In this document: piece by piece, positions 1 to 64,000 of the stretch
How positions within the stretch are numbered: the stretch's first letter is position 1
Layout: every line of letters starts with the position of its first letter
NCBI GenBank assembly: GCA_028289425.1
Contig: JANQPL010000008.1
Coordinates: 30,613 to 94,612, forward strand
Direction: 5' to 3'
Length of the DNA stretch: 64,000 nucleotides
DNA from: Alphaproteobacteria bacterium
GTDB taxonomy: Bacteria; Pseudomonadota; Alphaproteobacteria; JANQMY01
Notes under the pieces: generated by a model
What the model saw: only the letters and a program-made list of their open reading frames with translations
The model's database searches: none
What the model was told of the DNA's origin: nothing
Made by a program: the position numbers and the translations under genes

Positions 1-807
1 CCAGCGATGGATCGATTCCATGGAGGCGTTGAAGCCCATGGTCCAGCGCCAGAACAGCGCTGCTCGTTCCGACGCCGTGCCCCGGTCGGAAATCTGCTCT
101 AACTCGCGGTCGCCCCCATACCGCGTGACAGCGAGAATGGTTGCGCCATGCATGGCGAACAGCAACGCCGAGCCGTACAGGAACGCAATCGAGAAACAGT
201 GGAACGGGTTATAGAACAGGTTGCCGTAGGTGATCGAAAACGCATTTGTCCAATCCAGATGCGTGAAGATTCCGAACGGCACCGCTTCCGACCAGCTTCC
301 CATCGCAACTGGACGGATGAAACCCAGGACCAGGTAAAGCCAAATTGCCGACGCAAAGGCCCATGCCGTGTGCGTACCAAGGCCAAGTGCAATCGCCCGG
401 CGATAAGTCCGTACCCACCACAACAGGATGGAAGCGGTCAGGAAGAAGCCGGCAATCAGCCACCAGCCGCCCTCATTCAAGGGCGGAAATATTTTGAGAC
501 CATGCTCGGGTCCCGGAGGATTGAGCGTCAAGTATGGCAGCAATGTAATGAACTTGATCGGATCCCAATCAACCGACGCCCACATGTTGAGGCCGATGAT
601 CTCTATGGCAATGAAACCGAACAGCAAGGACGTAATGCCGGTCCAACCGAGATAGATCGGACCGATTTGCGCATTCCCGATTTTGCCTAGCCAATAGGAA
701 AAGCCGGGATTGCCGGACCGATCGAAATCGGACAAAGGAATTGGAACACCCATTTCCGGTGCTGCACGGACTTGGACTTGAGTGAATATGTTTTGATATC
801 GGGCCAT
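1..807 (-). CDS. pufM: Photosynthetic reaction centre M subunit (3' end cut by window edge)
   Basis: Absent from the ORF track because it runs off the edge. Hand translation of the reverse strand from ATG at 807 gives [54 protein letters not shown]...[50 protein letters not shown], typical of RC-M. It starts 13 nt after the pufL stop. Confidence 0.93.
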
Positions 808-820
808 GATAATCGCTCTC

Positions 821-1669
821 TTACGGCCATTGGTCGCGGTGTTCGTAGTTCGGATCGAAGATATCCGCCCACGGCATCCACCATTCCTGCCAGGTCAATT
901 CCCAGAAGGGACCTGAAATAACAATACAAACGGCGCTCCAGAATCCGGCATTGAGGGCCAAGAACAAACCCAAACGATGGATACCCAACGGGCCGATCGA
1001 GTAGCCGATGAAATCGCGGAAGAACGTGTCTTCGTGATCCGGAGTTTTCATCGTGTGGCCTTTTCGAGGATTCGCCGCGGAAAGGATCAACGAGCCGTGC
1101 AACGCCAAGGCAAGGGTCGTCGTGAAGAAGAACGTGATGGCGATCATATGCGCCGGGTTGTAGTGAAAATTGCCGTAGGCGTAGCCGGTATTCGATACCC
1201 AATCCAGGTGAGTGAAAATGCCATACGGGAAACCGTGGCCCCATGCGCCCATCATTACGGGTCGAATGACCACCAAGCTCACATAGGCGAAGATTGCAAA
1301 GCTAAACGCAAACGGAATGTGGAAGCCGATACCGAGTTTGCGGCAAATTTCCACTTCGCGCAGCGCCCAAGAACAAAAGGCGCCAATGGCACAGATGGTA
1401 ATCCATTGCCATAAGCCGCCTTCCTTAATCGGCGCGAAACCGAGGCCATACTCAATAGGCGGCGGCTGGATGTCGATGAGCCAAGGATTGAACTCGCCCT
1501 GCAAGGCTGCCCCGTAGAAAATCAGCGCCGTGCCGAGTGAAGCAAAGATGACGGTCGTGACGCCAAAGAACCCGACATAAAAAGGGCCCATCCAATAATC
1601 GAAGAGATCGCCTCCGACGAGGGTGCCCCCACGAACACGATACTTTCGTTCAAAGCTTAGGAGACTCAT
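821..1669 (-). CDS. pufL: Photosynthetic reaction centre L subunit
   Basis: 282 aa. [36 protein letters not shown]... and [40 protein letters not shown] are classic RC-L helices with His ligands. Position pufBA-L-M. Confidence 0.97.
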
Positions 1670-1726
1670 GATGATCTTGCCTTTTTAGATCCGATTCTTG
1701 GACGCACGATACTGTCTTGGCCCGGT

Positions 1727-1794
1727 TTTGTGGGCGGCGCGGTACCATTCATCCGCCCACAAATCATAGATGCCGGCAATTCACATTGCCCGGC
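1727..1794 (-). promoter_or_regulatory. Two intercistronic stem-loops between pufA and pufL (mRNA-stability / partial-terminator type)
   Basis: First hairpin: 11-bp perfect inverted repeat TTTGTGGGCGG (1727-1737) / CCGCCCACAAA (1753-1763) with a 15-nt loop. Second hairpin: GCCGGCAA (1772-1779) / TTGCCCGGC (1786-1794), 8 bp with one bulge. Same position as the known pufA-pufL hairpins of Rhodobacter. Confidence 0.6.
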
Positions 1795-1800
1795 GATTGA

Positions 1801-1986
1801 TCACGTAATCACTTCCTCGGTGATGACCGTCAGCGTCGATGCTTGGGTACCTGCAACACCCTCAATCCAATTGTACCGGTCGGTGCTGAGAAGGATGAAG
1901 TGAATCAGAAGCGCCAGCGTCATCAGGAATATCGCCAAGGCGATCAGAGCGCGCCGCGGATCAAATAGCAGCCAAATCTTATACAT
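1801..1986 (-). CDS. pufA: Light-harvesting 1 (B870) alpha polypeptide
   Basis: 61 aa. [40 protein letters not shown] matches the LH1-alpha signature (KIWxxFDPRR ... AxxIHxxLLST..NW). Confidence 0.9.
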
Positions 1987-1999
1987 ATCTTCTAACTCC

Positions 2000-2230
2000 T
2001 TAGACGATGAATGTTGTCAACACGGTGTGCGCAAGAGAGCTCACATCTTCGACAGGGGCACTCGATTCAAGAGCGGGGAACCATGGCCGCCAGAACCAAA
2101 CGAGCATGTGCGCAACAATGGCAATCACCGTAAAAATGATGAAGCTCGTCATGAAGATTGAGTGGAACTCCTTGGCCTCCTGATCGGTAAGCCCGGTAAG
2201 AGTTCCGGTTTGTTCGTCGCGTATAGCCAT
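2000..2230 (-). CDS. pufB: Light-harvesting 1 beta polypeptide with a 25-residue C-terminal extension
   Basis: 76 aa. [41 protein letters not shown] is the LH1-beta core (EFH ... AH..VW.WRPW). AAGGAGG Shine-Dalgarno at 2237-2243. Confidence 0.9.
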
Positions 2231-2370
2231 ATGTTACCTCCTTAGTGGCTTTGGCCTTGACGTCGCTGAGCGCGGATCAGACATACTCAACAAAAGTGCG
2301 ATGCTGGCCGCGCCGTTCCCGGTTCCGGACTCGTCCGGCCGTAGAGAATATTCCGTATACACATGATCGG

Positions 2371-3822
2371 TCATGCTGCCTGCCCCTTCTTGAATATCTG
2401 TTGGGCTTCGCACACATGATCGATCGTGACGTGGGATTCCCCAGCCTCGCGCGCATGCCGCTCTGCTGCATCTCGCAGCCGTTTCGCGGCGGAAATTCTG
2501 ATGAGAATCGGTTGGGCTTCGACAAACTCGTCGAAACTCCGCTTGGCGTCTTCGTCCCAAGGAATCTCGCGGACGATGCGTGCCGGCGTTGCGTCGACCT
2601 CATCGAGCCCGACACTCAGCGGCAGAATGTCGAACAACGCATCAAAAAGAGCGTTGCACACTTCTTGAACCACATAGGTCGCGCCCGCATAGCCCATAAA
2701 AGGCGTGCCGGTGTGGCGGCGAACGATGGCCCCTGGGAAGGATGCGGGCATGTAGCGAGCGCGGCTGCCGCATTCCGCCATATACATGCGCTCGTTATAG
2801 CTGCCGAACAGAATAAGCGGCGGCGTTTCGCGGATCGCGCTTCGCACCGCCTCATTGTCCGGTTTGACGCCGGCCGTGCGGGCAAATGCGAATGTGCAAG
2901 GCAAACCAAGGTCCGCTTCCAAGAAACTCCGCAGGCCCCGCGCATAGGTCTCTGTCGCGACTATTCCGAAGCTTGCCGTGCCGAAAAAGTCTTGGGTCAC
3001 AGAGCGCCAAAGGTCCCAAATGGGTTTGATGGTCGTGTGTTTTTCCTGCTCGATAAACGGTTCGGGATCGACACCGGTCAATTCACCAAGCTTGCGTAAG
3101 AACCGTGTCGTGGAATCGAGCCCGATCGGCGCTTGCAGATAAGGCCGCTCTAAGGTCTCGCAAAGATTGCGCCCAAACTCGCGGTACATGCAGATGTTCA
3201 CATCGGCATCCGCAAGTTTTCGAATATCGGCAAGGTGGCTCCCCAGAGGGAAGACCATGTTGACCTCAACGCCGACGCCTTCTATCAGCCGGCGAATTTC
3301 GGCCAGGTCCGAGGGCATGTTGAACGTGCCATACATCGGGCCGATGATATTCACCTTCGGTGGTACGCCCTCTTTGCGGGGCTTCAGTTTGGGCACCTTC
3401 TTCGGCCCGAATTGTTTCCAGAGCCAAGTAAGCGCGCGATCCGCGCTTTGCCACTGATCTTCGTCGATGGTGCGCGGCAGAAAACGTTGGATGTTTGTTC
3501 CTTCCGGCGTAACGCCGCCGCCGATCATTTCGGCAATGGAGCCCGTTACCACGACGGCGGGCAAATCCGGATCGAGCGTCGTCCAGGCGCGCTTCATGGC
3601 GCCCTCGGTTCCGACCTGGCCTAGTTCCTCTTCGCCCAAACCGGTGACCACGATCGGCAATTCGTGGGGCGGCAAACCGTCTGTGTAATGAAGAACAGAG
3701 GTCACCGGCAAGTTCTCACAGCCAACCGGCCCATCAATGATGACCTGCAGCCCCTTGATGGCCGTAAAGGCGTAGACCGACCCCCAATAGCCGCCGGCGC
3801 GATCGTGATCGACCACTAACAT
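2371..3822 (-). CDS. bchZ: Chlorophyllide a reductase subunit Z
   Basis: [62 protein letters not shown]... Start placed at the ATG at 3822, which overlaps the bchY stop. The track ORF extends to 3912. Confidence 0.94.
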
Positions 3823-5435
3823 CCGACCGCCTCCTGTGCTTTTTCGGCCGCAGCGCGTTGTTTGGCGAACTTCGCCTTGAATTCGGGCCGGTCCGTAGGC
3901 ATGCCCTCCCAAACACCCGCGGCATGACCTTCGCCGACGCCTTCGAAGAAATTCCGCATACGGTCGAAACGGGATTGATTTGCCAGCGCGGCATTAACGA
4001 CCTGCGCCAGCGAACCGGCACCGGCCGGGCCCATGAGCGGTCGCGCAGAGATCAAATTCGTGAAATAGAGCGCCGGCCGCTGCCGTTCTTTCACATGCTG
4101 AACGACCGGTGTGGTGCCAATCGCCAGGTCGGGATCGAACTCTTCGAAAGCGGCAAGATCCTGCTCAAGCGAGGCGCGATACTGAACCCGGACGCCGCGC
4201 GCTTCGAGCCATTCCCTGTCGGGATCGGACCAGGGTGTTCGTGGACAGGCAGTTCCGACATAAGGCACGGTGGCCCCGCTTTCGATGAGCAGCCGTGCCA
4301 CTAGCAATTCCGATCCCTCATAACCGGACAGCGTGATGCGCCCTTTGATAGGCGCCTGTGACAAGGCACCCGAGATCGCGCCCGCCATGGCGTTTTTCGC
4401 CGCATCCACCTTCGCTTGCGCGATACCGACCGTCTGCCCCACCGCCTCAAGCCAGGCCACGGTTCCGTCCAAACCAACCGGTGCGGACGGAATTATCGCC
4501 CGTCCGGCGGCTTCGAATTCGCGGATGGACGCCTTGTAAAAGGGATGGATCGCGGCGACGGCCGCACAATCAAGCGCCGCATAGAGTTCCCGCCATTCCC
4601 GTGTCGGCACGACCGGCCCGGCGGCCAAGCCCAACGGCTTGAGCATGGCGTTGATGCCCACCGGATCCGCGGGGAACATTTCACCCAATAGCGAAATTGT
4701 CGGGAGGTCGACCCGCTCCTTCGGCGCGGCCACCGCTCCAGCTTCGGCTTCCTGACGGGCATAGTTCAGCATTGCCCCCGCCAGCACGTCCTTTGCTTCC
4801 GCATGAGTGGGAACGCCGAACCCCGGCACATCGATTCCGACAATGCGAACGCCGTTGATCTCCTTGGGCAGGAGCTGCAAGGGCACGCCGGAGGCGGTCG
4901 GCACACAGAGATTGGTCACCACAACCGTGTCGTACTGTTCGGGATCCGCCAGATCGTACACCGCCTCGCGAATGTCTTCGAACAGCTTGCCCGTTACCAA
5001 GGTTTCCGAATTGAACGGCACATAGCCTACCGAGCGGCGCGCACCGTAGAAGTGAGACGTAAACGTCAAGCCGTAGACACAGCAGGCGGACCCGGACAGG
5101 ACGGTCGCCGTCCGCCGCATGCGCAAACCCACCCGCAGAGATCCGAAGGCGGGACACATGCTTTGAGGTTGGTCATGCGGGCCGACCGGATAGTCTTCCG
5201 CATACCGATCAAGAATTTCGGATTTCCCGGCGGCACTCGCCTTCGCCTTAAGCTGCTCGGCGCCCGCATGGCATCCAAGACCATCCGCCGTTTCGACGGC
5301 GCTGTCGGAAGGGGCCGACGCGGCGGGTTGCGCGGTCTGATCGCCATTCGACAAGGGGGTGCTTGCCGCATCGTCATACACCGCTTCGCGGGCCGCCCCT
5401 TCGTTTGAATAGATGACCGTCATCGTCGTGCTCAA
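3816..5435 (-). CDS. bchY: Chlorophyllide a reductase subunit Y
   Basis: 539 aa with [69 protein letters not shown] at 5435 overlaps the bchX stop (TTGA). Alternative ATG at 5423. Confidence 0.94.
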
Positions 5436-6421
5436 ACCTCGTCGTAAATGACTTCGAGAGATTGTTTCTCCACAAAGTTCGCGCCGCGCATGTCGGCCAC
5501 GGAAGCGGGCTGAAGGTCGAAATCGGCGCCCGTTTCTTCCGGTGAGAACAAGCCGAGCAACTGGTCGGAGGTCAGCGGTGTCGGCTGCAGGGGCGGCGCT
5601 TCGGCCACATTCACGGCCAGATCCTCAAACATCGGCCCCCAGGACGTGTCGGGCTTGCCGATGATCTGGTAGTTGGCCGACTTCCGCCGAATTTCTTCAT
5701 GGGCGGGGATGGCGGATAGAATCGGAATATCGACGGCTTTGGCAAACGCAGCAGCTTCGCCGGTGCCGTCATCCTTATTGACCACCATGCCGGCCACACC
5801 CACATTGCCGCCCAGCTTGCGGAAATATTCGACGGCGGAACAAACATTGTTCGCTACATAAAGCGACTGCATGTCGTTGGACGCGACGACGATTACCTTC
5901 TGGCACATGTCCCGCGCGATGGGCAGGCCAAACCCGCCGCACACCACGTCGCCCAGGAAATCGAGCAGAACATAGTCGAAGTCCCATTCGTGGAAGCCGA
6001 GTTTTTCAAGCGTCTCGAATCCATGAATGATGCCGCGGCCGCCGCATCCGCGGCCCACTTCCGGTCCCCCCAATTCCATGGCGAAGACACCGTCCCGTTT
6101 GAAACAAACGTCTTCGATCGCCACGTCTTCGCCCGCCAGCTTCTTTTTCGACGAGGTTTCGATGATGGTGGGACAGGAACGGCCGCCAAAAAGCAGCGAG
6201 GTGGTATCGCTTTTGGGATCACAGCCGATCAGCAAGACCCGCTTGCCGAGTTGAGCCATCATGTAACTCAGATTGGACAGGGTGAAACTCTTGCCGATGC
6301 CACCCTTTCCATAGATTGCGATGATTTGCGTTTCTTTGGTCGGCTCACCGACCGGCACCGGATCCGGCTCGATCGCAGCTTCTTCACGCAGTTTCTTGTC
6401 GGCAAAAATCGAGACGCTCAT
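5432..6421 (-). CDS. bchX: Chlorophyllide a reductase iron protein subunit X
   Basis: 329 aa. [42 protein letters not shown] and CGGFGLPI show NifH/BchL-like P-loop and Cys ligands. Gene order bchC-X-Y-Z. Confidence 0.97.
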   Translation of the reverse strand: MSVSIFADKKLREEAAIEPDPVPVGEPTKETQIIAIYGKGGIGKSFTLSNLSYMMAQLGKRVLLIGCDPKSDTTSLLFGGRSCPTIIETSSKKKLAGEDVAIEDVCFKRDGVFAMELGGPEVGRGCGGRGIIHGFETLEKLGFHEWDFDYVLLDFLGDVVCGGFGLPIARDMCQKVIVVASNDMQSLYVANNVCSAVEYFRKLGGNVGVAGMVVNKDDGTGEAAAFAKAVDIPILSAIPAHEEIRRKSANYQIIGKPDTSWGPMFEDLAVNVAEAPPLQPTPLTSDQLLGLFSPEETGADFDLQPASVADMRGANFVEKQSLEVIYDEV

Positions 6422-7389
6422 GCGTCACCTCTCCAATCGATTATCATTTTGAGACATTCCGGATCGTTGAAAGCCGTCTTGTAGGCTTCTTCCGCGTCCG
6501 TCACCGAACGGTGATGGGTGATCAATCCGTCTAAAGACAACCGTCCATCGCCGATGGCATCCGTAACCGCGACCAAGTCTTCAGGATCCCACTCTGCGGC
6601 GACCCGAATGGTCGCTTCTTTCATAAAGGCCGGCGGGAATTTGAAGCTGAGCGGCGCACTGTAGAACCCTGCAAGGATGATCTGTCCGCGCCGGTCCATC
6701 GCGCCAATGGCACGATCCAAAACGCTCGAATCGCCGCTTGCGTCGCAAACGCACCGATAATCCGACCGGTCGTCCGTATCAGGATGAATAATGCGGTAAT
6801 CCGACCGTTTGCCCCGACGGGCTTCATTCGTTTCCCAGACCGTTGGCGCCGGAAAACCTTCCGCCATGACGATGCGGGCAATCAGCCGTCCCAAGACGCC
6901 GTGGCCGATCACCAGATCAGGGGCATTCCCCGTTCCTGCAGCCGCGGCGGCATGGCGTGCCGTCGCGGCCAGCGCAATAAGAACGCCTTTCTCCGCGATT
7001 GAGTCGGGAAGCGCAACCAGACGATCCCCGGGCACAATGAGATGGTGTGCCGACGCCCCGAACAATCCGCGTGCATCTTCGAAACAACTGGCACCGGGAA
7101 TGAACACATGGTCGCCAGGGCTCACCCCTGCGTCTGGACCCGCATCGATGACGCGGCCCACGGACTCATATCCGGGCACGAGGGGATATCCCATCCCGGG
7201 AAAGGGGGGCATGTCGCCCGACCACAAAAGGCGCTCAGTACCGGTGCTGATTCCGCTCCAATCGACTTCGATGACAGCATCTGCCGCTTCTGCCGGTTTG
7301 AGCGTCAGGTGCCGCAGATCTAGCTTGTTCGGTTCATCGACAACGATCGCAAGGGTCTTGTTTTTTTCCCAGGTCATGTCTGCTTTCAC
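6418..7389 (-). CDS. bchC: 3-hydroxyethyl bacteriochlorophyllide a dehydrogenase
   Basis: MDR/Zn-ADH-like: DWSGISTGTERLLWSGDMPPFPGMGYPLVPGYESVGRVIDAG. ATGA overlap with bchX. Start uncertain: GTG at 7389 or ATG at 7377. Confidence 0.92.
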   Translation of the reverse strand: MKADMTWEKNKTLAIVVDEPNKLDLRHLTLKPAEAADAVIEVDWSGISTGTERLLWSGDMPPFPGMGYPLVPGYESVGRVIDAGPDAGVSPGDHVFIPGASCFEDARGLFGASAHHLIVPGDRLVALPDSIAEKGVLIALAATARHAAAAAGTGNAPDLVIGHGVLGRLIARIVMAEGFPAPTVWETNEARRGKRSDYRIIHPDTDDRSDYRCVCDASGDSSVLDRAIGAMDRRGQIILAGFYSAPLSFKFPPAFMKEATIRVAAEWDPEDLVAVTDAIGDGRLSLDGLITHHRSVTDAEEAYKTAFNDPECLKMIIDWRGDA

Positions 7390-7422
7390 CGTTGGCGGAC
7401 CGATGTTTCCACCACCGCAACT

Positions 7423-7466
7423 TGTCAGCTTAGAGTGACAGTTAGAAGTGTCAAGTTTTTTGTACA
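7423..7466. promoter_or_regulatory. Twin PpsR/CrtJ operator overlapping a sigma70-like bchC promoter
   Basis: TGTCAGCTTAGAGTGACA (7423-7440) and TGTCAAGTTTTTTGTACA (7449-7466) are both perfect TGT-N12-ACA with an 8-bp spacer. On the minus strand the distal box ends in TTGACA, followed after 16 nt by TAAGCT. This is the classic Rhodobacter bchC operator layout. Confidence 0.8.
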
Positions 7467-7485
7467 GTTGGTTCGGATCAGCACT

Positions 7486-8583
7486 TCACCGCTCTGCACT
7501 GATCAGGCCCACGACGAGCGGCAGGCGGGTATGGTGCTCGCGAATCCGCTGAAAACCGGCTTTTTTAAGCATCGATCGGAGCTCGTCAAAGGTCCTTGGC
7601 CGCCCCTGACCCATGGCCAGCAGATAGAGGCCGAAATAGGCATCTCCCACCCGCTTTGCGTGCATAGCTTGCGCCAAGGGCTCTGCGATAAGCAGCGTCC
7701 CGCCTGGCGGCAAATAGTCGTAAACCCGCTTCAGCAGATGGAGCGCCGGCCCATCGTCATGATCGTGGATAATCCGCACCAGGGTGACGACGTCAGCGTT
7801 GCCCGGGAAAGGATCCGAAAAGAAATCCCCCCCAACCGCGGAAACCCGGGAGCATCTGGATTGGTCGACACGCCCGGCAACCGGCGGCAGGTCGAAAACA
7901 GTTGCCGTCAAATTTTGACACCGTTCCGCGACGGCAAACGCAAAGACGCCGGCGCCGCCGCCCACGTCCAGTAACTGGCGGTAGCCGTCAAAGGAATAGG
8001 CATCCAATACCTCCCGCGAGATCATGGCCTGGGTCTCAGCCATCAGGCCGGTGTAGGCATCAACCTCGGTGGATTGGTCCGGACGCATCGCGTCGTACGC
8101 CCAGAACTGTCTAAGCTCCGTGCCCGTGGTTTCGCCCTTCAGCAGCGCGACCGGATCCGCGAGATCCCGATAAAGCGCTGCATGGTGTTCGATCATCACT
8201 CTCAAAGAGGGATTGCCGAGCAAGGCAGCGCCCAAAGGTCCCAACGCATATTCATTTGGGGCAACGGCTTCCGTAAGTTTTAGGGAAGCGGCCGCCTTGA
8301 GCAGCCGCTCCGTTGCATCAGGTGTAAGCCCAATCTGGGAGGACATATCGGAGACGGAATGCGTGCCTGCCGCCATCCGATCGAGTACCCCCAACCGCAC
8401 GCATGAAAGCAAGATCTGCGAGTACACAAACCCGGCAACCACGTCGAAAAGAGCCGCCGCATTGCGGCGTGCCGCGATTCTTGTCAACGGAAAACCGGCC
8501 GCCCAGCGCTGAAAACCGGGATTTGACAACAGAGAATTGCGAAACCGGACCCAACGGCGTTTTAGCGCCGGTGCGACCGCCAT
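7486..8583 (-). CDS. crtF: Demethylspheroidene / hydroxycarotenoid O-methyltransferase
   Basis: Class-I O-MT: LLDVGGGAGVFAFAVAERCQNLTATVFDLPPV with an N-terminal dimerisation-like domain. Lies between crtE and bchC. Start taken at the ATG at 8583, 5 nt after the crtE stop. The track ORF extends to 8676. Confidence 0.9.
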   Translation of the reverse strand: MAVAPALKRRWVRFRNSLLSNPGFQRWAAGFPLTRIAARRNAAALFDVVAGFVYSQILLSCVRLGVLDRMAAGTHSVSDMSSQIGLTPDATERLLKAAASLKLTEAVAPNEYALGPLGAALLGNPSLRVMIEHHAALYRDLADPVALLKGETTGTELRQFWAYDAMRPDQSTEVDAYTGLMAETQAMISREVLDAYSFDGYRQLLDVGGGAGVFAFAVAERCQNLTATVFDLPPVAGRVDQSRCSRVSAVGGDFFSDPFPGNADVVTLVRIIHDHDDGPALHLLKRVYDYLPPGGTLLIAEPLAQAMHAKRVGDAYFGLYLLAMGQGRPRTFDELRSMLKKAGFQRIREHHTRLPLVVGLISAER

Positions 8584-8588
8584 CCAAC

Positions 8589-9458
8589 CTAGGCCGCTGT
8601 GCGCACCAGTCCGTCTGGCGCGAGCCGTTTCGCCTGAACACGGACGATATTCGCCAAGTCGGAAGCGCCGGGACAAATGGGAATAGAGGCGACGGCTTCG
8701 TCCACCAAAGACTTTAGCCTGTCCACCGCGCCCAGCAGCCCAAGTTCACTGACGGCATTTGGACGGTCATGAATGACGTCTTGGCCCAGAGGTTTATCCG
8801 CCGCGCTTGCATCGCCCGCCGCATCGTAAAGGTCGTCAGCAATCTGATAAGCTTCGCCGATCTTTTCGCCCAACAAACGCCATGAGCCCGGATCGCGCCC
8901 GCTTGCCAGGGCGCCACACATTGTGGCGGTTACGAAAAGCGCACCGGTTTTTTGCCGGCGGCAAATCTCTGCAGTCGCCCCTTGTTCGGTTTCCCAAGCC
9001 TGACCCGCGGCAATGCCAGCCGGCATGCCCGTGCCACGGGCAACGGCGGTAATGATCGCACCGAGACGTTCGGGGGCAGACGCCGCCGACCGGCCAAGTG
9101 TTTCGAAGGCCAGCACGATCAGAGCGTCACCTGCAAGCAACGCCGTCGATTCGCCGTAGGCTGAATGAACCGAGGCGCGGCCCCGCCGTGTATCGGCATT
9201 GTCGAAACAGGGCATGTCATCGTGCACAAGGGAAGCGCAGTGCAGCAGTTCAATCGCGGCCGCGGTGGCAAGGGCCGTTTTCGGTGCATCACATTCACAT
9301 GCTTGTGCAACTGCAAGTGTCAATTGGGGCCGGACCCGGGCGCCGCCCGGGAAAACCGCATGGCGCATAGCGGCGGCCAAAGTGGGTGGTGCGGCCTCGT
9401 CCGTTACCCGAGAGACCACTTCTTCCAGCGTTTGCTCGATCCGCGATAGTGATTCCAT
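8589..9458 (-). CDS. crtE: Geranylgeranyl diphosphate synthase
   Basis: 289 aa. Asp-rich motifs LVHDDMPCFDNADTRRG and YQIADDLYD. Position upstream of crtF. Confidence 0.93.
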   Translation of the reverse strand: MESLSRIEQTLEEVVSRVTDEAAPPTLAAAMRHAVFPGGARVRPQLTLAVAQACECDAPKTALATAAAIELLHCASLVHDDMPCFDNADTRRGRASVHSAYGESTALLAGDALIVLAFETLGRSAASAPERLGAIITAVARGTGMPAGIAAGQAWETEQGATAEICRRQKTGALFVTATMCGALASGRDPGSWRLLGEKIGEAYQIADDLYDAAGDASAADKPLGQDVIHDRPNAVSELGLLGAVDRLKSLVDEAVASIPICPGASDLANIVRVQAKRLAPDGLVRTAA

Positions 9459-9479
9459 GGCCGTTTCCCTTCGCGCTGG

Positions 9480-9523
9480 TGTAAATCTGGTTTGTCACCC
9501 TTATGTGTCAATAAGACTGGACA
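9480..9523. promoter_or_regulatory. PpsR/CrtJ operator pair in the divergent crtE / crtD promoter region (one perfect, one degenerate)
   Basis: TGTCAATAAGACTGGACA (9506-9523) is perfect TGT-N12-ACA. Exactly 8 bp upstream lies TGTAAATCTGGTTTGTCA (9480-9497, TGT-N12-TCA). The minus strand carries TTGACA at the end of the perfect box. Confidence 0.6.
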
Positions 9524-9571
9524 CTTTTTTCCTTTTAGTCAATTGTATTTAGGCAGAAAAGGAAGACGAGC

Positions 9572-11134
9572 GTGACCGACCCGAGAATTGTCGTCATCGG
9601 GGCCGGAATAGGCGGTCTTGCCTGCGCCATTGAACTGGCGGCTAAGGGCTTCGATGTAAGGGTTGTCGAAAGGGCGTCGGCACCTGGCGGCAAAATGCAT
9701 ACTGTTGACGCGGACGGGCTTCCCATCGATGCGGGCCCCACCGTGCTGACCATGCGGTGGGTGTTCGACAGCCTGTTCGATCATGCGGGCACACGCCTAG
9801 AGCGCCATGTCACCCTTGAACCGCTGTCCATTTTGGCCCGCCACGCGTGGCAGGGCACCGACTATTTTGATCTCTACGCAGACCCCCAACAGGCAAGCGA
9901 TGCGGTAGCCGCATTTGCGGGCGCCCAAGCCGCCGAGGATTTGGCCGGTTTCAAAAAGGAAGCCGCCGCAATCTATGACGTGTTGAAGTCGACGTTTCTA
10001 ACGGCACCAAAGCCCAACCCGGTCCAACTGTCCCTGCGCGTCGGCCTGCATCGGATTGATCGCCTGTTGCGCATCCGCCCATTCGATACGTTGTGGTCGG
10101 CGCTCTCGCGCCATTTTAGCGACGATCGGCTGCGCCAACTCTTTGGCCGATACGCCACCTATTGCGGGGCGTCGCCCTTCTTGGCGCCTGCAACACTCAT
10201 GCTGATCGCAATGGTAGAGATGGATGGCGTGTGGAGCGTGAAGGGCGGGATGCAGAATTTGGCGCGCGCCTTGGCGGATGTGTTGCGCATGCAGGGCGGA
10301 ACCATCGGCTACGGACGGCACGTGGAAGACGTCGTCGTTCGAAGCGGTCGGACACACGGCGTACGACTCAACGGCGGGGAACGGATCGAGGCGGACGCGG
10401 TCGTTTTTAACGGCGACGCCGCAGCGCTGGCGACCGGATTGCTTGGCAAGGACGCGGCAGCCGGCGTGACGTCACACGTGCCCGTACCGGCGCGTTCCCT
10501 GTCGGCAATCACGTGGGCCATGTCCGCAAAGGTCAGCGGGTTTCCGTTGGTCCGCCACAATGTGTTCTTCGGCGGTGATTACAGATCGGAATTCGAGCAC
10601 ATATTCAAGCTTGGGCGCCTTCCCGAAGACCCGACCGTTTATGTCTGCGCACAGGACCGGCTGTCAGACCCCCTTGCCGATAATTCGCAGACGGAGCGAT
10701 TGCTCGTGCTTGTGAACGCACCGGCCCTTGCGGATTGCCAACCCCTTTCAAATGACGAGATCGACCAATGCGAAAAACAGGTTCTGGAGAAGCTGGACAG
10801 TCTTGGCCTAAACCTTCAAATACTGGATCAGCAGCGCTCGACGCCCGCAACCTTCCACCGGCGGTTTCCCGGATCCGGCGGCGCCCTTTACGGACGGGCA
10901 TCACACGGATGGCGGGCCACCTTTCAGCGCCCGCGGGAAACGACGCGCATTCGGGGCCTTTATCTGGCGGGGGGATCGGTGCATCCGGGACCGGGCGTGC
11001 CGATGGCAGCCCTTTCCGGCCAGATAGCCGCCCAGCGCTTGACCGCGGACCTGGCTTTGACACACTCGTCGCACCGGGCGGTTACCTTTGGTGGTATGTC
11101 GACGCGCTCAGTGAAGACCGCCGCCATGGACTGA
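9572..11134 (+). CDS. crtD: Methoxyneurosporene / hydroxyneurosporene 3,4-desaturase
   Basis: 520 aa, GTG start. IVVIGAGIGGLACAIELAAKGFDVRVVERASAPGGK FAD fold. CrtI-family C-terminus GGSVHPGPGVPMAALSG. Sits next to crtC. Confidence 0.92.
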   Translation: MTDPRIVVIGAGIGGLACAIELAAKGFDVRVVERASAPGGKMHTVDADGLPIDAGPTVLTMRWVFDSLFDHAGTRLERHVTLEPLSILARHAWQGTDYFDLYADPQQASDAVAAFAGAQAAEDLAGFKKEAAAIYDVLKSTFLTAPKPNPVQLSLRVGLHRIDRLLRIRPFDTLWSALSRHFSDDRLRQLFGRYATYCGASPFLAPATLMLIAMVEMDGVWSVKGGMQNLARALADVLRMQGGTIGYGRHVEDVVVRSGRTHGVRLNGGERIEADAVVFNGDAAALATGLLGKDAAAGVTSHVPVPARSLSAITWAMSAKVSGFPLVRHNVFFGGDYRSEFEHIFKLGRLPEDPTVYVCAQDRLSDPLADNSQTERLLVLVNAPALADCQPLSNDEIDQCEKQVLEKLDSLGLNLQILDQQRSTPATFHRRFPGSGGALYGRASHGWRATFQRPRETTRIRGLYLAGGSVHPGPGVPMAALSGQIAAQRLTADLALTHSSHRAVTFGGMSTRSVKTAAMD

Positions 11135-11964
11135 CCATCATCGCTTTTATTGGCAGCGTATTTTCGCCCTACTACGCCTGGAGCGGGCGCAGCGACCCAC
11201 TGAACCATTGTGCCCTGAACGTGGCGCTTTATGGCGTGAACGGAAAGCGGTGGGCAATGACGGAACGCAGCCGCCGCGCAGTTGCGCGCAACGCGACCGA
11301 GTTTGTGGTGGGCCCCAGCGCGTTGTCGTGGGAGGACGATACGCTCGTGATTACCATTCACGAAACTTCCGTCCCCATCCCATCTTCCCTCAAGGGAACG
11401 GTTCGCATACGCCCCAAAGTGTTGCCAAAAATTGTCTACCCCCTTGAAGAGGCGGAACGGCATTGGTGGCAACCGATTGCGCCCCAATGTGACATCGATG
11501 TTTCATTCACCGCACCGCGCTTGCGCTGGAAGGGGCAAGCCTATCTGGATTCCAATTACGGAAGCGCGCCATTGGAAGAAGACTTTGTCGGCTGGACATG
11601 GTCGCGGACCCACGAACAAGGGGGCGCCGGCGTGTTGTATGAGGCGCAGCTCAGGGACGGCAGCGAAACGGCCTTATCGGTTTTTGTCGATTCGAGCGGC
11701 AAAGTGGAGGATCAGCATTTCCTGCCTGTGCATCACCTTCCCAAAACCTTGTGGCGTATTGACCGGCAAACGCGCGCCGATGAGGGCACGCCGGTCAATA
11801 TTCTGCAGACCTTGGAAGACACGCCCTTCTATTCACGAACGCTCATTGAGGCGCAGCTTTTCGGACGGCCAACACAAGCTTTTCACGAGAGTCTGTCTTT
11901 GGATCGATTTGCAGCCCCTTGGGTGCGACTGATGCTTCCGTTCCGCATGCCGAGATTCTTTTAG
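10909..11964 (+). CDS. crtC: Acyclic carotenoid 1,2-hydratase (hydroxyneurosporene synthase)
   Basis: APGGYLWWYVDALSEDRRHGLTIIAFIGSVFSPYYAWSG ... LDSNYGSAPLEEDFVGWTWSR ... TPFYSRTLIEA. The conserved part already starts near 11040, inside the crtD 3' end. The only canonical in-frame start upstream is the ATG at 10909, so the start is uncertain. Confidence 0.85.
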   Translation: MAGHLSAPAGNDAHSGPLSGGGIGASGTGRADGSPFRPDSRPALDRGPGFDTLVAPGGYLWWYVDALSEDRRHGLTIIAFIGSVFSPYYAWSGRSDPLNHCALNVALYGVNGKRWAMTERSRRAVARNATEFVVGPSALSWEDDTLVITIHETSVPIPSSLKGTVRIRPKVLPKIVYPLEEAERHWWQPIAPQCDIDVSFTAPRLRWKGQAYLDSNYGSAPLEEDFVGWTWSRTHEQGGAGVLYEAQLRDGSETALSVFVDSSGKVEDQHFLPVHHLPKTLWRIDRQTRADEGTPVNILQTLEDTPFYSRTLIEAQLFGRPTQAFHESLSLDRFAAPWVRLMLPFRMPRFF

Positions 11965-11995
11965 GCGATAAATGGCACCCGCACGACAAGTCGGG

Positions 11996-12181
11996 TCAGG
12001 AAGACCGGTCTTGCTCTAGATCGGTTTGTTGATCGTGCTGATCGCGTTGTTTTTCGGCTTCCTCTTTTTCCCTGTCTTCCCGCATGCTGCGGCGTACCGA
12101 CCACAATTCCCATGACGCCCAGGCAAGCGCCGCGCCGCTGAAGACGAGCAATTCGAGGAGAAAGAGGTAGTTTCTGTCCAT
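11996..12181 (-). CDS. Hypothetical 61-aa single-pass membrane protein
   Basis: MDRNYLFLLELLVFSGAALAWASWELWSVRRSMREDREKEEAEKQRDQHDQQTDLEQDRSS: one hydrophobic helix plus a charged tail. It lies directly downstream of crtB on the same strand. No recognisable family and only a weak SD. Confidence 0.3.
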   Translation of the reverse strand: MDRNYLFLLELLVFSGAALAWASWELWSVRRSMREDREKEEAEKQRDQHDQQTDLEQDRSS

Positions 12182-12225
12182 GCCACTTTCGCAATGCTCT
12201 CATGGCGCGGGCATTGGAAGAGCCC

Positions 12226-13293
12226 TTAGGGATTTGCCCGTTGTGCTGCTTCCCGTTGCTCCAATCTGACAAACAATTCGGCAAGCCAAAGGAATCGCTC
12301 GACGGCAGTCGCATTGGAAATAACGCCGTTCGCAGTATCGGCGGCGGCGGACATTGCCCCTGCATGCACAAGGAAGGCCGTTTCGGCAAGGGGCGGCAGA
12401 TCGTGGTGTGGGCTGGCCCGGCCCATCAGATTCGATAGTGCCGATCCTACAAGTTTGAGCTTGTTCTTTGCCGAGACATGCGCGCGGTCCGACACGCTAT
12501 CGTGGCCGGCGCGGGATACTTCCACGCCGATCGCATGATAAAGCCGGCGGGCTACCATGATCCCGGGCCTGCAGCGCAAGGGCAGTCCCAATATGCCTGT
12601 ATCGGCGCGCTCATACAGGCGATCGGCGCAAATCAAAAGCCGTTCGACGACATCCCCTAGGGCGGGTGAGAATTGTGGATTCGCCAACCAACGATCCGGA
12701 TCGATTCCTGCATCCCGCAACCAGGTTCGCGGCAAGTAGATCCTTCCCATGCGGGCATCTTCACCCACATCGCGTGCAATGTTCGTCAATTGCATCGCCA
12801 CGCCCAAATCGCAGGCCCGGGCCAACAAATCACGCGAACGCACGCCCATAAGGATCGACATCATGACACCGACGGATCCGGCCACCCGTGCCCCATAGGC
12901 GTAGACATCCGGCAGGGTTTCGAAAGTTCTGCCTTCAAAGTCCCACTCAAGGCCTTCGATCAACGCCTCCGGCAATTCACGCGGCATATTGTGTTTGACC
13001 ACCACATCCGTCATCGCCCGATCTACGGGGCTGTCTTCGGGATCGTGGTCATAGACACGATCCAGGCGGACCTTCAGACGGCTGATGGCCGCCGATCCGC
13101 CATCCGTTTCATCGACGAGATCATCCGCGATGCGGCAGAAGGCATAGAGCGCAAGGGCGTCGTCGCGAACGCGCCGCGGCAACAGAAACGATGCCGCATG
13201 AAACGATTTCGATCCGTGCCTGATCAATTCCCGGCACGCGGCGCGATCCGCCTCGGAGGACCATTCCGTATTCTTAAGCAAATTGGATTGCAT
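12226..13293 (-). CDS. crtB: Phytoene synthase
   Basis: 355 aa. SKSFHAASFLLPRRVRDDALALYAFCRIADDLVDE and LTNIARDVGEDARMGRIYLP. Confidence 0.95.
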   Translation of the reverse strand: MQSNLLKNTEWSSEADRAACRELIRHGSKSFHAASFLLPRRVRDDALALYAFCRIADDLVDETDGGSAAISRLKVRLDRVYDHDPEDSPVDRAMTDVVVKHNMPRELPEALIEGLEWDFEGRTFETLPDVYAYGARVAGSVGVMMSILMGVRSRDLLARACDLGVAMQLTNIARDVGEDARMGRIYLPRTWLRDAGIDPDRWLANPQFSPALGDVVERLLICADRLYERADTGILGLPLRCRPGIMVARRLYHAIGVEVSRAGHDSVSDRAHVSAKNKLKLVGSALSNLMGRASPHHDLPPLAETAFLVHAGAMSAAADTANGVISNATAVERFLWLAELFVRLEQREAAQRANP

Positions 13294-14803
13294 CTGGCAC
13301 CACGCTGTCTAAGACTCTTGCGGAAGAAAGTACGCCCGGTACACCGGCGCCCGGATGTGTTCCGGCGCCTACGAGAAACAAATTGTCCACATCTTCGCTT
13401 TTGTTGTGCGGCCGGAACCAAGCGCTTTGGGTCAAAACCGGTTCAAGGCCAAACCCGGCCCCTTTGACCGACAAGAACCGGTTCTCGAAGTCCGTGGGTG
13501 TCATCATACGCGACGTGACCACATGCTCTTCGAACCCCGGCAATAGGCGTTCGGAAATGCGCTGAGCGATCGCCTGCCGATACGGTTCCGCTTGCGTCGA
13601 CCAGTCGACGCCACTGTCAAGATTGGGCACCGGCGACAACACATAGAAGGCATCGCAACCATCGGGGGCAAGATTGGGATCGCTTGCGGTCGGCCGATGG
13701 ACATAGAGACTGAAGTCATCCGCCAGCACTTTCCGATCGAAGATATCCGTTACGAGGCCCTTATATCGCGGCCCCAGCAAAATCGTGTGATGGGGCACCT
13801 CCGGATATTGCTTTTTTGTGCCGAAATACCAAACGACCAATCCCATGGAGTAACGTGCGCGCCGTATATGCGCATCGCTCCAACGGCGCCGCGGCGCTTT
13901 TCCCAACAACTCACGATAGGTCCATGCCGCATCGGCGTTCGATACCACAATCGACGCCCGCAGTTCTTCCCCGGAGCTAAGGCGCACACCAATTGCCCGC
14001 CGGCCTTCGGTCAGAATCTCTGAGACTTCCTGGTTGTAGCGTATGTGGTTGCCCTGCCCTTCCAAAAGATCAACAAGGCCTTGAACCAGCGCGCCGGTGC
14101 CGCCTTTCGCGAAGTGCACTCCCCATTTGCGCTCCAAATAGGAGATTAAACAGTAGACGGATGTTGTCGTGAACGGATTGCCACCAACGAAAAGCGGGTG
14201 GAAGCTCAAGGCAAAGCGCAGATAATCGTTTTTCACGTACGAGGCCACCGCGCCATGAACGGTCTGCAGGCCGCGTAAGCGCAGCAATGCCGGCGCCACG
14301 CGCACCATGCTGCCAAAATTCGAGAAGGGCACATGGCCGAGCTGTTCGAAACCGACTCGAAAGATCTCCTCGCTGTAGCGCATGAAGCGCCGGTAGCCAT
14401 CCAAGTCACCAGGCGCGATACGGGCGATTTCATTTTCCATCGCCTGTTCGCTTGCGTGGCAATCGATGTGGGCGCCGTCATCGAATTGGATTGTGTAGAA
14501 CGGATCTAAGGAGACAAGGTCGATCTCCTCCGAAAAACTGCGCCCGCACAGGGCCCAAAGCTCTTCGAACAAAAACGGCGCGGTGATGATCGTCGGCCCG
14601 GCGTCGAAGGTAAATCCGTCCTGCCGAAAAACGTTGGCGCGCCCGCCCGGCTGGTCCAAACGTTCCAACACCGTCACCCGGTAACCCTTCGCACCCAAGC
14701 GCACGGCCGCCGCCAAACCGCCAAACCCACTGCCGATCACAATCGCATGCGGCCGATTGGGATCTGCGGTCAATCGCGTGTCTTGGTGGACGCGTTTCAA
14801 CAT
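13274..14803 (-). CDS. crtI: Phytoene desaturase
   Basis: AIVIGSGFGGLAAAVRLGAKGYRVTVLERLDQPGGRA ... FLVGAGTHPGAGVPGVLSSA. ATG at 14803 preferred. A TTG at 14854 would overlap bchO. 20-nt overlap with crtB. Confidence 0.94.
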   Translation of the reverse strand: MLKRVHQDTRLTADPNRPHAIVIGSGFGGLAAAVRLGAKGYRVTVLERLDQPGGRANVFRQDGFTFDAGPTIITAPFLFEELWALCGRSFSEEIDLVSLDPFYTIQFDDGAHIDCHASEQAMENEIARIAPGDLDGYRRFMRYSEEIFRVGFEQLGHVPFSNFGSMVRVAPALLRLRGLQTVHGAVASYVKNDYLRFALSFHPLFVGGNPFTTTSVYCLISYLERKWGVHFAKGGTGALVQGLVDLLEGQGNHIRYNQEVSEILTEGRRAIGVRLSSGEELRASIVVSNADAAWTYRELLGKAPRRRWSDAHIRRARYSMGLVVWYFGTKKQYPEVPHHTILLGPRYKGLVTDIFDRKVLADDFSLYVHRPTASDPNLAPDGCDAFYVLSPVPNLDSGVDWSTQAEPYRQAIAQRISERLLPGFEEHVVTSRMMTPTDFENRFLSVKGAGFGLEPVLTQSAWFRPHNKSEDVDNLFLVGAGTHPGAGVPGVLSSARVLDSVVPDAIQFA

Positions 14804-14846
14804 CCCATACCCCCCAAATCCATGCGATTGTTGTCGTCTGCCCTGG

Positions 14847-15758
14847 TCATTCAATTGCCTCGCGGATCAATGCCGCCAGTCGCTCGGCGTCCTCTTCGTG
14901 GGCAAGGTGCCCCAGACCTTTCTCGCGGATCACTTCCGCGTCCGGCACGAGCTGTTTCACCTCATAGGCCACGGTTGGCGGAACCGCCGCATCGTTCGTT
15001 CCTACAAAGAGCTTTAGGGGCACCTCAAGTTGGCCGAAATCTCTCTGAAGCGGGGCAAGGTTCCAATTGGCCATCATTTCGATTGTCGATTCCACATGGC
15101 GGGTATTGCCCAACAGAAGCTGGTAGTAAGAAAGCCCTTCCGGGTCCAGGGATGAGCCGGTACCTCGAATGAGACGCCGTATCGCATCGGGATCGCGGGC
15201 AAGCCGCGAAATGATCGGTGCCGCAAAGGGGTTGAGGAATATCAGCCTGGCCAGAGCAGGAAACAAAACACCGGACATGCCGGGAAACGGCAGGAGCGCA
15301 CCGTTCAAGCTGACAATCCATTCCGGCGATGCGATTTTGTCGAGGACCATTCTGGCGCCGATGGCCGCCCCGGCGGAATGTCCGACAATGCCCGTGGGCC
15401 GGACGTCCAAACTATCCATCAGCCGACCGACACCTTGTGCCATATGTGGCAATGATTGCCGCTTCTTGCGGTCCCGCCCGGTAAACCCATGCCCGGGAAG
15501 GTCGGGTGCGATGACCCTAAAGGTCTTCGCAAGCAAAGGCATCAGCCCGCGCCAAGAATGGGTTGCGGCCCCGGTACCATGGAGCAGCAAGAGATCCGGC
15601 CCGCGTCCCATGATTTGGACGTGCCATACCGCATTTTCCAAAGTTACGAAGCGGCTTGAGGCGCGATTTGGCCAAGCCGCACCATCCGTGTCCCAATGCA
15701 AGGCATCGCTGAAATGTGGCCGAGCCGGTGCCGTTTCTGCGCTCACATGTACCATCAC
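14847..15758 (-). CDS. bchO: Alpha/beta-hydrolase, Mg-chelatase accessory protein BchO
   Basis: 303 aa. LLLLHGTGAATHSW, nucleophile elbow VGHSAGAAIG, C-terminal GHLAHEE. Position bchI-D-O. Confidence 0.85.
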   Translation of the reverse strand: MMVHVSAETAPARPHFSDALHWDTDGAAWPNRASSRFVTLENAVWHVQIMGRGPDLLLLHGTGAATHSWRGLMPLLAKTFRVIAPDLPGHGFTGRDRKKRQSLPHMAQGVGRLMDSLDVRPTGIVGHSAGAAIGARMVLDKIASPEWIVSLNGALLPFPGMSGVLFPALARLIFLNPFAAPIISRLARDPDAIRRLIRGTGSSLDPEGLSYYQLLLGNTRHVESTIEMMANWNLAPLQRDFGQLEVPLKLFVGTNDAAVPPTVAYEVKQLVPDAEVIREKGLGHLAHEEDAERLAALIREAIE

Positions 15759-17551
15759 GCAGCGCTCTCGTAACTGGCGGCGATGTTTACGGCGTCACGC
15801 ACTGCATCAGCGTGGGGATAGGGAAGCGGCACGTAGCTCGCACCCATGGCGGCCGAAAGTTCTTTTCCTTGTGGCCGGGGCCTGGGGGCCGTGTCGACGA
15901 ATATGGCCGGGAGCCCATCGGCATCAATCATCTGAGCGCTCGCCAGCGCCTCTTCATGTGCGCGCGCGCGATCGACAGTGCCGTCACGCGCGATATTCGC
16001 CTGCCCGTCGGTGAGAACAACGATGGTCGGGTCACGCCCTTGCCGCCGTTCGCCCAAAGCGATTGCCCGCGCAGTCTCCAACCCCGCCGCCAAAGGCGTT
16101 CCGCCGCCGCCCGGCAAGTTGGCCAAACACGACTTAGCACGGGCGAGGGAACGCGTTGGTGGCAACAACACTTCCGCTTCCGTCCCGCGAAAGGCCACCA
16201 GGGCCGCATGCGCACGGCTGACATATGCTTCCGACAACAACAACTCGACCGCACCTTTCGCTTCGGCGAGACGGTGAAATGCCGACGAGCCTGATGCATC
16301 GACACAAAAGACAGTGCTGGTCACGCGCCGTTGGGCGAACCTCTGTATACGGAAATCATCGGGCAGCACGCGTATGAGGTTCCGGTGCGCCCGATTATCG
16401 TCTTGATCCTGCTGCCGCAATTTTTGCCACGGCGCCGCGGTTTGAAGGGTCGCCACCAAATTGAGACGGGCGCCATGAGCGAGCGCGCCCGGCCTCACCC
16501 CAATTGGTTTGCCCCGGCGCACACTCTTTTCCAGCATGCCCGCGCCACGGCGACGGTTTGCGGCCCCACCCCCCGCCTTGCGCCGCGTATTGCCGTCAAG
16601 CAAACCCGCGGGCAGAGCAGCCGCGGCGGCCGCGACCAGCACCTCATCAAGAACCGGCGGCTGTTCCGTTTCGGAATCCGCTTGTTCGGTCTCGGACAAA
16701 TCCGTGGGTTCGCTTTCCTCGGGTGTTTCTTCCTGCGGTTCATCAGATTGAGGCCACTGGAGAGCTCTGGGCGCCAAGACCAATCGCACCGCGGATTCCA
16801 GATCTTCGGGACCGATCTGGGTTCGGCCCGCCAATGCAGCGGACGCCCGTGCGGCCCGCATGGCAAACAGGGGCGCTGTCATGCCATTGATGCCCAGGGC
16901 AGCGGCCAGCGCGACAATCGACTCAATCTGGGTATCCGAAAGCGGTCTCATCTTGGAAAGGCGCTTGCTGGCCTTGCCAATCTGGTCCCTTGCCGCGCCG
17001 GCGGAGACTGCGTTGCGAACGCCGATCTCCCGCAAATCGATGTGAAACGCGGTGCGTTCGGCAAGAATGGCCGGCGTGCCTTCTTCGTCCACGTCACTTT
17101 CATCAAAAAGCACGAGACCAAACTCAGCGGCCCGCCGTTCGTTGAGCCCATTTCGCGCGACAACCACGCAGCCTTGATCCATTGCCTGCGCGATGTGGAC
17201 GGCCGCTCCCGCCCCAAGACGCTCGCCCATGGGCACCAAAAGAAAACCGCCATCGGCCTCCGCCAACAGCCCGCTTTGGCCGATGGGGCGCCCGGCCTTG
17301 AGCGTGGCTGATAGATCAAGACCGCCAATCAAACGATCTTCGTCGACGCTCGCCGGCACCCGCCGAAGGGGCAGCTCTGTCGAATTGCATTCAGAGAGAA
17401 CAGCCATCAGGCGGTCTCGAACAGGACCGGCGGGCGACCGAACGATAAGCCCACCAAGTCCAAGCCGATCCACGCAGAACAAATTGATGGCATGCACCGC
17501 GTCGGCCCAGAGGGTCTCGGGCGAGCGCGGTTCGGTTTCGGTCGCGGTCAT
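15755..17551 (-). CDS. bchD: Mg-chelatase subunit D
   Basis: AAA-like N-domain, acidic/Pro-rich linker (QSDEPQEETPEESEPTDLSETEQADSETEQPP), C-terminal vWA with MIDAS VFCVDASGSSA. The ATG at 17551 overlaps the bchI stop (ATGA). The track ORF extends to 17767. Confidence 0.93.
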   Translation of the reverse strand: MTATETEPRSPETLWADAVHAINLFCVDRLGLGGLIVRSPAGPVRDRLMAVLSECNSTELPLRRVPASVDEDRLIGGLDLSATLKAGRPIGQSGLLAEADGGFLLVPMGERLGAGAAVHIAQAMDQGCVVVARNGLNERRAAEFGLVLFDESDVDEEGTPAILAERTAFHIDLREIGVRNAVSAGAARDQIGKASKRLSKMRPLSDTQIESIVALAAALGINGMTAPLFAMRAARASAALAGRTQIGPEDLESAVRLVLAPRALQWPQSDEPQEETPEESEPTDLSETEQADSETEQPPVLDEVLVAAAAAALPAGLLDGNTRRKAGGGAANRRRGAGMLEKSVRRGKPIGVRPGALAHGARLNLVATLQTAAPWQKLRQQDQDDNRAHRNLIRVLPDDFRIQRFAQRRVTSTVFCVDASGSSAFHRLAEAKGAVELLLSEAYVSRAHAALVAFRGTEAEVLLPPTRSLARAKSCLANLPGGGGTPLAAGLETARAIALGERRQGRDPTIVVLTDGQANIARDGTVDRARAHEEALASAQMIDADGLPAIFVDTAPRPRPQGKELSAAMGASYVPLPYPHADAVRDAVNIAASYESAA

Positions 17552-18705
17552 GATCCGAACACATCGGCTAAGGCACGCTCTATCCGCGCGTCGGAACCGG
17601 CTTGATCGAGCGGATCGCGGCGCAGCCGATGTCCCAGCGCCATTGCGGCGACGTCGAAAATATGTGATTCCGCAACGGCCTTGGCGGCGTCCAGGGCAGC
17701 CGCGGCCCGTGCCGCGCGCATCAATGTCAGTTCCCCGCGCAGCCCGTCCGAACCGATCCGCATGCACAGTGTTGAAATGAGTTCGAGGATTTTGTCGTCG
17801 ACTTCAATGTCGTGAAGCCGCTTCTGCGCGTTCACGATTCGCCGGGCGATCTTATTGTTTTGTTTCTGCCAATCAGCGGCAAATGCCTCAGGATCGCGGT
17901 CGAACGCTTCGCGGCGCTTGATCACTTCGATGCGCTGTTTGATGTCGGTGGGTGTTTTGACGTCTACGGACAGGCCGAAACGATCGAGCAGTTGCGGCCG
18001 CAATTCGCCTTCTTCCGGATTGCCGCTTCCCACCAACACAAACCGGCTGGGATGACGAACGCTTAAGCCTTCGCGCTCCACAATGTTTTCGCCCGACGCC
18101 GCCACATCGAGCAGCAGGTCGACCAAGTGATCTTCGAGAAGATTCACCTCGTCGATATAGAGAAAGCCGCGATGGGCCTTCGCCAGCAGGCCCGGTTCGA
18201 ACACTTTTTCGCCGCTGGACAGGGCACGTTCCAAATCGAGAGCGCCGACAATGCGGTCTTCAGTGGCGCCAAGAGGCAAATCCACAACCGGCACCGGCTC
18301 TGTATTGCTGCGCGGGCGGGTTTTGCCGGCCCGTTGCGTGCATTCCGAAGCGCAGGCCGAGGCTTTCGAACGCGGATCGCAGTTAAACCGGCACCCTGTG
18401 ATCACGCGCATGGGCGGCAGCAAGCACGCCAGCGACCTCACTGCCGTGGACTTTCCCGTGCCCCGATCGCCGAAAACCATGACACCCCCGATCGTCGGAT
18501 CGGTCGCGGCAATCAGCAACGCCTTCTTCATGTCTTCCTGACCGACAATCGCGGAAAACGGAAAGACGGGACGTGCAATTACGGGGCTTGGTTGAACGGC
18601 CTTAGGCATGTTTTTCGAACGCTGTCCCGCCCGTGAGGTCGCTTGAGAACCCGACTCCTGAGGGTCGACAATCGGACCGGAACCATGCGCATCGAAGGCA
18701 TTCAT
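17548..18705 (-). CDS. bchI: Mg-chelatase ATPase subunit I
   Basis: FPFSAIVGQEDMKKALLIAATDPTIGGVMVFGDRGTGKSTAVR (Walker A). Start either ATG at 18705 (GAGG 14 nt upstream) or ATG at 18609. Confidence 0.95.
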   Translation of the reverse strand: MNAFDAHGSGPIVDPQESGSQATSRAGQRSKNMPKAVQPSPVIARPVFPFSAIVGQEDMKKALLIAATDPTIGGVMVFGDRGTGKSTAVRSLACLLPPMRVITGCRFNCDPRSKASACASECTQRAGKTRPRSNTEPVPVVDLPLGATEDRIVGALDLERALSSGEKVFEPGLLAKAHRGFLYIDEVNLLEDHLVDLLLDVAASGENIVEREGLSVRHPSRFVLVGSGNPEEGELRPQLLDRFGLSVDVKTPTDIKQRIEVIKRREAFDRDPEAFAADWQKQNNKIARRIVNAQKRLHDIEVDDKILELISTLCMRIGSDGLRGELTLMRAARAAAALDAAKAVAESHIFDVAAMALGHRLRRDPLDQAGSDARIERALADVFGS

Positions 18706-18746
18706 ACCGGCTATTTTACCTCACTTTATCGAGTTTTCCTCAGACT

Positions 18747-18800
18747 ACGGAGCATCTGCAACTGTTGTGTAATGAAAGACAGTTCGGGCAGATGCTCCGT
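18747..18800 (-). promoter_or_regulatory. Long intercistronic stem-loop between hemA and bchI
   Basis: ACGGAGCATCTGC (18747-18759) pairs with GCAGATGCTCCGT (18788-18800), 13 bp perfect. The stem is extended by AACTGT (18760-18765) / ACAGTT (18779-18784). It starts 17 nt after the hemA stop. No U-tract follows on either strand. Confidence 0.6.
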
Positions 18801-18816
18801 CATGCTTCACTTGGCA

Positions 18817-20037
18817 TCAGGCCGCCACGTCGACGCGGGCAAGCGCGCATTGAGACCAAATCTCCGAAAGCGCATTGACCAGGTGGTCAATGTCTTTGTC
18901 CGTATGCAGCGGCGACGGCGTGATGCGCAGACGTTCGGTACCGCGCGGCACGGTGGGATAATTGATCGGCTGCACATAAATCCCATGATTGTCCAGCAGC
19001 CAATCGCTGATCATCTTGCACTTCTTGGGGTCTTTCACCATGACTGGAATAATGTGGCTCGGATTGTCCAGCATGGGGATCCCCACGGCCCGAAGCTTGT
19101 GACGAACCCTTGCCACCCGTTCTTGATGCCGTTCACGCTCTGCTTGGCTTTGCTTGAGGTGACGAACGCTGGTCAGCGCGCCCGCCGCAACCGCCGGCGG
19201 CAAAGCCGTTGTAAAGATGAAACCCGACGCAAAGCTGCGCACAAAATCGCAAAGAGGCGCGGATGCCGCAATATATCCGCCGAGCACACCGAAAGCCTTG
19301 GCAAGGGTGCCTTCGATGATGGTGACCCGGTCCATGACGCCTTCGCGTTCGGCAATGCCGCCGCCCCGCGGACCGTAGAGCCCGACCGCGTGGACTTCAT
19401 CCAAATAGGTGATGGCGTTGTGCTTTTCGGCCACTTCGCAAATTTCGGCGATGGGCGCGATGTCGCCGTCCATTGAATAGACGGATTCGAAAGCGACCAT
19501 CTTCGGCCTGTCCCCCTCAACCGTGCTCAGCTTGGCATCAAGATCTTCGGGATCATTGTGCTTGAACACCAAATAGTCGGCACGACTGTGGCGAATGCCT
19601 TCAATCATGGACGCATGGTTGCTCGCATCGGACAACACCATGCAATTGGGCAGCCTCGACGCAAGGGTCCCAATACCCGCCCAGTTGGAGACATACCCGG
19701 ATGTAAACAGCAGGGCGGCTTCCTTGCCGTGCAAATCGGCCAGTTCCCGCTCCAGCAACACATGCAAATGATTGGTACCGGAAATGTTTCGTGTGCCGCC
19801 CGCCCCGGCGCCGCACTTATCCAGTGCCTGATGCATCGCAGACAAGACGATGGGGTTTTGGCCCATGCCCAGGTAATCGTTGGAGCACCAAACCGTCACC
19901 TCGCTGGTCTGGTCACCGTCATATTTGGTGGCATTGGGAAATGCGCCAGCCTTCCGTTCCAATTCAGCAAATATGCGATAGCGCCCTTCGTCTTTCAGGG
20001 CATTGAGTGACTGAACGAAAAATGCATCGTAGTCCAT
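18817..20037 (-). CDS. hemA: 5-aminolevulinate synthase
   Basis: [34 protein letters not shown] ... [14 protein letters not shown] ... GTLAKAFG (PLP Lys). AAAGGAG SD before the ATG at 20037. The track ORF extends to 20118. Confidence 0.93.
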
Positions 20038-20129
20038 GGCGATTTCTCCTTTTCCGATGCAACGAGCTTTGCCGCCCGCATTTATCTGTTTTGTCGGTCT
20101 CGTCTTTCCTGCCGACAATTTTCGTTACT

Positions 20130-20906
20130 CTACCGTCCGGTGCCCGTTGCGGATGTGGGTACAACCCAGCGCCAAAGCGCCGCTTCCCGCACCGGCAACA
20201 CCATGAAAAGATGCTCAATGATCGCGAGCGCCAACAATCCAGCCACCAGCGCATGCCCCGCAATCATGGCATCTGTTAAATCTCCTGAGGTGATCCTGAA
20301 ACAGAGAACCACCACGCCAATCACCGCCACCGAAACCGACAGAGGGAAAAACAAGTTTTTGTTTCTTTTCCCAAAATAGGATTTCAGATGGCGCAGCCGA
20401 TGGGGAAGCAGTTCATCGCTGAAACTCGGTACGCCGAGAAAAAGATTTAGCTTGGCGCTCAAGCGCATTACCACCAAGACCATGAACGTCCACGCAGCAA
20501 TCTGGTTGGGCGCATTCCATGTGAGCGCAATTAGTGCGGCCGCAAGGGCGACAATCAGAATCTCGTGATAAATCAGCGTTTGCGTTGCCAACCAAAACCG
20601 TTCCCATCCTTGTGCGTGAGGCGGACAGGGCAACTGCCTTGGACCGACCACGAGTCCGTTCAGGAAACTCAGCTCGACCCAGGCCCAAACCACAATCGCG
20701 CTTAGGAAAGCGACGTACACACCCCAAAGACTCGTGTCCGCGGCCGTTGTCGCGATCGCGTACAAGGCCAACCCACCGGCGACCGTCATCGCGGTCATCG
20801 TTACAACGGATGAAATCTGGGTGAGGGACCCCAAGAAAAACACAAGCCCCGTACTCGCCCACCAGACGATGACAGCAAACAGCAATGCTAGGCCTATTTC
20901 GGCCAT
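20130..20906 (-). CDS. puhE: Photosynthetic complex assembly protein PuhE
   Basis: 258-aa polytopic membrane protein (MAEIGLALLFAVIVWWASTGLVFFLG...). Position acsF-puhE-hemA as in other PGCs. Confidence 0.82.
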   Translation of the reverse strand: MAEIGLALLFAVIVWWASTGLVFFLGSLTQISSVVTMTAMTVAGGLALYAIATTAADTSLWGVYVAFLSAIVVWAWVELSFLNGLVVGPRQLPCPPHAQGWERFWLATQTLIYHEILIVALAAALIALTWNAPNQIAAWTFMVLVVMRLSAKLNLFLGVPSFSDELLPHRLRHLKSYFGKRNKNLFFPLSVSVAVIGVVVLCFRITSGDLTDAMIAGHALVAGLLALAIIEHLFMVLPVREAALWRWVVPTSATGTGR

Positions 20907-20927
20907 GAGCGTGTAACCTTCTTTTGC

Positions 20928-22001
20928 CTACCAGCTTGGCGCCAAACGCACGGTGGCCGGAGCGTCATTACGTTGCGTAGGCAGAATGTACAGCGAAGCG
21001 AAAGTCAAACCGGCAGCCACTGTCAGCCGCATTTTGCGCAGTTTGGCGAGCACACCGCCCTGCTGGCCGGCATCTTCCATTTCGCGGGAAATGCGGCGCA
21101 TGCGTTCCATGCGTTCGCGGAATTTCGGGTTATCCGTATCCAGCGTCATCGGAAAGATCTGCTTCGTGATCTCCGAACAGATTTGGAAGACCTTGTAGTC
21201 GTATTCCGTCGGTGTAAATCCGAGCGCTTTGTGCAGGGCCGGGCGCGAATGGTCGCGCACATACATGGTGCAATAGACCGACAGCAGGAAGAAGCGGATC
21301 CAAAGCTTGTTGTGCCCGCGCAACAAATGAGGCTGCGCCCGCATCATGAGAGCAAACGCTTCACCATGCCTGAATTCATCATTGCACCAACTTTCGAACC
21401 ACTTGAAGATGGGATGAAACCGCAGCTCAGGATGCCGTTCCAGCTGACGGAAAATGGTGATGTATCGGGCGTATCCGATCTTCTCGGACAAATACACGGC
21501 ATAGATGATAAATTTGGGGCTGAAATAGGTGTACTTCTTGGTTTTGGTCAGCGCGCTTAGATCGATGCCGATGCCAAACCCTTTCAGCGCCTTGTTGATG
21601 AAACCGGCATGCCGCGATTCATCCCGTGTCATGTATTGGAACAGCGCCTTTATATCCGGATTGTCGGACCGTTTGACGATTTCCGAATAGAGAACGCAAC
21701 CGGAATATTCGGCCGTCAGCGAACTCACCAGAAAGTCTACGAACTCTGTCCGCAGTTCTTCGGGCAGCCGGTCGAGACTGTCTTCCAGCTCGCCCTCGTC
21801 CCTAAAGTGCTGCCGGTTCCCGTCCTCTTCCATTTCCGCCAATAGCGCATCCCATTCGGCCCTCACCGAACCGACATCCATGGCATTCATCGCCGCGTAG
21901 TCTGTCTTGTAAAACCGTGGGCTGATGATCTTGTTTTCACGCGCCATGTTCAGCGTGTCTTCATTGCTAAAAGTGGTCGGTGCGACAGTCGCGGCTTCCA
22001 T
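20928..22001 (-). CDS. acsF: Mg-protoporphyrin IX monomethyl ester aerobic oxidative cyclase
   Basis: 357 aa. Di-iron motifs [36 protein letters not shown]. Confidence 0.95.
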
Positions 22002-22068
22002 GTTTTAGTCTCCTATTGTGCGCAATCCGCGGACCCCTCAGCCGGAGTGCCACGACCTGCGCGATCAG

Positions 22069-22557
22069 TCATGTTGCCGGCGCGGCGCCGGCGAGAAATC
22101 GATTAAACACGTCCTTATTGCCTTGCCCGAAGGCACCCAGATTTATGCGTATGCCTGTCGCTTGGTCCTCTAGCGACAGTCGATCGTCCGTCCACAACAC
22201 CAGTTGATAGACCGTCGGATCTTCAAGCCCGCGCTTCTGGCGCTCGAATGTCAGTCCCGAGACGACCGCCCTAACGAAACCTTCTTCTTCTTGAAGCGGA
22301 CCCAAGTCCTTCTTTTGGACCACATCGAACACGTGGAGCGCGCCGTCGGGACCATTGTCGAACTGAAGTTGGCGGACGAGTTTCGGGGACACCGTCGCGA
22401 AGGCGGGATGCGCTTCTCGCTCGACGCCGATATTGCTGATTTGGTGGTAAGCCACCAGCAGTAGGCAGCTTGCGATCAATACACCGGCGCCCACCAACAG
22501 GCTTTGGGGGATTTTATCGTCGTGGCTGTCGCTCATGTTCGCGTCGTGTCTTGCCAT
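22069..22557 (-). CDS. puhC: Photosynthetic complex assembly protein PuhC
   Basis: MARHDANMSDSHDDKIPQSLLVGAGVLIASCLLLVAY (one TM), then a periplasmic domain ...LVLWTDDRLSLEDQATGIRINLGAFGQGN. Start moved to the ATG at 22557 because the track ORF N-terminus (to 22647) runs through the operator/promoter. Confidence 0.8.
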   Translation of the reverse strand: MARHDANMSDSHDDKIPQSLLVGAGVLIASCLLLVAYHQISNIGVEREAHPAFATVSPKLVRQLQFDNGPDGALHVFDVVQKKDLGPLQEEEGFVRAVVSGLTFERQKRGLEDPTVYQLVLWTDDRLSLEDQATGIRINLGAFGQGNKDVFNRFLAGAAPAT

Positions 22558-22602
22558 CGCCAAATGGGTGCTCCGCTTGGTCCGGCAGAGCGTCAAGTAG
22601 CG

Positions 22603-22646
22603 TGTATGATATGCCTGACACTCCAGAGTGTCAATTAGATGTGACA
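22603..22646. promoter_or_regulatory. Twin perfect PpsR/CrtJ operator overlapping a strong sigma70-like promoter facing puhC
   Basis: TGTATGATATGCCTGACA (22603-22620) and TGTCAATTAGATGTGACA (22629-22646) are separated by an 8-bp spacer. The minus strand reads TTGACA-N17-TATCAT, with the -35 in the distal box and the -10 in the proximal box. Confidence 0.75.
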
Positions 22647-22742
22647 CTCGGACATGGTCAAAAATGCAAGGATTTGTGCGGATTTACCGAGCAGCCGACG
22701 GAGCTTCGCGCCGGGTTCGGCCTATCGCATGACCGGCACGGG

Positions 22743-23462
22743 TTAAGCGGCGGAAACAGAAAAACCCTGGGCCTGCTCCAGCGGGCGCGCGGCAGAAGGC
22801 GAGCGTTCGGTCCCCTTGTCGGCAGACAAATCGGCCTGCTCCACCTCGGCTTCTCGCGCCCCAGTAAGGTGTGCCGTATTGGCTTTCCAAGCCGCATCGA
22901 ACTTGGCCGCCACATCGGCTGAATCTTCCAAGGCACGCAACATGGGCTCCGGCCAGCGCAGGCGCCACGGCCGGGCATGAGGCCACAAATGCGCATATCC
23001 GATACGCGACGATTTATCGATCGCGACGGCGATTTCACCGAAAGAACCGCCGAGCACGCGCAAGTCTGCCGACGTGACGACACTGAACGGAACATTGATG
23101 GCCATGGGCAACGCCATGCCGTATCTCAGCACCAGCCGCCGATTGGTAATGGTGTAAACGGTGGTGCGCGCCGCGTAGAAAGCCATCAATGTCAGCACTG
23201 CGGCGCCAACGATCGCGAGCGGCAAGAGATCCGCCGCGGCACTCAGGCCTGACAGCGCAGAGCCGCTGTCAAGATAGGTCGACGTTCCCCGCCAAATCAT
23301 CAGCACAATGAAATAGATGATCATGGCTCTTAGGTGGAAGGCTTGTACCGCAAGAACCTTCCAGTCAGGCGCCCCTTGCCACAGAATGTGCTCCCCGTCC
23401 GGAAGTTCTTCCGGCAGCCCCTTGATGGGTTCCACAGCAAAATCGTCATGGCCGTGGCTCAT
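22743..23462 (-). CDS. puhB: Photosynthetic complex assembly protein PuhB
   Basis: 239 aa. EPIKGLPEELPDGEHILWQGAPDWKVLAVQAFHLR ... YTITNRRLVLRYGMALPMAINVPF. ATGA-type overlap with the puhA stop. Confidence 0.85.
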   Translation of the reverse strand: MSHGHDDFAVEPIKGLPEELPDGEHILWQGAPDWKVLAVQAFHLRAMIIYFIVLMIWRGTSTYLDSGSALSGLSAAADLLPLAIVGAAVLTLMAFYAARTTVYTITNRRLVLRYGMALPMAINVPFSVVTSADLRVLGGSFGEIAVAIDKSSRIGYAHLWPHARPWRLRWPEPMLRALEDSADVAAKFDAAWKANTAHLTGAREAEVEQADLSADKGTERSPSAARPLEQAQGFSVSAA

Positions 23463-24229
23463 ACCAACGGCTCCGTCCTAAATGAATTGGCATAGAGATA
23501 GCCGCCGCCATAATAGGCGCAAATCCGTTCCTCTTCGTCCGCCGTTATTTGATCCGGATTGGAAAGCTGCGGCACGTCGGCAAAATGCATAGAGCCGATC
23601 GCATCGACCACCACCTTATTCCGTCCACCGTCGATCACCACTTGAGAGATGGGGGCAAGCACCTTCGTTTCGCCGTCATCGAGTGTGATTTCGAGATAGC
23701 GCACCAGCGATTCCGGACGATCGACCCAAATGTCCGTCACAGTTCCCGCGGCATGTCCGTCGGTCCCGAAGACACGCATGTTCCTGGGGTCGCTATCCTT
23801 GCTATCGACAAAAAAGTCTGTGGCGATCCGCATGGGCGCCAATTTGGGTTTGCCATTGTGGTCGAGGTCCGGCTCTTTCGCTCGCGTTGCGTAGGAACCC
23901 GGCCCCACGCCGGCCAACATCGGATTCTCGGTCGTCGGTTGACTGGGTGACCCGGGAATCACACTCACCCGTTTCAGCGGCAAATCGCGCTCTCTGCGGC
24001 TAAAATCTGGGGAGGTGACGGTGCCGCGATCAAACGGCAGATGAAATTCCTTGGGGCCCGGCACGAAGATAAAGGCGCCGGTAGAGTCGCGTATGCCCGA
24101 TCCGTCTTGTTCCAGCGGGTAGCCTTCGCGGCGGTCTTCCCGGCGTAGATAGAAAACCAGGCCGATAAAAAACGCGGTGAACAAAATCAGGGAAATAAAG
24201 GCCAGATCGATCTCGTAAAATGCACTCAT
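23459..24229 (-). CDS. puhA: Photosynthetic reaction centre H subunit
   Basis: MSAFYEIDLAFISLILFTAFFIGLVFYLRREDRREGYPLE ... PMRIATDFFVDSKDSDPRNMRVFGTDGHAAGTVTDIWVDRPESLVRYLEI. AAGGA SD before the ATG at 24229. Confidence 0.93.
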   Translation of the reverse strand: MSAFYEIDLAFISLILFTAFFIGLVFYLRREDRREGYPLEQDGSGIRDSTGAFIFVPGPKEFHLPFDRGTVTSPDFSRRERDLPLKRVSVIPGSPSQPTTENPMLAGVGPGSYATRAKEPDLDHNGKPKLAPMRIATDFFVDSKDSDPRNMRVFGTDGHAAGTVTDIWVDRPESLVRYLEITLDDGETKVLAPISQVVIDGGRNKVVVDAIGSMHFADVPQLSNPDQITADEEERICAYYGGGYLYANSFRTEPLV

Positions 24230-24252
24230 GACGTTTTCCTTTCTCGCCCCAA

Positions 24253-25686
24253 TCACGAAGGCAGTCGGGCAAGTCCAAACTTTTTGGAAGGCGTGGATCC
24301 TCGCGCTTGTGCAAGCCGCGCCAATGGGCCGATTGCAATCAACGTCGCGAACAACAACAACAGTTCAATGCCGTAAACGGCCACATACCCCGTCGAACTT
24401 GACTGAAGGGTCGACCCAAGAACGCCTGTGCCGGCAAGCCCCGAAACAAGATCACGGGTGGCGCCGCCAAGCCCCATGGCAATCCCGGCCATGGTCGCCT
24501 GGACCGCTCCCCAAGCGCCAAGCGCGAGGCCGTTTTGCCCCTGCACAGCCAACCGCATCGCGGCGGCAAGCGTCGACACCGAGAAAAGCCCGCTGCCAAA
24601 GCCGATGACGATCGTTCCTATGCGGAATAAGAAAGGCGAGTCTATCGGTGCCGCCAGCATCACGATGGCAAACCCCGGCACGCCGATAAGCGCTGCGTAA
24701 CCTGCCAAACGATAAGGATCCCAGCCGCGGCTCAGCAAATGGGCCGCAGCGCCAAACGACACGATGGCACCGGCGCTGAAAAGCGCGGTGAGGAGTGTTG
24801 TTGACGCAACCGACAGACCGATCACCTCGCCGCCATAGGGCTCAAGCAAAATATCTTGCATGCTGAAAGCCGCCGTTCCGACCCCCACGGCGATCAAGAA
24901 GCGCTTGGCATCATTGTTTGCCAGAAATGCGCGCCACGTGTCGCCAAACGCTTTGGGGGTCTCCAGCTTGCCCGGGTCGGTGGTTCTGCGCGGTTCTTGT
25001 TTCCAAAGAGCGAATGAGTTTATCGCCAGCGTGACAACTGCAGCGCCTTGGATCACCTGGATAAGACGCAAGGGCGTGAAATCAACAAGCAGCACGCCAA
25101 ACAACAGGCTTGAGAAAAACAGGCCGACCAGCAGCATCACATACATCAGCGCCACAACGCGGGGGCGCGTGTCGGGTTTTGCAAGGTCGCCGGCAAGGGC
25201 CAGACCCGCGGTCTGCGTCGAGTGAACGCCGGCGCCGATCAGCAAAAATGCAAGGGCCGCTGCCGCAATTCCCACATTGACCGGCGCACCGCCATCGCCG
25301 GTTAGCACGATCAACGCAAACGGCATGATGGCCAGGCCGCCGAATTGAAGCAGCGTGCCGAACCAAATATACGGCACACGGCGCCATCCGAAAGCAGACC
25401 TATGTGTATCTGACCTAAAGCCGATCAGCGCGCGGAAGGGGGCGAACAGCAAGGGAAGAGCGACCATCACCGATACCAATGTGGCGGACGTTCCCAATTC
25501 AACGATCATGACCCGGTTCAATGTGCCGAATGTCATGGCCATGGCCATGCCGACGGAGATTTGAAACAAGGACAAACGCAGCAGGCGGCTGAGGGGCAAA
25601 TCCTCGGTTGCGGCATCGGCGAACGGCAGAAACTTAACGCTTATCTGCGACCAAAACTGCTTCTGCTGGACCGCACCATCGCTCAT
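24253..25686 (-). CDS. lhaA: LH1 assembly protein LhaA (PucC/BCD-family MFS)
   Basis: FLPFADAATEDLPLSRLLRLSLFQISVGMAMAMTFGTLNRVMIVELG. The ATG at 25686 overlaps the bchM stop (ATGA). Position bchM-lhaA-puhA. Confidence 0.88.
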   Translation of the reverse strand: MSDGAVQQKQFWSQISVKFLPFADAATEDLPLSRLLRLSLFQISVGMAMAMTFGTLNRVMIVELGTSATLVSVMVALPLLFAPFRALIGFRSDTHRSAFGWRRVPYIWFGTLLQFGGLAIMPFALIVLTGDGGAPVNVGIAAAALAFLLIGAGVHSTQTAGLALAGDLAKPDTRPRVVALMYVMLLVGLFFSSLLFGVLLVDFTPLRLIQVIQGAAVVTLAINSFALWKQEPRRTTDPGKLETPKAFGDTWRAFLANNDAKRFLIAVGVGTAAFSMQDILLEPYGGEVIGLSVASTTLLTALFSAGAIVSFGAAAHLLSRGWDPYRLAGYAALIGVPGFAIVMLAAPIDSPFLFRIGTIVIGFGSGLFSVSTLAAAMRLAVQGQNGLALGAWGAVQATMAGIAMGLGGATRDLVSGLAGTGVLGSTLQSSSTGYVAVYGIELLLLFATLIAIGPLARLAQARGSTPSKKFGLARLPS

Positions 25687-26395
25687 GGGGCGCACAGCTC
25701 CATCGCTTGCGAGACGTAAAACCCGCTGACAACCCGGTCCGAACGGCCGATCCGCCATTGCGCGAAAACGTCATGGTTCCCAAGCTGGCGACGCAATGAC
25801 GCCTCTTTGGTCGGCACGATCGATGGCGACCGGTTTCCTTTGGGGAAAAGCTGCCCCACGGCGTGCATCACACGAAGCGCCGTGGTGCTGGGAGCAAAAG
25901 TAAATTGGATTGTCCGATGCGTACGTTCCGCAAGGCTTGTGAGCGCGGCCAGGGCGTCCTTCGTTTCATAGTGTATGAGCGAGTCCATGCAAACCACATG
26001 ATCGAAGCTGCCGAACGACGGATCGAGCATGTCGCCAACGCGAAAGTCGATCGCCCCGGACGGCAGGTCTTGTGGCGCACGATCCCGCGCCAGATCGATC
26101 AGCTGCCCCGACACATCAACGGCGATCACTTCAGCCCCACGGCGCGCCGCTTCGACGCTCAACGCCCCGGACCCGCATCCGGCATCCAACAAACGTTGAC
26201 CACTGAGATCGGCGGGAAGACGGTCAAGCAACATTTGCCGCATTTGATCGCGTCCGGCGCGGACCGTTGCCCGCACCCCACTTACCGGCGCGTCTGAGGT
26301 TAGATCCTTCCATGCTTGCAGCGCCGTTTGATCGAAATAGGTTTCGATCCGGGTGCGGCGCTTAAGATATGCATCCTGGCCGGCCATGTGCGTCA

Positions 26396-26396
<1 letters not shown>
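25683..26396 (-). CDS. bchM: Mg-protoporphyrin IX methyltransferase
   Basis: 237 aa. IETYFDQTALQAWKDLTSDAPVSGVRATVRAGRDQMR, SAM motif LLDAGCGSGAL. Confidence 0.93.
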
Positions 26397-31039
<4,643 letters not shown>

Positions 31040-31065
<26 letters not shown>

Positions 31066-32608
31066 CGTAAAGCGTCGCTATGTTGATAACAGAAATTCCG
31101 CGTTCGGCGGCATAGCTCTCGGTATTGCGCCGGGCTTTGCCGCGAACGAAAAAGGGGATCTTCCGCAGTTCCGATTCTGCGTCCGCTTCCCAAGTCACCT
31201 GGTCGCCGGCGGTTTCTTCGGGAAAGGCGACCACATTGTCCGCCGGCTGCACGTGCTCATCAGCAGACGCCGGCGATGCGTGATTTGCCAGATGCGAGGG
31301 ACCGGAACTGTCGCTGAATTCAAAGTCGTCTCGGAACATGTTGAGCAGGTGCTCTTCAAGACCCATGACCAGCGGATGGACCCACGTGTCGAACAGAACA
31401 TTCGCGCCTTCGAATCCCATTTGCGGGGACGTCCGCGCAGGAAAATCCTGCACATGCACGGGCGCTGAAATAACGGCGCAGCCAATGCCAAGGCGCTTTG
31501 CGATGTGGCGCTCCATTTGGGTGCCCAATACAAGCTCGGGCTGAAGCTCGGCGATTTGGCGTTCGACCTCCAGGTAATCGTCGGTGATCAACGGTTCGAC
31601 GCCGTATTCTTTTGCCGCGGCCCGCAGATCTCGGGCGAATTCGCGGTTGTAGCAGCCAAGCCCGACCACTTTGAACCCAAGCTCTTCCGTGGCAACCCGG
31701 GCGGCGGCAACCGCGTGTGTGGCGTCGCCAAATATGAAGACGCGTTTCCCGGTCAGATAGGTAGAATCGATTGAACGTGACCACCAAGGCAATCGCGACT
31801 CGTCTTGCGCAAGCCCTAATGCCGGATCAACGCCGGCAATGTCGCCCACTTCCTTGATGAATTCCGTTGTGGCGCCATACCCGATGGGAACGGTTTTCAC
31901 CGACGGTTGTCCGAACGTGCGCTCAAGCCACTTGGCCGCCGTCTCGGCAATCTCCGGATACAGAACAATATTGAAATCGGCTTCCCCGAGCCGAACGAAA
32001 TCGCTGGGCGTGGCACTCATCGGGGCGACAACCGAGACGTCGATGCCCATGGCGCGCAACAATCCGGAAATTTCCTTCACATCGTCGCGATGCCGAAACC
32101 CGAGGGCCGTGGGGCCCAATATGTTGCAGCGGGGCTTGCGCCCTTCCTTGGACGGAGCCCGGCGCTCGGTGTCGGCAAGGCCGCGCACCACCTGATAAAA
32201 CGTTTCCGATGCGCCCCAGTTTTCCTTCCGGGAATAGGACGGAAGTTCCAGAGGGATTACGGGAACCGGCAGACCCAGCGTGCTCGCCAGCCCGCCCGGA
32301 TCGTCCTGGAGCAGCTCTGCCGTGCAGGACGCGCCTACCAACAAGAGCTGAGGGTCAAATCGCTCATAGGCTTCCTTTGCGGAATCCTTGAACAGTTCGG
32401 CCGTGTCTTTGCCCAGATCACGCGACTGAAACGTGGTGAAGGTCACGGGCGGCCGTTCCTTCCGCCGCTCGATCATCGTGAACAGAAGATCCGCATACGT
32501 ATCCCCCTGAGGGGCATGCAGAACGAAGTGAGTATCGCGCATGCCGGTAACCACACGCATCGCCCCAACATGAGGCGGACCTTCATATGTCCAGACCGTG
32601 AGCTTCAT
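31040..32608 (-). CDS. bchB: Light-independent protochlorophyllide reductase subunit B
   Basis: 522 aa. [48 protein letters not shown]. 26-nt overlap with the bchH start. Confidence 0.96.
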
Positions 32609-32611
32609 CGC

Positions 32612-34632
<2,021 letters not shown>

Positions 34633-34688
34633 CGCCCGCTCCTTGTGTTCTGTAAGGAATTGAAAGCGTATGACGACAAAAACGTGAT

Positions 34689-34732
34689 TGTCAATCTAGT
34701 ATGACGTCAGCTATAGTTGACACTGGATCACA
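34689..34732. promoter_or_regulatory. Candidate degenerate twin PpsR operator in the divergent bchF / aerR region
   Basis: TGTCAATCTAGTATGACG (34689-34706, TGT-N12-ACG), an 8-bp spacer, then AGTTGACACTGGATCACA (34715-34732, AGT-N12-ACA). The outer half-sites are perfect and the inner ones are off by one base each. TTGACA at 34717-34722 could be a -35 for aerR. Confidence 0.45.
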
Positions 34733-34927
34733 TATTGCGACAAAATGACCCAGATACACACTGAAGCAGGCTACTTACGCTAGGTCTGCTGGGTTCAAGA
34801 AATGGAAACCTACACGCGTTCAGACCCAGTCAGACCTACGGGGTATCGCGAAATTCATACGCGAGCGTCTCCTCCCCGGACAATAGAGGCCGCACAAAAA
34901 GGCGCCTCAGAAGAAAACGGAGGACAT

Positions 34928-35851
34928 ATGTCAACTACGTTTGACGGTCGGTCATCTGACAACGCTCTTCGCATTTCCGAGAAACAACAGGACGGTGACT
35001 ATCACAGGGGTCAATCGGGCTTAGGCGTCGGCCCTGATATCGCATCCAATGAAAAATCGGGCGCCGAACCGCCGACAGGCCCATCGTTGCTTGAATTGAT
35101 CGAATCGCAGGTATTGCCCCGCCTGCTTTTGGCGTCCGAAGCTGAGAGGCGCGACGACCCCAACAAGCGGGACGATGGTGTGGTTCAGCTGCCGCTCGAC
35201 CCTGTCGGACTGGCACACCTGTCGCTTGCAAGACCCGTTAACGAATTGGTGGATCACTTGGAGCGCATGATTGCGACCGGGCTTACACTTGACCAAGTGT
35301 ACCAAGATCTTCTAACACCAGCAGCGCGGGTGCTTGGCGTCATGTGGGAAAATGACGAATGCACATTCACCGATGTCACGCTGGGCCTCATCCGCCTTCA
35401 TCAAGTTCTGCGCCAATTGGCACAGAATCACCGGCATGATGCGCAAATACAGCTTAACGGCCGCAGCGCCTACTTTGCGCCCATGCCCGGTGAACAACAC
35501 AGTTTCGGTCTGGTAATGCTGGAGGAATATTTCATACTTTCCGGTTGGCGCGTACATGCAGGTATTAATCCGACAGCAGATGAAATCGTCGATGAGGTGT
35601 CAAACGAACACTTCGATGTGATTGGTTTTTCTTCCAGTCAGGAACACGACCTTGATTCGATGACCAGCCTGATCCGTCGCACACGCAAGGCCGTTGGAAA
35701 ACCAAACGCCGTCATTTTGGTTGGCGGGCGTGTATTCAACGACCGTTCAGAGTTTGCGTCGCTTGTGGGCGCTGATGCGACCGCACGCAACGGCCGGGAA
35801 GCTGTGTCAATTGCCGACCATCTTGTAAGCCGCGCTGCCGCCACCATCTAG
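34928..35851 (+). CDS. aerR: Cobalamin-binding antirepressor AerR / PpaA
   Basis: B12-binding-domain protein immediately upstream of ppsR. FAPMPGEQHSFGLVMLEEYF resembles the DxHxxG lower-ligand loop, followed by a Rossmann-like DVIGFSSSQEH...VILVGGRVF. GGAGG SD before the ATG at 34928. The track ORF begins at the ATG at 34802. Confidence 0.85.
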   Translation: MSTTFDGRSSDNALRISEKQQDGDYHRGQSGLGVGPDIASNEKSGAEPPTGPSLLELIESQVLPRLLLASEAERRDDPNKRDDGVVQLPLDPVGLAHLSLARPVNELVDHLERMIATGLTLDQVYQDLLTPAARVLGVMWENDECTFTDVTLGLIRLHQVLRQLAQNHRHDAQIQLNGRSAYFAPMPGEQHSFGLVMLEEYFILSGWRVHAGINPTADEIVDEVSNEHFDVIGFSSSQEHDLDSMTSLIRRTRKAVGKPNAVILVGGRVFNDRSEFASLVGADATARNGREAVSIADHLVSRAAATI

Positions 35852-35895
35852 TTTGTGCCGAAGCAAAATAGATTGGTTAGTACTTGGGGAACAGT

Positions 35896-37329
35896 ATGCA
35901 ACCAGCCACTACAGTATCGGAGTTCCGCTCTCCGGAAGAGAGCATTGGGGAACTCGATCTGAAAATGACAGCACGCCTTATCGCGGCGTCGGCTGATGTT
36001 GCCCTTATTGTAGATAGCGATGGACTGGTGCGTGACGTCGGAGGGATTGGGACCGGAACGCCCCTCGACGATTCTGACAAGATTGTGGAACAGGCGTGGG
36101 CGGATTCGGTAACCGTCGAAAGCCAGCCAAAAGTCGCAGAAATGCTGCGCGACGCCAAGGAAACCGGGGAACTTAAGTGGCGCGAAATAAATTATCCAAC
36201 GCCGGGCGGTTCAAAGCCCTACCGTTTTATAGCGCTGCCGTTGGGATCAAACGATAACGTCATCGCGCTCGGTCGGGATCTGACCAGCGTGTCTGATCTG
36301 CAACAGCGGCTGCTGCATGCTCAACAAGCGATGGAGCGGGAGTATTCGACACTTCGAGAAGCCGAAGGGCGGTATCGTCTTCTGTTTCATTTGGCATCCG
36401 AAGCGGTTTTGGTGGTCGAGCAATCCTCGGGCAAAGTTATTGAAGCGAATCCGGCAGCCGGCAATGTGACGAGCCTTAATCCCGACAATCTAATGGGACA
36501 ATCGATCGAGACCATCGCGCATACCGACTACCGCGACCCCCTCAAAAAACTGGTGAAGAATGCAATCGGCTCCGGTCCCAGCATTTTGGAACGGGTGCGA
36601 CTTGCGAACACGGCCGGCGAGTTCCGAATTGTTGCCTCCGCCTTCCGGCAAAACGACAACTCGCACGTGCTTGTCCACATTACGTCAACCCAGACAAACC
36701 AGATATCCGACAAGGCAGCTTCCGCAAAACTTTTCCGCGTGCTCAATCGCATACCGGATGCGTTCGTCGTCACCGACGAGGAGTACAACATTCTCGAGAC
36801 GAACTTAGCCTTCTTGGAACTGTCGCAACTCGCCGATGCGGACGCAGCAAAGGGCCAGCCACTGGGCCAATTTATTGGACGCCGAGACGGAGATTTGGCT
36901 GTTCTAAAATCGACACTTCGGGAACACGGCTGGGTTCGCAATTTCGAGACCGTGTTCAAATCGACCTACGGCATCCGAGACGACATCGAGATTTCGGCCG
37001 TCGATGTCAACGAAGGTCTCGAACGGTACACGGGTTTTGTGATTAGAGCCGTACGGCGAAGCGACCCGGCCCGGGCGACAACGCAGACGGCGATTCCCGC
37101 CGACAAAGACCGGCTGACCGATTTGGTGGGGCGCTCCTCATTGCGCGAAATCGTGCAGGAAACCACGGAAGTCATTGAGCGGCTGTGCATCGAAACAGCG
37201 CTTAATCTTTCCAAAAACAACCGCGCTCTCGCCGCCGAAATGCTCGGTGTGAGTCGCCAGAGCCTTTACGTAAAACTCAATCGCTACGGTCTCGGCGGCA
37301 ATCTTTCCTCTGCCACGGACCTGGTCTGA
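35896..37329 (+). CDS. ppsR: Photosynthesis gene repressor PpsR / CrtJ
   Basis: PAS-repeat protein with a C-terminal Fis-type HTH: LREIVQETTEVIERLCIETALNLSKNNRALAAEMLGVSRQSLYVKLNRYGL. ATG at 35896 (track starts at TTG 35884). Confidence 0.92.
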   Translation: MQPATTVSEFRSPEESIGELDLKMTARLIAASADVALIVDSDGLVRDVGGIGTGTPLDDSDKIVEQAWADSVTVESQPKVAEMLRDAKETGELKWREINYPTPGGSKPYRFIALPLGSNDNVIALGRDLTSVSDLQQRLLHAQQAMEREYSTLREAEGRYRLLFHLASEAVLVVEQSSGKVIEANPAAGNVTSLNPDNLMGQSIETIAHTDYRDPLKKLVKNAIGSGPSILERVRLANTAGEFRIVASAFRQNDNSHVLVHITSTQTNQISDKAASAKLFRVLNRIPDAFVVTDEEYNILETNLAFLELSQLADADAAKGQPLGQFIGRRDGDLAVLKSTLREHGWVRNFETVFKSTYGIRDDIEISAVDVNEGLERYTGFVIRAVRRSDPARATTQTAIPADKDRLTDLVGRSSLREIVQETTEVIERLCIETALNLSKNNRALAAEMLGVSRQSLYVKLNRYGLGGNLSSATDLV

Positions 37330-37359
37330 AGATACCCAAAATTTTGATCGGAAAGCAGG

Positions 37360-37403
37360 TGTCAATTCGACTTGACGCTCCATTGCGTCAATTCTAGTTT
37401 ACA
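37360..37403. promoter_or_regulatory. Candidate degenerate twin PpsR operator plus promoter directly abutting the bchG start
   Basis: TGTCAATTCGACTTGACG (37360-37377, TGT-N12-ACG), an 8-bp spacer, then CGTCAATTCTAGTTTACA (37386-37403, CGT-N12-ACA). The plus strand reads TTGACG-N17-TAGTTT, ending 5 nt before the bchG ATG. Confidence 0.5.
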
Positions 37404-37405
37404 TC

Positions 37406-38317
37406 ATGGCTTACGCTGATCTGAGCGAACCCCGGGCGCGGCCTCAACCGCGGGCGGTTCTTGAACTGCTCAAGCCCATCACATGGTTTGCGCCCATGTG
37501 GGCGTTTATGTGCGGGGTCATCTCATCCGGCTCGGCGCTTGGTGAGACATGGCCGTTCATGATCGCCGGCATGATTTTGGCGGGCCCCTTGGTCTGTGGA
37601 ACAAGCCAAGCCGTCAATGATTGGTACGACCGTCATGTGGATGCCATCAACGAACCCAAACGGCCGATCCCATCAGGACGCATTCCCGGTTCGTGGGGCT
37701 TTCGGATTGCCTGCATCGGTACCGGCGTCGCGCTCATCTACGCCGCCTTTTGGGGCATTTGGGTGTTTGTTGCCGCCATTGTCGGACTGGCCCTTGCTTG
37801 GGCGTACAGCGCGCCGCCCTTGCGCCTGAAGCAAAGCGGTTGGTGGGGACCGCTCGCCGTCGGGTTTTCATACGAGGGATTGTCCTGGTTCACCGGCGCC
37901 GCAATTGTCTTGGGCCATCTGCCAAGCTGGGAAGTTCTGTCGTTGGTGGTGCTCTACAGCATCGGCGCCTTCGGCATCATGACATTGAACGACTTTAAGG
38001 CCGTGGAAGGCGACCGGCGCCTGGGCATCAAATCACTGCCCGCACAATTGGGTGTGCAGCCGGCGGCACGAATTGCCTGCATCGCCATGGCGGTGCCACA
38101 AGCCTTTGTCGTGGCGATGCTTCTTGGATTGGGTCTTACGCTTTCTGCTTCCCTGGTGACCCTGAGTCTGGCGGTGCAAATCGTCCTGATGATCCGCCTG
38201 ATGAAAGATCCCAAAGCGCACGCCCCTTGGTACAACGCAACGGGCACGACGCTCTTCGTCCTCGGCATGATGATTTCGGCCTTTGGCGTTCGGCAGATTG
38301 GCGGAGGCATCGGGTGA
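37406..38317 (+). CDS. bchG: Bacteriochlorophyll a synthase
   Basis: 303 aa. UbiA-family motif SQAVNDWYDRHVDAINEPKRPIPSGR. The N-terminus ...PQPRAVLELLKPITWFAPMWAF is typical of BchG. Confidence 0.94.
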   Translation: MAYADLSEPRARPQPRAVLELLKPITWFAPMWAFMCGVISSGSALGETWPFMIAGMILAGPLVCGTSQAVNDWYDRHVDAINEPKRPIPSGRIPGSWGFRIACIGTGVALIYAAFWGIWVFVAAIVGLALAWAYSAPPLRLKQSGWWGPLAVGFSYEGLSWFTGAAIVLGHLPSWEVLSLVVLYSIGAFGIMTLNDFKAVEGDRRLGIKSLPAQLGVQPAARIACIAMAVPQAFVVAMLLGLGLTLSASLVTLSLAVQIVLMIRLMKDPKAHAPWYNATGTTLFVLGMMISAFGVRQIGGGIG

Positions 38318-39690
38318 CTCAGAAGCATCTCGATTGGATCGCCATCATTCGGCTGGGTCTTGTTCAAAGCGCGATCGGCTCGATTGTCGTCATCACCAAT
38401 TCCACATTAAACCGGGTGATGGTCGTGGAACTTGCGCTTGCCGCAAGCCTGCCCGCCGCGCTGGTCGCCTGGCATTACGCCATTCAGCTTTCCCGCCCGA
38501 TTTGGGGGCACGGTTCCGATGTGGGCCGCCGCAGAACGCCGTGGATTGTCGGCGGCATGGGCCTGCTGGTGATCGGCGCCCTGTTCGCCACCAACGCCAC
38601 CATCTGGATGGCGACAAATCCGGTGGGCGGCACGCTGTTGGGTATCTTGGCTTTCGCTATGATCGGCGCAGGTGTCGGTGCCAGCGGCACGTCGCTCTTG
38701 GCGCTTCTGGCAACAGAAGTGGCGCCGTCTCGCCGGCCGGCGGCGGCAGCGATAACATGGATCATGATGATTGTGGGGATCGTCATCACCGCGGGCGTTA
38801 TTGGACAATGGCTGGATCCCTTCTCTCCGCAACGACTGGCCTTGGTGGTGTCATGCGTCGCGGGCACGGCTTTTCTGGTGACGTTACTTGCCGTCAATGG
38901 CGTTGAAAGCGGCATCGCTAAACCGCCCCCTTCTTCCGAGCCGGGTGAGCAGCAAGCTTTCGTCAGCGTGCTGAAACAAACACTTAACGACCCGCTAGCG
39001 CGGCACTTCACAATTTTCGTTTTTGTGTCGATGCTCGCGTACAGCGCTCAAGATCTCATCCTGGAACCGTTTGCGGGACTGGTGTTCGGGTTCACTGTCG
39101 GCGAGTCCACACAATTGGCCGGCGTGCAACACGGCGGCGTGTTGCTGGGCATGATCTTGGTGGGTCTGGCCGGATCGTTTGTATCGGGCGACAAGACAGC
39201 CTGGCTTGTTCGAGGAACAATCTTCGGCTGCGCGGCCTCCGCCGCAGCGCTGGTCTTTCTCATGGCCGCCGCCTATCGTCCGGCGACCTGGCCCCTCGAA
39301 GCTACCGTGTTTGGCCTTGGCTTTGCCAACGGTGTCTTTGCCGTCTCGGCCATCGGCCTGATGATGTCGTTCGCCGGAAAAGGGGCCAGCGGCAAGGAAG
39401 GCGTCCGCATGGGGGTGTGGGGTGCATCGCAAGCAATCGCCTTCGGCGTGGGCGGTTTCGCCGGTGCAGCCGGCCTGGACGTCATGCGCCACTTGATGGA
39501 AGCGCCGTCCGGCGCGTTCGCGGCTGTCTTTGCGGCCGAAGCCTGTTTCTTTATAGGTGCCGCGGTTTTGGCCTTGCGCTACCGCAAACCACAAATCCGA
39601 GGAAGCCTGTCGCGTCCTCACACGCCGGTTCAATCAACACCAAACGCGATCCCCTTGGGAGTGCAACATGGAACAGCTAACAACCTATGA
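38314..39690 (+). CDS. PucC/BCD-family MFS protein (Rhodobacter orf428-type, between bchG and bchP)
   Basis: IIRLGLVQSAIGSIVVITNSTLNRVMVVELALAASLPAALVAWHYAIQLSRPIWGHGSD resembles LhaA/PucC. The GTG at 38314 overlaps the bchG stop (GTGA). The track ORF begins earlier, inside bchG. Confidence 0.82.
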   Translation: MTQKHLDWIAIIRLGLVQSAIGSIVVITNSTLNRVMVVELALAASLPAALVAWHYAIQLSRPIWGHGSDVGRRRTPWIVGGMGLLVIGALFATNATIWMATNPVGGTLLGILAFAMIGAGVGASGTSLLALLATEVAPSRRPAAAAITWIMMIVGIVITAGVIGQWLDPFSPQRLALVVSCVAGTAFLVTLLAVNGVESGIAKPPPSSEPGEQQAFVSVLKQTLNDPLARHFTIFVFVSMLAYSAQDLILEPFAGLVFGFTVGESTQLAGVQHGGVLLGMILVGLAGSFVSGDKTAWLVRGTIFGCAASAAALVFLMAAAYRPATWPLEATVFGLGFANGVFAVSAIGLMMSFAGKGASGKEGVRMGVWGASQAIAFGVGGFAGAAGLDVMRHLMEAPSGAFAAVFAAEACFFIGAAVLALRYRKPQIRGSLSRPHTPVQSTPNAIPLGVQHGTANNL

Positions 39691-40867
39691 CGCGGTCATT
39701 GTCGGCGGCGGCCCTGCGGGCGCCACCGCTGCGGAATATCTTGCCTCGAAGAAGCACAATGTGCTTCTGCTGAATCGGGACGGCCGGATCAAACCTTGCG
39801 GCGGTGCCATCCCACCGCGCCTCATCCGCGATTTCGATATTCCCGACAGGCTTTTGGTCGCCCGCGCGCGCTCGGCACGGATCGTCGCCCCCTCAAACAA
39901 AAAAGTCGACATGCCGATTGAGGGGGGATTTGTCGGTTTGGTTGACCGTGAAACCTTCGACGAATTCCTGCGCGACCGCGCCCAGAAGGCAGGCGCCGAC
40001 CGAAGAGCGGGCAAATTCATCAGAGTTGAACGCGACACCGATGGCACGGCCATTGTCGTCTATCAGCCGGCGGACAAAAGCGAGTCGGCGGAACCCGTGC
40101 GGGTTCGCGCCCGTACGATTGTGGGTGCGGACGGCGCACGGTCAAAGGTGGCCGGTCAATGCGTGAAGGGCGGCGACAAGTATTACAGCGTTTTCGCCTA
40201 TCACGAGATCATCAAGATACCGGAAGCTTTGCCGGACGGATATGACCGGGACCGCTGCGATATCTATTACACCAGCAAATTGTCGCCGGATTTTTACGCC
40301 TGGATCTTCCCCCATGGGGGAACGGCAAGCGTGGGCGTCGGCAGCGCCAAGAAAGGCTTCGGTCTTCGGTCTGCGGCACATCAACTTCGCGCGGCCACGG
40401 GGCTCGACAGCTGTACCACGGTGCGAACCGAGGGAGCACCCATACCCCTTAAGCCGCTCAAGAAGTGGGACAACGGTCAGGACGTGGTGCTTGCCGGCGA
40501 CGCCGCCGGTGTCGTCGCACCGTCATCCGGCGAAGGTATCTATTATGCCATGATCGGGGGCCAATACGCCGCGGAAGCGGTTGAAGAGTGTTTGGCCACC
40601 GGCAATCCGAAAGCACTTGCGCAGGCGCGCAAGCGTTTTATGAAGAGCAATGGCATGACGTTTTGGGTCCTGGGCATTATGCAGTACTTCTGGTACTGCA
40701 GCGACAAACGGCGCGAGCGGTTTGTAAAGATGTGCGACGATCCAGACGTGCAGCGTCTAACCTGGCAGGCCTACATGAACAAAGAGTTGGTCAAAGCAGA
40801 TCCTGGCGCGCATGTGCGAATTTTCTTCAAGGACCTGGGCCATCTGATGGGTGTCGGCCGCACATGA
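39668..40867 (+). CDS. bchP: Geranylgeranyl-bacteriochlorophyll(ide) reductase
   Basis: MEQLTTYDAVIVGGGPAGATAAEYLASKKHNVLLLNRDGRIKPCGGAIPPRLI. GGGAG SD before the ATG at 39668. 23-nt overlap with the preceding MFS gene. Confidence 0.94.
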   Translation: MEQLTTYDAVIVGGGPAGATAAEYLASKKHNVLLLNRDGRIKPCGGAIPPRLIRDFDIPDRLLVARARSARIVAPSNKKVDMPIEGGFVGLVDRETFDEFLRDRAQKAGADRRAGKFIRVERDTDGTAIVVYQPADKSESAEPVRVRARTIVGADGARSKVAGQCVKGGDKYYSVFAYHEIIKIPEALPDGYDRDRCDIYYTSKLSPDFYAWIFPHGGTASVGVGSAKKGFGLRSAAHQLRAATGLDSCTTVRTEGAPIPLKPLKKWDNGQDVVLAGDAAGVVAPSSGEGIYYAMIGGQYAAEAVEECLATGNPKALAQARKRFMKSNGMTFWVLGIMQYFWYCSDKRRERFVKMCDDPDVQRLTWQAYMNKELVKADPGAHVRIFFKDLGHLMGVGRT

Positions 40868-41355
40868 CGTCTGCCTCCCGACGTCGGTTGAAACCGGTTG
40901 CCGCCGCAGCCGGTGCCGCAATCTTTGTGGCCGTCGTTGGGGGGACACTGACCGATCTGGGACCGTGGTATCAGCAACTCAGACAGCCAAGCTGGCGTCT
41001 GCCCGATGCTGCCTTTGGACCCATTTGGACGGTCATATTCGCACTGGCTGCGGCTGCCGGTGTGATCGCTTGGCGGCGCATAGGAGATCCGATACAGAGA
41101 CAAACCATCATCGGGCTCTTTGCGTTTAATGGGTTCCTGAACATTCTCTGGAGCTTGCTGTTCTTTAGATTACAGCGCCCCGATTATGCACTGATCGAAG
41201 TAGGTTTCCTTTGGATATCCATTCTTGTGCTGATTATCTACTTCATCAGGCGTTCTCCCGTGTCGAGCCTGCTGCTTGTGCCGTACCTTGCGTGGGTTTC
41301 TTTGGCCGCCTTCCTGAATTACGAGGTCGTCCGCCTAAACGGACCGTTCGGCTAA
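40864..41355 (+). CDS. tspO: Tryptophan-rich sensory protein TspO (CrtK)
   Basis: 163 aa from an ATG overlapping the bchP stop (ATGA). GPWYQQLRQPSWRLPDAAFGPIWTVIF ... FAFNGFLNILWSLLFFRL ... LVPYLAWVSLAAFLNYEV. Confidence 0.9.
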   Translation: MTSASRRRLKPVAAAAGAAIFVAVVGGTLTDLGPWYQQLRQPSWRLPDAAFGPIWTVIFALAAAAGVIAWRRIGDPIQRQTIIGLFAFNGFLNILWSLLFFRLQRPDYALIEVGFLWISILVLIIYFIRRSPVSSLLLVPYLAWVSLAAFLNYEVVRLNGPFG

Positions 41356-41358
41356 ACG

Positions 41359-41622
41359 ATGGAGTCGTTTGAGGCGCTTCTTTCGTCACACTGGGCTATC
41401 GACTTGGTGATCGCCTGCCTGGCGGTCGAAGCAATTGTGCTTGCCATGTGGTTTGGACGGCCACGGATCGTAACCGTGTTGACCGCTTTGTTGCCGGGAC
41501 TGTTTCTGTTACTGGCCCTGCGTGCCGCGCTGAACGATGCGCCCTGGGTGATGGCGGCCTTTTTGGCGGCATCGTTGCCGGCGCATGTTGTGGACCTGTT
41601 GCGCCGCCCGGTTCGCTCCTGA
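41359..41622 (+). CDS. Hypothetical 87-aa membrane protein (about 3 hydrophobic helices)
   Basis: Starts 3 nt after the tspO stop. MESFEALLSSHWAIDLVIACLAVEAIVLAMWFGRPRIVTVLTALLPGLFLLLALRAALNDAPWVMAAFLAASLPAHVV. No family recognised. Confidence 0.45.
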   Translation: MESFEALLSSHWAIDLVIACLAVEAIVLAMWFGRPRIVTVLTALLPGLFLLLALRAALNDAPWVMAAFLAASLPAHVVDLLRRPVRS

Positions 41623-41643
41623 TCGACTCAGAGAACGAAGAGC

Positions 41644-41669
41644 CCCAAGAGAACAGGTGTCCTCTTGGG
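41644..41669. terminator. Hairpin between convergent genes (candidate bidirectional terminator)
   Basis: CCCAAGAG (41644-41651) / CTCTTGGG (41662-41669) with a 10-nt loop. It lies between the 87-aa ORF stop (41622) and the cytochrome c stop (41686). A T-rich run follows on the plus strand (TATTGGTTGTGTGTGTTATT). Confidence 0.5.
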
Positions 41670-41685
41670 CTATTGGTTGTGTGTG

Positions 41686-42387
41686 TTATTCGGCGGCTGC
41701 TTCGGCCGTCGCTTCAGCGATGTAGGCGATCACGTCAGCCCGTTGCTGAGCTTGACGCAAGCCAACAAAGGCCATGCGCGTACCAGGCATATATTTCCGC
41801 GGATTCTCCAGATACTCGAACATGATTTCCGAGGTCCAGACAATGCCCGATTCGCTGTTGGCCTTAGAGTAGTTAAAGCCTTCGATCGTGCCCGCGGTCC
41901 GGCCCAAAATGCCGTAAAGCGATGGCCCCTGACGGTTCTGTCCGGGTTCCAAAACGTGGCACTGCTTACATCTGTTAAAAACCTTCGCGCCGGCTGTCGC
42001 ATTGCCGGTCAGCGTTTCGCCCGCAGCCGTCGTAAATGAATTCGCGAATTGATATCCACCGTCGACAGAAGCAACTTGCGTTTCTTCATCGCTGGCGGCC
42101 TCCGCTGTTTCCTCCGCTGGCGCTTCTTCGGTCGTCGCCGCAGCATCAGAAGAACCTTCTGCACTCGCTGTCGTATCCGCAGCTTGTTCTGACGTATCGG
42201 CCGCCTCTGCGGTTTCTTCTTCCGCGCTTGCCGCGTTCTCAGTGGCAGTTGCTTCCGCCGCGCCGGCATCGTTCGCAACTTCGCTTGTCTCAGCAGCCGC
42301 AGGCGCAGCAGCTTCCTCTTCAGAACATGCCGGCATCGCAACAAGCAGACCCACAGATGCAAGCGTTGCAGTCAGTACCTTCTTCAT
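41686..42387 (-). CDS. Membrane-tethered c-type cytochrome (cytochrome c_y / c552-like)
   Basis: MKKVLTATLASVGLLVAMPAC signal/anchor, then an Ala/Glu/Thr-rich acidic linker of about 110 aa, then a class-I cytochrome c domain (KVFNRCKQCHVLEPGQNRQGPSLYGI ... YMPGTRMAFVGL). GGAGGG SD before the ATG at 42387. The track ORF extends to 42525. Confidence 0.85.
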   Translation of the reverse strand: MKKVLTATLASVGLLVAMPACSEEEAAAPAAAETSEVANDAGAAEATATENAASAEEETAEAADTSEQAADTTASAEGSSDAAATTEEAPAEETAEAASDEETQVASVDGGYQFANSFTTAAGETLTGNATAGAKVFNRCKQCHVLEPGQNRQGPSLYGILGRTAGTIEGFNYSKANSESGIVWTSEIMFEYLENPRKYMPGTRMAFVGLRQAQQRADVIAYIAEATAEAAAE

Positions 42388-42757
42388 TCGATTCCCTCCA
42401 AAGTACGGAAATACAAACACATCCGTTATTCTTAACTTTGTCAACAGATGGGCAATGGTGTGATCAATTCGTGCCCCCATTATTTGACCACGTCGAACCT
42501 GAACAGAAACCCAACCAAACAACATTGGTCAGTTCTCGAAAAAGGCAACAGTGAATGTGTTGGTTTCCCGCCAATGCGACTTGAACTAAGGCAAAAATTG
42601 GCACTACTAAAAGTTTGCGTTTTAGTGATCTAATTCAATGTCACGTTGGGCAAAACGAAGTTGAGTGCAACGCGGAGACCGATGGCTAGCGCAGCAGGAT
42701 TCGCGCTAACGTAATCCACAACGCCATCTATGCTGATGCGGGTGCGATGGGTGTTAC

Positions 42758-43762
42758 ATGAGCAAATCACGCGCAATGATCCTCCATGAACAGCGATCGC
42801 CGTTGAGCTTTGAAGAGCGCACCGTGCCGGCACCGGGCGCCGACCAAGTTTGTGTCTGCGTCAGTGCATGCGCGGTCTGCCGGACCGATCTTCATGTGGC
42901 GGACGGTGATTTGAAATCGCCGAAACTGCCCCTCATCCTCGGCCATGAAATTATCGGCCGCGTGGACTCTATTGGCGCAAATGTCACCGACATTGTTGTC
43001 GGCGATCGCATCGGTGTCCCCTGGCTGGGCCATACATGCGGCACGTGCTCCTTCTGTCGATCCGGCCGTGAAAATCTGTGTGCGGACGCTCTCTTCACTG
43101 GATATACGATTGACGGCGGGTTTGCCGACCACACCCTGGCCGACCATCGGTTTTGTTTTCCGATCCCAGATCTCTATGAGGATCACGAGGCCGCGCCCCT
43201 CATGTGCGCCGGGCTGATCGGTTTTCGATCCCTGCGCGCAGCCGGGGATGCCGTCAAATTGGGGCTTTACGGATTTGGCGGCGCCGCCCACATCATTGCG
43301 CAAATCGCCGTTCATCAGGGTCGCGAAGTTTTTGCCTTTACAAAGCCGGGAGACGAGGCCGGCCAAAAGTTTGCGAAAGGGCTAGGCGCCGCGTGGGCCG
43401 GATCCAGCGATACGCCCCCGCCCGTCAAACTGGATGCGGCTATTTTGTTCGCACCGGTCGGCGGCTTAGTCCCGTTGGCCCTTCAATCGATCGACAAGGG
43501 CGGCATTGTGGTGTGCGCAGGCATCCACATGAGCGATATTCCGAGCTTTCCGTATAAAGACCTTTGGGAAGAGCGCACGATCACATCGGTCGCCAACCTG
43601 ACACGGCAAGACGGCGTTGAGTTTTTGAAAGTGGCCCCTCAAGTGCCGGTCAAAACCGCCACCCATCTCTATCCGCTGGAACAGGCGAATGAGGCGCTAA
43701 ACGATCTGCGCGCGGGGAGATTTGAAGGCGCCGCCGTGCTGAGCATGGCCGACGGCCGGTGA
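42758..43762 (+). CDS. Zn-dependent alcohol dehydrogenase (MDR family)
   Basis: 334 aa. CAVCRTDLHVADGDL, GHEIIGRV, structural-Zn Cys cluster GHTCGTCSFCRSGRENLC, LYGFGGAAH nucleotide fold. Confidence 0.88.
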   Translation: MSKSRAMILHEQRSPLSFEERTVPAPGADQVCVCVSACAVCRTDLHVADGDLKSPKLPLILGHEIIGRVDSIGANVTDIVVGDRIGVPWLGHTCGTCSFCRSGRENLCADALFTGYTIDGGFADHTLADHRFCFPIPDLYEDHEAAPLMCAGLIGFRSLRAAGDAVKLGLYGFGGAAHIIAQIAVHQGREVFAFTKPGDEAGQKFAKGLGAAWAGSSDTPPPVKLDAAILFAPVGGLVPLALQSIDKGGIVVCAGIHMSDIPSFPYKDLWEERTITSVANLTRQDGVEFLKVAPQVPVKTATHLYPLEQANEALNDLRAGRFEGAAVLSMADGR

Positions 43763-43810
43763 AGCCGCGGCTTGTTTTGGTAACACTGTGGGGGAGGAGA
43801 ATAGGCGGCT

Positions 43811-44251
43811 TCAGGACGAGCCGCCGGAACCGATCACAAATTCGCTGCGGTCGTAAATATAGTCTTCCGCCTCATAGGGTCGATCGCAGACCACCATCAA
43901 TTCCGAATCCGGCCCAACAAAGGTTTGCGACGCGAATATACGCGGCGGCATACAAAGGTAATCGCCCGCCGCAAGTGTCACATTCTTCGTTTGATGACCG
44001 TCCAGCATCTCGACCTGGACTTGGCCGCGTGAGCAAACAAGGAACTGAGAGCACACTTTGTGCGCATGGCCGCCGCGCGCCGTTCTAGCCGGCACCTGGT
44101 TGATCCAGAAAATGCGCTTGGGAACGAATGGCAAATGGTCGGCGAACTCAAGCACGCCCAGAACGCCGCGCTCGTCCAGGTGAAGGGGCAATGTGCCGGT
44201 CAGCACCTTTCCAATGGGGCTCTCGTTCGATCGACCGCTAGAGGGCTTCAT
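43811..44251 (-). CDS. WxcM/FdtA-like cupin, probable dTDP-4-keto-6-deoxyhexose 3,4-ketoisomerase
   Basis: 146 aa. HLDERGVLGVLEF..LPFVPKRIFWINQVPARTARGGHAHK, a cupin with the RGGHAH motif. ATGA overlap with the upstream aminotransferase. Confidence 0.78.
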   Translation of the reverse strand: MKPSSGRSNESPIGKVLTGTLPLHLDERGVLGVLEFADHLPFVPKRIFWINQVPARTARGGHAHKVCSQFLVCSRGQVQVEMLDGHQTKNVTLAAGDYLCMPPRIFASQTFVGPDSELMVVCDRPYEAEDYIYDRSEFVIGSGGSS

Positions 44252-45372
44252 TGCTTGTAAAACGCGTGCACCGACTCGACGACGTACTCTATTTGCGTTT
44301 CGGTCATGCCATAAAAGAGAGGCAATGACAGGATCTCCAAACCGATCTGCTCGGTGGCAGTGAGCGGTTTTGGAATTCGAGCCGACCCCGCCAAACCGGG
44401 CTGCGCGTGAATTGGATAGGGATAGTGGCGGCCCGTCTGGACGCCGCGGTCCATTAGGAAGCTCTCCAGTTGATCGCGCTGGCCGGTGCGCGCGACGTAT
44501 AAGTGATAGACCGGTTGCGTCCGGTCATCCGTGGCAGGCAGATTCAACGGCAGGTCCGCAAAAGCGTGGCTGTAACGGTCGGCTATTTGGCGGCGGCGGT
44601 CGTTCCATTCGTTCAGAAGCGGAAGTTTGACCGACAACATGGCCGCCTGAATTTCGTCCATGCGCGCGCAGCGCCCAAACTCGAGTTCTGCGAACTGAGG
44701 TTTTGTCCAACCATAAGTACGCAGTCGCTTAACCCGTTCCGATAGATCTTTGCTGGACGTAACGACGCATCCGGCATCGCCGATCGCGCCAAGGTTTTTT
44801 GTGGGATAGAAACTGAAGCAGCCAAGGTCACCGAACGTACCCACAGAGCGGCCATCGTATTTCGCCCCGGCCGCCTGTGCGCAGTCTTCGACCAGCGCGA
44901 TGCGCTGCGAACGGCAGACCGACAATAGCGCCTCTAGATTGGCGGGCCGTCCATAAAGATGAACCGCGATTGCGGCCTTCACCGCCGGACCCATCGCCTG
45001 CTCCACCGCTCGGGGATCCAGATTGAAAGACTCATCTTCGACGTCCACCAGGACCGGCGTCGCGCCAACATTCCGGACCGCGGCTGCCGTCGGTCCCGCC
45101 GTGTGAGAGGGCAGGATAACTTCATCGCCCGGCCCGATTCCTAACGCCAGCAGAGCCAGTGTCAGCGCATCGGTGCCCGACGCCGTGCCGATGGCGAAAG
45201 CGCTGCCCACATATTCGGCAAAGGCCCGCTCGAACGCTTCAACTTCAGTACCCAGAATATATCGTCCGCTGCCGATCACCTTAGAGCATGCGCCATTGAG
45301 GGCATCCGCGATGGCGCGGTTGTCAGCAAGCGGGTCAGCGAGCGGAACCTGCAAGAGCGTGTCTTCAGACAT
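44248..45372 (-). CDS. DegT/DnrJ/EryC1-family sugar aminotransferase (FdtB-like)
   Basis: 374 aa. GRYILGTEVEAFERAFAEYVG, GTASGTDALTLAL, PLP-Lys motif SFYPTKNLGAIGDAG. Confidence 0.9.
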   Translation of the reverse strand: MSEDTLLQVPLADPLADNRAIADALNGACSKVIGSGRYILGTEVEAFERAFAEYVGSAFAIGTASGTDALTLALLALGIGPGDEVILPSHTAGPTAAAVRNVGATPVLVDVEDESFNLDPRAVEQAMGPAVKAAIAVHLYGRPANLEALLSVCRSQRIALVEDCAQAAGAKYDGRSVGTFGDLGCFSFYPTKNLGAIGDAGCVVTSSKDLSERVKRLRTYGWTKPQFAELEFGRCARMDEIQAAMLSVKLPLLNEWNDRRRQIADRYSHAFADLPLNLPATDDRTQPVYHLYVARTGQRDQLESFLMDRGVQTGRHYPYPIHAQPGLAGSARIPKPLTATEQIGLEILSLPLFYGMTETQIEYVVESVHAFYKQ

Positions 45373-45426
45373 TAGATGTGAGGCGGATATGTGCTTGAGA
45401 ACAGCAGACGCGGCGACGGCATTCCG

Positions 45427-46311
45427 CTAACTGACGGACTCAAGTAGGTCGAACAGATATGCGCCATATTCGCTGTTCTTTTGTTTTTCGGCGCCGCGCT
45501 TCACGTCTTCCGTCGTGATCCAATTTTTCGATAACGCAATTTCCTCCAAACACGCGATCTGCAGACCTTGCCGGCGTTGAATGGTGGCAACAAAGTTTGC
45601 CGCATCGAGCATGGCCGAAGTGCTGCCCGAATCGAACCAAGCAAACCCGCGTCCCAATTCTTCGACATTGAGCTCGCCCAACTGCATATAGGAGCGGTTT
45701 AGATCGGTGATTTCCAGCTCACCGCGAGACGACGGTTGAAGCGTTTTGGCCATTTCGATGACGCGCTGGTCGTAGAAGTACAGGCCCACCACCGCCTGGT
45801 TCGATTTGGGTTTTGTAGGCTTTTCTTCCAAGGAAATGGCGCGCCCTTTTTCGTCGAACTCCACCACCCCAAATTGGCTGGGATTGTGAACCGGATAGCT
45901 GAAAACCGTCGCACCCGATTGACGTGCCGCCGCGCAGGCAAGGTGGTCAGAGAAGCCTTCGCCGTAGCAAATATTGTCGCCCAAGACCAGCGCACTTAAG
46001 TGGTCGCCAATGAATCGCTCGCCGATGATAAAGGCATCGGCCAAGCCCCTGGGATGATCTTGAACCGCATAGTCGAAACGAAGGCCGAATGCCGACCCAT
46101 CGCCCAGCAAGTTTTGAAAACTGGGCATGTCCCGCGGCGTGGTAATGATCAGAATATCCCGAATGTTGGCCAACATCAGCACCGAGATGGGATAATAGAT
46201 CATCGGTTTGTCGAACACCGGCAGGAGTTGCTTGCTGATGGCATGCGTTACCGGTGACAGGCGTGTCCCCGCGCCGCCGGCGAGAATAATGCCGCGCCGT
46301 TCCATGCTCAT
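45427..46311 (-). CDS. rfbA: Glucose-1-phosphate thymidylyltransferase
   Basis: [67 protein letters not shown] before the ATG at 46311. The track ORF extends to 46359. Confidence 0.93.
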
Positions 46312-46393
46312 GAACCGCCTCCCGGAGGCTTGGCGCCAAGCAGTGGTTTCGAAATCCACTTCATCGATCTGATAAGCCTAATGTCGTTTTTCC

Positions 46394-47218
46394 TCAACGG
46401 CCTAAGGCGCTGGAAAGGCGCCGCATGGCCCCCCGCCGTTTATCGCGTATCCATATGGCCGCGCTTCCCAAGGGGCCGCTAATGTCGTCAATGAGCCCAC
46501 GGCGCTTTTTGGCGATGTAGGAATGGGTGACCGCACAAAGTTCTTCTTTGGTATAGCCTCGTTCAGAAAGCTTTGTGTACAAATCATCGGGAACATCGTC
46601 GAGTGGTTCCATCGCCAAATCGTTGCGCAGCACGACCATGTTGGGAATCTTACGACATACCTCGACATATGTCCCGGCCGGCACCTGATTCATATGCGCA
46701 GGATTCATCATGTAGTTGACATGGCCTTCGATCTTGTCCCGAACGAACGCCTCTTCATCCTGAGAACGGAAAAACTGGATGATGTCATCCTTCGATTTCA
46801 AAAGATGTATCCACGGATAGTCTGCAAACACATCGCCCTTGTGGTGTCCATATCTCGAATTCCAAAGTGGCGCGGCGATGCAATAGATGAAACCGCCGGG
46901 GCGCGTCACCCGCTCAAATTCCTGAAATGCCCGCTCGATGTTCGGAATATGTTCCATCGTGGCGAAGCAATAGACCAGATCGAAGTGTTCCGACGGCAAA
47001 GACATCTCTTCCGCCGATTCAATGTGATACTGGACGTTCGGCGCAGAATAATCCGCACCCGTCCGTTCAATAACGTCCAGCCCGTGAACTTCTCGAGCGC
47101 CCGCCTCCACAAAGTACCGTAGATCCTTGCCCGTATTGCAGCCCACTACCAATACACGCGCCCCTTCCATTTTGAGGAGATCGGCTGCCCTGTTTGCGTG
47201 GACTTGATTGTGGTTCAT
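46394..47218 (-). CDS. Class-I SAM-dependent methyltransferase (MT1)
   Basis: 274 aa. ARVLVVGCNTGKDLRYFVEAGAREVHGLD ... FDLVYCFATMEHIPNIERAFQEFERVTRPGGFI. Inserted between rfbA and rfbB. Confidence 0.8.
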   Translation of the reverse strand: MNHNQVHANRAADLLKMEGARVLVVGCNTGKDLRYFVEAGAREVHGLDVIERTGADYSAPNVQYHIESAEEMSLPSEHFDLVYCFATMEHIPNIERAFQEFERVTRPGGFIYCIAAPLWNSRYGHHKGDVFADYPWIHLLKSKDDIIQFFRSQDEEAFVRDKIEGHVNYMMNPAHMNQVPAGTYVEVCRKIPNMVVLRNDLAMEPLDDVPDDLYTKLSERGYTKEELCAVTHSYIAKKRRGLIDDISGPLGSAAIWIRDKRRGAMRRLSSALGR

Positions 47219-47276
47219 GGGATTGCTGGAGAACGTTCCGCTAAGGGCCGAAACCGTTTAAGGCGCACATAGTCCG

Positions 47277-48320
47277 TTAGCCGGTTCCGATGCGCTTTAG
47301 GTCGTAGCCCTTCGCGGCGATGCGCTTCGTCCAATCCCTATTGTCAAGATACCAAGCGACCGTTGTCCGAAGGCCATCGGCGAAACTGGTCGTGGGCGTC
47401 CAGCCAAACCGGTCGCCCACCAGCGCGTTTGACATAGCGTACCGCATATCGTGTCCGGGCCGGTCTTTCACATAAGTAATGGCATCAGAGTACGTATCGT
47501 GTGCCGGCGCGAGCTCATCCAACAGACCGCACAGCTCGGTGACCGTATCGATGTTCTTGCGCTCATCACCGCCAGAGAAATTGTACACGCCCCCGTCTTC
47601 CCCAGACTTCACCACCCGTTCAAGGCCCATTGCCAAATCGTCCACATAGAGCCAATCCCGAATCTGTACGCCGCGGCCGTATACCGGCAACGGCTGACCG
47701 GCCAGGGCGCTTGAAATCATGTGCGGGATCAGCTTCTCCGGAAACTGCCTTGGTCCGTAGGTATTCGAGGCATGGACGACCGCCGTGGGCAGTCCATGGG
47801 TGACGCGGAAACTGCGGACGAGATGGTCGCCGGCGGCTTTGGAGGCCGCATAGGGGGAATTGGGCGCGTAGTTGCTTTGTTCCGTGAACAGACCATCCTC
47901 GATCGAACCATACACTTCGTCGGTCGACATTTGGACGAACAGGAATTTGCTCTGCTGATCGCTGGCAACGTTTCGCCAATACGCCAAACACTGAGCGAGC
48001 AGGGCGTAAACGGACATCACGTTTGTCTTGAGAAAAGGCTGTGCATCGTCGATCGAGCGATCTACGTGGCTTTCCGCCGCCAGGTTAAACACCACGTTCG
48101 GTTGATGCTCCGACAAAACCCTCTGAACAAGCGCGCCATCACCAATATCGCCGTGGACGAAAACATAATTGTCGGCCTTGGCAACGGACGAAACATTGGC
48201 CACATCACCGGCATAGGTGAGCGCGTCCAGGTTAACCACACGGTAGCCGCTGGCAACAAGACGCTCTACAAAATGCGATCCGATAAATCCGCACCCGCCG
48301 GTCAGCAGGATTGTTTTCAA
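47277..48320 (-). CDS. rfbB: dTDP-glucose 4,6-dehydratase
   Basis: 347 aa. KTILLTGGCGFIGSHFV, AAESHVDRS, YAASKAAGD (YxxxK). The TTG start overlaps the upstream stop (TTGA). Confidence 0.93.
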   Translation of the reverse strand: MKTILLTGGCGFIGSHFVERLVASGYRVVNLDALTYAGDVANVSSVAKADNYVFVHGDIGDGALVQRVLSEHQPNVVFNLAAESHVDRSIDDAQPFLKTNVMSVYALLAQCLAYWRNVASDQQSKFLFVQMSTDEVYGSIEDGLFTEQSNYAPNSPYAASKAAGDHLVRSFRVTHGLPTAVVHASNTYGPRQFPEKLIPHMISSALAGQPLPVYGRGVQIRDWLYVDDLAMGLERVVKSGEDGGVYNFSGGDERKNIDTVTELCGLLDELAPAHDTYSDAITYVKDRPGHDMRYAMSNALVGDRFGWTPTTSFADGLRTTVAWYLDNRDWTKRIAAKGYDLKRIGTG

Positions 48321-49702
48321 GCCGTTCTCCGAATGACCGCATCATCAGACCGGGTTTCCATATCCCCATCGGTCCCGCCCTTGCGCCAAAGTTCGACAGT
48401 CGGCCCCAAGACTTTCTTCAACGCGTCAAGCGAATGGTCGGCTGTATAATCGAGAAATGCCCCCGACTGCCGATCAAAATGCTTCAGCGCCTCCAAAGAT
48501 CGGCAAATGCCGGCGGTGTCGCCTTCTCTGACGGTTGCCCCAAGCTGATAGCGGCGCACGCGTTCGCCCATGAGATGGCGGTCACTCACTAAAATGGGGA
48601 TGTTGAAGTAGGCTGCTTTGGTCAGCACGTTGCTGGAGGCCGGGAAATCACGGTACACGGCGTAAATGACATCCGCCGCCTGTAAGACCGCGTTGTAGTC
48701 GCGCTCATCCTCGATGAATGACGGATGGAAGAGCACATTCTCGGCCGGGTCGGACATCGCTTGTCGGAGTGTCTCTGCCTGCCCGTCAAATTTCTCCAGA
48801 TAGGGCCGGCCGACGACGGCAAAAAAGAACTGAGACGGATCGGCATGCTTCATCACATTGAGTAATTCCAACGTGCCCTTGTGTGGCGCGATCGTACCGA
48901 TTTGCAAAACCACACATCTGCCGCGCGCCCGGTCACGGATGGTTGCAGCCAGGTCTAGGCTGTCGTCGGCAAGCTCCACATCCGCCACATCCGGGATCAG
49001 TGCAAAATCAAGCGCCGGTAGAAGGTCACGATAGGTGCCCAGGGTTTCCGGCACGAGAAACTTGGCGCCCCGCATGCGGGGGCTGAAAAAGTACTTCTCG
49101 GGCCCTGCCTGGCGAAGCCGGTCCGACTTGCGCGCATGGAACAGAATGCCCCCCCACGGCATATTCCAATTCCTTTCGAACTGCGCTAGATCGCGCCGAT
49201 CCTCGGCCATCACGTCGAGATAAAGAAAGAATGCGAGATCGCCGTCGAGCCCGGTCATTTTTTGGGCAAGGCCGACGCGCCTGGAAAAGTCCGCAAACGG
49301 CATTTTCCGAGCGGCCTGCCCCCGTTCGACCCCCAGTCTTCGGGCGAGCGCCGGCGTGTATTCCTTCAAGGCATCAACACCACGCCCGGCAACGCGGTGA
49401 GCTATTCCCGACATCCCTTCTTCCCCAAGCACCATCCGGGCCCGCTGCAGCATGGGAAGGTGCGCCCGCGACCCATGTTCCGGCAGACCGAGCTGTTTGT
49501 CTAAATGGACAGACGAAATGAAATGGAAGCTGGCGGCGTACCCCGGCGCCGTACGGGCCAAGTAATCTTTCGTTCCGCCGTCTTCTGGGGCAATCAGAAC
49601 CACCCGGTGTCCCAGTTCCAGCAACGCCCGGGAATAGAGGCGAGAATAGGCGTCTAAATGTCCGTGTCCGGAAATGGGGCTGATGAGATAGATGGTACTC
49701 AT
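48317..49702 (-). CDS. Putative GT-B glycosyltransferase
   Basis: 461 aa. The C-terminal half looks GT1/GT4-like: VLQIGTIAPHKGTLELLNVMK...FFAVVGRP...YNAVLQAADVIYAVY...SNVLTKAAYFNIPILVSD. The N-terminal half is not recognised. Confidence 0.6.
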   Translation of the reverse strand: MSTIYLISPISGHGHLDAYSRLYSRALLELGHRVVLIAPEDGGTKDYLARTAPGYAASFHFISSVHLDKQLGLPEHGSRAHLPMLQRARMVLGEEGMSGIAHRVAGRGVDALKEYTPALARRLGVERGQAARKMPFADFSRRVGLAQKMTGLDGDLAFFLYLDVMAEDRRDLAQFERNWNMPWGGILFHARKSDRLRQAGPEKYFFSPRMRGAKFLVPETLGTYRDLLPALDFALIPDVADVELADDSLDLAATIRDRARGRCVVLQIGTIAPHKGTLELLNVMKHADPSQFFFAVVGRPYLEKFDGQAETLRQAMSDPAENVLFHPSFIEDERDYNAVLQAADVIYAVYRDFPASSNVLTKAAYFNIPILVSDRHLMGERVRRYQLGATVREGDTAGICRSLEALKHFDRQSGAFLDYTADHSLDALKKVLGPTVELWRKGGTDGDMETRSDDAVIRRTA

Positions 49703-49715
49703 CGGTTACCGACAA

Positions 49716-51161
49716 TCAATGCTGCAACTGAGGAAGATCCACAGAGACAATCGATGCAAAGCGGGTCTTGAACAATGTGCCGTCGCGCGAATCAATCATA
49801 GTCTTTAACTCAGGATAGGCAAAGACGGCATCGAAGTCTTCATGAAATTCGTCCAGTGTCTGGCGCCGCCGAAGGATCGCAAGTTGAATGCAGGCGCGCA
49901 GTTTCGCAAACCCGGCGAGGCCGTTCCCTAGCGCCGCATCGAACGCCCGGATGGCACGTGAATTATCGCCCAGCGCAAAGCCATCCAAACCGTCTAAATA
50001 ATGAAACACACCCGGCATCAACTGTTCGACCCGTGGTGTCAAGGCCCGACGCCGCGCGGATGGGTCGGGAGAGAAAAAGCCAGTCAGATCCTCTGTAGCA
50101 CCTTTGACGTCGCTTTCGGGTTTTTCGATCGCGCTTTGAAGCGGGGACAGGTCCTCGTCAAGACCAAATTGCATTAGGCATCCCAAGCAATCCATGAGGC
50201 GCGATTCCATCCCCGCTTTGCCGGCCGATCGGGTAAACACCATTTCATAAGGAATGGTGTTGAAGAGGCCGGCCGGATAACGCCGGAACATGCGCATCTG
50301 CTGCAACGAAAGGCTCTTGGACAAGTATTGCGACGGCATCCGGACACCCGCCTTGCCGTGTGAATTGAACGACAAAAAGAGTCCGTCGGGGGACAATGTG
50401 CGGTCGATCCAATCTGTATACGCGTCGACTGCCTCGAGATCCATTTCTTGAAGACTGAAGGAATTCAGCACGATGTCGAATTGCGCCTTGATATTGCCGA
50501 CCGCACCCGGCAGCGCGCCAGCGATGACGCCTGGTCTGAGCGTTGAGATCTGGCCCGCTCCCATCTCGACAGCTTGGATCGGGCGGTCAAGAACCGCGGA
50601 TAAATAAGGGACCGACAGGCAAAGATTCTCTGGAAGGTCGACGATTGCATAATGCTCAACATCAAGGAGTTGATGGAGGAGATGAGCGGCCAAGCCCCAG
50701 CCGGCACCGATTTCCAAGATCCGAAGGGGCCTGCCGGCAAGACCCAGTTCGCGAGCAAGCGCGCCCACCCGCAGGGCCGTTACGGAATTTGTCCAGAAGG
50801 CGGCACTGCGCACGATGCCCGCGTGTTCAAACACGTAAGGCGCCCCGAGCGGGGATTCGTCGAGCTGCGCGACCTCCCGGGGATCCACACTTTGGCGATA
50901 GATTTCAAATGCCCGCGCCGCATGGGCCGCCTCTTTGTCTGCACCGCCTTGCCGTTCGTCCGCCATGCCATGGCCGAAATCAGCACGGCGAAATCCGACA
51001 AACTGATTGACATCCGGAAAATTCGACCGCTTGTCGAAGATGCGCCCCCAAAAGGAAGATGTGCGGCCAAAGACGGTTTTGGCGGAGTTGGCGCCATCGG
51101 CTTCAATCAAATCCCGAACCTGGGAAATCGCCGCTTCGAGGGAACTGAGCGATTGAGTCAT
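49716..51161 (-). CDS. SAM-methyltransferase-like protein with helical C-terminal region (MT2)
   Basis: LRILEIGAGWGLAAHLLHQLLDVEHYAIVDLPENL ... FDIVLNSFSLQEM. ATG at 51161 preferred over TTG at 51242. Specificity unknown. Confidence 0.6.
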   Translation of the reverse strand: MTQSLSSLEAAISQVRDLIEADGANSAKTVFGRTSSFWGRIFDKRSNFPDVNQFVGFRRADFGHGMADERQGGADKEAAHAARAFEIYRQSVDPREVAQLDESPLGAPYVFEHAGIVRSAAFWTNSVTALRVGALARELGLAGRPLRILEIGAGWGLAAHLLHQLLDVEHYAIVDLPENLCLSVPYLSAVLDRPIQAVEMGAGQISTLRPGVIAGALPGAVGNIKAQFDIVLNSFSLQEMDLEAVDAYTDWIDRTLSPDGLFLSFNSHGKAGVRMPSQYLSKSLSLQQMRMFRRYPAGLFNTIPYEMVFTRSAGKAGMESRLMDCLGCLMQFGLDEDLSPLQSAIEKPESDVKGATEDLTGFFSPDPSARRRALTPRVEQLMPGVFHYLDGLDGFALGDNSRAIRAFDAALGNGLAGFAKLRACIQLAILRRRQTLDEFHEDFDAVFAYPELKTMIDSRDGTLFKTRFASIVSVDLPQLQH

Positions 51162-51271
51162 GCTGCTGTGAACTTGCTTACGCCAAATTGTTGCGCGTTC
51201 TAATAGTGAAGTTTTGAGATTTCTTGGAGAACCAGTCGGCAAGTGCGCGACGACGATTGCTTAGCACTGCG

Positions 51272-52168
51272 TCATTGCCGAACTTGATCCGTCTTAGCGT
51301 TCGTTTTGGTATCGGCTTTGGTCCTTAGCCGCAATTCTGCACCAGGCACCATTGGGACAAACTTGTCGATCAGTGTCTCGCTTAGCTGGAAGTCATAATA
51401 ATAGTAGTTTGTGAGTGCGTATCGCTTTCCGTCACTTAGCGGGGCACCACGATGCACACCCGCTGTATTCACCAAGATCGCGGTGCCGGCTGTTGCCGTA
51501 AACGTTTTCTTCCTTAAAAACCCCTGAGCGACAAGGTCGTTCACACGGTCATCGTCCATCCTGCTCTCCGGCGGTCCCTCAAGGCGGTTTAGTCCCGCAT
51601 CCATAACCACGCGCCAGAACTTGTGACTGCCGACCAAATATTCGAATGGCCCGTTCTCGTAGGTCACATCACAGAGATATATTATTGCTTTGAACTGATA
51701 GGCGAATGCGTCGCGATGCCAGCCTTCGCCCGACCCAATGTTGCCCGCTTGCGATTCTATGCGCGCTCCCAGCGTCGCCAGATTGAAAAGTGCACCTGCA
51801 CCCAATGTTTCACCAACCGACCGTAAAAACCTGTCTTCGTGGAATTCGCGCAGCAACTTGCTTTGTGCTTCGACACCAAACATTCGTTGGTCAGCCCCTC
51901 GTGAGAAGTGGCGCACCGCATTTGGATACTCAGCAAGAAGACGATCAATCTCCCGCGTTCCGGCCTCACACTTCCGCGGTGGCCAATAATTCTTGATGAC
52001 AGCATATCCCACCGTACGCAGGTCGTTCAGCAGCGAAGACCGATTCGGTGCCGGAGGAGGAGGCGGGTCGCCTTCCTTATCTGATCCAACAGGCTGCCGT
52101 AAACTCGCATGAGAACGGTCGATGGCGCGCCAGTGCTTCGCCGCCGATATCGCCTTTGTCAACATCAT
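51272..52168 (-). CDS. PhyH-like Fe(II)/2-oxoglutarate dioxygenase
   Basis: 298 aa. Facial-triad-like GWHRDAF (HxD) and distal AGVHRGAP. N-terminal poly-Pro DPPPPPAP. Confidence 0.65.
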   Translation of the reverse strand: MMLTKAISAAKHWRAIDRSHASLRQPVGSDKEGDPPPPPAPNRSSLLNDLRTVGYAVIKNYWPPRKCEAGTREIDRLLAEYPNAVRHFSRGADQRMFGVEAQSKLLREFHEDRFLRSVGETLGAGALFNLATLGARIESQAGNIGSGEGWHRDAFAYQFKAIIYLCDVTYENGPFEYLVGSHKFWRVVMDAGLNRLEGPPESRMDDDRVNDLVAQGFLRKKTFTATAGTAILVNTAGVHRGAPLSDGKRYALTNYYYYDFQLSETLIDKFVPMVPGAELRLRTKADTKTNAKTDQVRQ

Positions 52169-52195
52169 TTTCCCGACGCCTTCAAACGAAGCATC

Positions 52196-52966
52196 TCATC
52201 CAATTCGCCGAAATGCGTAGAATGTAAACCAGGCTTCGCGCCATGCCCCGAATGCATCGACCGGGACGATATCTTGATGTGCCCCGCCGCCCTGCCAATT
52301 GTTCCGCCTTCCCAATATGTCGTAACCCGAACTAATTGTTTCAACGCTACCGGCATCCTCGAACAGTGAAGCAATACCAACATGTGAAAAACGGAAATAA
52401 TCGTCAGGAGACTGATGGTATCTTAAGGAAAACGGAACAATTATAACTCCGACGCCGCCCAACTGCAGAAGGTTGTAGATGTTCTTGGCCGCCTGCCACG
52501 GTTTTCTAAGATGCTCGAAGACATTGTTGGAGTAGGCCACTGCAACACTTTCTTTGTGAATAGGAATCGAGTCTTCAAACCGTTCGTCGCAAATATCCGC
52601 TTCAAAAATATTGCGTGAGGGTTCGCTATACATATCGATTCCCGCATATTCGAACTTGTTATCGAACAGTGTCCTATTTTGGCGGTACAGCTCTTCGCTG
52701 TAGTCGAAATTCCCCTTGTTTCCGAGCAAGTATGCCAGCTTTCCATCACCGCATCCTATCTCGACGAATTTTCCCGGGGGTGTGTTTTCGTCAAAAACAA
52801 TATCTCGCGCTTTAGCTTCTTTGTTGATGTCCGTGTTCACGGCATTGGACGTTGCCTCGAAATTGCCGAGCTGTCTGTGACGATCGAAGATGAGTCTGCC
52901 ATCAGGCAGACTGAGGGCAGCTTCATTAAGACGTTTATTTCCGTTCACCGTCGCGATGAATCGCAA
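52196..52966 (-). CDS. Class-I SAM-dependent methyltransferase (MT3)
   Basis: 256 aa. FVEIGCGDGKLAYLL ... VAVAYSNNVFEHLRKPWQAAKNIYNLLQLGGVGVI. TTG start, start uncertain. Confidence 0.72.
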   Translation of the reverse strand: MRFIATVNGNKRLNEAALSLPDGRLIFDRHRQLGNFEATSNAVNTDINKEAKARDIVFDENTPPGKFVEIGCGDGKLAYLLGNKGNFDYSEELYRQNRTLFDNKFEYAGIDMYSEPSRNIFEADICDERFEDSIPIHKESVAVAYSNNVFEHLRKPWQAAKNIYNLLQLGGVGVIIVPFSLRYHQSPDDYFRFSHVGIASLFEDAGSVETISSGYDILGRRNNWQGGGAHQDIVPVDAFGAWREAWFTFYAFRRIG

Positions 52967-53080
52967 AATTTGGAAAAAGTTGGCCAGTGAAATCAGAGTT
53001 GGCTCCCGTTCAAATCTCGGTGCTTGGGGTTCGGTGTATCACTTATCGTCGGCTTGACACGCAAATGGCCTGTCTCGGAG

Positions 53081-54091
53081 TTAGAGGCAACGTGTTGCTT
53101 CGTACATACGCATCGGATAGGCGCCGCACTCCAGTAGTTTTTCTCTCGAGCAGTTGAGGAGCCAGGGCTGTACTTGAACGGAAAAACCCACGCTTTCCAA
53201 TCTCTGTCCAAAATCCCACCCGTACTGTCTGACATGGCCGTCATGGGACTCATCCGAAACCAACCATTCGGCGGTTTCTTCTCGATGCGTTGCTTGCGGA
53301 ACAGACAAGTTGGCAACACCCCCCGGGACCAAAATACGAAACATCTCCCGCATCGCGGAAATGTCATCAAGTACATGCTCCAATACACGATGGCAGAGAA
53401 TCACATCGAATGACCGATCTGGTATCGGCAACTCGGTAATGTCGGCTGCTATATCCGCACCACTCCCCAGAGACGTCTCCATGACATGATAACTGCAATT
53501 GGCTTGCAACCATCCACGCGGCTCAGGCTCGGGCGCGATATGCAGCACTTTCTTTCCGCGGATGAGGCGATCATTTTGTTTGAGATAAAGCAGAAGGCTT
53601 GCGCCTCGAGACGGTTTGTTCCAGCTCAACGTGACATGATGCGCACCATACATCCGCTCTAGTTCTTGAGTTTGGTTGTTAAGTTCACCTGACCACCTTG
53701 GATGGTCCTTAAGCACCTGAGCCCGATCGGGCATTCCGTCCGTGAGATTGCTTATTGCAATGAGCTCGTCGACTCTGCTCGCAAGATCTGGTGCATCTTG
53801 CTTCAACTGGGTAAGAATCGACCGCGTGTAAGGCCCACGGGCCTCGCTACGCACTAACGGTACATAGGCATTAAAAAACCGGAGTAATGCGTCGGCGTTC
53901 TGCACTGTGGGCTGGAGCTCAAATGCCTTTAGTTCCGGCACCCTGGCAAGAAGTGCCAACGCATGCCGAAAAACAATGTTAGGTGAGTCGGAAGGAGGCG
54001 CGGCGTCCTCCTGTCTTGGAATCTCACTTGCGAAAAACTGTCTTTTGACAGCTCCTATCCGCCGCCTTAATGCTCTTACCAACCTAATCAC
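53081..54091 (-). CDS. Two-domain protein: N-terminal helical region plus C-terminal SAM methyltransferase (MT4)
   Basis: 336 aa, GTG start. C-terminus KVLHIAPEPEPRGWL ... FDVILCHRVLEHVLDDISAMREMFRILVPGGVANL. The roughly 170-aa N-terminal part is not recognised. Confidence 0.68.
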   Translation of the reverse strand: MIRLVRALRRRIGAVKRQFFASEIPRQEDAAPPSDSPNIVFRHALALLARVPELKAFELQPTVQNADALLRFFNAYVPLVRSEARGPYTRSILTQLKQDAPDLASRVDELIAISNLTDGMPDRAQVLKDHPRWSGELNNQTQELERMYGAHHVTLSWNKPSRGASLLLYLKQNDRLIRGKKVLHIAPEPEPRGWLQANCSYHVMETSLGSGADIAADITELPIPDRSFDVILCHRVLEHVLDDISAMREMFRILVPGGVANLSVPQATHREETAEWLVSDESHDGHVRQYGWDFGQRLESVGFSVQVQPWLLNCSREKLLECGAYPMRMYEATRCL

Positions 54092-54111
54092 GTGCGCTAG
54101 AAATACGTATC

Positions 54112-55293
54112 CTAGTTTCGGCCAATCAAACGAGAAATCATTGGGAAAATTTGGTGAGCGAGGCTGTGGTTCCTGTTCCGCTGAGCAGGAACCTCGCTCG
54201 CACCGATCTGCAATGCTTGCTCAATTCCGACCTCTGGGTCAGGCATCAAACTGATCGATTCGAGCATTTCATCCGAATTCGTAAGCAGAAATTCGCAAAA
54301 CGATGCAAGCGGAGTAGGCAATCGATTTCCACCCGTCGAGAGGCTGTGGTGGCGGCCTAGTCGAATATCAAGCCCGCTCGGGTTGATCGGTTTTGGTGAT
54401 AGGGTTCCGTCTGAAACCTGTGTGAGATTTGTGTCCAATCGCCTCGCCGATTCACCAGCAGAAAAGCAGCTGGCTACTCTCGGCCATTCATCGTCCTTTG
54501 TCTTGGTTTCTAAGGCGCGCAGGATCGCCTTAGGCATTTCTGAGCTGTCCTCCGCCGCAAACAAAAAGGGCTCACGATGAAACTCAAGAGGCAGGATGCT
54601 TGCAACAACCGAATTTGAGACAACGGGTATGCCGGTCGCCCATGCATAGGCGGCCGTTCGGCATCGGCGTTCCTCCGGCGCCGGATGAACAAAAACACGA
54701 GCGTGCCTATAGAAGTGGGATAGAGATTCCAAATCCAAGGGAAAAGGATAGTCCCATCCGATTGTCAGAAGTGTCACCCTCTGGCGTTCTTCCACAGTGA
54801 AAAGTGACTCGAAATGACTCCGCAAATCTGAGATGCCAGGTAGAACAACTTTATCCGGAGTCGGACAAATAAAGAGGACGCGCGGTTGCTTGCCCATATC
54901 GTAAACTGTGCGGATTGCCAAAAGGAACTCAGGGATCCCCTTAAATGCGACCGCTCTTCCTACGAACAGTACATCCCAAAACGGCTCTGCAGATTGGCCC
55001 TGTGAGAACCAGGAGGGCGCAAAATTGCAGGCATCCAACGGAATGTAAGGGAACTCTTTTCCGTTTCTCTCGATAAGGTCTCCCTCTCCCGCCATACTAA
55101 AATCATAAAGGGAGTCATAGCGAAAATCGTGATCGTGCCAATTATGGTGAAGCCCGATCAAAAACCGATCCCGCAGCCTCGTGATCAAATCGCGCACAGC
55201 TCCCGAATCGCCAATTATGTGATCCCGCTCGGGGGTCGTAAAAACCACACATCCCTTGCCGTCTTTAGAGGGTGGTTTCAATAGACACGCCAT
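54112..55293 (-). CDS. Putative GT4-like glycosyltransferase
   Basis: 393 aa. WDVLFVGRAVAFKGIPEFLLAIRTVYDMGKQPRVLFICP ... ARVFVHPAPEERRCRTAAYAWATGIPVVSN. Confidence 0.55.
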   Translation of the reverse strand: MACLLKPPSKDGKGCVVFTTPERDHIIGDSGAVRDLITRLRDRFLIGLHHNWHDHDFRYDSLYDFSMAGEGDLIERNGKEFPYIPLDACNFAPSWFSQGQSAEPFWDVLFVGRAVAFKGIPEFLLAIRTVYDMGKQPRVLFICPTPDKVVLPGISDLRSHFESLFTVEERQRVTLLTIGWDYPFPLDLESLSHFYRHARVFVHPAPEERRCRTAAYAWATGIPVVSNSVVASILPLEFHREPFLFAAEDSSEMPKAILRALETKTKDDEWPRVASCFSAGESARRLDTNLTQVSDGTLSPKPINPSGLDIRLGRHHSLSTGGNRLPTPLASFCEFLLTNSDEMLESISLMPDPEVGIEQALQIGASEVPAQRNRNHSLAHQIFPMISRLIGRN

Positions 55294-55341
55294 TTTGAGA
55301 AAATCTTATCGCCTAACTAACAAGGAATATCTTTGAGCAAG

Positions 55342-56181
55342 TCACCGCCGCATTACAACTGACTTTAGCCGGTTCAGAATTCCTGGCTCTTGACGCTGAC
55401 GGATTTGGGGATTGAGATCTGAATACTGTGGAACTTCTCCAAACGGAAGGAAGAAATTGACCGCCATTTCCGACGCTGCCCCACCGTGCATGTTTTCGTA
55501 ATAGTCTTGTAGCTTAATATCGACGCTGGCTACTTCTCTTCGTTTCTTGGCTGCGAAGACCAAAATCGCCTCGCTGGCCATTTCAACCACGTACTTCCTG
55601 CCATGAGCCCTGTACATATTGTCCGCCGCTGACATCGCATAAGGTGGGCGGCTGAGAACAAATAGAGCCGCGGTCAATACTTCAAAGCCGGCTTGCGTGT
55701 AGTAAGACTTGTATAGATCTGGGCTTACCTGCCAAAAGCCGTGGTCAAGAAACCCGTTACTCGGTGTGGCGTGTATGACAACGCCGCCAATTCGTGTGAG
55801 CTTTGTAAGGTTTCGCAAAGCGGTCGGCATGTCGAACACGTGCTCTAACGTACCGCTATCATATATCAAATCGAATTGCCCCGAGACTTTGTCTGCCATA
55901 TTCGGATCATTCAGATCCGCTGTGATGTCGGCCCCTTCGTAATCAGACACATCAAGCATCGAAGCTGAGGGAAAACCGAGTGTTTCAAAAAACTGTGGTG
56001 CAGTTTCGAAACTTCTTGGACGAGTGTTCCGCGCAAGCTCGGTATATCTTTCGGCATGCGCATGAAATATTTCGCTGGTGAACCCCATGGTGGGAACACC
56101 CAGAGTTAAGCAGCTTTCAGTTGCATCGCATTCCTGAACCGCACGCGCAATGACAAGCGCGTCATAAATCAGCATTCCCAT
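55342..56181 (-). CDS. Methyltransferase-like protein (MT5, divergent)
   Basis: 279 aa. CLTLGVPTMGF ... FDLIYDSGTLEHVFDMPTALRNLTKLTRIGGVVIH. A class-I fold is implied by motifs post-I to III, but the glycine loop is atypical. Confidence 0.55.
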   Translation of the reverse strand: MGMLIYDALVIARAVQECDATESCLTLGVPTMGFTSEIFHAHAERYTELARNTRPRSFETAPQFFETLGFPSASMLDVSDYEGADITADLNDPNMADKVSGQFDLIYDSGTLEHVFDMPTALRNLTKLTRIGGVVIHATPSNGFLDHGFWQVSPDLYKSYYTQAGFEVLTAALFVLSRPPYAMSAADNMYRAHGRKYVVEMASEAILVFAAKKRREVASVDIKLQDYYENMHGGAASEMAVNFFLPFGEVPQYSDLNPQIRQRQEPGILNRLKSVVMRR

Positions 56182-56229
56182 TTAGGGCTCGCCAATTCTG
56201 TTGTCGATGTGAAACAGAGATTCAAAGAA

Positions 56230-56865
56230 TCACAACTGCACCACATGAACTTGATCCTTATCACTCTGCACTTGATGGATGTCGACGGATTTACATCCGA
56301 TGTGATGTAGAAGTAGGTCGTAGTGGTCGGTCGAGAACGACCGACGTAGGTAAGGTTCCTGCTTCTGCCCGGGACCAACGTCCAACATTCGCAACACGGC
56401 CGTGTCGTGTCGGTCGGCGGGGGGTTCGAAGAAGCGGATCATGATGCGGGGCGCCATGTTTCGCGCCGCCGCCAGCGAGGCACCAGGCGATTCCAAGGTC
56501 TCAAGCACGTGGGAAAACAACACAATGTCCGCCGGCTCCCCCTGCAGGTCGGGATCTTGGATGTCCCCTTCCACAAAAACCGTGTCGTCACTGCCCGCAT
56601 AGCGCGCCCGCGCCGCATTGAGCAGTGAGGTGGAAAAATCCCACCCGGTATATTTGAGCGTCAATCCCTGGTCCCGGAAAAACTGGCACAGATGACCGTT
56701 GCCACACCCGAAATCCGCCAAGTGAAAGCGCGTATCGCCGAACAATTCCTTCAGTATACTGCCCATCAACAATTTCGACCGCTCCGACGGGTGGCCATAA
56801 CCGTCGAGATAGATCTTGGCGGTATCGTCATCGAAGGCGGACCAGCTGTTCTTTGCAATTGACAT
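56230..56865 (-). CDS. Class-I SAM-dependent methyltransferase (MT6)
   Basis: 211 aa. FHLADFGCGNGHLCQFF ... ADIVLFSHVLETLESP. Confidence 0.8.
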   Translation of the reverse strand: MSIAKNSWSAFDDDTAKIYLDGYGHPSERSKLLMGSILKELFGDTRFHLADFGCGNGHLCQFFRDQGLTLKYTGWDFSTSLLNAARARYAGSDDTVFVEGDIQDPDLQGEPADIVLFSHVLETLESPGASLAAARNMAPRIMIRFFEPPADRHDTAVLRMLDVGPGQKQEPYLRRSFSTDHYDLLLHHIGCKSVDIHQVQSDKDQVHVVQL

Positions 56866-56886
56866 GGACAGTTCAGTTCAAGTGCA

Positions 56887-57825
56887 TCACGCCGATGCCG
56901 CCTTCTCAAACACCAAAATTGAGTCCAAATGGCCGATTGACATGTCTTCGGGCAAATGAATGCATTGGGTCTGACGAAACGCAGGCGCAAGTTGTCGCAG
57001 CAAGGCGCTGTAGTTTCGAACCCAATAGGTGGTGTTGGGAAACGGGTCTATCTTGCCTTCGAAACTCGCCCCTTCGTCCGTGTCGTCAAAGGGCTCCACC
57101 AGCACCAGAAAGCGCTTCGACACCCGCACCAGCTCGCGCAAAACCTGCTCGATTTTTTCTGGGCCAATGCACACCAGCAAGCCGCTTACCAGCACCACGT
57201 CAAAGCGCGCATCCGGGAATGGCACATCATCGGCGCCCGCTACATGCAGCGCGTGGGGCGATTGAAAACTCTCGGCCATCAGCTTCCGCCCGTCTTCGAC
57301 CACATGGGGCGAGATGTCCACGCCCGCCAGCCAGTCGTAGCGACGTATGATGTCCAACGCGCGCAAATTGACACCGCAATGCGCGCCCACCTCCAGCACG
57401 GTCGTCCCGTCCAGCGCCGCAACCGTATGCGCCAGTTTCTGCCGCATCGGATGGTTGAGCCCATCCCAATATGACTGCACATAGGCCGGATTGTCGGCCT
57501 CGCGCGTCCGCCAAAAATCTTCAGAGAAGGCGCCGGTGCGCGGCGGCCCTTGCTCGGATGCCGCGCTCTTTTTCGCGGGAGCCGGAGCTGACTGGGTCGC
57601 CGTCCCAACCGGCACCAATTTCCGCAAGCGCAGATAGCCCGCCTGCCCAAGGATCGATTGGGCGAGCCGGACAACTCTTCTACGCATGCCGGATGGAGCA
57701 ACCGCATCAGGCGCGTTGCGCGCCAACGGCGTGTCCCAGGCATGAACTTGTTTAGGTGGCCCCGAAGGGGGCGTCGCGACCGCGCGCGTTGAAACCATTA
57801 CATCGTCCCGTTGACCAATGGTCAT
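56887..57825 (-). CDS. Class-I SAM-dependent methyltransferase with Pro/Ala-rich N-terminal region (MT7)
   Basis: 312 aa. TTVLEVGAHCGVNLRAL ... FDVVLVSGLLVCIGPEKIEQVLRELVRVSKRFLVLVEP. ATGA overlap with the upstream gene. Confidence 0.75.
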   Translation of the reverse strand: MTIGQRDDVMVSTRAVATPPSGPPKQVHAWDTPLARNAPDAVAPSGMRRRVVRLAQSILGQAGYLRLRKLVPVGTATQSAPAPAKKSAASEQGPPRTGAFSEDFWRTREADNPAYVQSYWDGLNHPMRQKLAHTVAALDGTTVLEVGAHCGVNLRALDIIRRYDWLAGVDISPHVVEDGRKLMAESFQSPHALHVAGADDVPFPDARFDVVLVSGLLVCIGPEKIEQVLRELVRVSKRFLVLVEPFDDTDEGASFEGKIDPFPNTTYWVRNYSALLRQLAPAFRQTQCIHLPEDMSIGHLDSILVFEKAASA

Positions 57826-59378
57826 GAGACGTACGCCCCTTTGTTTTCGAAGTTTCGCGAATGCATAAGGGCCGCCGCTTCGCCGGAATTTTCGATGACG
57901 GCAGTGATATTGCGCGTCGCCTGGGCTACGCCGGCCGAAAAGAATCCGGATACCGCAGGTCCATTCTCATTGCGAATGCGTTGCGCTTCGCCACCGACAA
58001 GGCGCTCCAACGCCTCTCGCGCCGCATCATAATCGTGCACCTCTACACCCAATCCCATTTGCTCAAGATCCGGATGGTGGCGCGCGATCCCCGTGACATT
58101 GACGATCAACGGTACGGCACCACGCACCACCGCCTCTATCAGTGTCGTCGAAAATATGGCCACTGCCACCAAAGATTCATCCAGCACGTCCGCAAGCGGC
58201 CGCTCGGTCGCCGGGCTCATCTCCACATTCGACAAGGATGCCAGGTGGGCCCGTTCTTCGTCGCGAATAGGAATTGCCGGGTGTTCCCGCACCAAAATCT
58301 TCCGGTCCGAAAATCGCTCCGCGGTCCAGGACACCAGGCGTAACATGTTCTGCCAAGCTTCTTCCGTGATCAAAACGGAGCCGTGCTGCAAAAAGAATGA
58401 AATGGCCGACTTTTCGGAACGGTCAGCACCGCCACCCGGTCCGATCACGTGATTTCCCGTCACGAAAAATGCCTGGGCCGGATTGTGTAGCTCAAGCATC
58501 CGTGCGAATTGCGCCCCCCAAACGCAGAATGCGTCGAAACGCATCTCCCGAAACCCGTTGTGAACAACCGGCGACCATCCCTGCTGTATGCAGACGGTTC
58601 GAATGCCGAGCGACCGTGCGGCCAGATTGACAATTTCGTCGATCGGATGCGTGCCTTCGGCCATCACGATCGTGGAGATGTCGTGACGCGACAACACATC
58701 CCGCATCACGTCGAATTGTGCCGCAAGGCTTGGCCATTCAGTCAATTGCCGACGCACCGTTCGCGTCAGCGTCCGGGCATCATCGAAATCATAGGTGACG
58801 ACCTGCCTGCCGTTTTCGGCAAGCCGGTCTTTGAGCGGAGATTTGGCCGCGGCAATCCACAGTGCCGGCGCAGAAAGCTGGCGTTCGATCGGGCTCAGGT
58901 AGTCGGCAAACCGTCCCGTAATCGCAAGGAAGGCAACCCGTCCCTTCACGGAGGGCTTCTGACTCGCAGACGGTTTAGTCGTTCCGGTACCGCTCCAATC
59001 GACAACGGAAGCGATATTTCGCCTGAGCGATTTCCTAAGACGTCCGGACCAACCGGTCCGGTCCCCCGTCATGTAAGGCAATAACATTGTCGCCTTTGGT
59101 GAAAGCGAGGTTCCTTCATCGGCTGCCGGTCGCGCGCCGGTCTCCATATGTTTCCGACAAACCTCTCTGAAAGCGCCGTCATTGACCAATCCGAAATAAA
59201 GGTCGATTGCTATGGCCCGCCCGAAATCCGCACCGCGATAGGACAGCCCGCCGATACTCTCTTTTCGTTTGTCCGAAACGTATCGTTCGACGGCATCGAT
59301 CAGCCGCGCCTGATAAGCGGCGGCTGATGGATCGACACATCCATCGGTCGACGGGTCAGTTGAGACGGCGCTCTGCAT
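57822..59378 (-). CDS. Unassigned 518-aa protein, possible GT-B transferase using a CMP-activated sugar (TagF / KpsS / sialyltransferase-like HP motif)
   Basis: C-terminal half: ISTIVMAEGTHPIDEIVNLAARSLGIRTVCIQQGW ... KILVREHPAIP ... VAVAIFSTTLIEAVVRGAVPLIV. Assignment is by motif resemblance and context only. Confidence 0.4.
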   Translation of the reverse strand: MQSAVSTDPSTDGCVDPSAAAYQARLIDAVERYVSDKRKESIGGLSYRGADFGRAIAIDLYFGLVNDGAFREVCRKHMETGARPAADEGTSLSPKATMLLPYMTGDRTGWSGRLRKSLRRNIASVVDWSGTGTTKPSASQKPSVKGRVAFLAITGRFADYLSPIERQLSAPALWIAAAKSPLKDRLAENGRQVVTYDFDDARTLTRTVRRQLTEWPSLAAQFDVMRDVLSRHDISTIVMAEGTHPIDEIVNLAARSLGIRTVCIQQGWSPVVHNGFREMRFDAFCVWGAQFARMLELHNPAQAFFVTGNHVIGPGGGADRSEKSAISFFLQHGSVLITEEAWQNMLRLVSWTAERFSDRKILVREHPAIPIRDEERAHLASLSNVEMSPATERPLADVLDESLVAVAIFSTTLIEAVVRGAVPLIVNVTGIARHHPDLEQMGLGVEVHDYDAAREALERLVGGEAQRIRNENGPAVSGFFSAGVAQATRNITAVIENSGEAAALMHSRNFENKGAYVS

Positions 59379-60336
59379 ACAGATCTTTTTCGACCATCTC
59401 TTCGATCATATCCTGAAACGGCTTTCCCGATGACCAACCTACTTGCCGATGTATCCGGCCGGCATCGCCGCATAACGGTACGGCCTCAACCGGGCGATAA
59501 AACCTCTTGTCTTGGCCAACACATTGTTCGGGATCGAGTTTCAAGGCATTGCACGCAATGGTGACCAAATCCCGCACGGAATGCATCCGTCCGGTGGCGA
59601 TGACGAAATCGCCGGGTTGGTCATGGTCAAGAATGCGCTGCATCGCTTCCACATAGTCCGGCGCGTAGCCCCAATCCCGTCTGGCTTCAAGGTTTCCAAG
59701 CGCAATATTGCTTTGTAGGCCCAACGACACCCGTGCCAGCCCCCGCGTCACCTTGCGGGACAGAAAATAGGGCTCCCGCCGCGGAGATTCATGGTTATAG
59801 AGAATACCGGTACAGGCAAAGCTGCCGAATTTCGTACGATGGCGCTCCACCAAATCGGTCGCCGCAAGTTTTGCGAAGCCATACATGGATCTTGGCTGGC
59901 GCGCCGTTTGCTCGTCTTGAGGCGCCTTACTGGGTGCTCCGAAAATCTCGGATGTTCCGGCGAAAAACAACCGTGCCCGCGCCCGGTCTTTTATTGCCTC
60001 CAACAACGCCTTTGTGCTGCCGAAGATGGTTTTGAACACGCCGGCATTGCCGCCAACGTTACTGTCCACCCGTGTTGGCCCTCCCAGATGGTAGACCAGA
60101 TCCGGCTCTACTTTTCGGCACACGCCGAAAACAGCGTCACTGTCGGACAAGTCCACATCATAACGGTGAACCCGCGAATCGGAAAACAAGGCGCGCACAT
60201 AAGACGGCAACACTTGATCCGCGGACGGTTGACTTGGCCGCACGATGCAATGAATTTCGTGGTCATTGGCCAACAAAGACTCGGCCAGGTAGGACCCGTC
60301 CTGCCCCGTTACGCCAGTCAACAAAACGCGCGCCAT
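59356..60336 (-). CDS. GDP-mannose 4,6-dehydratase-family SDR
   Basis: 326 aa. VLLTGVTGQDGSYLAE, YGFAKLAA (YxxxK), ILYNHESPRR, RRDWGYAPDYVEAM. Confidence 0.85.
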   Translation of the reverse strand: MARVLLTGVTGQDGSYLAESLLANDHEIHCIVRPSQPSADQVLPSYVRALFSDSRVHRYDVDLSDSDAVFGVCRKVEPDLVYHLGGPTRVDSNVGGNAGVFKTIFGSTKALLEAIKDRARARLFFAGTSEIFGAPSKAPQDEQTARQPRSMYGFAKLAATDLVERHRTKFGSFACTGILYNHESPRREPYFLSRKVTRGLARVSLGLQSNIALGNLEARRDWGYAPDYVEAMQRILDHDQPGDFVIATGRMHSVRDLVTIACNALKLDPEQCVGQDKRFYRPVEAVPLCGDAGRIHRQVGWSSGKPFQDMIEEMVEKDLYAERRLN

Positions 60337-60345
60337 GGGCGTGCC

Positions 60346-62595
60346 CTAGAGCAGTCCTTCCAGCCGATCCAATGCAAGCCAAAACCCGTCCCCGCCATTC
60401 TTGTGGCCTTGCCAGATTTCCGGAATGAATGGGACATTTGGGCAAAGCTCGGCGAGCCGGCGCCCCAGCGCTTCAAAATCGATCTCCCCTTCGCCGATTT
60501 GCAACCCCTCGCTGTCCACGCCCGCGGCATCCACAATATGAAGATGACCGGTCACCGGGCCAAGAATGTCCACATAATCCTCAAAGCGCCGGCCCCGATG
60601 GTTGGCCGCCAGTTTGGAGTGGGAGACGTCGAAACAAATCTTCAGGCCGCTTGACCGCGAAAACTCAGCCGTGTCCTCAGGTTCCACAAACAGATTGCAG
60701 TAAAGCTGCCCGCCCAAATACCAAGGAAAGGGCGGCAGGGTTTGGGGCAAGATGTCGACACCCTCCGTATCCACGTGCGACAGGGAATCGGAAACGCGAT
60801 CGTAAAGCTCCGGCAACCGCTCGGCGGCCACCGGCTCATCCCGCGACATACCGCCTAGGCTCGCAATTAGCGGGACCTTCGATACGTTGGGAAACCACTT
60901 TTTGAGCCGTCGCGTGACCTCGATCGTACGTTGTAAATGTGCAATCGAAACTTCTCTATACTGACGGTCGTCCGCGGCCAGATTCAAAATATGGTCGTTT
61001 TCGAACAGATCCGGGCTGTGTACCACCAACCCCGTTGGCATCTCCGCATCGAAAAACTTGCCGGGGTCGGCTTCCAGATCTTTGTAGGAGAAATGAAACT
61101 CCACAAAGTCCATACTCAAGCCTTGATGAATCGCTTTCCAATCGTGATAACGCACCGGCACGCCCCAAGGGCGGTTGAATTTGTAGTTTCGTGCTTTTGA
61201 CACGTTTGTAAGAAGGTCGGTCGCAAAGAAGAAATCCCCTTTCGCGATATCCCTGTTGGCCGGCCGGCCCACCAATTCCCGAATGCGATTGGGCTGAAGG
61301 CCCGTTCCGGGGCTCTGCACCGCAATCATCGACTGGTCGATCATCCGACCCGACTTGATATCCTCGGCAGCGACAAGGCTTTTCGCGAGGACTTCCCGGT
61401 TCATCTGTTCGCCTACAGATGGTTCGCGCGGAGTTGCCCCGCCCAGCGCTTCCTCTACATTTCGAATGGCGGCCACCATTTCCGTGAACTGGTCTGGCTC
61501 TAGGCTTACCTTGTGATCGTTGCCCACCATGTTGCGATCTAAGGTGATGTGTTTTTCGACGATCTTCGCGCCCCGAGCCACCGCGGCAATGGGCACCGCA
61601 TATCCCCGCTCGTGCCCGGAATAGCCGACAATGGCCCCCGTTACCCGAGACAAGCGATCCAAATACCGCAGATGGACGTCCTTAAAGGGTGTGGGATATG
61701 TGGAATTGCAATGCAGAAGGGCAAACTGGCCGCCGGCGCGCCGCAGCTCAGTCACCGTTTCCAGGATTTCCGTCTCGTTAGACATGCCGGTCGACACGAT
61801 GAGAGGTTTGCCGGTTGCCGTCACGGCGCGGATCAGCTGATGGTTTGTCATATCGGCCGAAGCGATTTTGTAGGCCGGCACCCCCCATGCGGCCAAGAAG
61901 GCCACGCTTCTCAGATCCCAGGGCGTGCAAAGCGGCGTGATGCCACGGGTTTGTGCGTAGTCCAACACCTCGCCCATTTGCTCGGTGCTGAAATTTGCCC
62001 GCTGCAGTACCTCTAACGTGTACTGAGTACCTAGATCCGCGGCTTCGTGGTCGGGCCGCGAACTGCCCTTGTAAAGCGAACTCAAATCACGCAACTGGAA
62101 CTTGACGCTATCTGCTTGGGCTTCGACGGCACAATCGATCAATTCCTTGGCAACCGACACGCTGCCATTATGGTTCACGCCGATTTCCGCAATGATATAA
62201 CAGGGCTCGTTCTCGCCAATCCTGCGGCCGTCGATTTCGAAGCCACCCTTGCTCCGTTCCAACGCCACGCCGGTGACGCGGCCTTCCGCGTCCACTAGCG
62301 GCACGAACGATACGCGTTCGCTGAAGATGTCGGCGAGCGTTTCCATGTTCGATGCATCCGGCGCGGTCGTCACATCGCGATTGCACGCCACGACCACCGA
62401 TTCGCTCACATCGATTTCTTCGACCTTGGATATCCACCGCCGAAAATCGCCGTCCGTCAGCGCGCCATCCAGCCGCCCGTTATTGTCGAGGCAAAGGACG
62501 AAGCCACTTTTGTTTCTCGAGATCTGACCCAGCGCCTCCGCGATCGACGCAGTGCTATTGATCAAATACTTCTTGATATCCCGTTCGATGATCAA
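60346..62595 (-). CDS. Fusion protein: CBS pair + NeuB-type nonulosonate (sialic-acid-like) synthase + SAF domain + xylose-isomerase-like TIM barrel
   Basis: 749 aa. Residues 1-115 are CBS-like. PCYIIAEIGVNHNGS...LIVSTGMS...LHCNSTYPTP...GYSGHERG is NeuB. Residues ~400-460 are SAF (IAVQSPGTGLQPNRIRELVGRPANRDIAKGDFF). Residues ~470-749 are TIM barrel (GHLHIVDAAGVDSEGLQIGEGEIDFEALGRRL...PFIPEIW). The TTG start overlaps the neuA stop (TTGA). Confidence 0.88.
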   Translation of the reverse strand: MIIERDIKKYLINSTASIAEALGQISRNKSGFVLCLDNNGRLDGALTDGDFRRWISKVEEIDVSESVVVACNRDVTTAPDASNMETLADIFSERVSFVPLVDAEGRVTGVALERSKGGFEIDGRRIGENEPCYIIAEIGVNHNGSVSVAKELIDCAVEAQADSVKFQLRDLSSLYKGSSRPDHEAADLGTQYTLEVLQRANFSTEQMGEVLDYAQTRGITPLCTPWDLRSVAFLAAWGVPAYKIASADMTNHQLIRAVTATGKPLIVSTGMSNETEILETVTELRRAGGQFALLHCNSTYPTPFKDVHLRYLDRLSRVTGAIVGYSGHERGYAVPIAAVARGAKIVEKHITLDRNMVGNDHKVSLEPDQFTEMVAAIRNVEEALGGATPREPSVGEQMNREVLAKSLVAAEDIKSGRMIDQSMIAVQSPGTGLQPNRIRELVGRPANRDIAKGDFFFATDLLTNVSKARNYKFNRPWGVPVRYHDWKAIHQGLSMDFVEFHFSYKDLEADPGKFFDAEMPTGLVVHSPDLFENDHILNLAADDRQYREVSIAHLQRTIEVTRRLKKWFPNVSKVPLIASLGGMSRDEPVAAERLPELYDRVSDSLSHVDTEGVDILPQTLPPFPWYLGGQLYCNLFVEPEDTAEFSRSSGLKICFDVSHSKLAANHRGRRFEDYVDILGPVTGHLHIVDAAGVDSEGLQIGEGEIDFEALGRRLAELCPNVPFIPEIWQGHKNGGDGFWLALDRLEGLL

Positions 62596-63317
62596 TGGGC
62601 CCTCATCAAGGTCATGGCCGCTTCCGCCAATGCCAGATCGTCCGGCGTGTCAATGTCTACACTTTCGAGAGCGGACATTTCGTAAATCACGATCTTCCCG
62701 CCAACCCGGCAGTTTTCCCCACGCAGAAGCGTGCAACGGGTCAAGTAAATCGACCCGTTTTCTTCAAACAACCGATCTTCGTCGGCCACGTCCTGTCGGC
62801 GCGGGCGATTTCTGAAATCATAATGGGCGCGTGCGTCGCCCGGCCTGTTCCACAAGAACGGATGAATTTCCTGCGCGGAAACCACACTGTCGGCGTCGTG
62901 CTTTCGCCGCAGATCAATGGCCGCATCGATGGCACCGGGCTTGCGGATCGGGCATGTGGGCTGGAGCAACAGGATATCATCCGCTTCGTATCCGTCCTGC
63001 GCCAATGTTTCAACCGCGTGCACCATTGCGGACTCGGTCGTGGCGGTATCGCCCGCAAGCTCCGCCGGACGCATGAACGGCACATCGGCGCCGAATTCTT
63101 TCGCCGCTTCCGCGATTTTCGGACTGTCTGTCGAAACGATCGTGCGGTCCACTTGACGGCTGGCAAGCGACTGCTCGATGGACCAAGCAATCAGCGGTTT
63201 GCCGCCCAGCGGCGCCAGGTTTTTGTCGGGGATGGATTTAGACCCGCCGCGCGCCGGAATAATGGCAAGGATCGTCACGTCAGGTGCCGCCCTTGGCCAA
63301 TTCCAATTGACCCGCAT
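62592..63317 (-). CDS. neuA: CMP-nonulosonate (N-acylneuraminate) cytidylyltransferase
   Basis: ILAIIPARGGSKSIPDKNLAPLGGKPLIAWSIEQS ... LLLQPTCPIR. The ATG at 63317 overlaps wzt by 38 nt. A GTG at 63278 (VTILAIIPARGG) is an equally good or better start. Confidence 0.9.
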   Translation of the reverse strand: MRVNWNWPRAAPDVTILAIIPARGGSKSIPDKNLAPLGGKPLIAWSIEQSLASRQVDRTIVSTDSPKIAEAAKEFGADVPFMRPAELAGDTATTESAMVHAVETLAQDGYEADDILLLQPTCPIRKPGAIDAAIDLRRKHDADSVVSAQEIHPFLWNRPGDARAHYDFRNRPRRQDVADEDRLFEENGSIYLTRCTLLRGENCRVGGKIVIYEMSALESVDIDTPDDLALAEAAMTLMRAH

Positions 63318-64000
63318 CCGTATCTTGGTCCATCTGCGCGGTTGTCCAAGATCCCGGAAAGATAATGTGGCCGACCCGTTCTTTCTTGTAACTGCGGAAG
63401 GCGGTGTTTTCAGTCAGCTCCTCGATGGCAAATTGCAGAGCGCTGGGCACTTCGATCAGTATATCCGTCAGTGTACCAATCAAGACGGAAATGGAATAGC
63501 TGCCCCCTTTCAGGAAGCGCGCAGGAATGCGCATTTGCGCGTGATACCGGCCTGCTTTTCGATTCGCGATGGGCTCCACATGGCCATCCGTGTCGAACGA
63601 CGTAAAAACCTCGATCATGTTGCGCGACACGACCATAACCGACTGCATCGTGTCGATGTCTTCATGCAGTTCATATTCCATATTGACGACAATTTCGTCT
63701 TTGAGGTCGAAGATCTGTTCGTCCCGGCCGTCGCTATGTGTGGTCCAAACGCGGTTTATGGAGATATTGTTCTTGTGCCATCCGCGCCCATCCCCATGGA
63801 TAAGATCTTCCGAAATGAGCTTGGCGTAAGACCCGACCACGTCGCCCACTTCGCCGGCATCAAGGATTTCGCCTTTGTCCAACAGGATCGCCGATGTGCA
63901 AAGTTCGCTAATGGATCCGATATTGTGACTTACAAACAGGACCGTGCGACCGCTTTTCATCAGATCTCTGATTTTTTCCATGCTTTTCTTACGAAAGGCG
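63280..64000 (-). CDS. Polysaccharide ABC-exporter ATP-binding protein (Wzt/TagH type), 5' part outside window, with C-terminal extra domain
   Basis: The reading frame stays open to base 64000 (...AFRKKSMEKIRDLMKSGRTVLFVSHNIGSISELCTSAILLDKGEI = end of the ABC ATPase with H-loop). About 170 further residues follow (VWTTHSDGRDEQIFDLKDEIVVNMEYELHEDIDT...RFLKGGSYSISVLIG), consistent with a Wzt-type beta-sandwich C-domain. Confidence 0.82.
   Translation of the reverse strand, partial: AFRKKSMEKIRDLMKSGRTVLFVSHNIGSISELCTSAILLDKGEILDAGEVGDVVGSYAKLISEDLIHGDGRGWHKNNISINRVWTTHSDGRDEQIFDLKDEIVVNMEYELHEDIDTMQSVMVVSRNMIEVFTSFDTDGHVEPIANRKAGRYHAQMRIPARFLKGGSYSISVLIGTLTDILIEVPSALQFAIEELTENTAFRSYKKERVGHIIFPGSWTTAQMDQDTDAGQLELAKGGT

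Follow-up and report, generated by a model that had tools for sequence, protein, structure and literature searches.

A methyltransferase-rich operon in an alphaproteobacterial genome probably directs an ABC-transporter-dependent surface glycan with a nonulosonic-acid branch

We analyzed a 64,000-nucleotide stretch of DNA (the window) from an uncultured phototrophic alphaproteobacterium and found that positions 43811–64000 are filled by 19 intact, closely packed ORFs, all on the minus strand (Table 1). This block is probably a single long operon for an ABC-transporter-dependent surface polysaccharide, most likely an LPS O-polysaccharide, assembled, capped and methylated as proposed below. In our best reading, the product is a polymer built from a dTDP-3-amino-3,6-dideoxyhexose, with a modified nonulosonic acid as its cap or as a decoration and with many O- and/or N-methyl groups. 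The locus represents a conserved surface-glycan cluster type that extends to Rhizobium, and it is the most methyltransferase (MT)-rich member among 41 related loci, having 7 MTs within ±10 kb where the related loci have a median of 2 and reach 5 at most. Chance alone would also give far fewer than seven MTs in 19 genes.

The genes are packed as in an operon. Four neighboring pairs (FdtA/DegT, RmlB/GTa, MT7/Unk518 and NeuB/NeuA) share 4-nt stop/start overlaps, two further overlaps are longer than 4 nt, and the remaining intergenic gaps are at most 114 nt; taking the later ATG that the gene caller chose for MT4 raises this maximum to 170 nt. A search for internal terminators in the block gave no signal above chance. 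The proteins were searched against Pfam and NCBIfam profiles and scored against the family cut-offs. These results uphold the original prediction, made from the sequence alone, with respect to both the unbroken 19-gene block with its stop-start overlaps and the domain assignments. An extended copy of the locus (L001) reaches further upstream, where a Wzm carrying ABC2_membrane precedes a full-length Wzt of 426 aa (ABC_tran plus Wzt_C). Wzm, together with a Wzt that has a carbohydrate-binding domain, supports the predicted dependence on an ABC transporter. L001 also adds, upstream of the window, a NusG paralogue, which is an operon regulator, as well as divergent GT4, MT (the eighth, MT8) and O-acyltransferase genes. 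No Wzx, Wzy or KpsCSED was found among the annotated genes of the window and L001.

Table 1. The 19 genes of the block, in order of transcription. L numbers denote related loci; bit scores are followed by the family cut-off where one applies.
Gene	Positions	Strand	Assignment	Profile matches	Related sequences
Wzt (C-terminal part)	63280..64000	-	ABC ATPase end + Wzt_C; gene continues beyond the window	Wzt_C (Pfam) 31.8 vs 30.4; ATPase part, NCBIfam matches to TagH/Wzt ATPases	
NeuA	62592..63317	-	NeuA/PseF-like CMP-ulosonic-acid synthetase, 241 aa	PF02348 (CTP_transf_3) 88.8; TIGR03584 PseF 141.9, under 205.7	With Unk518 in 25/40 loci
NeuB fusion	60346..62595	-	CBS-NeuB-SAF-AP_endonuc_2 fusion, 749 aa	PF03102 266.9; PF01261 80.8; SAF; CBS; under equivalog cut-offs TIGR03569 (327 vs 400) and PseI (249 vs 340)	Fusion kept in related loci, 36–70% identity; PDB: SiaC/PseI, E 1e-51
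GmdL	59356..60336	-	Gmd-like NDP-sugar 4,6-dehydratase, 326 aa	PF16363 279.9; TIGR01472 250 vs 415	PDB: GDP-mannose dehydratases, E 1e-64
Unk518	57822..59378	-	GT-B fold; family without Pfam domain	No Pfam match	
MT7	56887..57825	-	Class I MT, 312 aa, Ala/Pro-rich N-terminus	Methyltransf_25 42.7 vs 27	One distant homologue in 40 loci
MT6	56230..56865	-	Core MT, 211 aa; canonical motif I LADFGCGNG	Methyltransf_11 46.7	
MT5	55342..56181	-	Divergent MT-fold protein, 279 aa; no GxGxG	Methyltransf_23 26.4 vs 27, E 7e-6	L002, L005, L024, 54–59%
GTb	54112..55293	-	Core GT-B (GT4-like), retaining-type, 393 aa	Glyco_trans_1_4 29.7 vs 27	>350 homologues, mostly without Pfam match
MT4	53081..54091	-	MT, 336 aa (later ATG: 286 aa); atypical motif I VLHIAPEPE	Methyltransf_11 45.7, C-terminal half of profile only	Full-length in L006, L015, L041, L084, 39–55%
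MT3	52196..52966	-	Core MT, 256 aa; canonical motif I	Methyltransf_23 33.4 vs 27	L002, L008, L012, L014, L024, L107, 44–62%
PhyH	51272..52168	-	PhyH-family Fe(II)/2-oxoglutarate dioxygenase, 298 aa	PF05721 45.9 vs 22	In 23/40 Unk518 loci
MT2	49716..51242	-	508 aa (481 aa if ATG 51161 is the start); NanM-type core of a putative sugar O-methyltransferase; canonical motif I ILEIGAGWG; helical extensions, N-terminal about 150 aa, C-terminal about 200 aa	TIGR04371 72.2 vs 44; weak TPR match	L002, L003, L009, L107, L109, 38–56%
GTa	48317..49702	-	GT4-like, 461 aa	Glyco_trans_1_4 25.4, E 1.8e-5, under cut-off	L002–L006, L008, 40–49%
RmlB	47277..48320	-	dTDP-glucose 4,6-dehydratase	TIGR01181 403.7 vs 365.1	
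MT1	46394..47218	-	Class I MT, 274 aa, between rmlA and rmlB	Methyltransf_11 64.1, full profile	
RmlA	45427..46359	-	Glucose-1-phosphate thymidylyltransferase	TIGR01207 456.1 vs 360.65	
DegT	44248..45372	-	DegT-family PLP aminotransferase	PF01041 346	
FdtA	43811..44251	-	FdtA/QdtA-type dTDP-4-keto-6-deoxyhexose 3,4-ketoisomerase; last gene of the block	PF05523 110.7 vs 23	

Both predicted sugar branches were recovered. RmlA, RmlB, FdtA and DegT form a complete route to a dTDP-3-amino-3,6-dideoxyhexose; DegT reaches no NCBIfam equivalog cut-off, and we infer that it is an FdtB/QdtB-type 3-aminotransferase. No N-acyltransferase for the amino sugar is present in the block. The nonulosonic-acid branch is supported by NeuB and NeuA, and, judged by its domain content, its pathway is non-canonical. 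The 749-aa fusion combines a nonulosonic acid synthase with a putative sugar isomerase/epimerase domain (a xylose-isomerase-like TIM barrel). In the Pfam and NCBIfam searches, the block contained no equivalent of NeuC, PseG or LegG, the enzymes that free the sugar for NeuB, and it holds no aminotransferase or acetyltransferase dedicated to this pathway. Given these absences and the sub-cut-off equivalog scores of NeuB, Neu5Ac, Pse and Leg are all improbable identities for the sugar. GmdL stays in the conserved head of the cluster even in loci with an additional canonical Gmd/Rmd pair. PhyH is a candidate sugar hydroxylase and a member of the core, and no sequence relatives of it were found in the PDB.

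Which enzyme transfers the nonulosonic acid? The candidate CMP-nonulosonate glycosyltransferase is Unk518, whose family comprises 384 clusters at E ≤ 1e-30 and has the invariant motifs EG, QQGW, R-x-HP and ST-x3-E. At the sequence level, its motifs match those of GT4 enzymes and of the GT99 transferase WbbB, and a fusion to a TPR-GT41 transferase occurs in one member of the family. Furthermore, the AF2 model (pLDDT 86) has a helical N-terminal domain of 120 aa with no counterpart in epimerases. Unk518 is not a member of GT99 or GT107: its profile match to the LQ/HP region of WbbB was weak and insignificant (E about 1), and it does not conserve the catalytic nucleophile, the Asp of the QxxxD motif.

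Could Unk518 instead be the missing NDP-sugar hydrolase or 2-epimerase, filling the role of NeuC, LegG or PseG by supplying NeuB with free hexose, while another transferase adds the sugar? Foldseek searches with the model returned GT-B epimerases and GT1 enzymes, the best matches being UDP-GlcNAc 2-epimerases, among them the hydrolysing meningococcal enzyme 6vlc. P0213, a member of the Unk518 family, shows a weak Epimerase_2 match in Pfam (E 4.5e-4), the block offers no other candidate for the hydrolase step, and a nucleotide-sugar dehydratase, GmdL, directly adjoins Unk518. On this reading, the conserved set of NeuA, NeuB, GmdL and Unk518 would suffice to make a CMP-nonulosonate from a GDP-sugar. 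On the other hand, the transferase-like motifs, the GT41 fusion and the N-terminal domain argue against this function, as does the nature of the other two transferases. GTa and GTb are both GT4-like, and the GT4 family is not known to use CMP-sugars. GTb (AF2 pLDDT 88.7; best Foldseek matches MshA, BshA, PimA and glycogen synthase) is unlikely to be a CMP-sugar transferase, since the enzymes it resembles are retaining GT4 transferases with UDP- or GDP-sugar donors. Moreover, the genes called in the 19 kb retrieved for L107 include three donor-sugar pathways but no glycosyltransferase candidates beyond GTb, Unk518 and a WecA-like initiating transferase. We consider a hydrolase or epimerase function unlikely and retain Unk518 as the candidate transferase.

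None of the seven predicted MT genes is frameshifted, and all seven match MT families. MT1, MT3, MT4, MT6 and MT7 pass a Pfam gathering score and MT2 passes an NCBIfam cut-off; the prediction is weaker for MT5, which falls just under its Pfam cut-off, and for MT4 and MT5 in that both lack the Gly-rich motif I. The eight MTs, MT8 included, are less than 33% identical in pairwise alignments of at least 50 residues and are thus not recent duplicates. Length-matched orthologues of MT2, MT3, MT4, MT5 and MT6 exist in other loci, whereas, in our sample of loci, MT7 is specific to the window.

From their conserved gene neighborhood, MT3 and MT7 look tied to the nonulosonic acid, and MT6 to Wzt and a transferase. 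Even in a Paracaedibacteraceae MAG and in Parcubacteria, MT3 is found with NeuB and PhyH, and MT3 and PhyH travel with NeuB and Unk518 across phyla. MT3, for which no sequence relatives were found in the PDB, is a candidate nonulosonic-acid O-methyltransferase, and MT7 weakly matches TIGR03587, the "pseudaminic acid biosynthesis-associated methylase" (48.5 vs 112). The order Wzt-MT6-GTb is found in L010, L020, L021, L022, L107 and L109, distant phyla included. MT1 is a candidate for N- or O-methylation of the dTDP-amino sugar; a PDB search detected no relation between it and TylM1 or DesVI, and weakly MT1-like MTs adjoin DegT and FdtA in L018 and L021. The prediction of a multiply methylated heteroglycan is partly supported, by both sugar branches, an exporter and a diverse set of genuine MTs, with the qualification that some MTs look tied to the nonulosonic acid and that probably not all act on the chain.

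It is also conceivable, but improbable, that the MT count overstates the chemistry: MT4, MT5 and perhaps MT7 would be inactive scaffolds, redundant or directed at non-glycan substrates, and methylation of the glycan would be sparse, limited for instance to a terminal cap plus one or two ring positions. The missing Gly-rich SAM loop of MT4 and MT5 might mean that they are inactive; MT5 passes no Pfam cut-off; and the G+C content of the MT3–MT5 stretch (48–52% vs 58%) suggests mosaic acquisition. However, all eight MTs are intact and mutually divergent, and a single, tightly packed glycan operon encloses every one of them. Full-length orthologues of MT4 and MT5 occur in several genomes at 39–59% identity, and the two genes are therefore under selection. 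Active MTs with atypical motif I variants are known.

The cluster is not a one-off. Its core comprises Wzm, Wzt, the 211-aa MT, a GT4-like transferase, an MT4/5-like MT, MT3, the PhyH dioxygenase, a NanM-like MT, NeuA, the NeuB-TIM fusion and a protein of ~500 aa without a Pfam domain. It recurs at 40–70% identity in Rhizobium leguminosarum, R. vallis, a Bradyrhizobiaceae MAG and many metagenome contigs, and parts of it reach candidate-phyla bacteria and one nanoarchaeote. The order Wzm-Wzt-NeuA-NeuB-GmdL-Unk518-MT6-GTb is constant and the genes downstream vary; sampling loci by GTb rather than Unk518 returned the same gene set with an adjoining WecA-like initiating transferase. The conserved part is the Wzm-Wzt-nonulosonic acid cassette-MT6-GTb with MT3, PhyH and MT2, and strain-specific decoration comprises MT7, one of MT4/MT5, MT1, MT8 and FdtA/DegT. 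Four MTs belong to the shared core and the window locus adds four more (MT8 counted). No characterized product for this cluster type was found in the literature or in plasmid records, nor was a published glycan structure for two carriers of a homologous cluster, Rhizobium GCA_019778225.1 and R. vallis CCBAU 65647. The original prediction, which did not recognize the combination as a described system, was correct in this respect, although its MT-rich block proved to have syntenic relatives.

Must the product be an LPS O-antigen? Related modules occur in lineages without LPS, namely Actinomycetota (Solirubrobacteraceae), Parcubacteria and Nanoarchaeota, and the module is therefore not bound to O-antigen as such. 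The window and L001 lack a WaaL ligase and an initiating transferase, and Wzm/Wzt-dependent S-layer glycans carrying methyl caps are known in Gram-positive bacteria. The product might thus be a lipid-anchored capsule-like polymer, or a polyprenol-assembled S-layer or protein-linked glycan exported by Wzm/Wzt. On the other hand, the host is an alphaproteobacterium, the nearest syntenic loci come from Rhizobium and Bradyrhizobiaceae, a WecA-like gene adjoins a distant version of the locus, and no KpsC/KpsS/KpsE/KpsD, oligosaccharyltransferase, flagellar or maf genes were found in or near the locus. We give such a product little credence and continue to favor the LPS O-polysaccharide.

In the proposed mechanism for this O-polysaccharide, the GT4-like enzymes would build the chain on undecaprenyl diphosphate in the cytoplasm. 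The nonulosonic acid, probably non-aminated and Kdn-like or 9-deoxy-Kdn-like with NeuB/Leg-type stereochemistry, would receive a hydroxyl group from PhyH and an O-methyl group from MT3, perhaps also from MT7. In other bacteria, methylated CMP-nonulosonates are found at the stage of the nucleotide sugar (bioRxiv 10.64898/2026.04.20.719630). Unk518 would transfer the acid, plausibly, by analogy and gene order, as a non-reducing-end cap, although the acid could equally be a residue of the repeat unit. The other MTs would O-methylate residues of the chain, with MT2 acting on a deoxyhexose, and MT1 would possibly N-methylate the 3-amino sugar. The Wzt binding domain would then read the cap and couple chain termination to export; such a domain recognizes a chemically modified chain terminus (PMC9445017). 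Attachment to lipid A-core is putative, as no WaaL or initiating transferase lies in the window.

How does this locus compare with known systems? The mycobacterial polymethylated polysaccharides MMP and MGLP, named in the original prediction, likewise involve many SAM-dependent sugar O-methyltransferases acting on one glycan, but they are cytoplasmic lipid-binding oligosaccharides and, to our knowledge, have no Wzm/Wzt exporter, nonulosonic acid or amino-deoxyhexose. They make a poor comparator. The searches showed no sequence kinship with them; the mycobacterial matches were confined to weak, sub-cut-off NCBIfam profiles of generic MTs. The canonical Neu5Ac, legionaminic and pseudaminic acid pathways share with the window a NeuB-family synthase, a CMP-transferase and pathway-associated MTs, and the Leg and Pse routes also share an NDP-sugar 4,6-dehydratase adjoining the synthase. 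In contrast, the window has a NeuB fused to CBS and TIM-barrel domains and scoring below the NeuB and PseI equivalog cut-offs, a dehydratase that is Gmd-like rather than LegB- or PseB-like, and no NeuC, LegG, PseG, pathway aminotransferase or N-acetyltransferase, and PhyH is a conserved partner in loci of its type. An O-methylated Kdn (5-O-methyl-Kdn) has reportedly been found in a Sinorhizobium fredii polysaccharide.

Closer comparators are the O-methylated, uniform-size rhizobial O-antigens and the methyl- or Kdo-capped ABC-dependent O-antigens. The O-antigens of Rhizobium etli CE3 and R. leguminosarum 3841 are, like the predicted window product, alphaproteobacterial and Wzm/Wzt-dependent. 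They are of uniform size, contain deoxyhexoses and amino sugars, carry several O-methyl groups with a methylated terminal residue, and are encoded by clusters with several MT genes. As far as we know, they lack nonulosonic acid, and their clusters lack NeuB/NeuA, PhyH and Unk518. The capped O-antigens of E. coli O8/O9a (WbdD methyl/phosphomethyl cap) and of Klebsiella O12 and Raoultella terrigena (WbbB beta-Kdo cap) share with the window locus Wzm/Wzt with Wzt_C, the absence of Wzx/Wzy, and MTs and a CMP-ulosonic-acid pathway directly after wzt. In these systems, the transporter recognizes the modified terminus (PMC9445017, PMC3482155). As in the WbbB systems, the window has a GT-B protein, Unk518; its HP region shows a weak alignment to that of WbbB GT99. 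Unlike E. coli O8/O9a, the window has no WbdD-type kinase-MT with a coiled coil, and unlike the Kdo-capped systems, its acid sugar would come from a NeuB-type synthase (nine carbons) rather than a Kdo synthase (eight). Compared with these capped O-antigens, the window locus has eight MTs instead of one, together with a PhyH dioxygenase.

The glycan block is a real, intact and unusually methyltransferase-rich variant of a conserved, uncharacterised cluster type. ORF calling placed 19 ORFs in the block (43811-64000), all on the minus strand and uninterrupted by any plus-strand gene; four of the junctions are 4-nt stop/start overlaps, two are longer overlaps, and the other gaps are short. Gene assignments were made with Pfam and NCBIfam models, and these returned for the 19 ORFs the same gene list as the original prediction had read from the sequence. 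The seven methyltransferase (MT)-like ORFs, MT1 to MT7, likewise proved to be members of real methyltransferase families and not remnants, as six of the seven scored above a curated cut-off and all seven are intact. MT1, MT3, MT4, MT6 and MT7 exceeded a Pfam cut-off and MT2 the NCBIfam cut-off of TIGR04371 (72 bits vs 44), whereas MT5 fell short of its Pfam cut-off by 0.6 bit (26.4 vs 27, E 7e-6). The glycine-rich, SAM-binding motif I is canonical in MT2, MT3 and MT6, variant in MT1, MT7 and the additional upstream methyltransferase MT8, and absent from MT4 and MT5. Start codons are ambiguous in MT2, MT3 and MT4, for which the longest ORFs encode 508, 256 and 336 aa and the gene caller, run on the second copy of the locus, gave 481, 250 and 286 aa; the methyltransferase domains are the same whichever start is taken.

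Features of the window and of related loci; block genes are numbered from the 3' end to the 5' end of the operon
Feature	Sequence	Coordinates	Strand	Content
Near-complete photosynthesis gene cluster (Pfam domain and gene order)	window	1-41400		bchZ/Y/X-like nitrogenase-type subunits, bchC-like ADH, crtF-like O-MT, crtD/I-like desaturases, crtB, bchD, ALA-synthase-like aminotransferase, puhE (DUF3623), acsF-like rubrerythrin, puhA, lhaA/PucC, bchM, bchL, bchH, bchB, bchN, bchF, B12-binding regulator, PpsR-like PAS-HTH protein, bchG, second PucC, bchP, TspO
Genes between photosynthesis cluster and glycan block	window	41686-43762		cytochrome c (minus, 279 aa), zinc-type alcohol dehydrogenase (plus, 334 aa)
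Glycan block	window	43811-64000	minus	19 ORFs
Block genes 1-3	window		minus	FdtA-type 3,4-ketoisomerase, DegT aminotransferase, RmlA
Block genes 4-6	window		minus	MT1, RmlB, GTa (GT4-like)
Block genes 7-9	window		minus	MT2 (NanM-type putative sugar O-methyltransferase), PhyH dioxygenase, MT3
Block genes 10-12	window		minus	MT4, GTb (second GT4-like), MT5
Block genes 13-15	window		minus	MT6, MT7, Unk518 (518 aa, no Pfam match)
Block genes 16-17	window		minus	GmdL (Gmd-like dehydratase), NeuB-TIM (749-aa CBS-NeuB-SAF-TIM-barrel fusion)
Block genes 18-19	window		minus	NeuA-like CMP-transferase, C-terminal part of Wzt with Wzt_C
MT2 gene	window	49716-51242	minus	start codon ambiguous
MT3 gene	window	52196-52966	minus	start codon ambiguous
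MT4 gene	window	53081-54091	minus	start codon ambiguous
Low-G+C stretch	window	52196-56181		MT3, MT4, GTb, MT5
Flank upstream of the window end	L001	1-3852		NusG paralogue and 216-aa protein preceding wzm; divergent GT4 protein, MT8 and O-acyltransferase
HTH protein	L107	2039-2377		
FdtA and DegT homologues	L107	2428-5986		directly after Gmd/Rmd-like pair, not RmlA/RmlB
FdtA and DegT homologues	L109	429-6040		directly after Gmd/Rmd-like pair, not RmlA/RmlB

Is this gene combination peculiar to the window? The original prediction had not recognised it as a described system. A synteny comparison of relatives of Unk518, the protein that lacks a Pfam match, showed that it is not confined to the window: Rhizobium leguminosarum (GCA_019778225.1) and R. 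vallis CCBAU 65647 both carry the same cluster, as do a Bradyrhizobiaceae MAG and several metagenome contigs, with protein identities of 40–70%. These clusters share one fixed order, Wzm-Wzt-NeuA-NeuB fusion-GmdL-Unk518-MT6-GTb, followed by a variable set that includes MT5, MT3, PhyH, MT2, GTa and Rml genes or, alternatively, Gmd/Rmd, GT2 proteins, FdtA/DegT and other methyltransferases. GTb has more than 350 homologues and, when taken as the starting point, led to the same gene set in another order in the more distant loci L107, L108 and L109: a divergent WecA-like gene; NusG, an HTH protein, Rmd, Gmd, FdtA and DegT; Wzm, Wzt, MT6, GTb, an MT4/5-like methyltransferase and MT3; and finally PhyH, an MT2-like protein, NeuA, an SDR, NeuB-TIM and Unk518. 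The Unk518 family itself is small, with 43 proteins in a word-indexed search and 384 clusters at E<=1e-30 when 1.84 billion representatives were searched with a full profile. Among the 40 Unk518 loci of at least 15 kb, NeuA was present in 25, the NeuB fusion and PhyH in 23 each, Wzt, GTb and MT3 in 15 each, MT2 in 12 and MT6 in 11. A plasmid location was considered and dropped, as tblastn gave no match to Unk518 in 72,556 plasmid records.

The core set is present in lineages as far apart as Rhizobium and candidate-phyla bacteria, and a nanoarchaeote has parts of it. NeuA, NeuB, Unk518, PhyH and MT3 were found in a Paracaedibacteraceae MAG and in the nanoarchaeote, and Wzt-MT6-GTb in Solirubrobacteraceae and Parcubacteria. 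Five MAGs, of Parcubacteria/Paceibacterota (L014, L020, L022), Nanoarchaeota (L023) and Solirubrobacteraceae (L010), carry homologues of Unk518, NeuB(-TIM), NeuA, PhyH and MT3, with the Wzt-MT6-GTb trio in the bacterial ones. None of these organisms (ultra-small candidate-phyla bacteria, an archaeon and an actinobacterium) has LPS, and in them the module must therefore serve to decorate surface glycoconjugates of another kind.

Within this family, the window stands out by its methyltransferases. It has seven MT-like ORFs within ±10 kb of the Unk518 gene, whereas the other 40 loci have at most 5 (median 2), in a count that was made on all ORFs with a filter and that undercounts the other loci because the detector was seeded by the window's own methyltransferases; loci with precomputed Pfam annotation have 3–5 each. 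Four methyltransferases belong to the core (MT6, an MT4/5-like protein, MT3 and MT2), and the window's locus adds four more, namely MT1, MT7, whichever of MT4 and MT5 is not counted in the core, and MT8 upstream. The eight are mutually divergent (<33% identity over alignments of at least 50 residues), which points to eight specificities and not to recent duplication. From MT3 to MT5, G+C is 48–52% and GC3 51–53%, against about 58% elsewhere in the window; this composition suggests a mosaic origin, in which part of the cluster may have been acquired separately. Searches of PDB sequences returned nothing informative for MT2, MT3, PhyH or GTb and generic methyltransferases only for MT6. MT1 lies between rmlA and rmlB. 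From this position, it could be a TylM1/DesVI-type N,N-dimethyltransferase, an idea that we set aside because neither enzyme was among its PDB sequence matches at E<0.01.

The window holds only the C-terminal part of Wzt (Pfam, NCBIfam), with a Wzt_C carbohydrate-binding domain at residues 68-187 of the partial protein that scores 31.8 bits against a gathering score of 30.4. An exact-protein look-up recovered a second assembly of the locus, L001, which reaches further upstream and adds a 216-aa protein, a NusG paralogue (164 aa), Wzm and the full-length Wzt (426 aa). Directly upstream in L001, a 280-aa ABC2_membrane protein and a 426-aa ABC_tran protein are the two export subunits of the cluster. 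The NusG paralogue and the 216-aa protein, which is weakly similar to the HTH protein of L107, look like an operon-specific antitermination module. Divergent from the wzm side in L001 lie a GT4 protein, MT8 (310 aa) and a 699-aa Acyl_transf_3/SGNH O-acyltransferase, and the last of these may add O-acetyl groups to the glycan as well. The 19 ORFs and the L001 flank all have other assignments than Wzx or Wzy, and none belongs to a polytopic flippase or polymerase family; nor does the block or that flank have a Capsule_synth, Poly_export or Wzz-type domain (KpsC/KpsS/KpsE/KpsD). A WecA/WbaP initiation gene and a WaaL ligase for attachment to lipid A-core are found neither in the window nor in L001; in L107 and L108, the distant version of the cluster has a WecA-like gene beside it. 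At the other end, the alcohol dehydrogenase gene and fdtA converge, with 48 nt between the end of the former and the stop of the latter, and this gap showed no convincing terminator hairpin. The promoter/terminator scan gave counts at or below shuffled expectation and was uninformative, and a tRNA scan found no genes.

Which sugars would the cluster make? RmlA (TIGR01207, 456 bits vs 361) and RmlB (TIGR01181, 404 vs 365) passed their equivalog cut-offs. FdtA (PF05523, 110.7 bits) and the DegT aminotransferase (PF01041, 346 bits) are encoded by genes that overlap by 4 nt; DegT is assigned at the family level only, and its regiospecificity is inferred from the pairing with FdtA. Together, FdtA and DegT lead to dTDP-3-amino-3,6-dideoxyhexose by the established Fdt/Qdt pathway. 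No hexapeptide-repeat or formyltransferase domain of an FdtC/QdtC-type N-acetyl- or N-formyltransferase was found in the 19 ORFs or the L001 flank, and the amine may be free, methylated (by MT1) or acylated by an unlinked enzyme. The placement of FdtA and DegT in L107 and L109 (see table) hints at a GDP-linked 3-amino-3,6-dideoxyhexose route in those loci, which would be unusual.

The second sugar would be a nonulosonic acid. The synthase (PF03102, 266.9 bits) and the CMP-transferase (PF02348, 88.8 bits) are both under the NCBIfam equivalog cut-offs, and the NeuB domain is nearer to the NeuB/LegI model than to PseI (327 vs 249 bits, below both cut-offs). The dehydratase beside it belongs to the Gmd family (E 1e-64) and is not LegB- or PseB-like. 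In the block, there is no Epimerase_2 or PseG match for the NeuC, LegG or PseG step and no aminotransferase or N-acetyltransferase of a nonulosonic-acid pathway, the sole aminotransferase being paired with FdtA at the far end. The lack of the latter two enzymes argues against a Leg or Pse pathway and, with no NeuC/LegG/PseG equivalent, we infer a non-canonical and probably non-aminated nonulosonic acid, Kdn-like or 9-deoxy-Kdn-like. PhyH, an Fe(II)/2-oxoglutarate dioxygenase, would hydroxylate it and MT3 would O-methylate it, to judge from their conserved neighbourhood. A 2026 preprint (bioRxiv 10.64898/2026.04.20.719630) reports O-methyl groups already on CMP-activated nonulosonic acids. It also reports an unassigned ten-carbon ulosonic acid, linked to CMP, from a Rhodospirillales relative of the host, Magnetospirillum gryphiswaldense. 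The latter sugar carries N-acetyl groups and is described without its gene cluster; we treat it as a lead only and do not equate it with the sugar of the window. One way to make a ten-carbon ulosonic acid could be for a Gmd-like or heptose dehydratase to supply a NeuB-type synthase. Bradyrhizose, which photosynthetic Bradyrhizobium has in its O-antigen, was considered too; the published description of its cluster shows no NeuB, methyltransferase or Wzt, and the link was rejected.

Which protein would transfer the nonulosonic acid? The AF2 model of Unk518, built from 26 homologues (pLDDT 86, pTM 0.87), predicts a GT-B fold of two Rossmann-like domains behind a helical N-terminal domain of ~120 aa, and its best structural matches (Foldseek) are UDP-GlcNAc 2-epimerases and GT1 and GT28 transferases. 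Invariant in the 26 sequences are E241-G242, C-x-QQGW, R364-x-H366-P367 and S410-T411-x3-E415; the third is an HP motif in the C-terminal domain that aligns with ILVRAHP of the beta-Kdo transferase WbbB. A profile search of PDB sequences gave sub-significant matches only (best E 0.3–1.2), to the nucleotide-sugar-binding helix of the GT4 enzyme BshA (E 0.3) and to the LQ...ILVRAHP region of WbbB (E about 1). A conserved catalytic Asp (QxxxD or D/E-D/E-G) was not found: the position that aligns with the nucleophile region of WbbB shows no conservation, and of such a motif only E241-G242 is invariant. With neither significant similarity nor a conserved catalytic Asp, Unk518 is not classed with the sialyltransferases GT38/52/80 or the beta-Kdo transferases GT99/107, and it may represent a new family working similarly to CMP-sugar-dependent GT-B transferases. 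One family member matches Epimerase_2 weakly; another, P0255 (1426 aa), combines TPR repeats and a GT41 (O-GlcNAc-transferase-like) domain with a C-terminal Unk518 domain (residues 938-1408).

The competing transferases are the GT4-like proteins. GTb, modelled from 31 homologues (pLDDT 88.7), is structurally like the retaining GT4/GT5 enzymes MshA, BshA, PimA and glycogen synthase, and such proteins are unlikely to be CMP-sugar users. Among the called genes of L107, the transferase candidates are GTb, Unk518 and the WecA-like initiating transferase only. Both points favour Unk518, and we consider it the probable nonulosonic-acid transferase. Alternatively, Unk518 could be the missing NDP-sugar hydrolase or epimerase, since it has the general fold of the NeuC-type hydrolysing 2-epimerases; there is no significant sequence match to them, and we regard this role as rather unlikely.

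With Unk518 as the transferase, a polyprenol-linked chain would be built in the cytoplasm by the GT4-like enzymes and then methylated by SAM-dependent enzymes at ring hydroxyl positions and perhaps also at the 3-amino group. Unk518 would add the modified nonulosonic acid, the Wzt binding domain would read the chain terminus (the candidate cap being this acid or a methyl group), and Wzm/Wzt would export the chain. Chain-terminus recognition is set out as a general principle in PMC9445017 and PMC3482155. The constant order around wzt and the variable downstream genes are in keeping with a design in which cap and export stay the same and the repeat unit varies. The chain terminator could be Unk518 (with the nonulosonic acid), MT6 (with GTb) or MT2 (with its helical extensions); Pfam, NCBIfam and PDB searches of the block gave no protein of the WbdD or WbbB type. 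We put forward, as a tentative proposal that is possible rather than probable, that the core set (Wzm, Wzt with its binding domain, NeuA, NeuB-TIM, Unk518, PhyH, MT3, MT6, GTb and MT2) may form an undescribed chain-termination/export system. Its cap would be a hydroxylated, O-methylated non-amino nonulosonic acid, possibly a new sugar, which Unk518, as a new family of glycosyltransferases with about 384 clusters and no Pfam model, would add and the Wzt binding domain would read, and the window would hold its most methylated variant.

The rest of the window (the other 43 kb) is a photosynthesis gene cluster. For PuhA, its reaction-centre H subunit, no relative exceeds 65% identity, and the closest with a name are Rhodospirillaceae MAGs, Zavarzinia and Telmatospirillum (53–57%). 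The host is thus an uncultured phototrophic alphaproteobacterium of a poorly sampled lineage. Work on the system does not need this host, as R. leguminosarum and R. vallis are cultivable carriers.

If the proposal is correct, agriculturally relevant rhizobia and many uncultured lineages share a conserved surface-glycan system, in which a nonulosonic acid from an unusual NeuB-TIM fusion is modified by a dioxygenase and methyltransferases. Unk518 would be a good candidate for a new CMP-sugar transferase family, and the extreme methylation would make the cell surface unusually hydrophobic and alter recognition by phages, hosts and antibodies. In the enterobacterial models, Kdo and methyl phosphate are the export-coupling caps; with this cluster, one could test directly if a nine-carbon acid sugar is able to serve as such a cap.

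How does the cluster compare with known systems? Literature searches found no description of the gene set or its product. As the defining features are missing, the window encodes neither a Leg/Pse/Neu pathway, nor a GT99/GT107 enzyme, nor a Kps capsule system. The mycobacterial polymethylated polysaccharides, with which the original prediction had compared it, are not a close analogue. In its chemistry, the product would resemble the O-methylated, uniform-size O-antigens of rhizobia such as R. etli CE3, and in its mode of working the cluster would resemble the capped ABC-transporter-dependent O-antigen systems of E. coli O9a and Klebsiella O12.

Follow-up and report, generated by a model that had tools for sequence, protein, structure and literature searches.

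The closest described relatives of the synthase reported here are NeuB/SiaC from Neisseria meningitidis (1xuu, 1xuz) and PseI from Campylobacter jejuni (8h2c), which are proteins of about 349 aa that consist of two domains, a NeuB TIM barrel and a SAF domain. A gene in a 64,000-nucleotide stretch of alphaproteobacterial DNA (referred to as the window) was found to encode a protein that shares both domains with these enzymes (E values of 3e-51 and 3e-49), but it is 749 aa long and contains four domains, as a CBS pair and a second barrel, both absent from NeuB/SiaC and PseI, are included in the same polypeptide. Known routes to the related sugar Kdn use mannose-6-phosphate (Man-6-P) as the start and require a phosphatase (PMC6200933). 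We propose, with a probability of roughly 60%, that the gene encodes a CBS-regulated bifunctional synthase of 3-deoxy-2-ulosonic (sialic-acid-like) sugars, in which the second barrel would carry out a step neighbouring the condensation.

An intact gene of a widespread family

The gene is located at 60346–62595 on the minus strand, starts with TTG and ends with TAG (60346–60348). At its start codon, the gene overlaps the end of the upstream cytidylyltransferase gene, including the stop of the latter, by 4 bp (aTTGA), and an alignment showed that the homologues share the same start ('MIIER'). An earlier note, made from the sequence without database searches, had described one uninterrupted ORF with four modules, and this description was found to be right: the quoted signature strings were all present where the note had placed them, and the modules and their boundaries agreed with Pfam, with matches in NCBIfam and PDB, with AlphaFold and with Foldseek. 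All four Pfam domains (CBS, NeuB, SAF and AP_endonuc_2) scored above their gathering cut-offs. The C-terminal part, taken in the note for a TIM barrel, gave a significant match to AP_endonuc_2 (PF01261) at aa 496–730 (E = 1.7e-22; 80.8 bits compared to a cut-off of 31.1).

The note had also raised the concern that a frameshift might have joined two genes. True split NeuB-SAF and TIM gene pairs do occur in other organisms, and some long-read assemblies were found to contain the fused gene broken by frameshifts. However, a public coral-metagenome run had been assembled independently, and a 46.8-kb contig of that assembly covered positions 60300–62650 without a single mismatch or gap, at a word depth of about 30x. 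The junction between SAF and TIM was gap-free in an alignment of 26 full-length homologues. Besides, more than 240 full-length homologues of 745–770 aa were listed, also with an ungapped junction. An assembly or sequencing artefact is practically excluded by the identical independent assembly and the ungapped junction, and the 749-aa ORF is a real, intact gene.

Proteins of about 750 aa with the organization CBS-NeuB-SAF-TIM were found in many phyla, in at least 586 genomes counted at species level. CBS domains are thus common on NeuB-type synthases in the databases, contrary to the earlier note, which had placed them elsewhere in nonulosonate pathways. The NeuB-linked TIM clade comprised 1288 clusters at 50% identity and was found in three forms: the CBS-NeuB-SAF-TIM protein of about 750 aa (750 class), a NeuB-SAF-TIM protein of about 630 aa (630 class), and adjacent separate genes. 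It was detected only as a fusion to NeuB-SAF or as the gene immediately following NeuB-SAF. Culturable carriers of the family include Aquihabitans sp. G128, Micrococcus terreus, Anabaena or Nodularia strains, and Nocardioides. Three barrels that appeared to be free-standing in a first TIM-only search (P0129, P0124 and P0181) had NeuB fragments just upstream and were shown to derive from fused genes that are frameshifted or truncated, and genuine split NeuB-SAF/TIM pairs turned up only in an exhaustive search of representatives. With an actinobacterial member as query, the matches listed included Nocardioides, Phycicoccus, Janibacter and Microbacterium, and no Streptomyces; the Kdn teichulosonic-acid operon of Streptomyces is SCO4879–4881 (neuE/neuA/neuB) (PMC3479208).

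In databases, members of the family are named 'N-acetylneuraminate synthase family protein' or 'sialic acid synthase SpsE/sugar phosphate isomerase/epimerase'. A literature search for the CBS-NeuB-SAF-TIM fusion, including CBS domains on a NeuB-type synthase, did not retrieve any paper describing such a protein. The family is uncharacterised yet widespread, and the gene in the window belongs to it as an ordinary member, not as a unique invention.

Gene neighbourhood, synthase module and CBS pair

The upstream gene (62592–63317, minus strand) encodes a PseF/NeuA/KdsB-like cytidylyltransferase (CTP_transf_3; Pfam and NCBIfam) and was the only tightly conserved partner of the synthase gene, adjoining it in the same orientation in 26 of 39 well-flanked genome loci and in most loci of the 630 class. 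Many minimal loci contained only these two genes, and about one third of the well-flanked loci had no cytidylyltransferase nearby. Since the two genes in the window are translationally coupled, the cytidylyltransferase is predicted to activate the ulosonate product to a CMP-sugar. The C-terminal part of a Wzt-type ABC-exporter ATPase, including a Wzt_C carbohydrate-binding domain, was detected by Pfam at 63280–63981 (minus strand), and this gene probably continues past the end of the window. Wzm/Wzt genes also recurred next to the module in other genomes, and the CMP-sugar may be used in a methylated surface polysaccharide exported via a Wzm/Wzt ABC transporter.

On the other side of the synthase gene, a GMD-like extended SDR was identified by Pfam and NCBIfam (59356–60336, minus strand), which begins 9 nt beyond the synthase stop. 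It looked like an obligatory third partner in the first three neighbourhoods; this was ruled out, as a homologue was present in 6 of the 39 well-flanked loci only, and the SDR is an accessory, non-universal partner. The next gene (57822–59378, minus strand) encodes a 518-aa protein whose matches, to surface-carbohydrate and BFO_1060 glycosyltransferase models, were all weak, which makes it an unproven candidate transferase. It was also considered as a KpsC/S-like transferase, but showed no significant similarity to Capsule_synth family m2 or family c29.

In other genomes, genes for CMP-nonulosonate-type transferases were found beside the module, belonging to the PF07388 polysialyltransferase family (E = 4e-28), to MptE-like/DUF115 and to the KpsC/S-like Capsule_synth type. 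The window ORFs scanned (44248–63981) did not include a PF07388 gene. SIS_2 isomerase genes were adjacent to the module in five loci, and the 630-class operon contained a conserved GFO/IDH/MocA oxidoreductase and a conserved PtmA-like SDR. NeuC, aminotransferase and HAD phosphatase genes were not among the recurrent neighbours in the 750- and 630-class loci, and none of the Pse precursor genes PseB/C/H/G recurred beside the module.

The NeuB catalytic barrel (aa 127–395; 61411–62217, minus strand) was delimited by Pfam and by alignments to 1xuu, 4ipi and 8h2c, with the Pfam NeuB match at aa 152–386 (E = 2e-79; 266.9 bits, cut-off 22.1), and the SAF/antifreeze-like domain (aa 405–461; 61213–61383, minus strand) was matched by Pfam SAF over its full length (E = 3e-9; 37.8 bits, cut-off 21). 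The alignment showed that the PEP-binding, metal-binding and catalytic residues of N. meningitidis NeuB are kept (N. meningitidis numbers in brackets): E137 (E25), K165 (K53), Q167 (Q55), K243 (K129), S246 (S132), Y300 (Y186), S326 (S213), H328 (H215), E347 (E234), H349 (H236), and D360 (D247). One position was not identical, with D248 corresponding to E134. A further difference was located in the SAF domain, where the 749-aa protein contains 'VQSPG' compared to 'VKRPG' in NeuB and 'SVRPS' in PseI. Both of these enzymes keep Arg314, whereas the corresponding residue here is Ser428 (61312–61314, minus strand). This position was occupied by Ser in 58 of 63 members of the 750 class, by Gly in 50 of 70 members of the 630 class, and never by Arg. 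Arg314 reaches into the active site and is essential in N. meningitidis NeuB; this residue is substituted in the structures 4ipi and 4ipj.

A plain N-acetylneuraminate (or pseudaminate or legionaminate) synthase with the extra domains as regulatory or structural passengers would agree with the best NCBIfam match, NeuB_NnaB (TIGR03569 equivalog), with the 30–35% local similarity to N. meningitidis NeuB including the catalytic residues, and with the polysialyltransferase-family gene adjoining the module in cyanobacterial loci. However, the NeuB_NnaB score of 327.2 bits was below the equivalog cut-off of 399.65, as was that for PseI (TIGR03586; 249.2 bits, cut-off 340.25), Arg314 is Ser or Gly family-wide, and NeuC, Pse and Leg precursor genes are not conserved nearby. 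The second barrel moreover contains about 25 residues that are invariant across phyla, including a His/Asp/Glu cluster, which favours catalysis over a passive role. We consider a plain synthase of this kind very unlikely. The replacement of Arg314 by Ser428, together with the scores below both cut-offs, indicates that the protein is probably not a Neu5Ac or Pse synthase. It is from the loss of this single arginine that we infer an aldose substrate without a 2-acetamido group, which NeuB-SAF would condense with PEP to a Kdn-type or similar product. Use of Man-6-P and release of Kdn-9-P would be in line, if indirectly, with the same loss and with the absence of precursor genes nearby.

The N-terminal CBS pair, or Bateman module (aa 1–115; 62251–62595, minus strand), contains two CBS motifs in tandem, each about 55 aa long. 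One repeat was called by Pfam (aa 12–56; E = 1e-8; 35.9 bits, cut-off 24), while the TIGR00393 KpsF and GutQ models matched aa 11–110, which includes both. The CBS-pair structures 4o9k, 3fna and 3fhm were also matched, the first of them over aa 11–110, and the full-length AlphaFold model was confident over aa 1–115. The most similar CBS pair was that of the KpsF/GutQ/KdsD arabinose-5-phosphate isomerases, which, probably like the 749-aa protein, belong to CMP-ulosonate pathways supplying ABC-exported surface polymers; in KpsF the pair follows a SIS isomerase domain, whereas here it precedes a PEP-condensing synthase. Because of this similarity to sugar-phosphate isomerases, sensing of a sugar-nucleotide end product would be at least as plausible as the adenylate- or SAM-dependent regulation suggested in the earlier note. 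Structure 4o9k presumably contains bound CMP-Kdo, and a literature search on CMP-Kdo binding by the CBS pairs of such isomerases found nothing relevant. By analogy with KpsF/GutQ, the CBS pair may sense a nucleotide or a CMP-sugar and tune the flux through the pathway.

The C-terminal barrel and its candidate roles

A conserved linker (aa 462–476; 61168–61212, minus strand) with invariant R469 and R475, absent from stand-alone TIM relatives, connects SAF to the xylose-isomerase-like TIM barrel (aa 477–749; 60349–61167, minus strand). The barrel was analysed by Pfam, AlphaFold, Foldseek and hhalign/MAFFT comparison with E. coli Nfo. Its AlphaFold model showed eight beta-alpha units (pLDDT 94.6). 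The full-length model had a pTM of only 0.52 and no confident domain arrangement, and substrate channelling between NeuB and TIM is therefore unsupported. Foldseek returned 171 PDB matches at E ≤ 1e-3, and all listed ones were from the xylose-isomerase-like superfamily. The best were ketose 3-epimerases and UlaE, although all matches were equally remote (TM 0.57–0.67; 11–18% identity). Within this set, ketose 3-epimerases, UlaE and xylose isomerase (2zvr, 3cqi, 4xsl, 1muw) reached a Foldseek probability of 1.0 at TM 0.6–0.67 and share a generic Asp/His/Glu metal site with the barrel, but they show 11–16% identity, and the barrel differs from them in extra invariant His residues. Sequence profiles placed the barrel nearest to MJ1311 (E = 2e-9; 3wqo, function unknown) and then to endonuclease IV (E = 1.4e-3; E. 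coli Nfo; 1xp3, 3aam); a single unnamed putative sugar isomerase was the sole further match, and characterised isomerases were not matched. Endonuclease IV and MJ1311 have the same fold as the barrel and share the motifs H(526), 'xILNLA', D-x-x-H and H-x-x-D with it. The gene context suggests no DNA-binding role.

The invariant putative metal or catalytic residues were E499, H501, H526, D656, H659, H684, H686, D689, E696, E726, and H731. In the CBS-bearing class two putative ligand positions were found to be changed together, a His to Ser579 (60859–60861, minus strand) and a Glu to Gln618 (60742–60744, minus strand). Stand-alone and 630-class barrels, in contrast, contain His/His/Glu/Asp/His/His at the positions of Nfo H69/H109/E145/D179/H182/H216. 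Of the nine ligands of the Nfo trinuclear zinc site (H69, H109, E145, D179, H182, H216, D229, H231, E261), equivalents of H69, D179, H182 and H216 were kept in the 749-aa protein, and that of E261 was recognised by eye only. Since H109 and E145 are replaced by Ser579 and Gln618 and D229/H231 fall in a gap without counterpart, the trinuclear phosphoesterase site is not intact. In place of the canonical Glu-Asp-His-Glu tetrad of strands 5–8, the protein showed Gln618-Asp656-His686-Glu726 in a mapping that is provisional owing to low-probability alignments (hhalign 48%); stand-alone and 630-aa relatives do have the strand-5 Glu. Similarly, of the catalytic Glu pair of ketose 3-epimerases and UlaE (strands 5 and 8), E726 remains and strand 5 carries Gln618. 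The hhalign comparison with E. coli UlaE (51 columns, 12% probability) was too weak for residue mapping.

The barrel is predicted to be a metalloenzyme for a step next to the condensation, and we tentatively prefer a version in which NeuB would condense PEP with a sugar phosphate such as Man-6-P and the barrel would remove the terminal phosphate, taking the place of the HAD phosphatase that is a separate enzyme in the known Kdn routes and animal pathways. This version is consistent with MJ1311 and endonuclease IV being the nearest sequences, with the six Nfo-like ligands in the non-CBS relatives, and with the lack of a HAD phosphatase among the recurrent neighbours; the KpsF/GutQ-like CBS pair and the SIS_2 genes in five loci add a sugar-phosphate flavour. 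On the other hand, the CBS-bearing class lacks the intact trinuclear site, the top structural matches are ketose 3-epimerases and UlaE, and a housekeeping phosphatase encoded elsewhere may serve. To our knowledge, there is no sugar-phosphate phosphatase in the xylose-isomerase-like fold.

The earlier note had suggested that the barrel could supply an isomerase, epimerase or dehydratase step, a possible role that is not favoured by the active site, with Gln618 at the strand-5 Glu position and endonuclease IV and MJ1311 as nearest sequences. Small-molecule enzymes of PF01261 are mostly isomerases, epimerases, and dehydratases. If it acted ahead of the condensation as a sugar isomerase or 2-epimerase, the barrel would convert a common ketose or gluco-sugar (or its phosphate) into a manno-type aldose for NeuB and would replace NeuC or KdsD-type supply enzymes. 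The Foldseek ranking with ketose 3-epimerases, UlaE and xylose isomerase on top, the lack of a conserved NeuC-type gene, and the fit of Asp-x-x-His (D656/H659), H686 and E726 to the generic superfamily metal site all point in this direction, and annotators at JGI made the same guess. However, the strand-5 Glu, which in ketose 3-epimerases binds the metal and acts as one of two catalytic bases, is an invariant Gln in the CBS class, the extra invariant His residues (H501, H526, H684, H731) are left unexplained, and the profile matches do not include a characterised isomerase. In some loci a separate SIS_2 sugar-phosphate isomerase would also make such a barrel redundant. A pre-condensation isomerase is regarded as somewhat unlikely, though only slightly less probable than the dephosphorylation preferred above.

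The barrel might instead tailor the ulosonic acid after condensation, by epimerisation, dehydration or isomerisation beside a keto group, perhaps together with SDR- or GFO-type oxidoreductases. Sugar chemistry often pairs an oxidoreductase with a xylose-isomerase-like barrel, as in IolG/IolE, and the Foldseek matches included 8ro4, a 3-keto-glucal hydratase. The position of the GMD-like SDR gene directly after the synthase gene in the window and the oxidoreductases of the 630-class operon fit this role as well. These oxidoreductases are not universal, however, as shown by the 6 of 39 loci with the SDR and by the many minimal loci, and a 3-deoxy-2-ulosonate gives enolisation chemistry little to act on unless a keto group is added. 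Tailoring after condensation is considered quite unlikely.

Implications and comparison with known pathways

Under the proposed bifunctional synthase, the NeuB-linked barrel could represent a new type of enzyme in the xylose-isomerase/endonuclease-IV fold, either the first sugar-phosphate phosphatase there or a new aldose-generating isomerase, which we put forward as a tentative suggestion. If true, the fused protein and the cytidylyltransferase would form a self-sufficient, nucleotide-sugar-independent two-gene route from a common metabolite to CMP-Kdn-like sugars in hundreds to thousands of lineages, among them cyanobacteria, actinobacteria, planctomycete-like MAGs and alphaproteobacteria. 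In the CBS class, the linked replacement of His by Ser and of Glu by Gln would then represent a re-tuned metal site under allosteric control. The barrel function, once found, would define a new biosynthetic step and correct the blanket annotation 'N-acetylneuraminate synthase' on thousands of genes, and the compact two-enzyme route to CMP-activated nonulosonates might be of use in glycoengineering.

Sialic-acid-like sugars affect how hosts, phages, and predators perceive bacteria. Mass-spectrometry surveys have detected Kdn/Neu-type sugars in many environmental bacteria (PMC8157484), and our literature search found no report linking these sugars to the fused CBS-NeuB-SAF-TIM family. The family could partly explain their occurrence, as it is widespread, is found in surface-polysaccharide clusters and apparently needs the cytidylyltransferase as sole partner.

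The polysialic acid clusters of E. coli K1 and N. meningitidis combine NeuB, NeuA, NeuC and NeuS with an ABC exporter. In the cyanobacterial relatives, the synthase and cytidylyltransferase genes likewise lie together with a gene of the polysialyltransferase family and with an ABC exporter. The loci of the module differ from these clusters by the lack of NeuC, by an exporter of the Wzm/Wzt type, and by the extra domains of the synthase. The Kdn pathway of Bacteroides thetaiotaomicron, Prymnesium parvum and humans, which comprises a Kdn-9-P synthase, a HAD phosphatase and a CMP-Kdn synthetase, follows the logic proposed here in its use of a NeuB-type synthase and a cytidylyltransferase, in its start from a central sugar phosphate and in having no nucleotide-sugar precursor enzymes (PMC6200933). 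The HAD phosphatase is a separate enzyme in that pathway, whereas no HAD gene is conserved in the loci of the module, where a xylose-isomerase-like barrel is fused to the synthase instead.

Integrity and domain structure of the synthase gene

The synthase gene (60346–62595, minus strand) was found exactly as the earlier note gave it; it encodes 749 aa between a TTG start and a TAG stop. The four modules proposed there were all detected above the curated Pfam cut-offs: CBS (aa 12–56), NeuB (aa 152–386; E 2e-79), SAF (aa 405–461) and AP_endonuc_2, a xylose-isomerase-like TIM barrel (aa 496–730; E 1.7e-22). Matches to KpsF/GutQ models and to crystal structures of CBS pairs span aa 11–110, and the N-terminus is therefore a complete CBS pair. 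A frameshift joining two genes, which the same note had considered, was ruled out: a 46.8-kb contig from an independent coral-metagenome assembly (public run) is identical over 60300–62650, with no mismatches or gaps at about 30x depth, and the SAF-TIM junction is ungapped in 26 aligned full-length homologues. This was thus shown to be an intact four-domain gene. Its start shares bases with the upstream gene's TGA stop (aTTGA), and the gene that follows begins 9 nt after its stop, which places it in an operon. In a predicted full-length model (pLDDT 85.7, pTM 0.52) the domains are good and their arrangement is undefined.

Distribution and genomic context

The CBS-NeuB-SAF-TIM architecture is common. 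Each of two queries of a 5.8-billion-protein collection gave at least 120 full-length relatives of 745–770 aa, named 'N-acetylneuraminate synthase family protein', 'TIM barrel protein' or 'sialic acid synthase SpsE/sugar phosphate isomerase/epimerase', and when a single genome was scanned for each species, at least 586 genomes had the architecture. Carriers among the matches listed were Planctomycetota-labelled MAGs, Alpha- and Gammaproteobacteria, many Actinomycetota and Cyanobacteria, Chloroflexota, Verrucomicrobiota, Bacteroidota, Fibrobacteria, Chlorobium, one Bacillus and Leptospiraceae.

The closest genome match among those listed (98% identity) lies on a 2.1-kb contig of a MAG labelled 'Phycisphaerales bacterium', whereas the window contains a complete bacteriochlorophyll photosynthesis gene cluster (15755–43762) adjoining the polysaccharide genes, and the sequence derives from a coral metagenome; either the label of the short contig is unreliable or the organism is planctomycete-like with bch genes. 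The photosynthesis cluster holds BchD-like, ALA-synthase-like aminotransferase, PuhE (DUF3623), AcsF-like rubrerythrin, LhaA/PucC, BchM, BchL, BchH, BchB, BchN, BchF, BchG (UbiA), BchP-like reductase, B12-binding AerR/PpaA-like, PpsR-like PAS+HTH_8 regulator, second PucC, cytochrome c and ADH_N proteins.

An exhaustive barrel-only profile search (1288 clusters at 50% identity, with E <= 1e-30 for 329) revealed three architectures: the type of the window gene (~750 aa); NeuB-SAF-TIM without CBS (about 620–650 aa, the 630-aa class; checked with Pfam, and present in 65 of 80 metagenome loci); and a split pair, in which a NeuB-SAF gene of canonical size (344–349 aa) is followed by a barrel gene of 273–282 aa, the two overlapping by 4 bp or standing a short spacer apart. 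The first apparent stand-alone barrels turned out to be pieces of broken fused genes. Wherever a locus extended far enough to reveal neighbours, the barrel was fused to NeuB-SAF or directly behind it. This linkage was thus shown to be obligate, and by guilt by association it argues strongly that the two act in one pathway.

For the context survey, ORFs were called and clustered in 80 genome loci, and counts were taken from the 39 loci flanked by 4 kb or more on either side. A CTP_transf_3 cytidylyltransferase was the only tightly linked partner (26/39), nearly always directly upstream in the same orientation and 0–3 bp away, as in the window; the synthase is translationally coupled to it. The GMD-like SDR, the downstream gene in the window, recurred in just 6 of the 39, and neither NeuC nor an aminotransferase, N-acetyltransferase or HAD phosphatase was recurrent among the neighbours in the 80 loci. 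Frequent neighbours were Wzm/Wzt ABC exporters, methyltransferases, GT2/GT4 glycosyltransferases and pyruvyl transferases. Besides, transferases of the CMP-nonulosonate-donor type recurred: PF07388 polysialyltransferase-family genes (E 4e-28) directly downstream of the synthase in cyanobacteria, and MptE-like/DUF115 in other loci. Five cyanobacterial loci have the PF07388 (alpha-2,8-polysialyltransferase-family) gene immediately 3′ and Wzm/Wzt upstream, an arrangement that may point to a homopolymer resembling polysialic acid in Anabaena, Nodularia, Trichormus and Leptothermofonsia. In five genomes a GmhA-like SIS_2 sugar-phosphate isomerase gene adjoins the synthase/cytidylyltransferase pair, and its substrate could point to the aldose phosphate used. 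Single loci showed a 734-aa Wzy_C-cytidylyltransferase fusion (Aquihabitans sp. G128, 6012–8216), a synthase ORF of 1005 aa by simple ORF call (locus L051, 8608–11625) and, in locus L077, a 653-aa ORF hit by the cytidylyltransferase model.

The operon of the 630-aa class, seen in eight metagenome loci and others, is strikingly conserved: GFO/IDH/MocA oxidoreductase, bifunctional sulfate adenylyltransferase/APS kinase, PtmA-like SDR, cytidylyltransferase and synthase, together with Capsule_synth (KpsC/S-like), methyltransferase, ACP, aminoacyl-ACP ligase, GNAT and sulfotransferases. This content implies a sulfated, aminoacylated ulosonate glycoconjugate.

The 20 kb around the window synthase code for GT1-family proteins, a PhyH-family dioxygenase (51272–52168), a second GMD-like SDR, an NTP transferase, a DegT aminotransferase and seven or more methyltransferases; this is a polysaccharide cluster of the O-antigen-like, ABC-exported kind with heavy methylation. 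SAM-methyltransferase genes are unusually dense (at least seven) in 46394–57825 (minus strand), alongside a Wzt with a C-terminal carbohydrate-binding domain, as would suit a glycan that is methyl-capped or heavily O-methylated and leaves through an ABC exporter. On the same strand, a DegT/DnrJ aminotransferase (44248–45372), an RmlA-like NTP transferase (45427–46359), a methyltransferase (46394–47218) and the second GMD-like SDR (47277–48320) form a second sugar-nucleotide branch (44248–48320) that probably supplies an NDP-amino-deoxyhexose.

Active sites of the synthase and the barrel

The NeuB module aligned to N. meningitidis NeuB (E about 1e-51) and C. jejuni PseI (E about 1e-49), with every PEP, metal and catalytic residue kept (E137, K165, Q167, K243, S246, D248, Y300, S326, H328, E347, H349 and D360). 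The SAF arginine (Arg314 in N. meningitidis NeuB; 'VKRPG' in NeuB, 'SVRPS' in PseI) is replaced by Ser428 ('VQSPG'); family-wide the position is Ser or Gly and Arg in none, and PDB 4ipi and 4ipj carry substitutions at the same position. The alignments thus show an active site predicted to be competent, without Arg314. Scores were below both equivalog cut-offs (NeuB, 327 bits against 400; PseI, 249 against 340). Given the replaced arginine and these scores, this is probably a NeuB-type condensing enzyme that is neither a Neu5Ac nor a Pse synthase. Both characterised Arg-containing enzymes, NeuB and PseI, use 2-acetamido sugars, so a non-acetamido (Kdn-type) aldose is a reasonable candidate substrate.

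An AlphaFold model of the barrel from 41 sequences has very high confidence (pLDDT 94.6, pTM 0.93) and eight beta-alpha units. Foldseek placed it firmly inside the xylose-isomerase-like superfamily and remote from all members, with matches to ketose 3-epimerases, UlaE, MbnB, endonuclease IV and xylose isomerase at TM 0.57–0.67 and 11–18% identity. Sequence profiles reached only MJ1311 (function unknown; E 2e-9), endonuclease IV (E 1.4e-3) and one putative isomerase. Mapping by hhalign and MAFFT against E. coli endonuclease IV (Nfo) paired H526 with Nfo H69, D656 and H659 with D179 and H182, and H686 with H216, and left Nfo D229 and H231 opposite a gap; E726 corresponds to Nfo E261 by eye only, automatic alignments putting the latter in a gap. 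E499, H501, H684, D689, E696 and H731 are also invariant in the family, and with these extra residues the site appears more His-rich than the four-ligand epimerase site. The barrel is thus conserved and, as modelled, well folded, with a predicted site rich in His/Asp/Glu.

Two positions that correspond to Nfo H109 and E145 differ by class (barrel alignment A3): they are the His of 'HPGG' and the Glu of 'LEN' in stand-alone barrels and those of the 630-aa class, and Ser/Asn/Thr and an invariant Gln in CBS-bearing proteins (in the window Ser579, 60859–60861, and Gln618, 60742–60744); one intermediate protein has CBS and keeps His/Glu. These two positions co-vary with architecture, which suggests that one metal site was lost or re-tuned around when the proteins gained their CBS pair.

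Proposed pathway and comparison with known systems

In the proposed pathway the synthase would make a sialic-acid-like ulosonate, to be CMP-activated and then incorporated into a surface polymer that the cell exports; the barrel would perform the step flanking condensation. Free aldoses are scarce in the cytoplasm and no precursor-supply enzyme or phosphatase is conserved, which favours the logic of the Kdn route: a sugar phosphate and PEP would give an ulosonate phosphate, and the endonuclease-IV-like barrel would dephosphorylate it as a built-in phosphatase, a tentative reading to which we give a probability of about 0.35. The KpsF/GutQ-type CBS pair, the SIS_2 genes in five loci and the phosphoesterase sequence affinity add weak support; compared with endonuclease IV, the window barrel site is incomplete. 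The main rival, almost as probable, is that the barrel acts before condensation, as an isomerase or 2-epimerase replacing NeuC; isomerases and epimerases are among its structural matches, but sugar epimerases have two catalytic Glu and the window barrel lacks one of them. Tailoring of the product after condensation ranks third and is unlikely. Feedback by a nucleotide or CMP-sugar is the most plausible role of the CBS pair; PDB 4o9k is a KpsF-type CBS pair, probably with bound CMP-Kdo.

The known Kdn route likewise joins a sugar phosphate to PEP and then removes the phosphate from the resulting ulosonate phosphate (PMC6200933). In Streptomyces, the clusters for Kdn teichulosonic acid include a neuE/neuA/neuB operon (PMC3479208, PMC13011467), and no Streptomyces was among the at least 120 full-length relatives listed for one of the two protein-collection queries. 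No paper describing a fusion of NeuB with CBS or with a xylose-isomerase-like domain came up in targeted full-text literature searches. Compared with the two-domain NeuB+SAF enzyme, the only one described in a large-scale nonulosonate synthase phylogeny (PMC8208679), the window gene is an ordinary member of a very large, database-visible and biochemically uncharacterised sialic-acid synthase variant, unsurprising as a sequence and a clean, testable lead to an undescribed step of nonulosonate biosynthesis.
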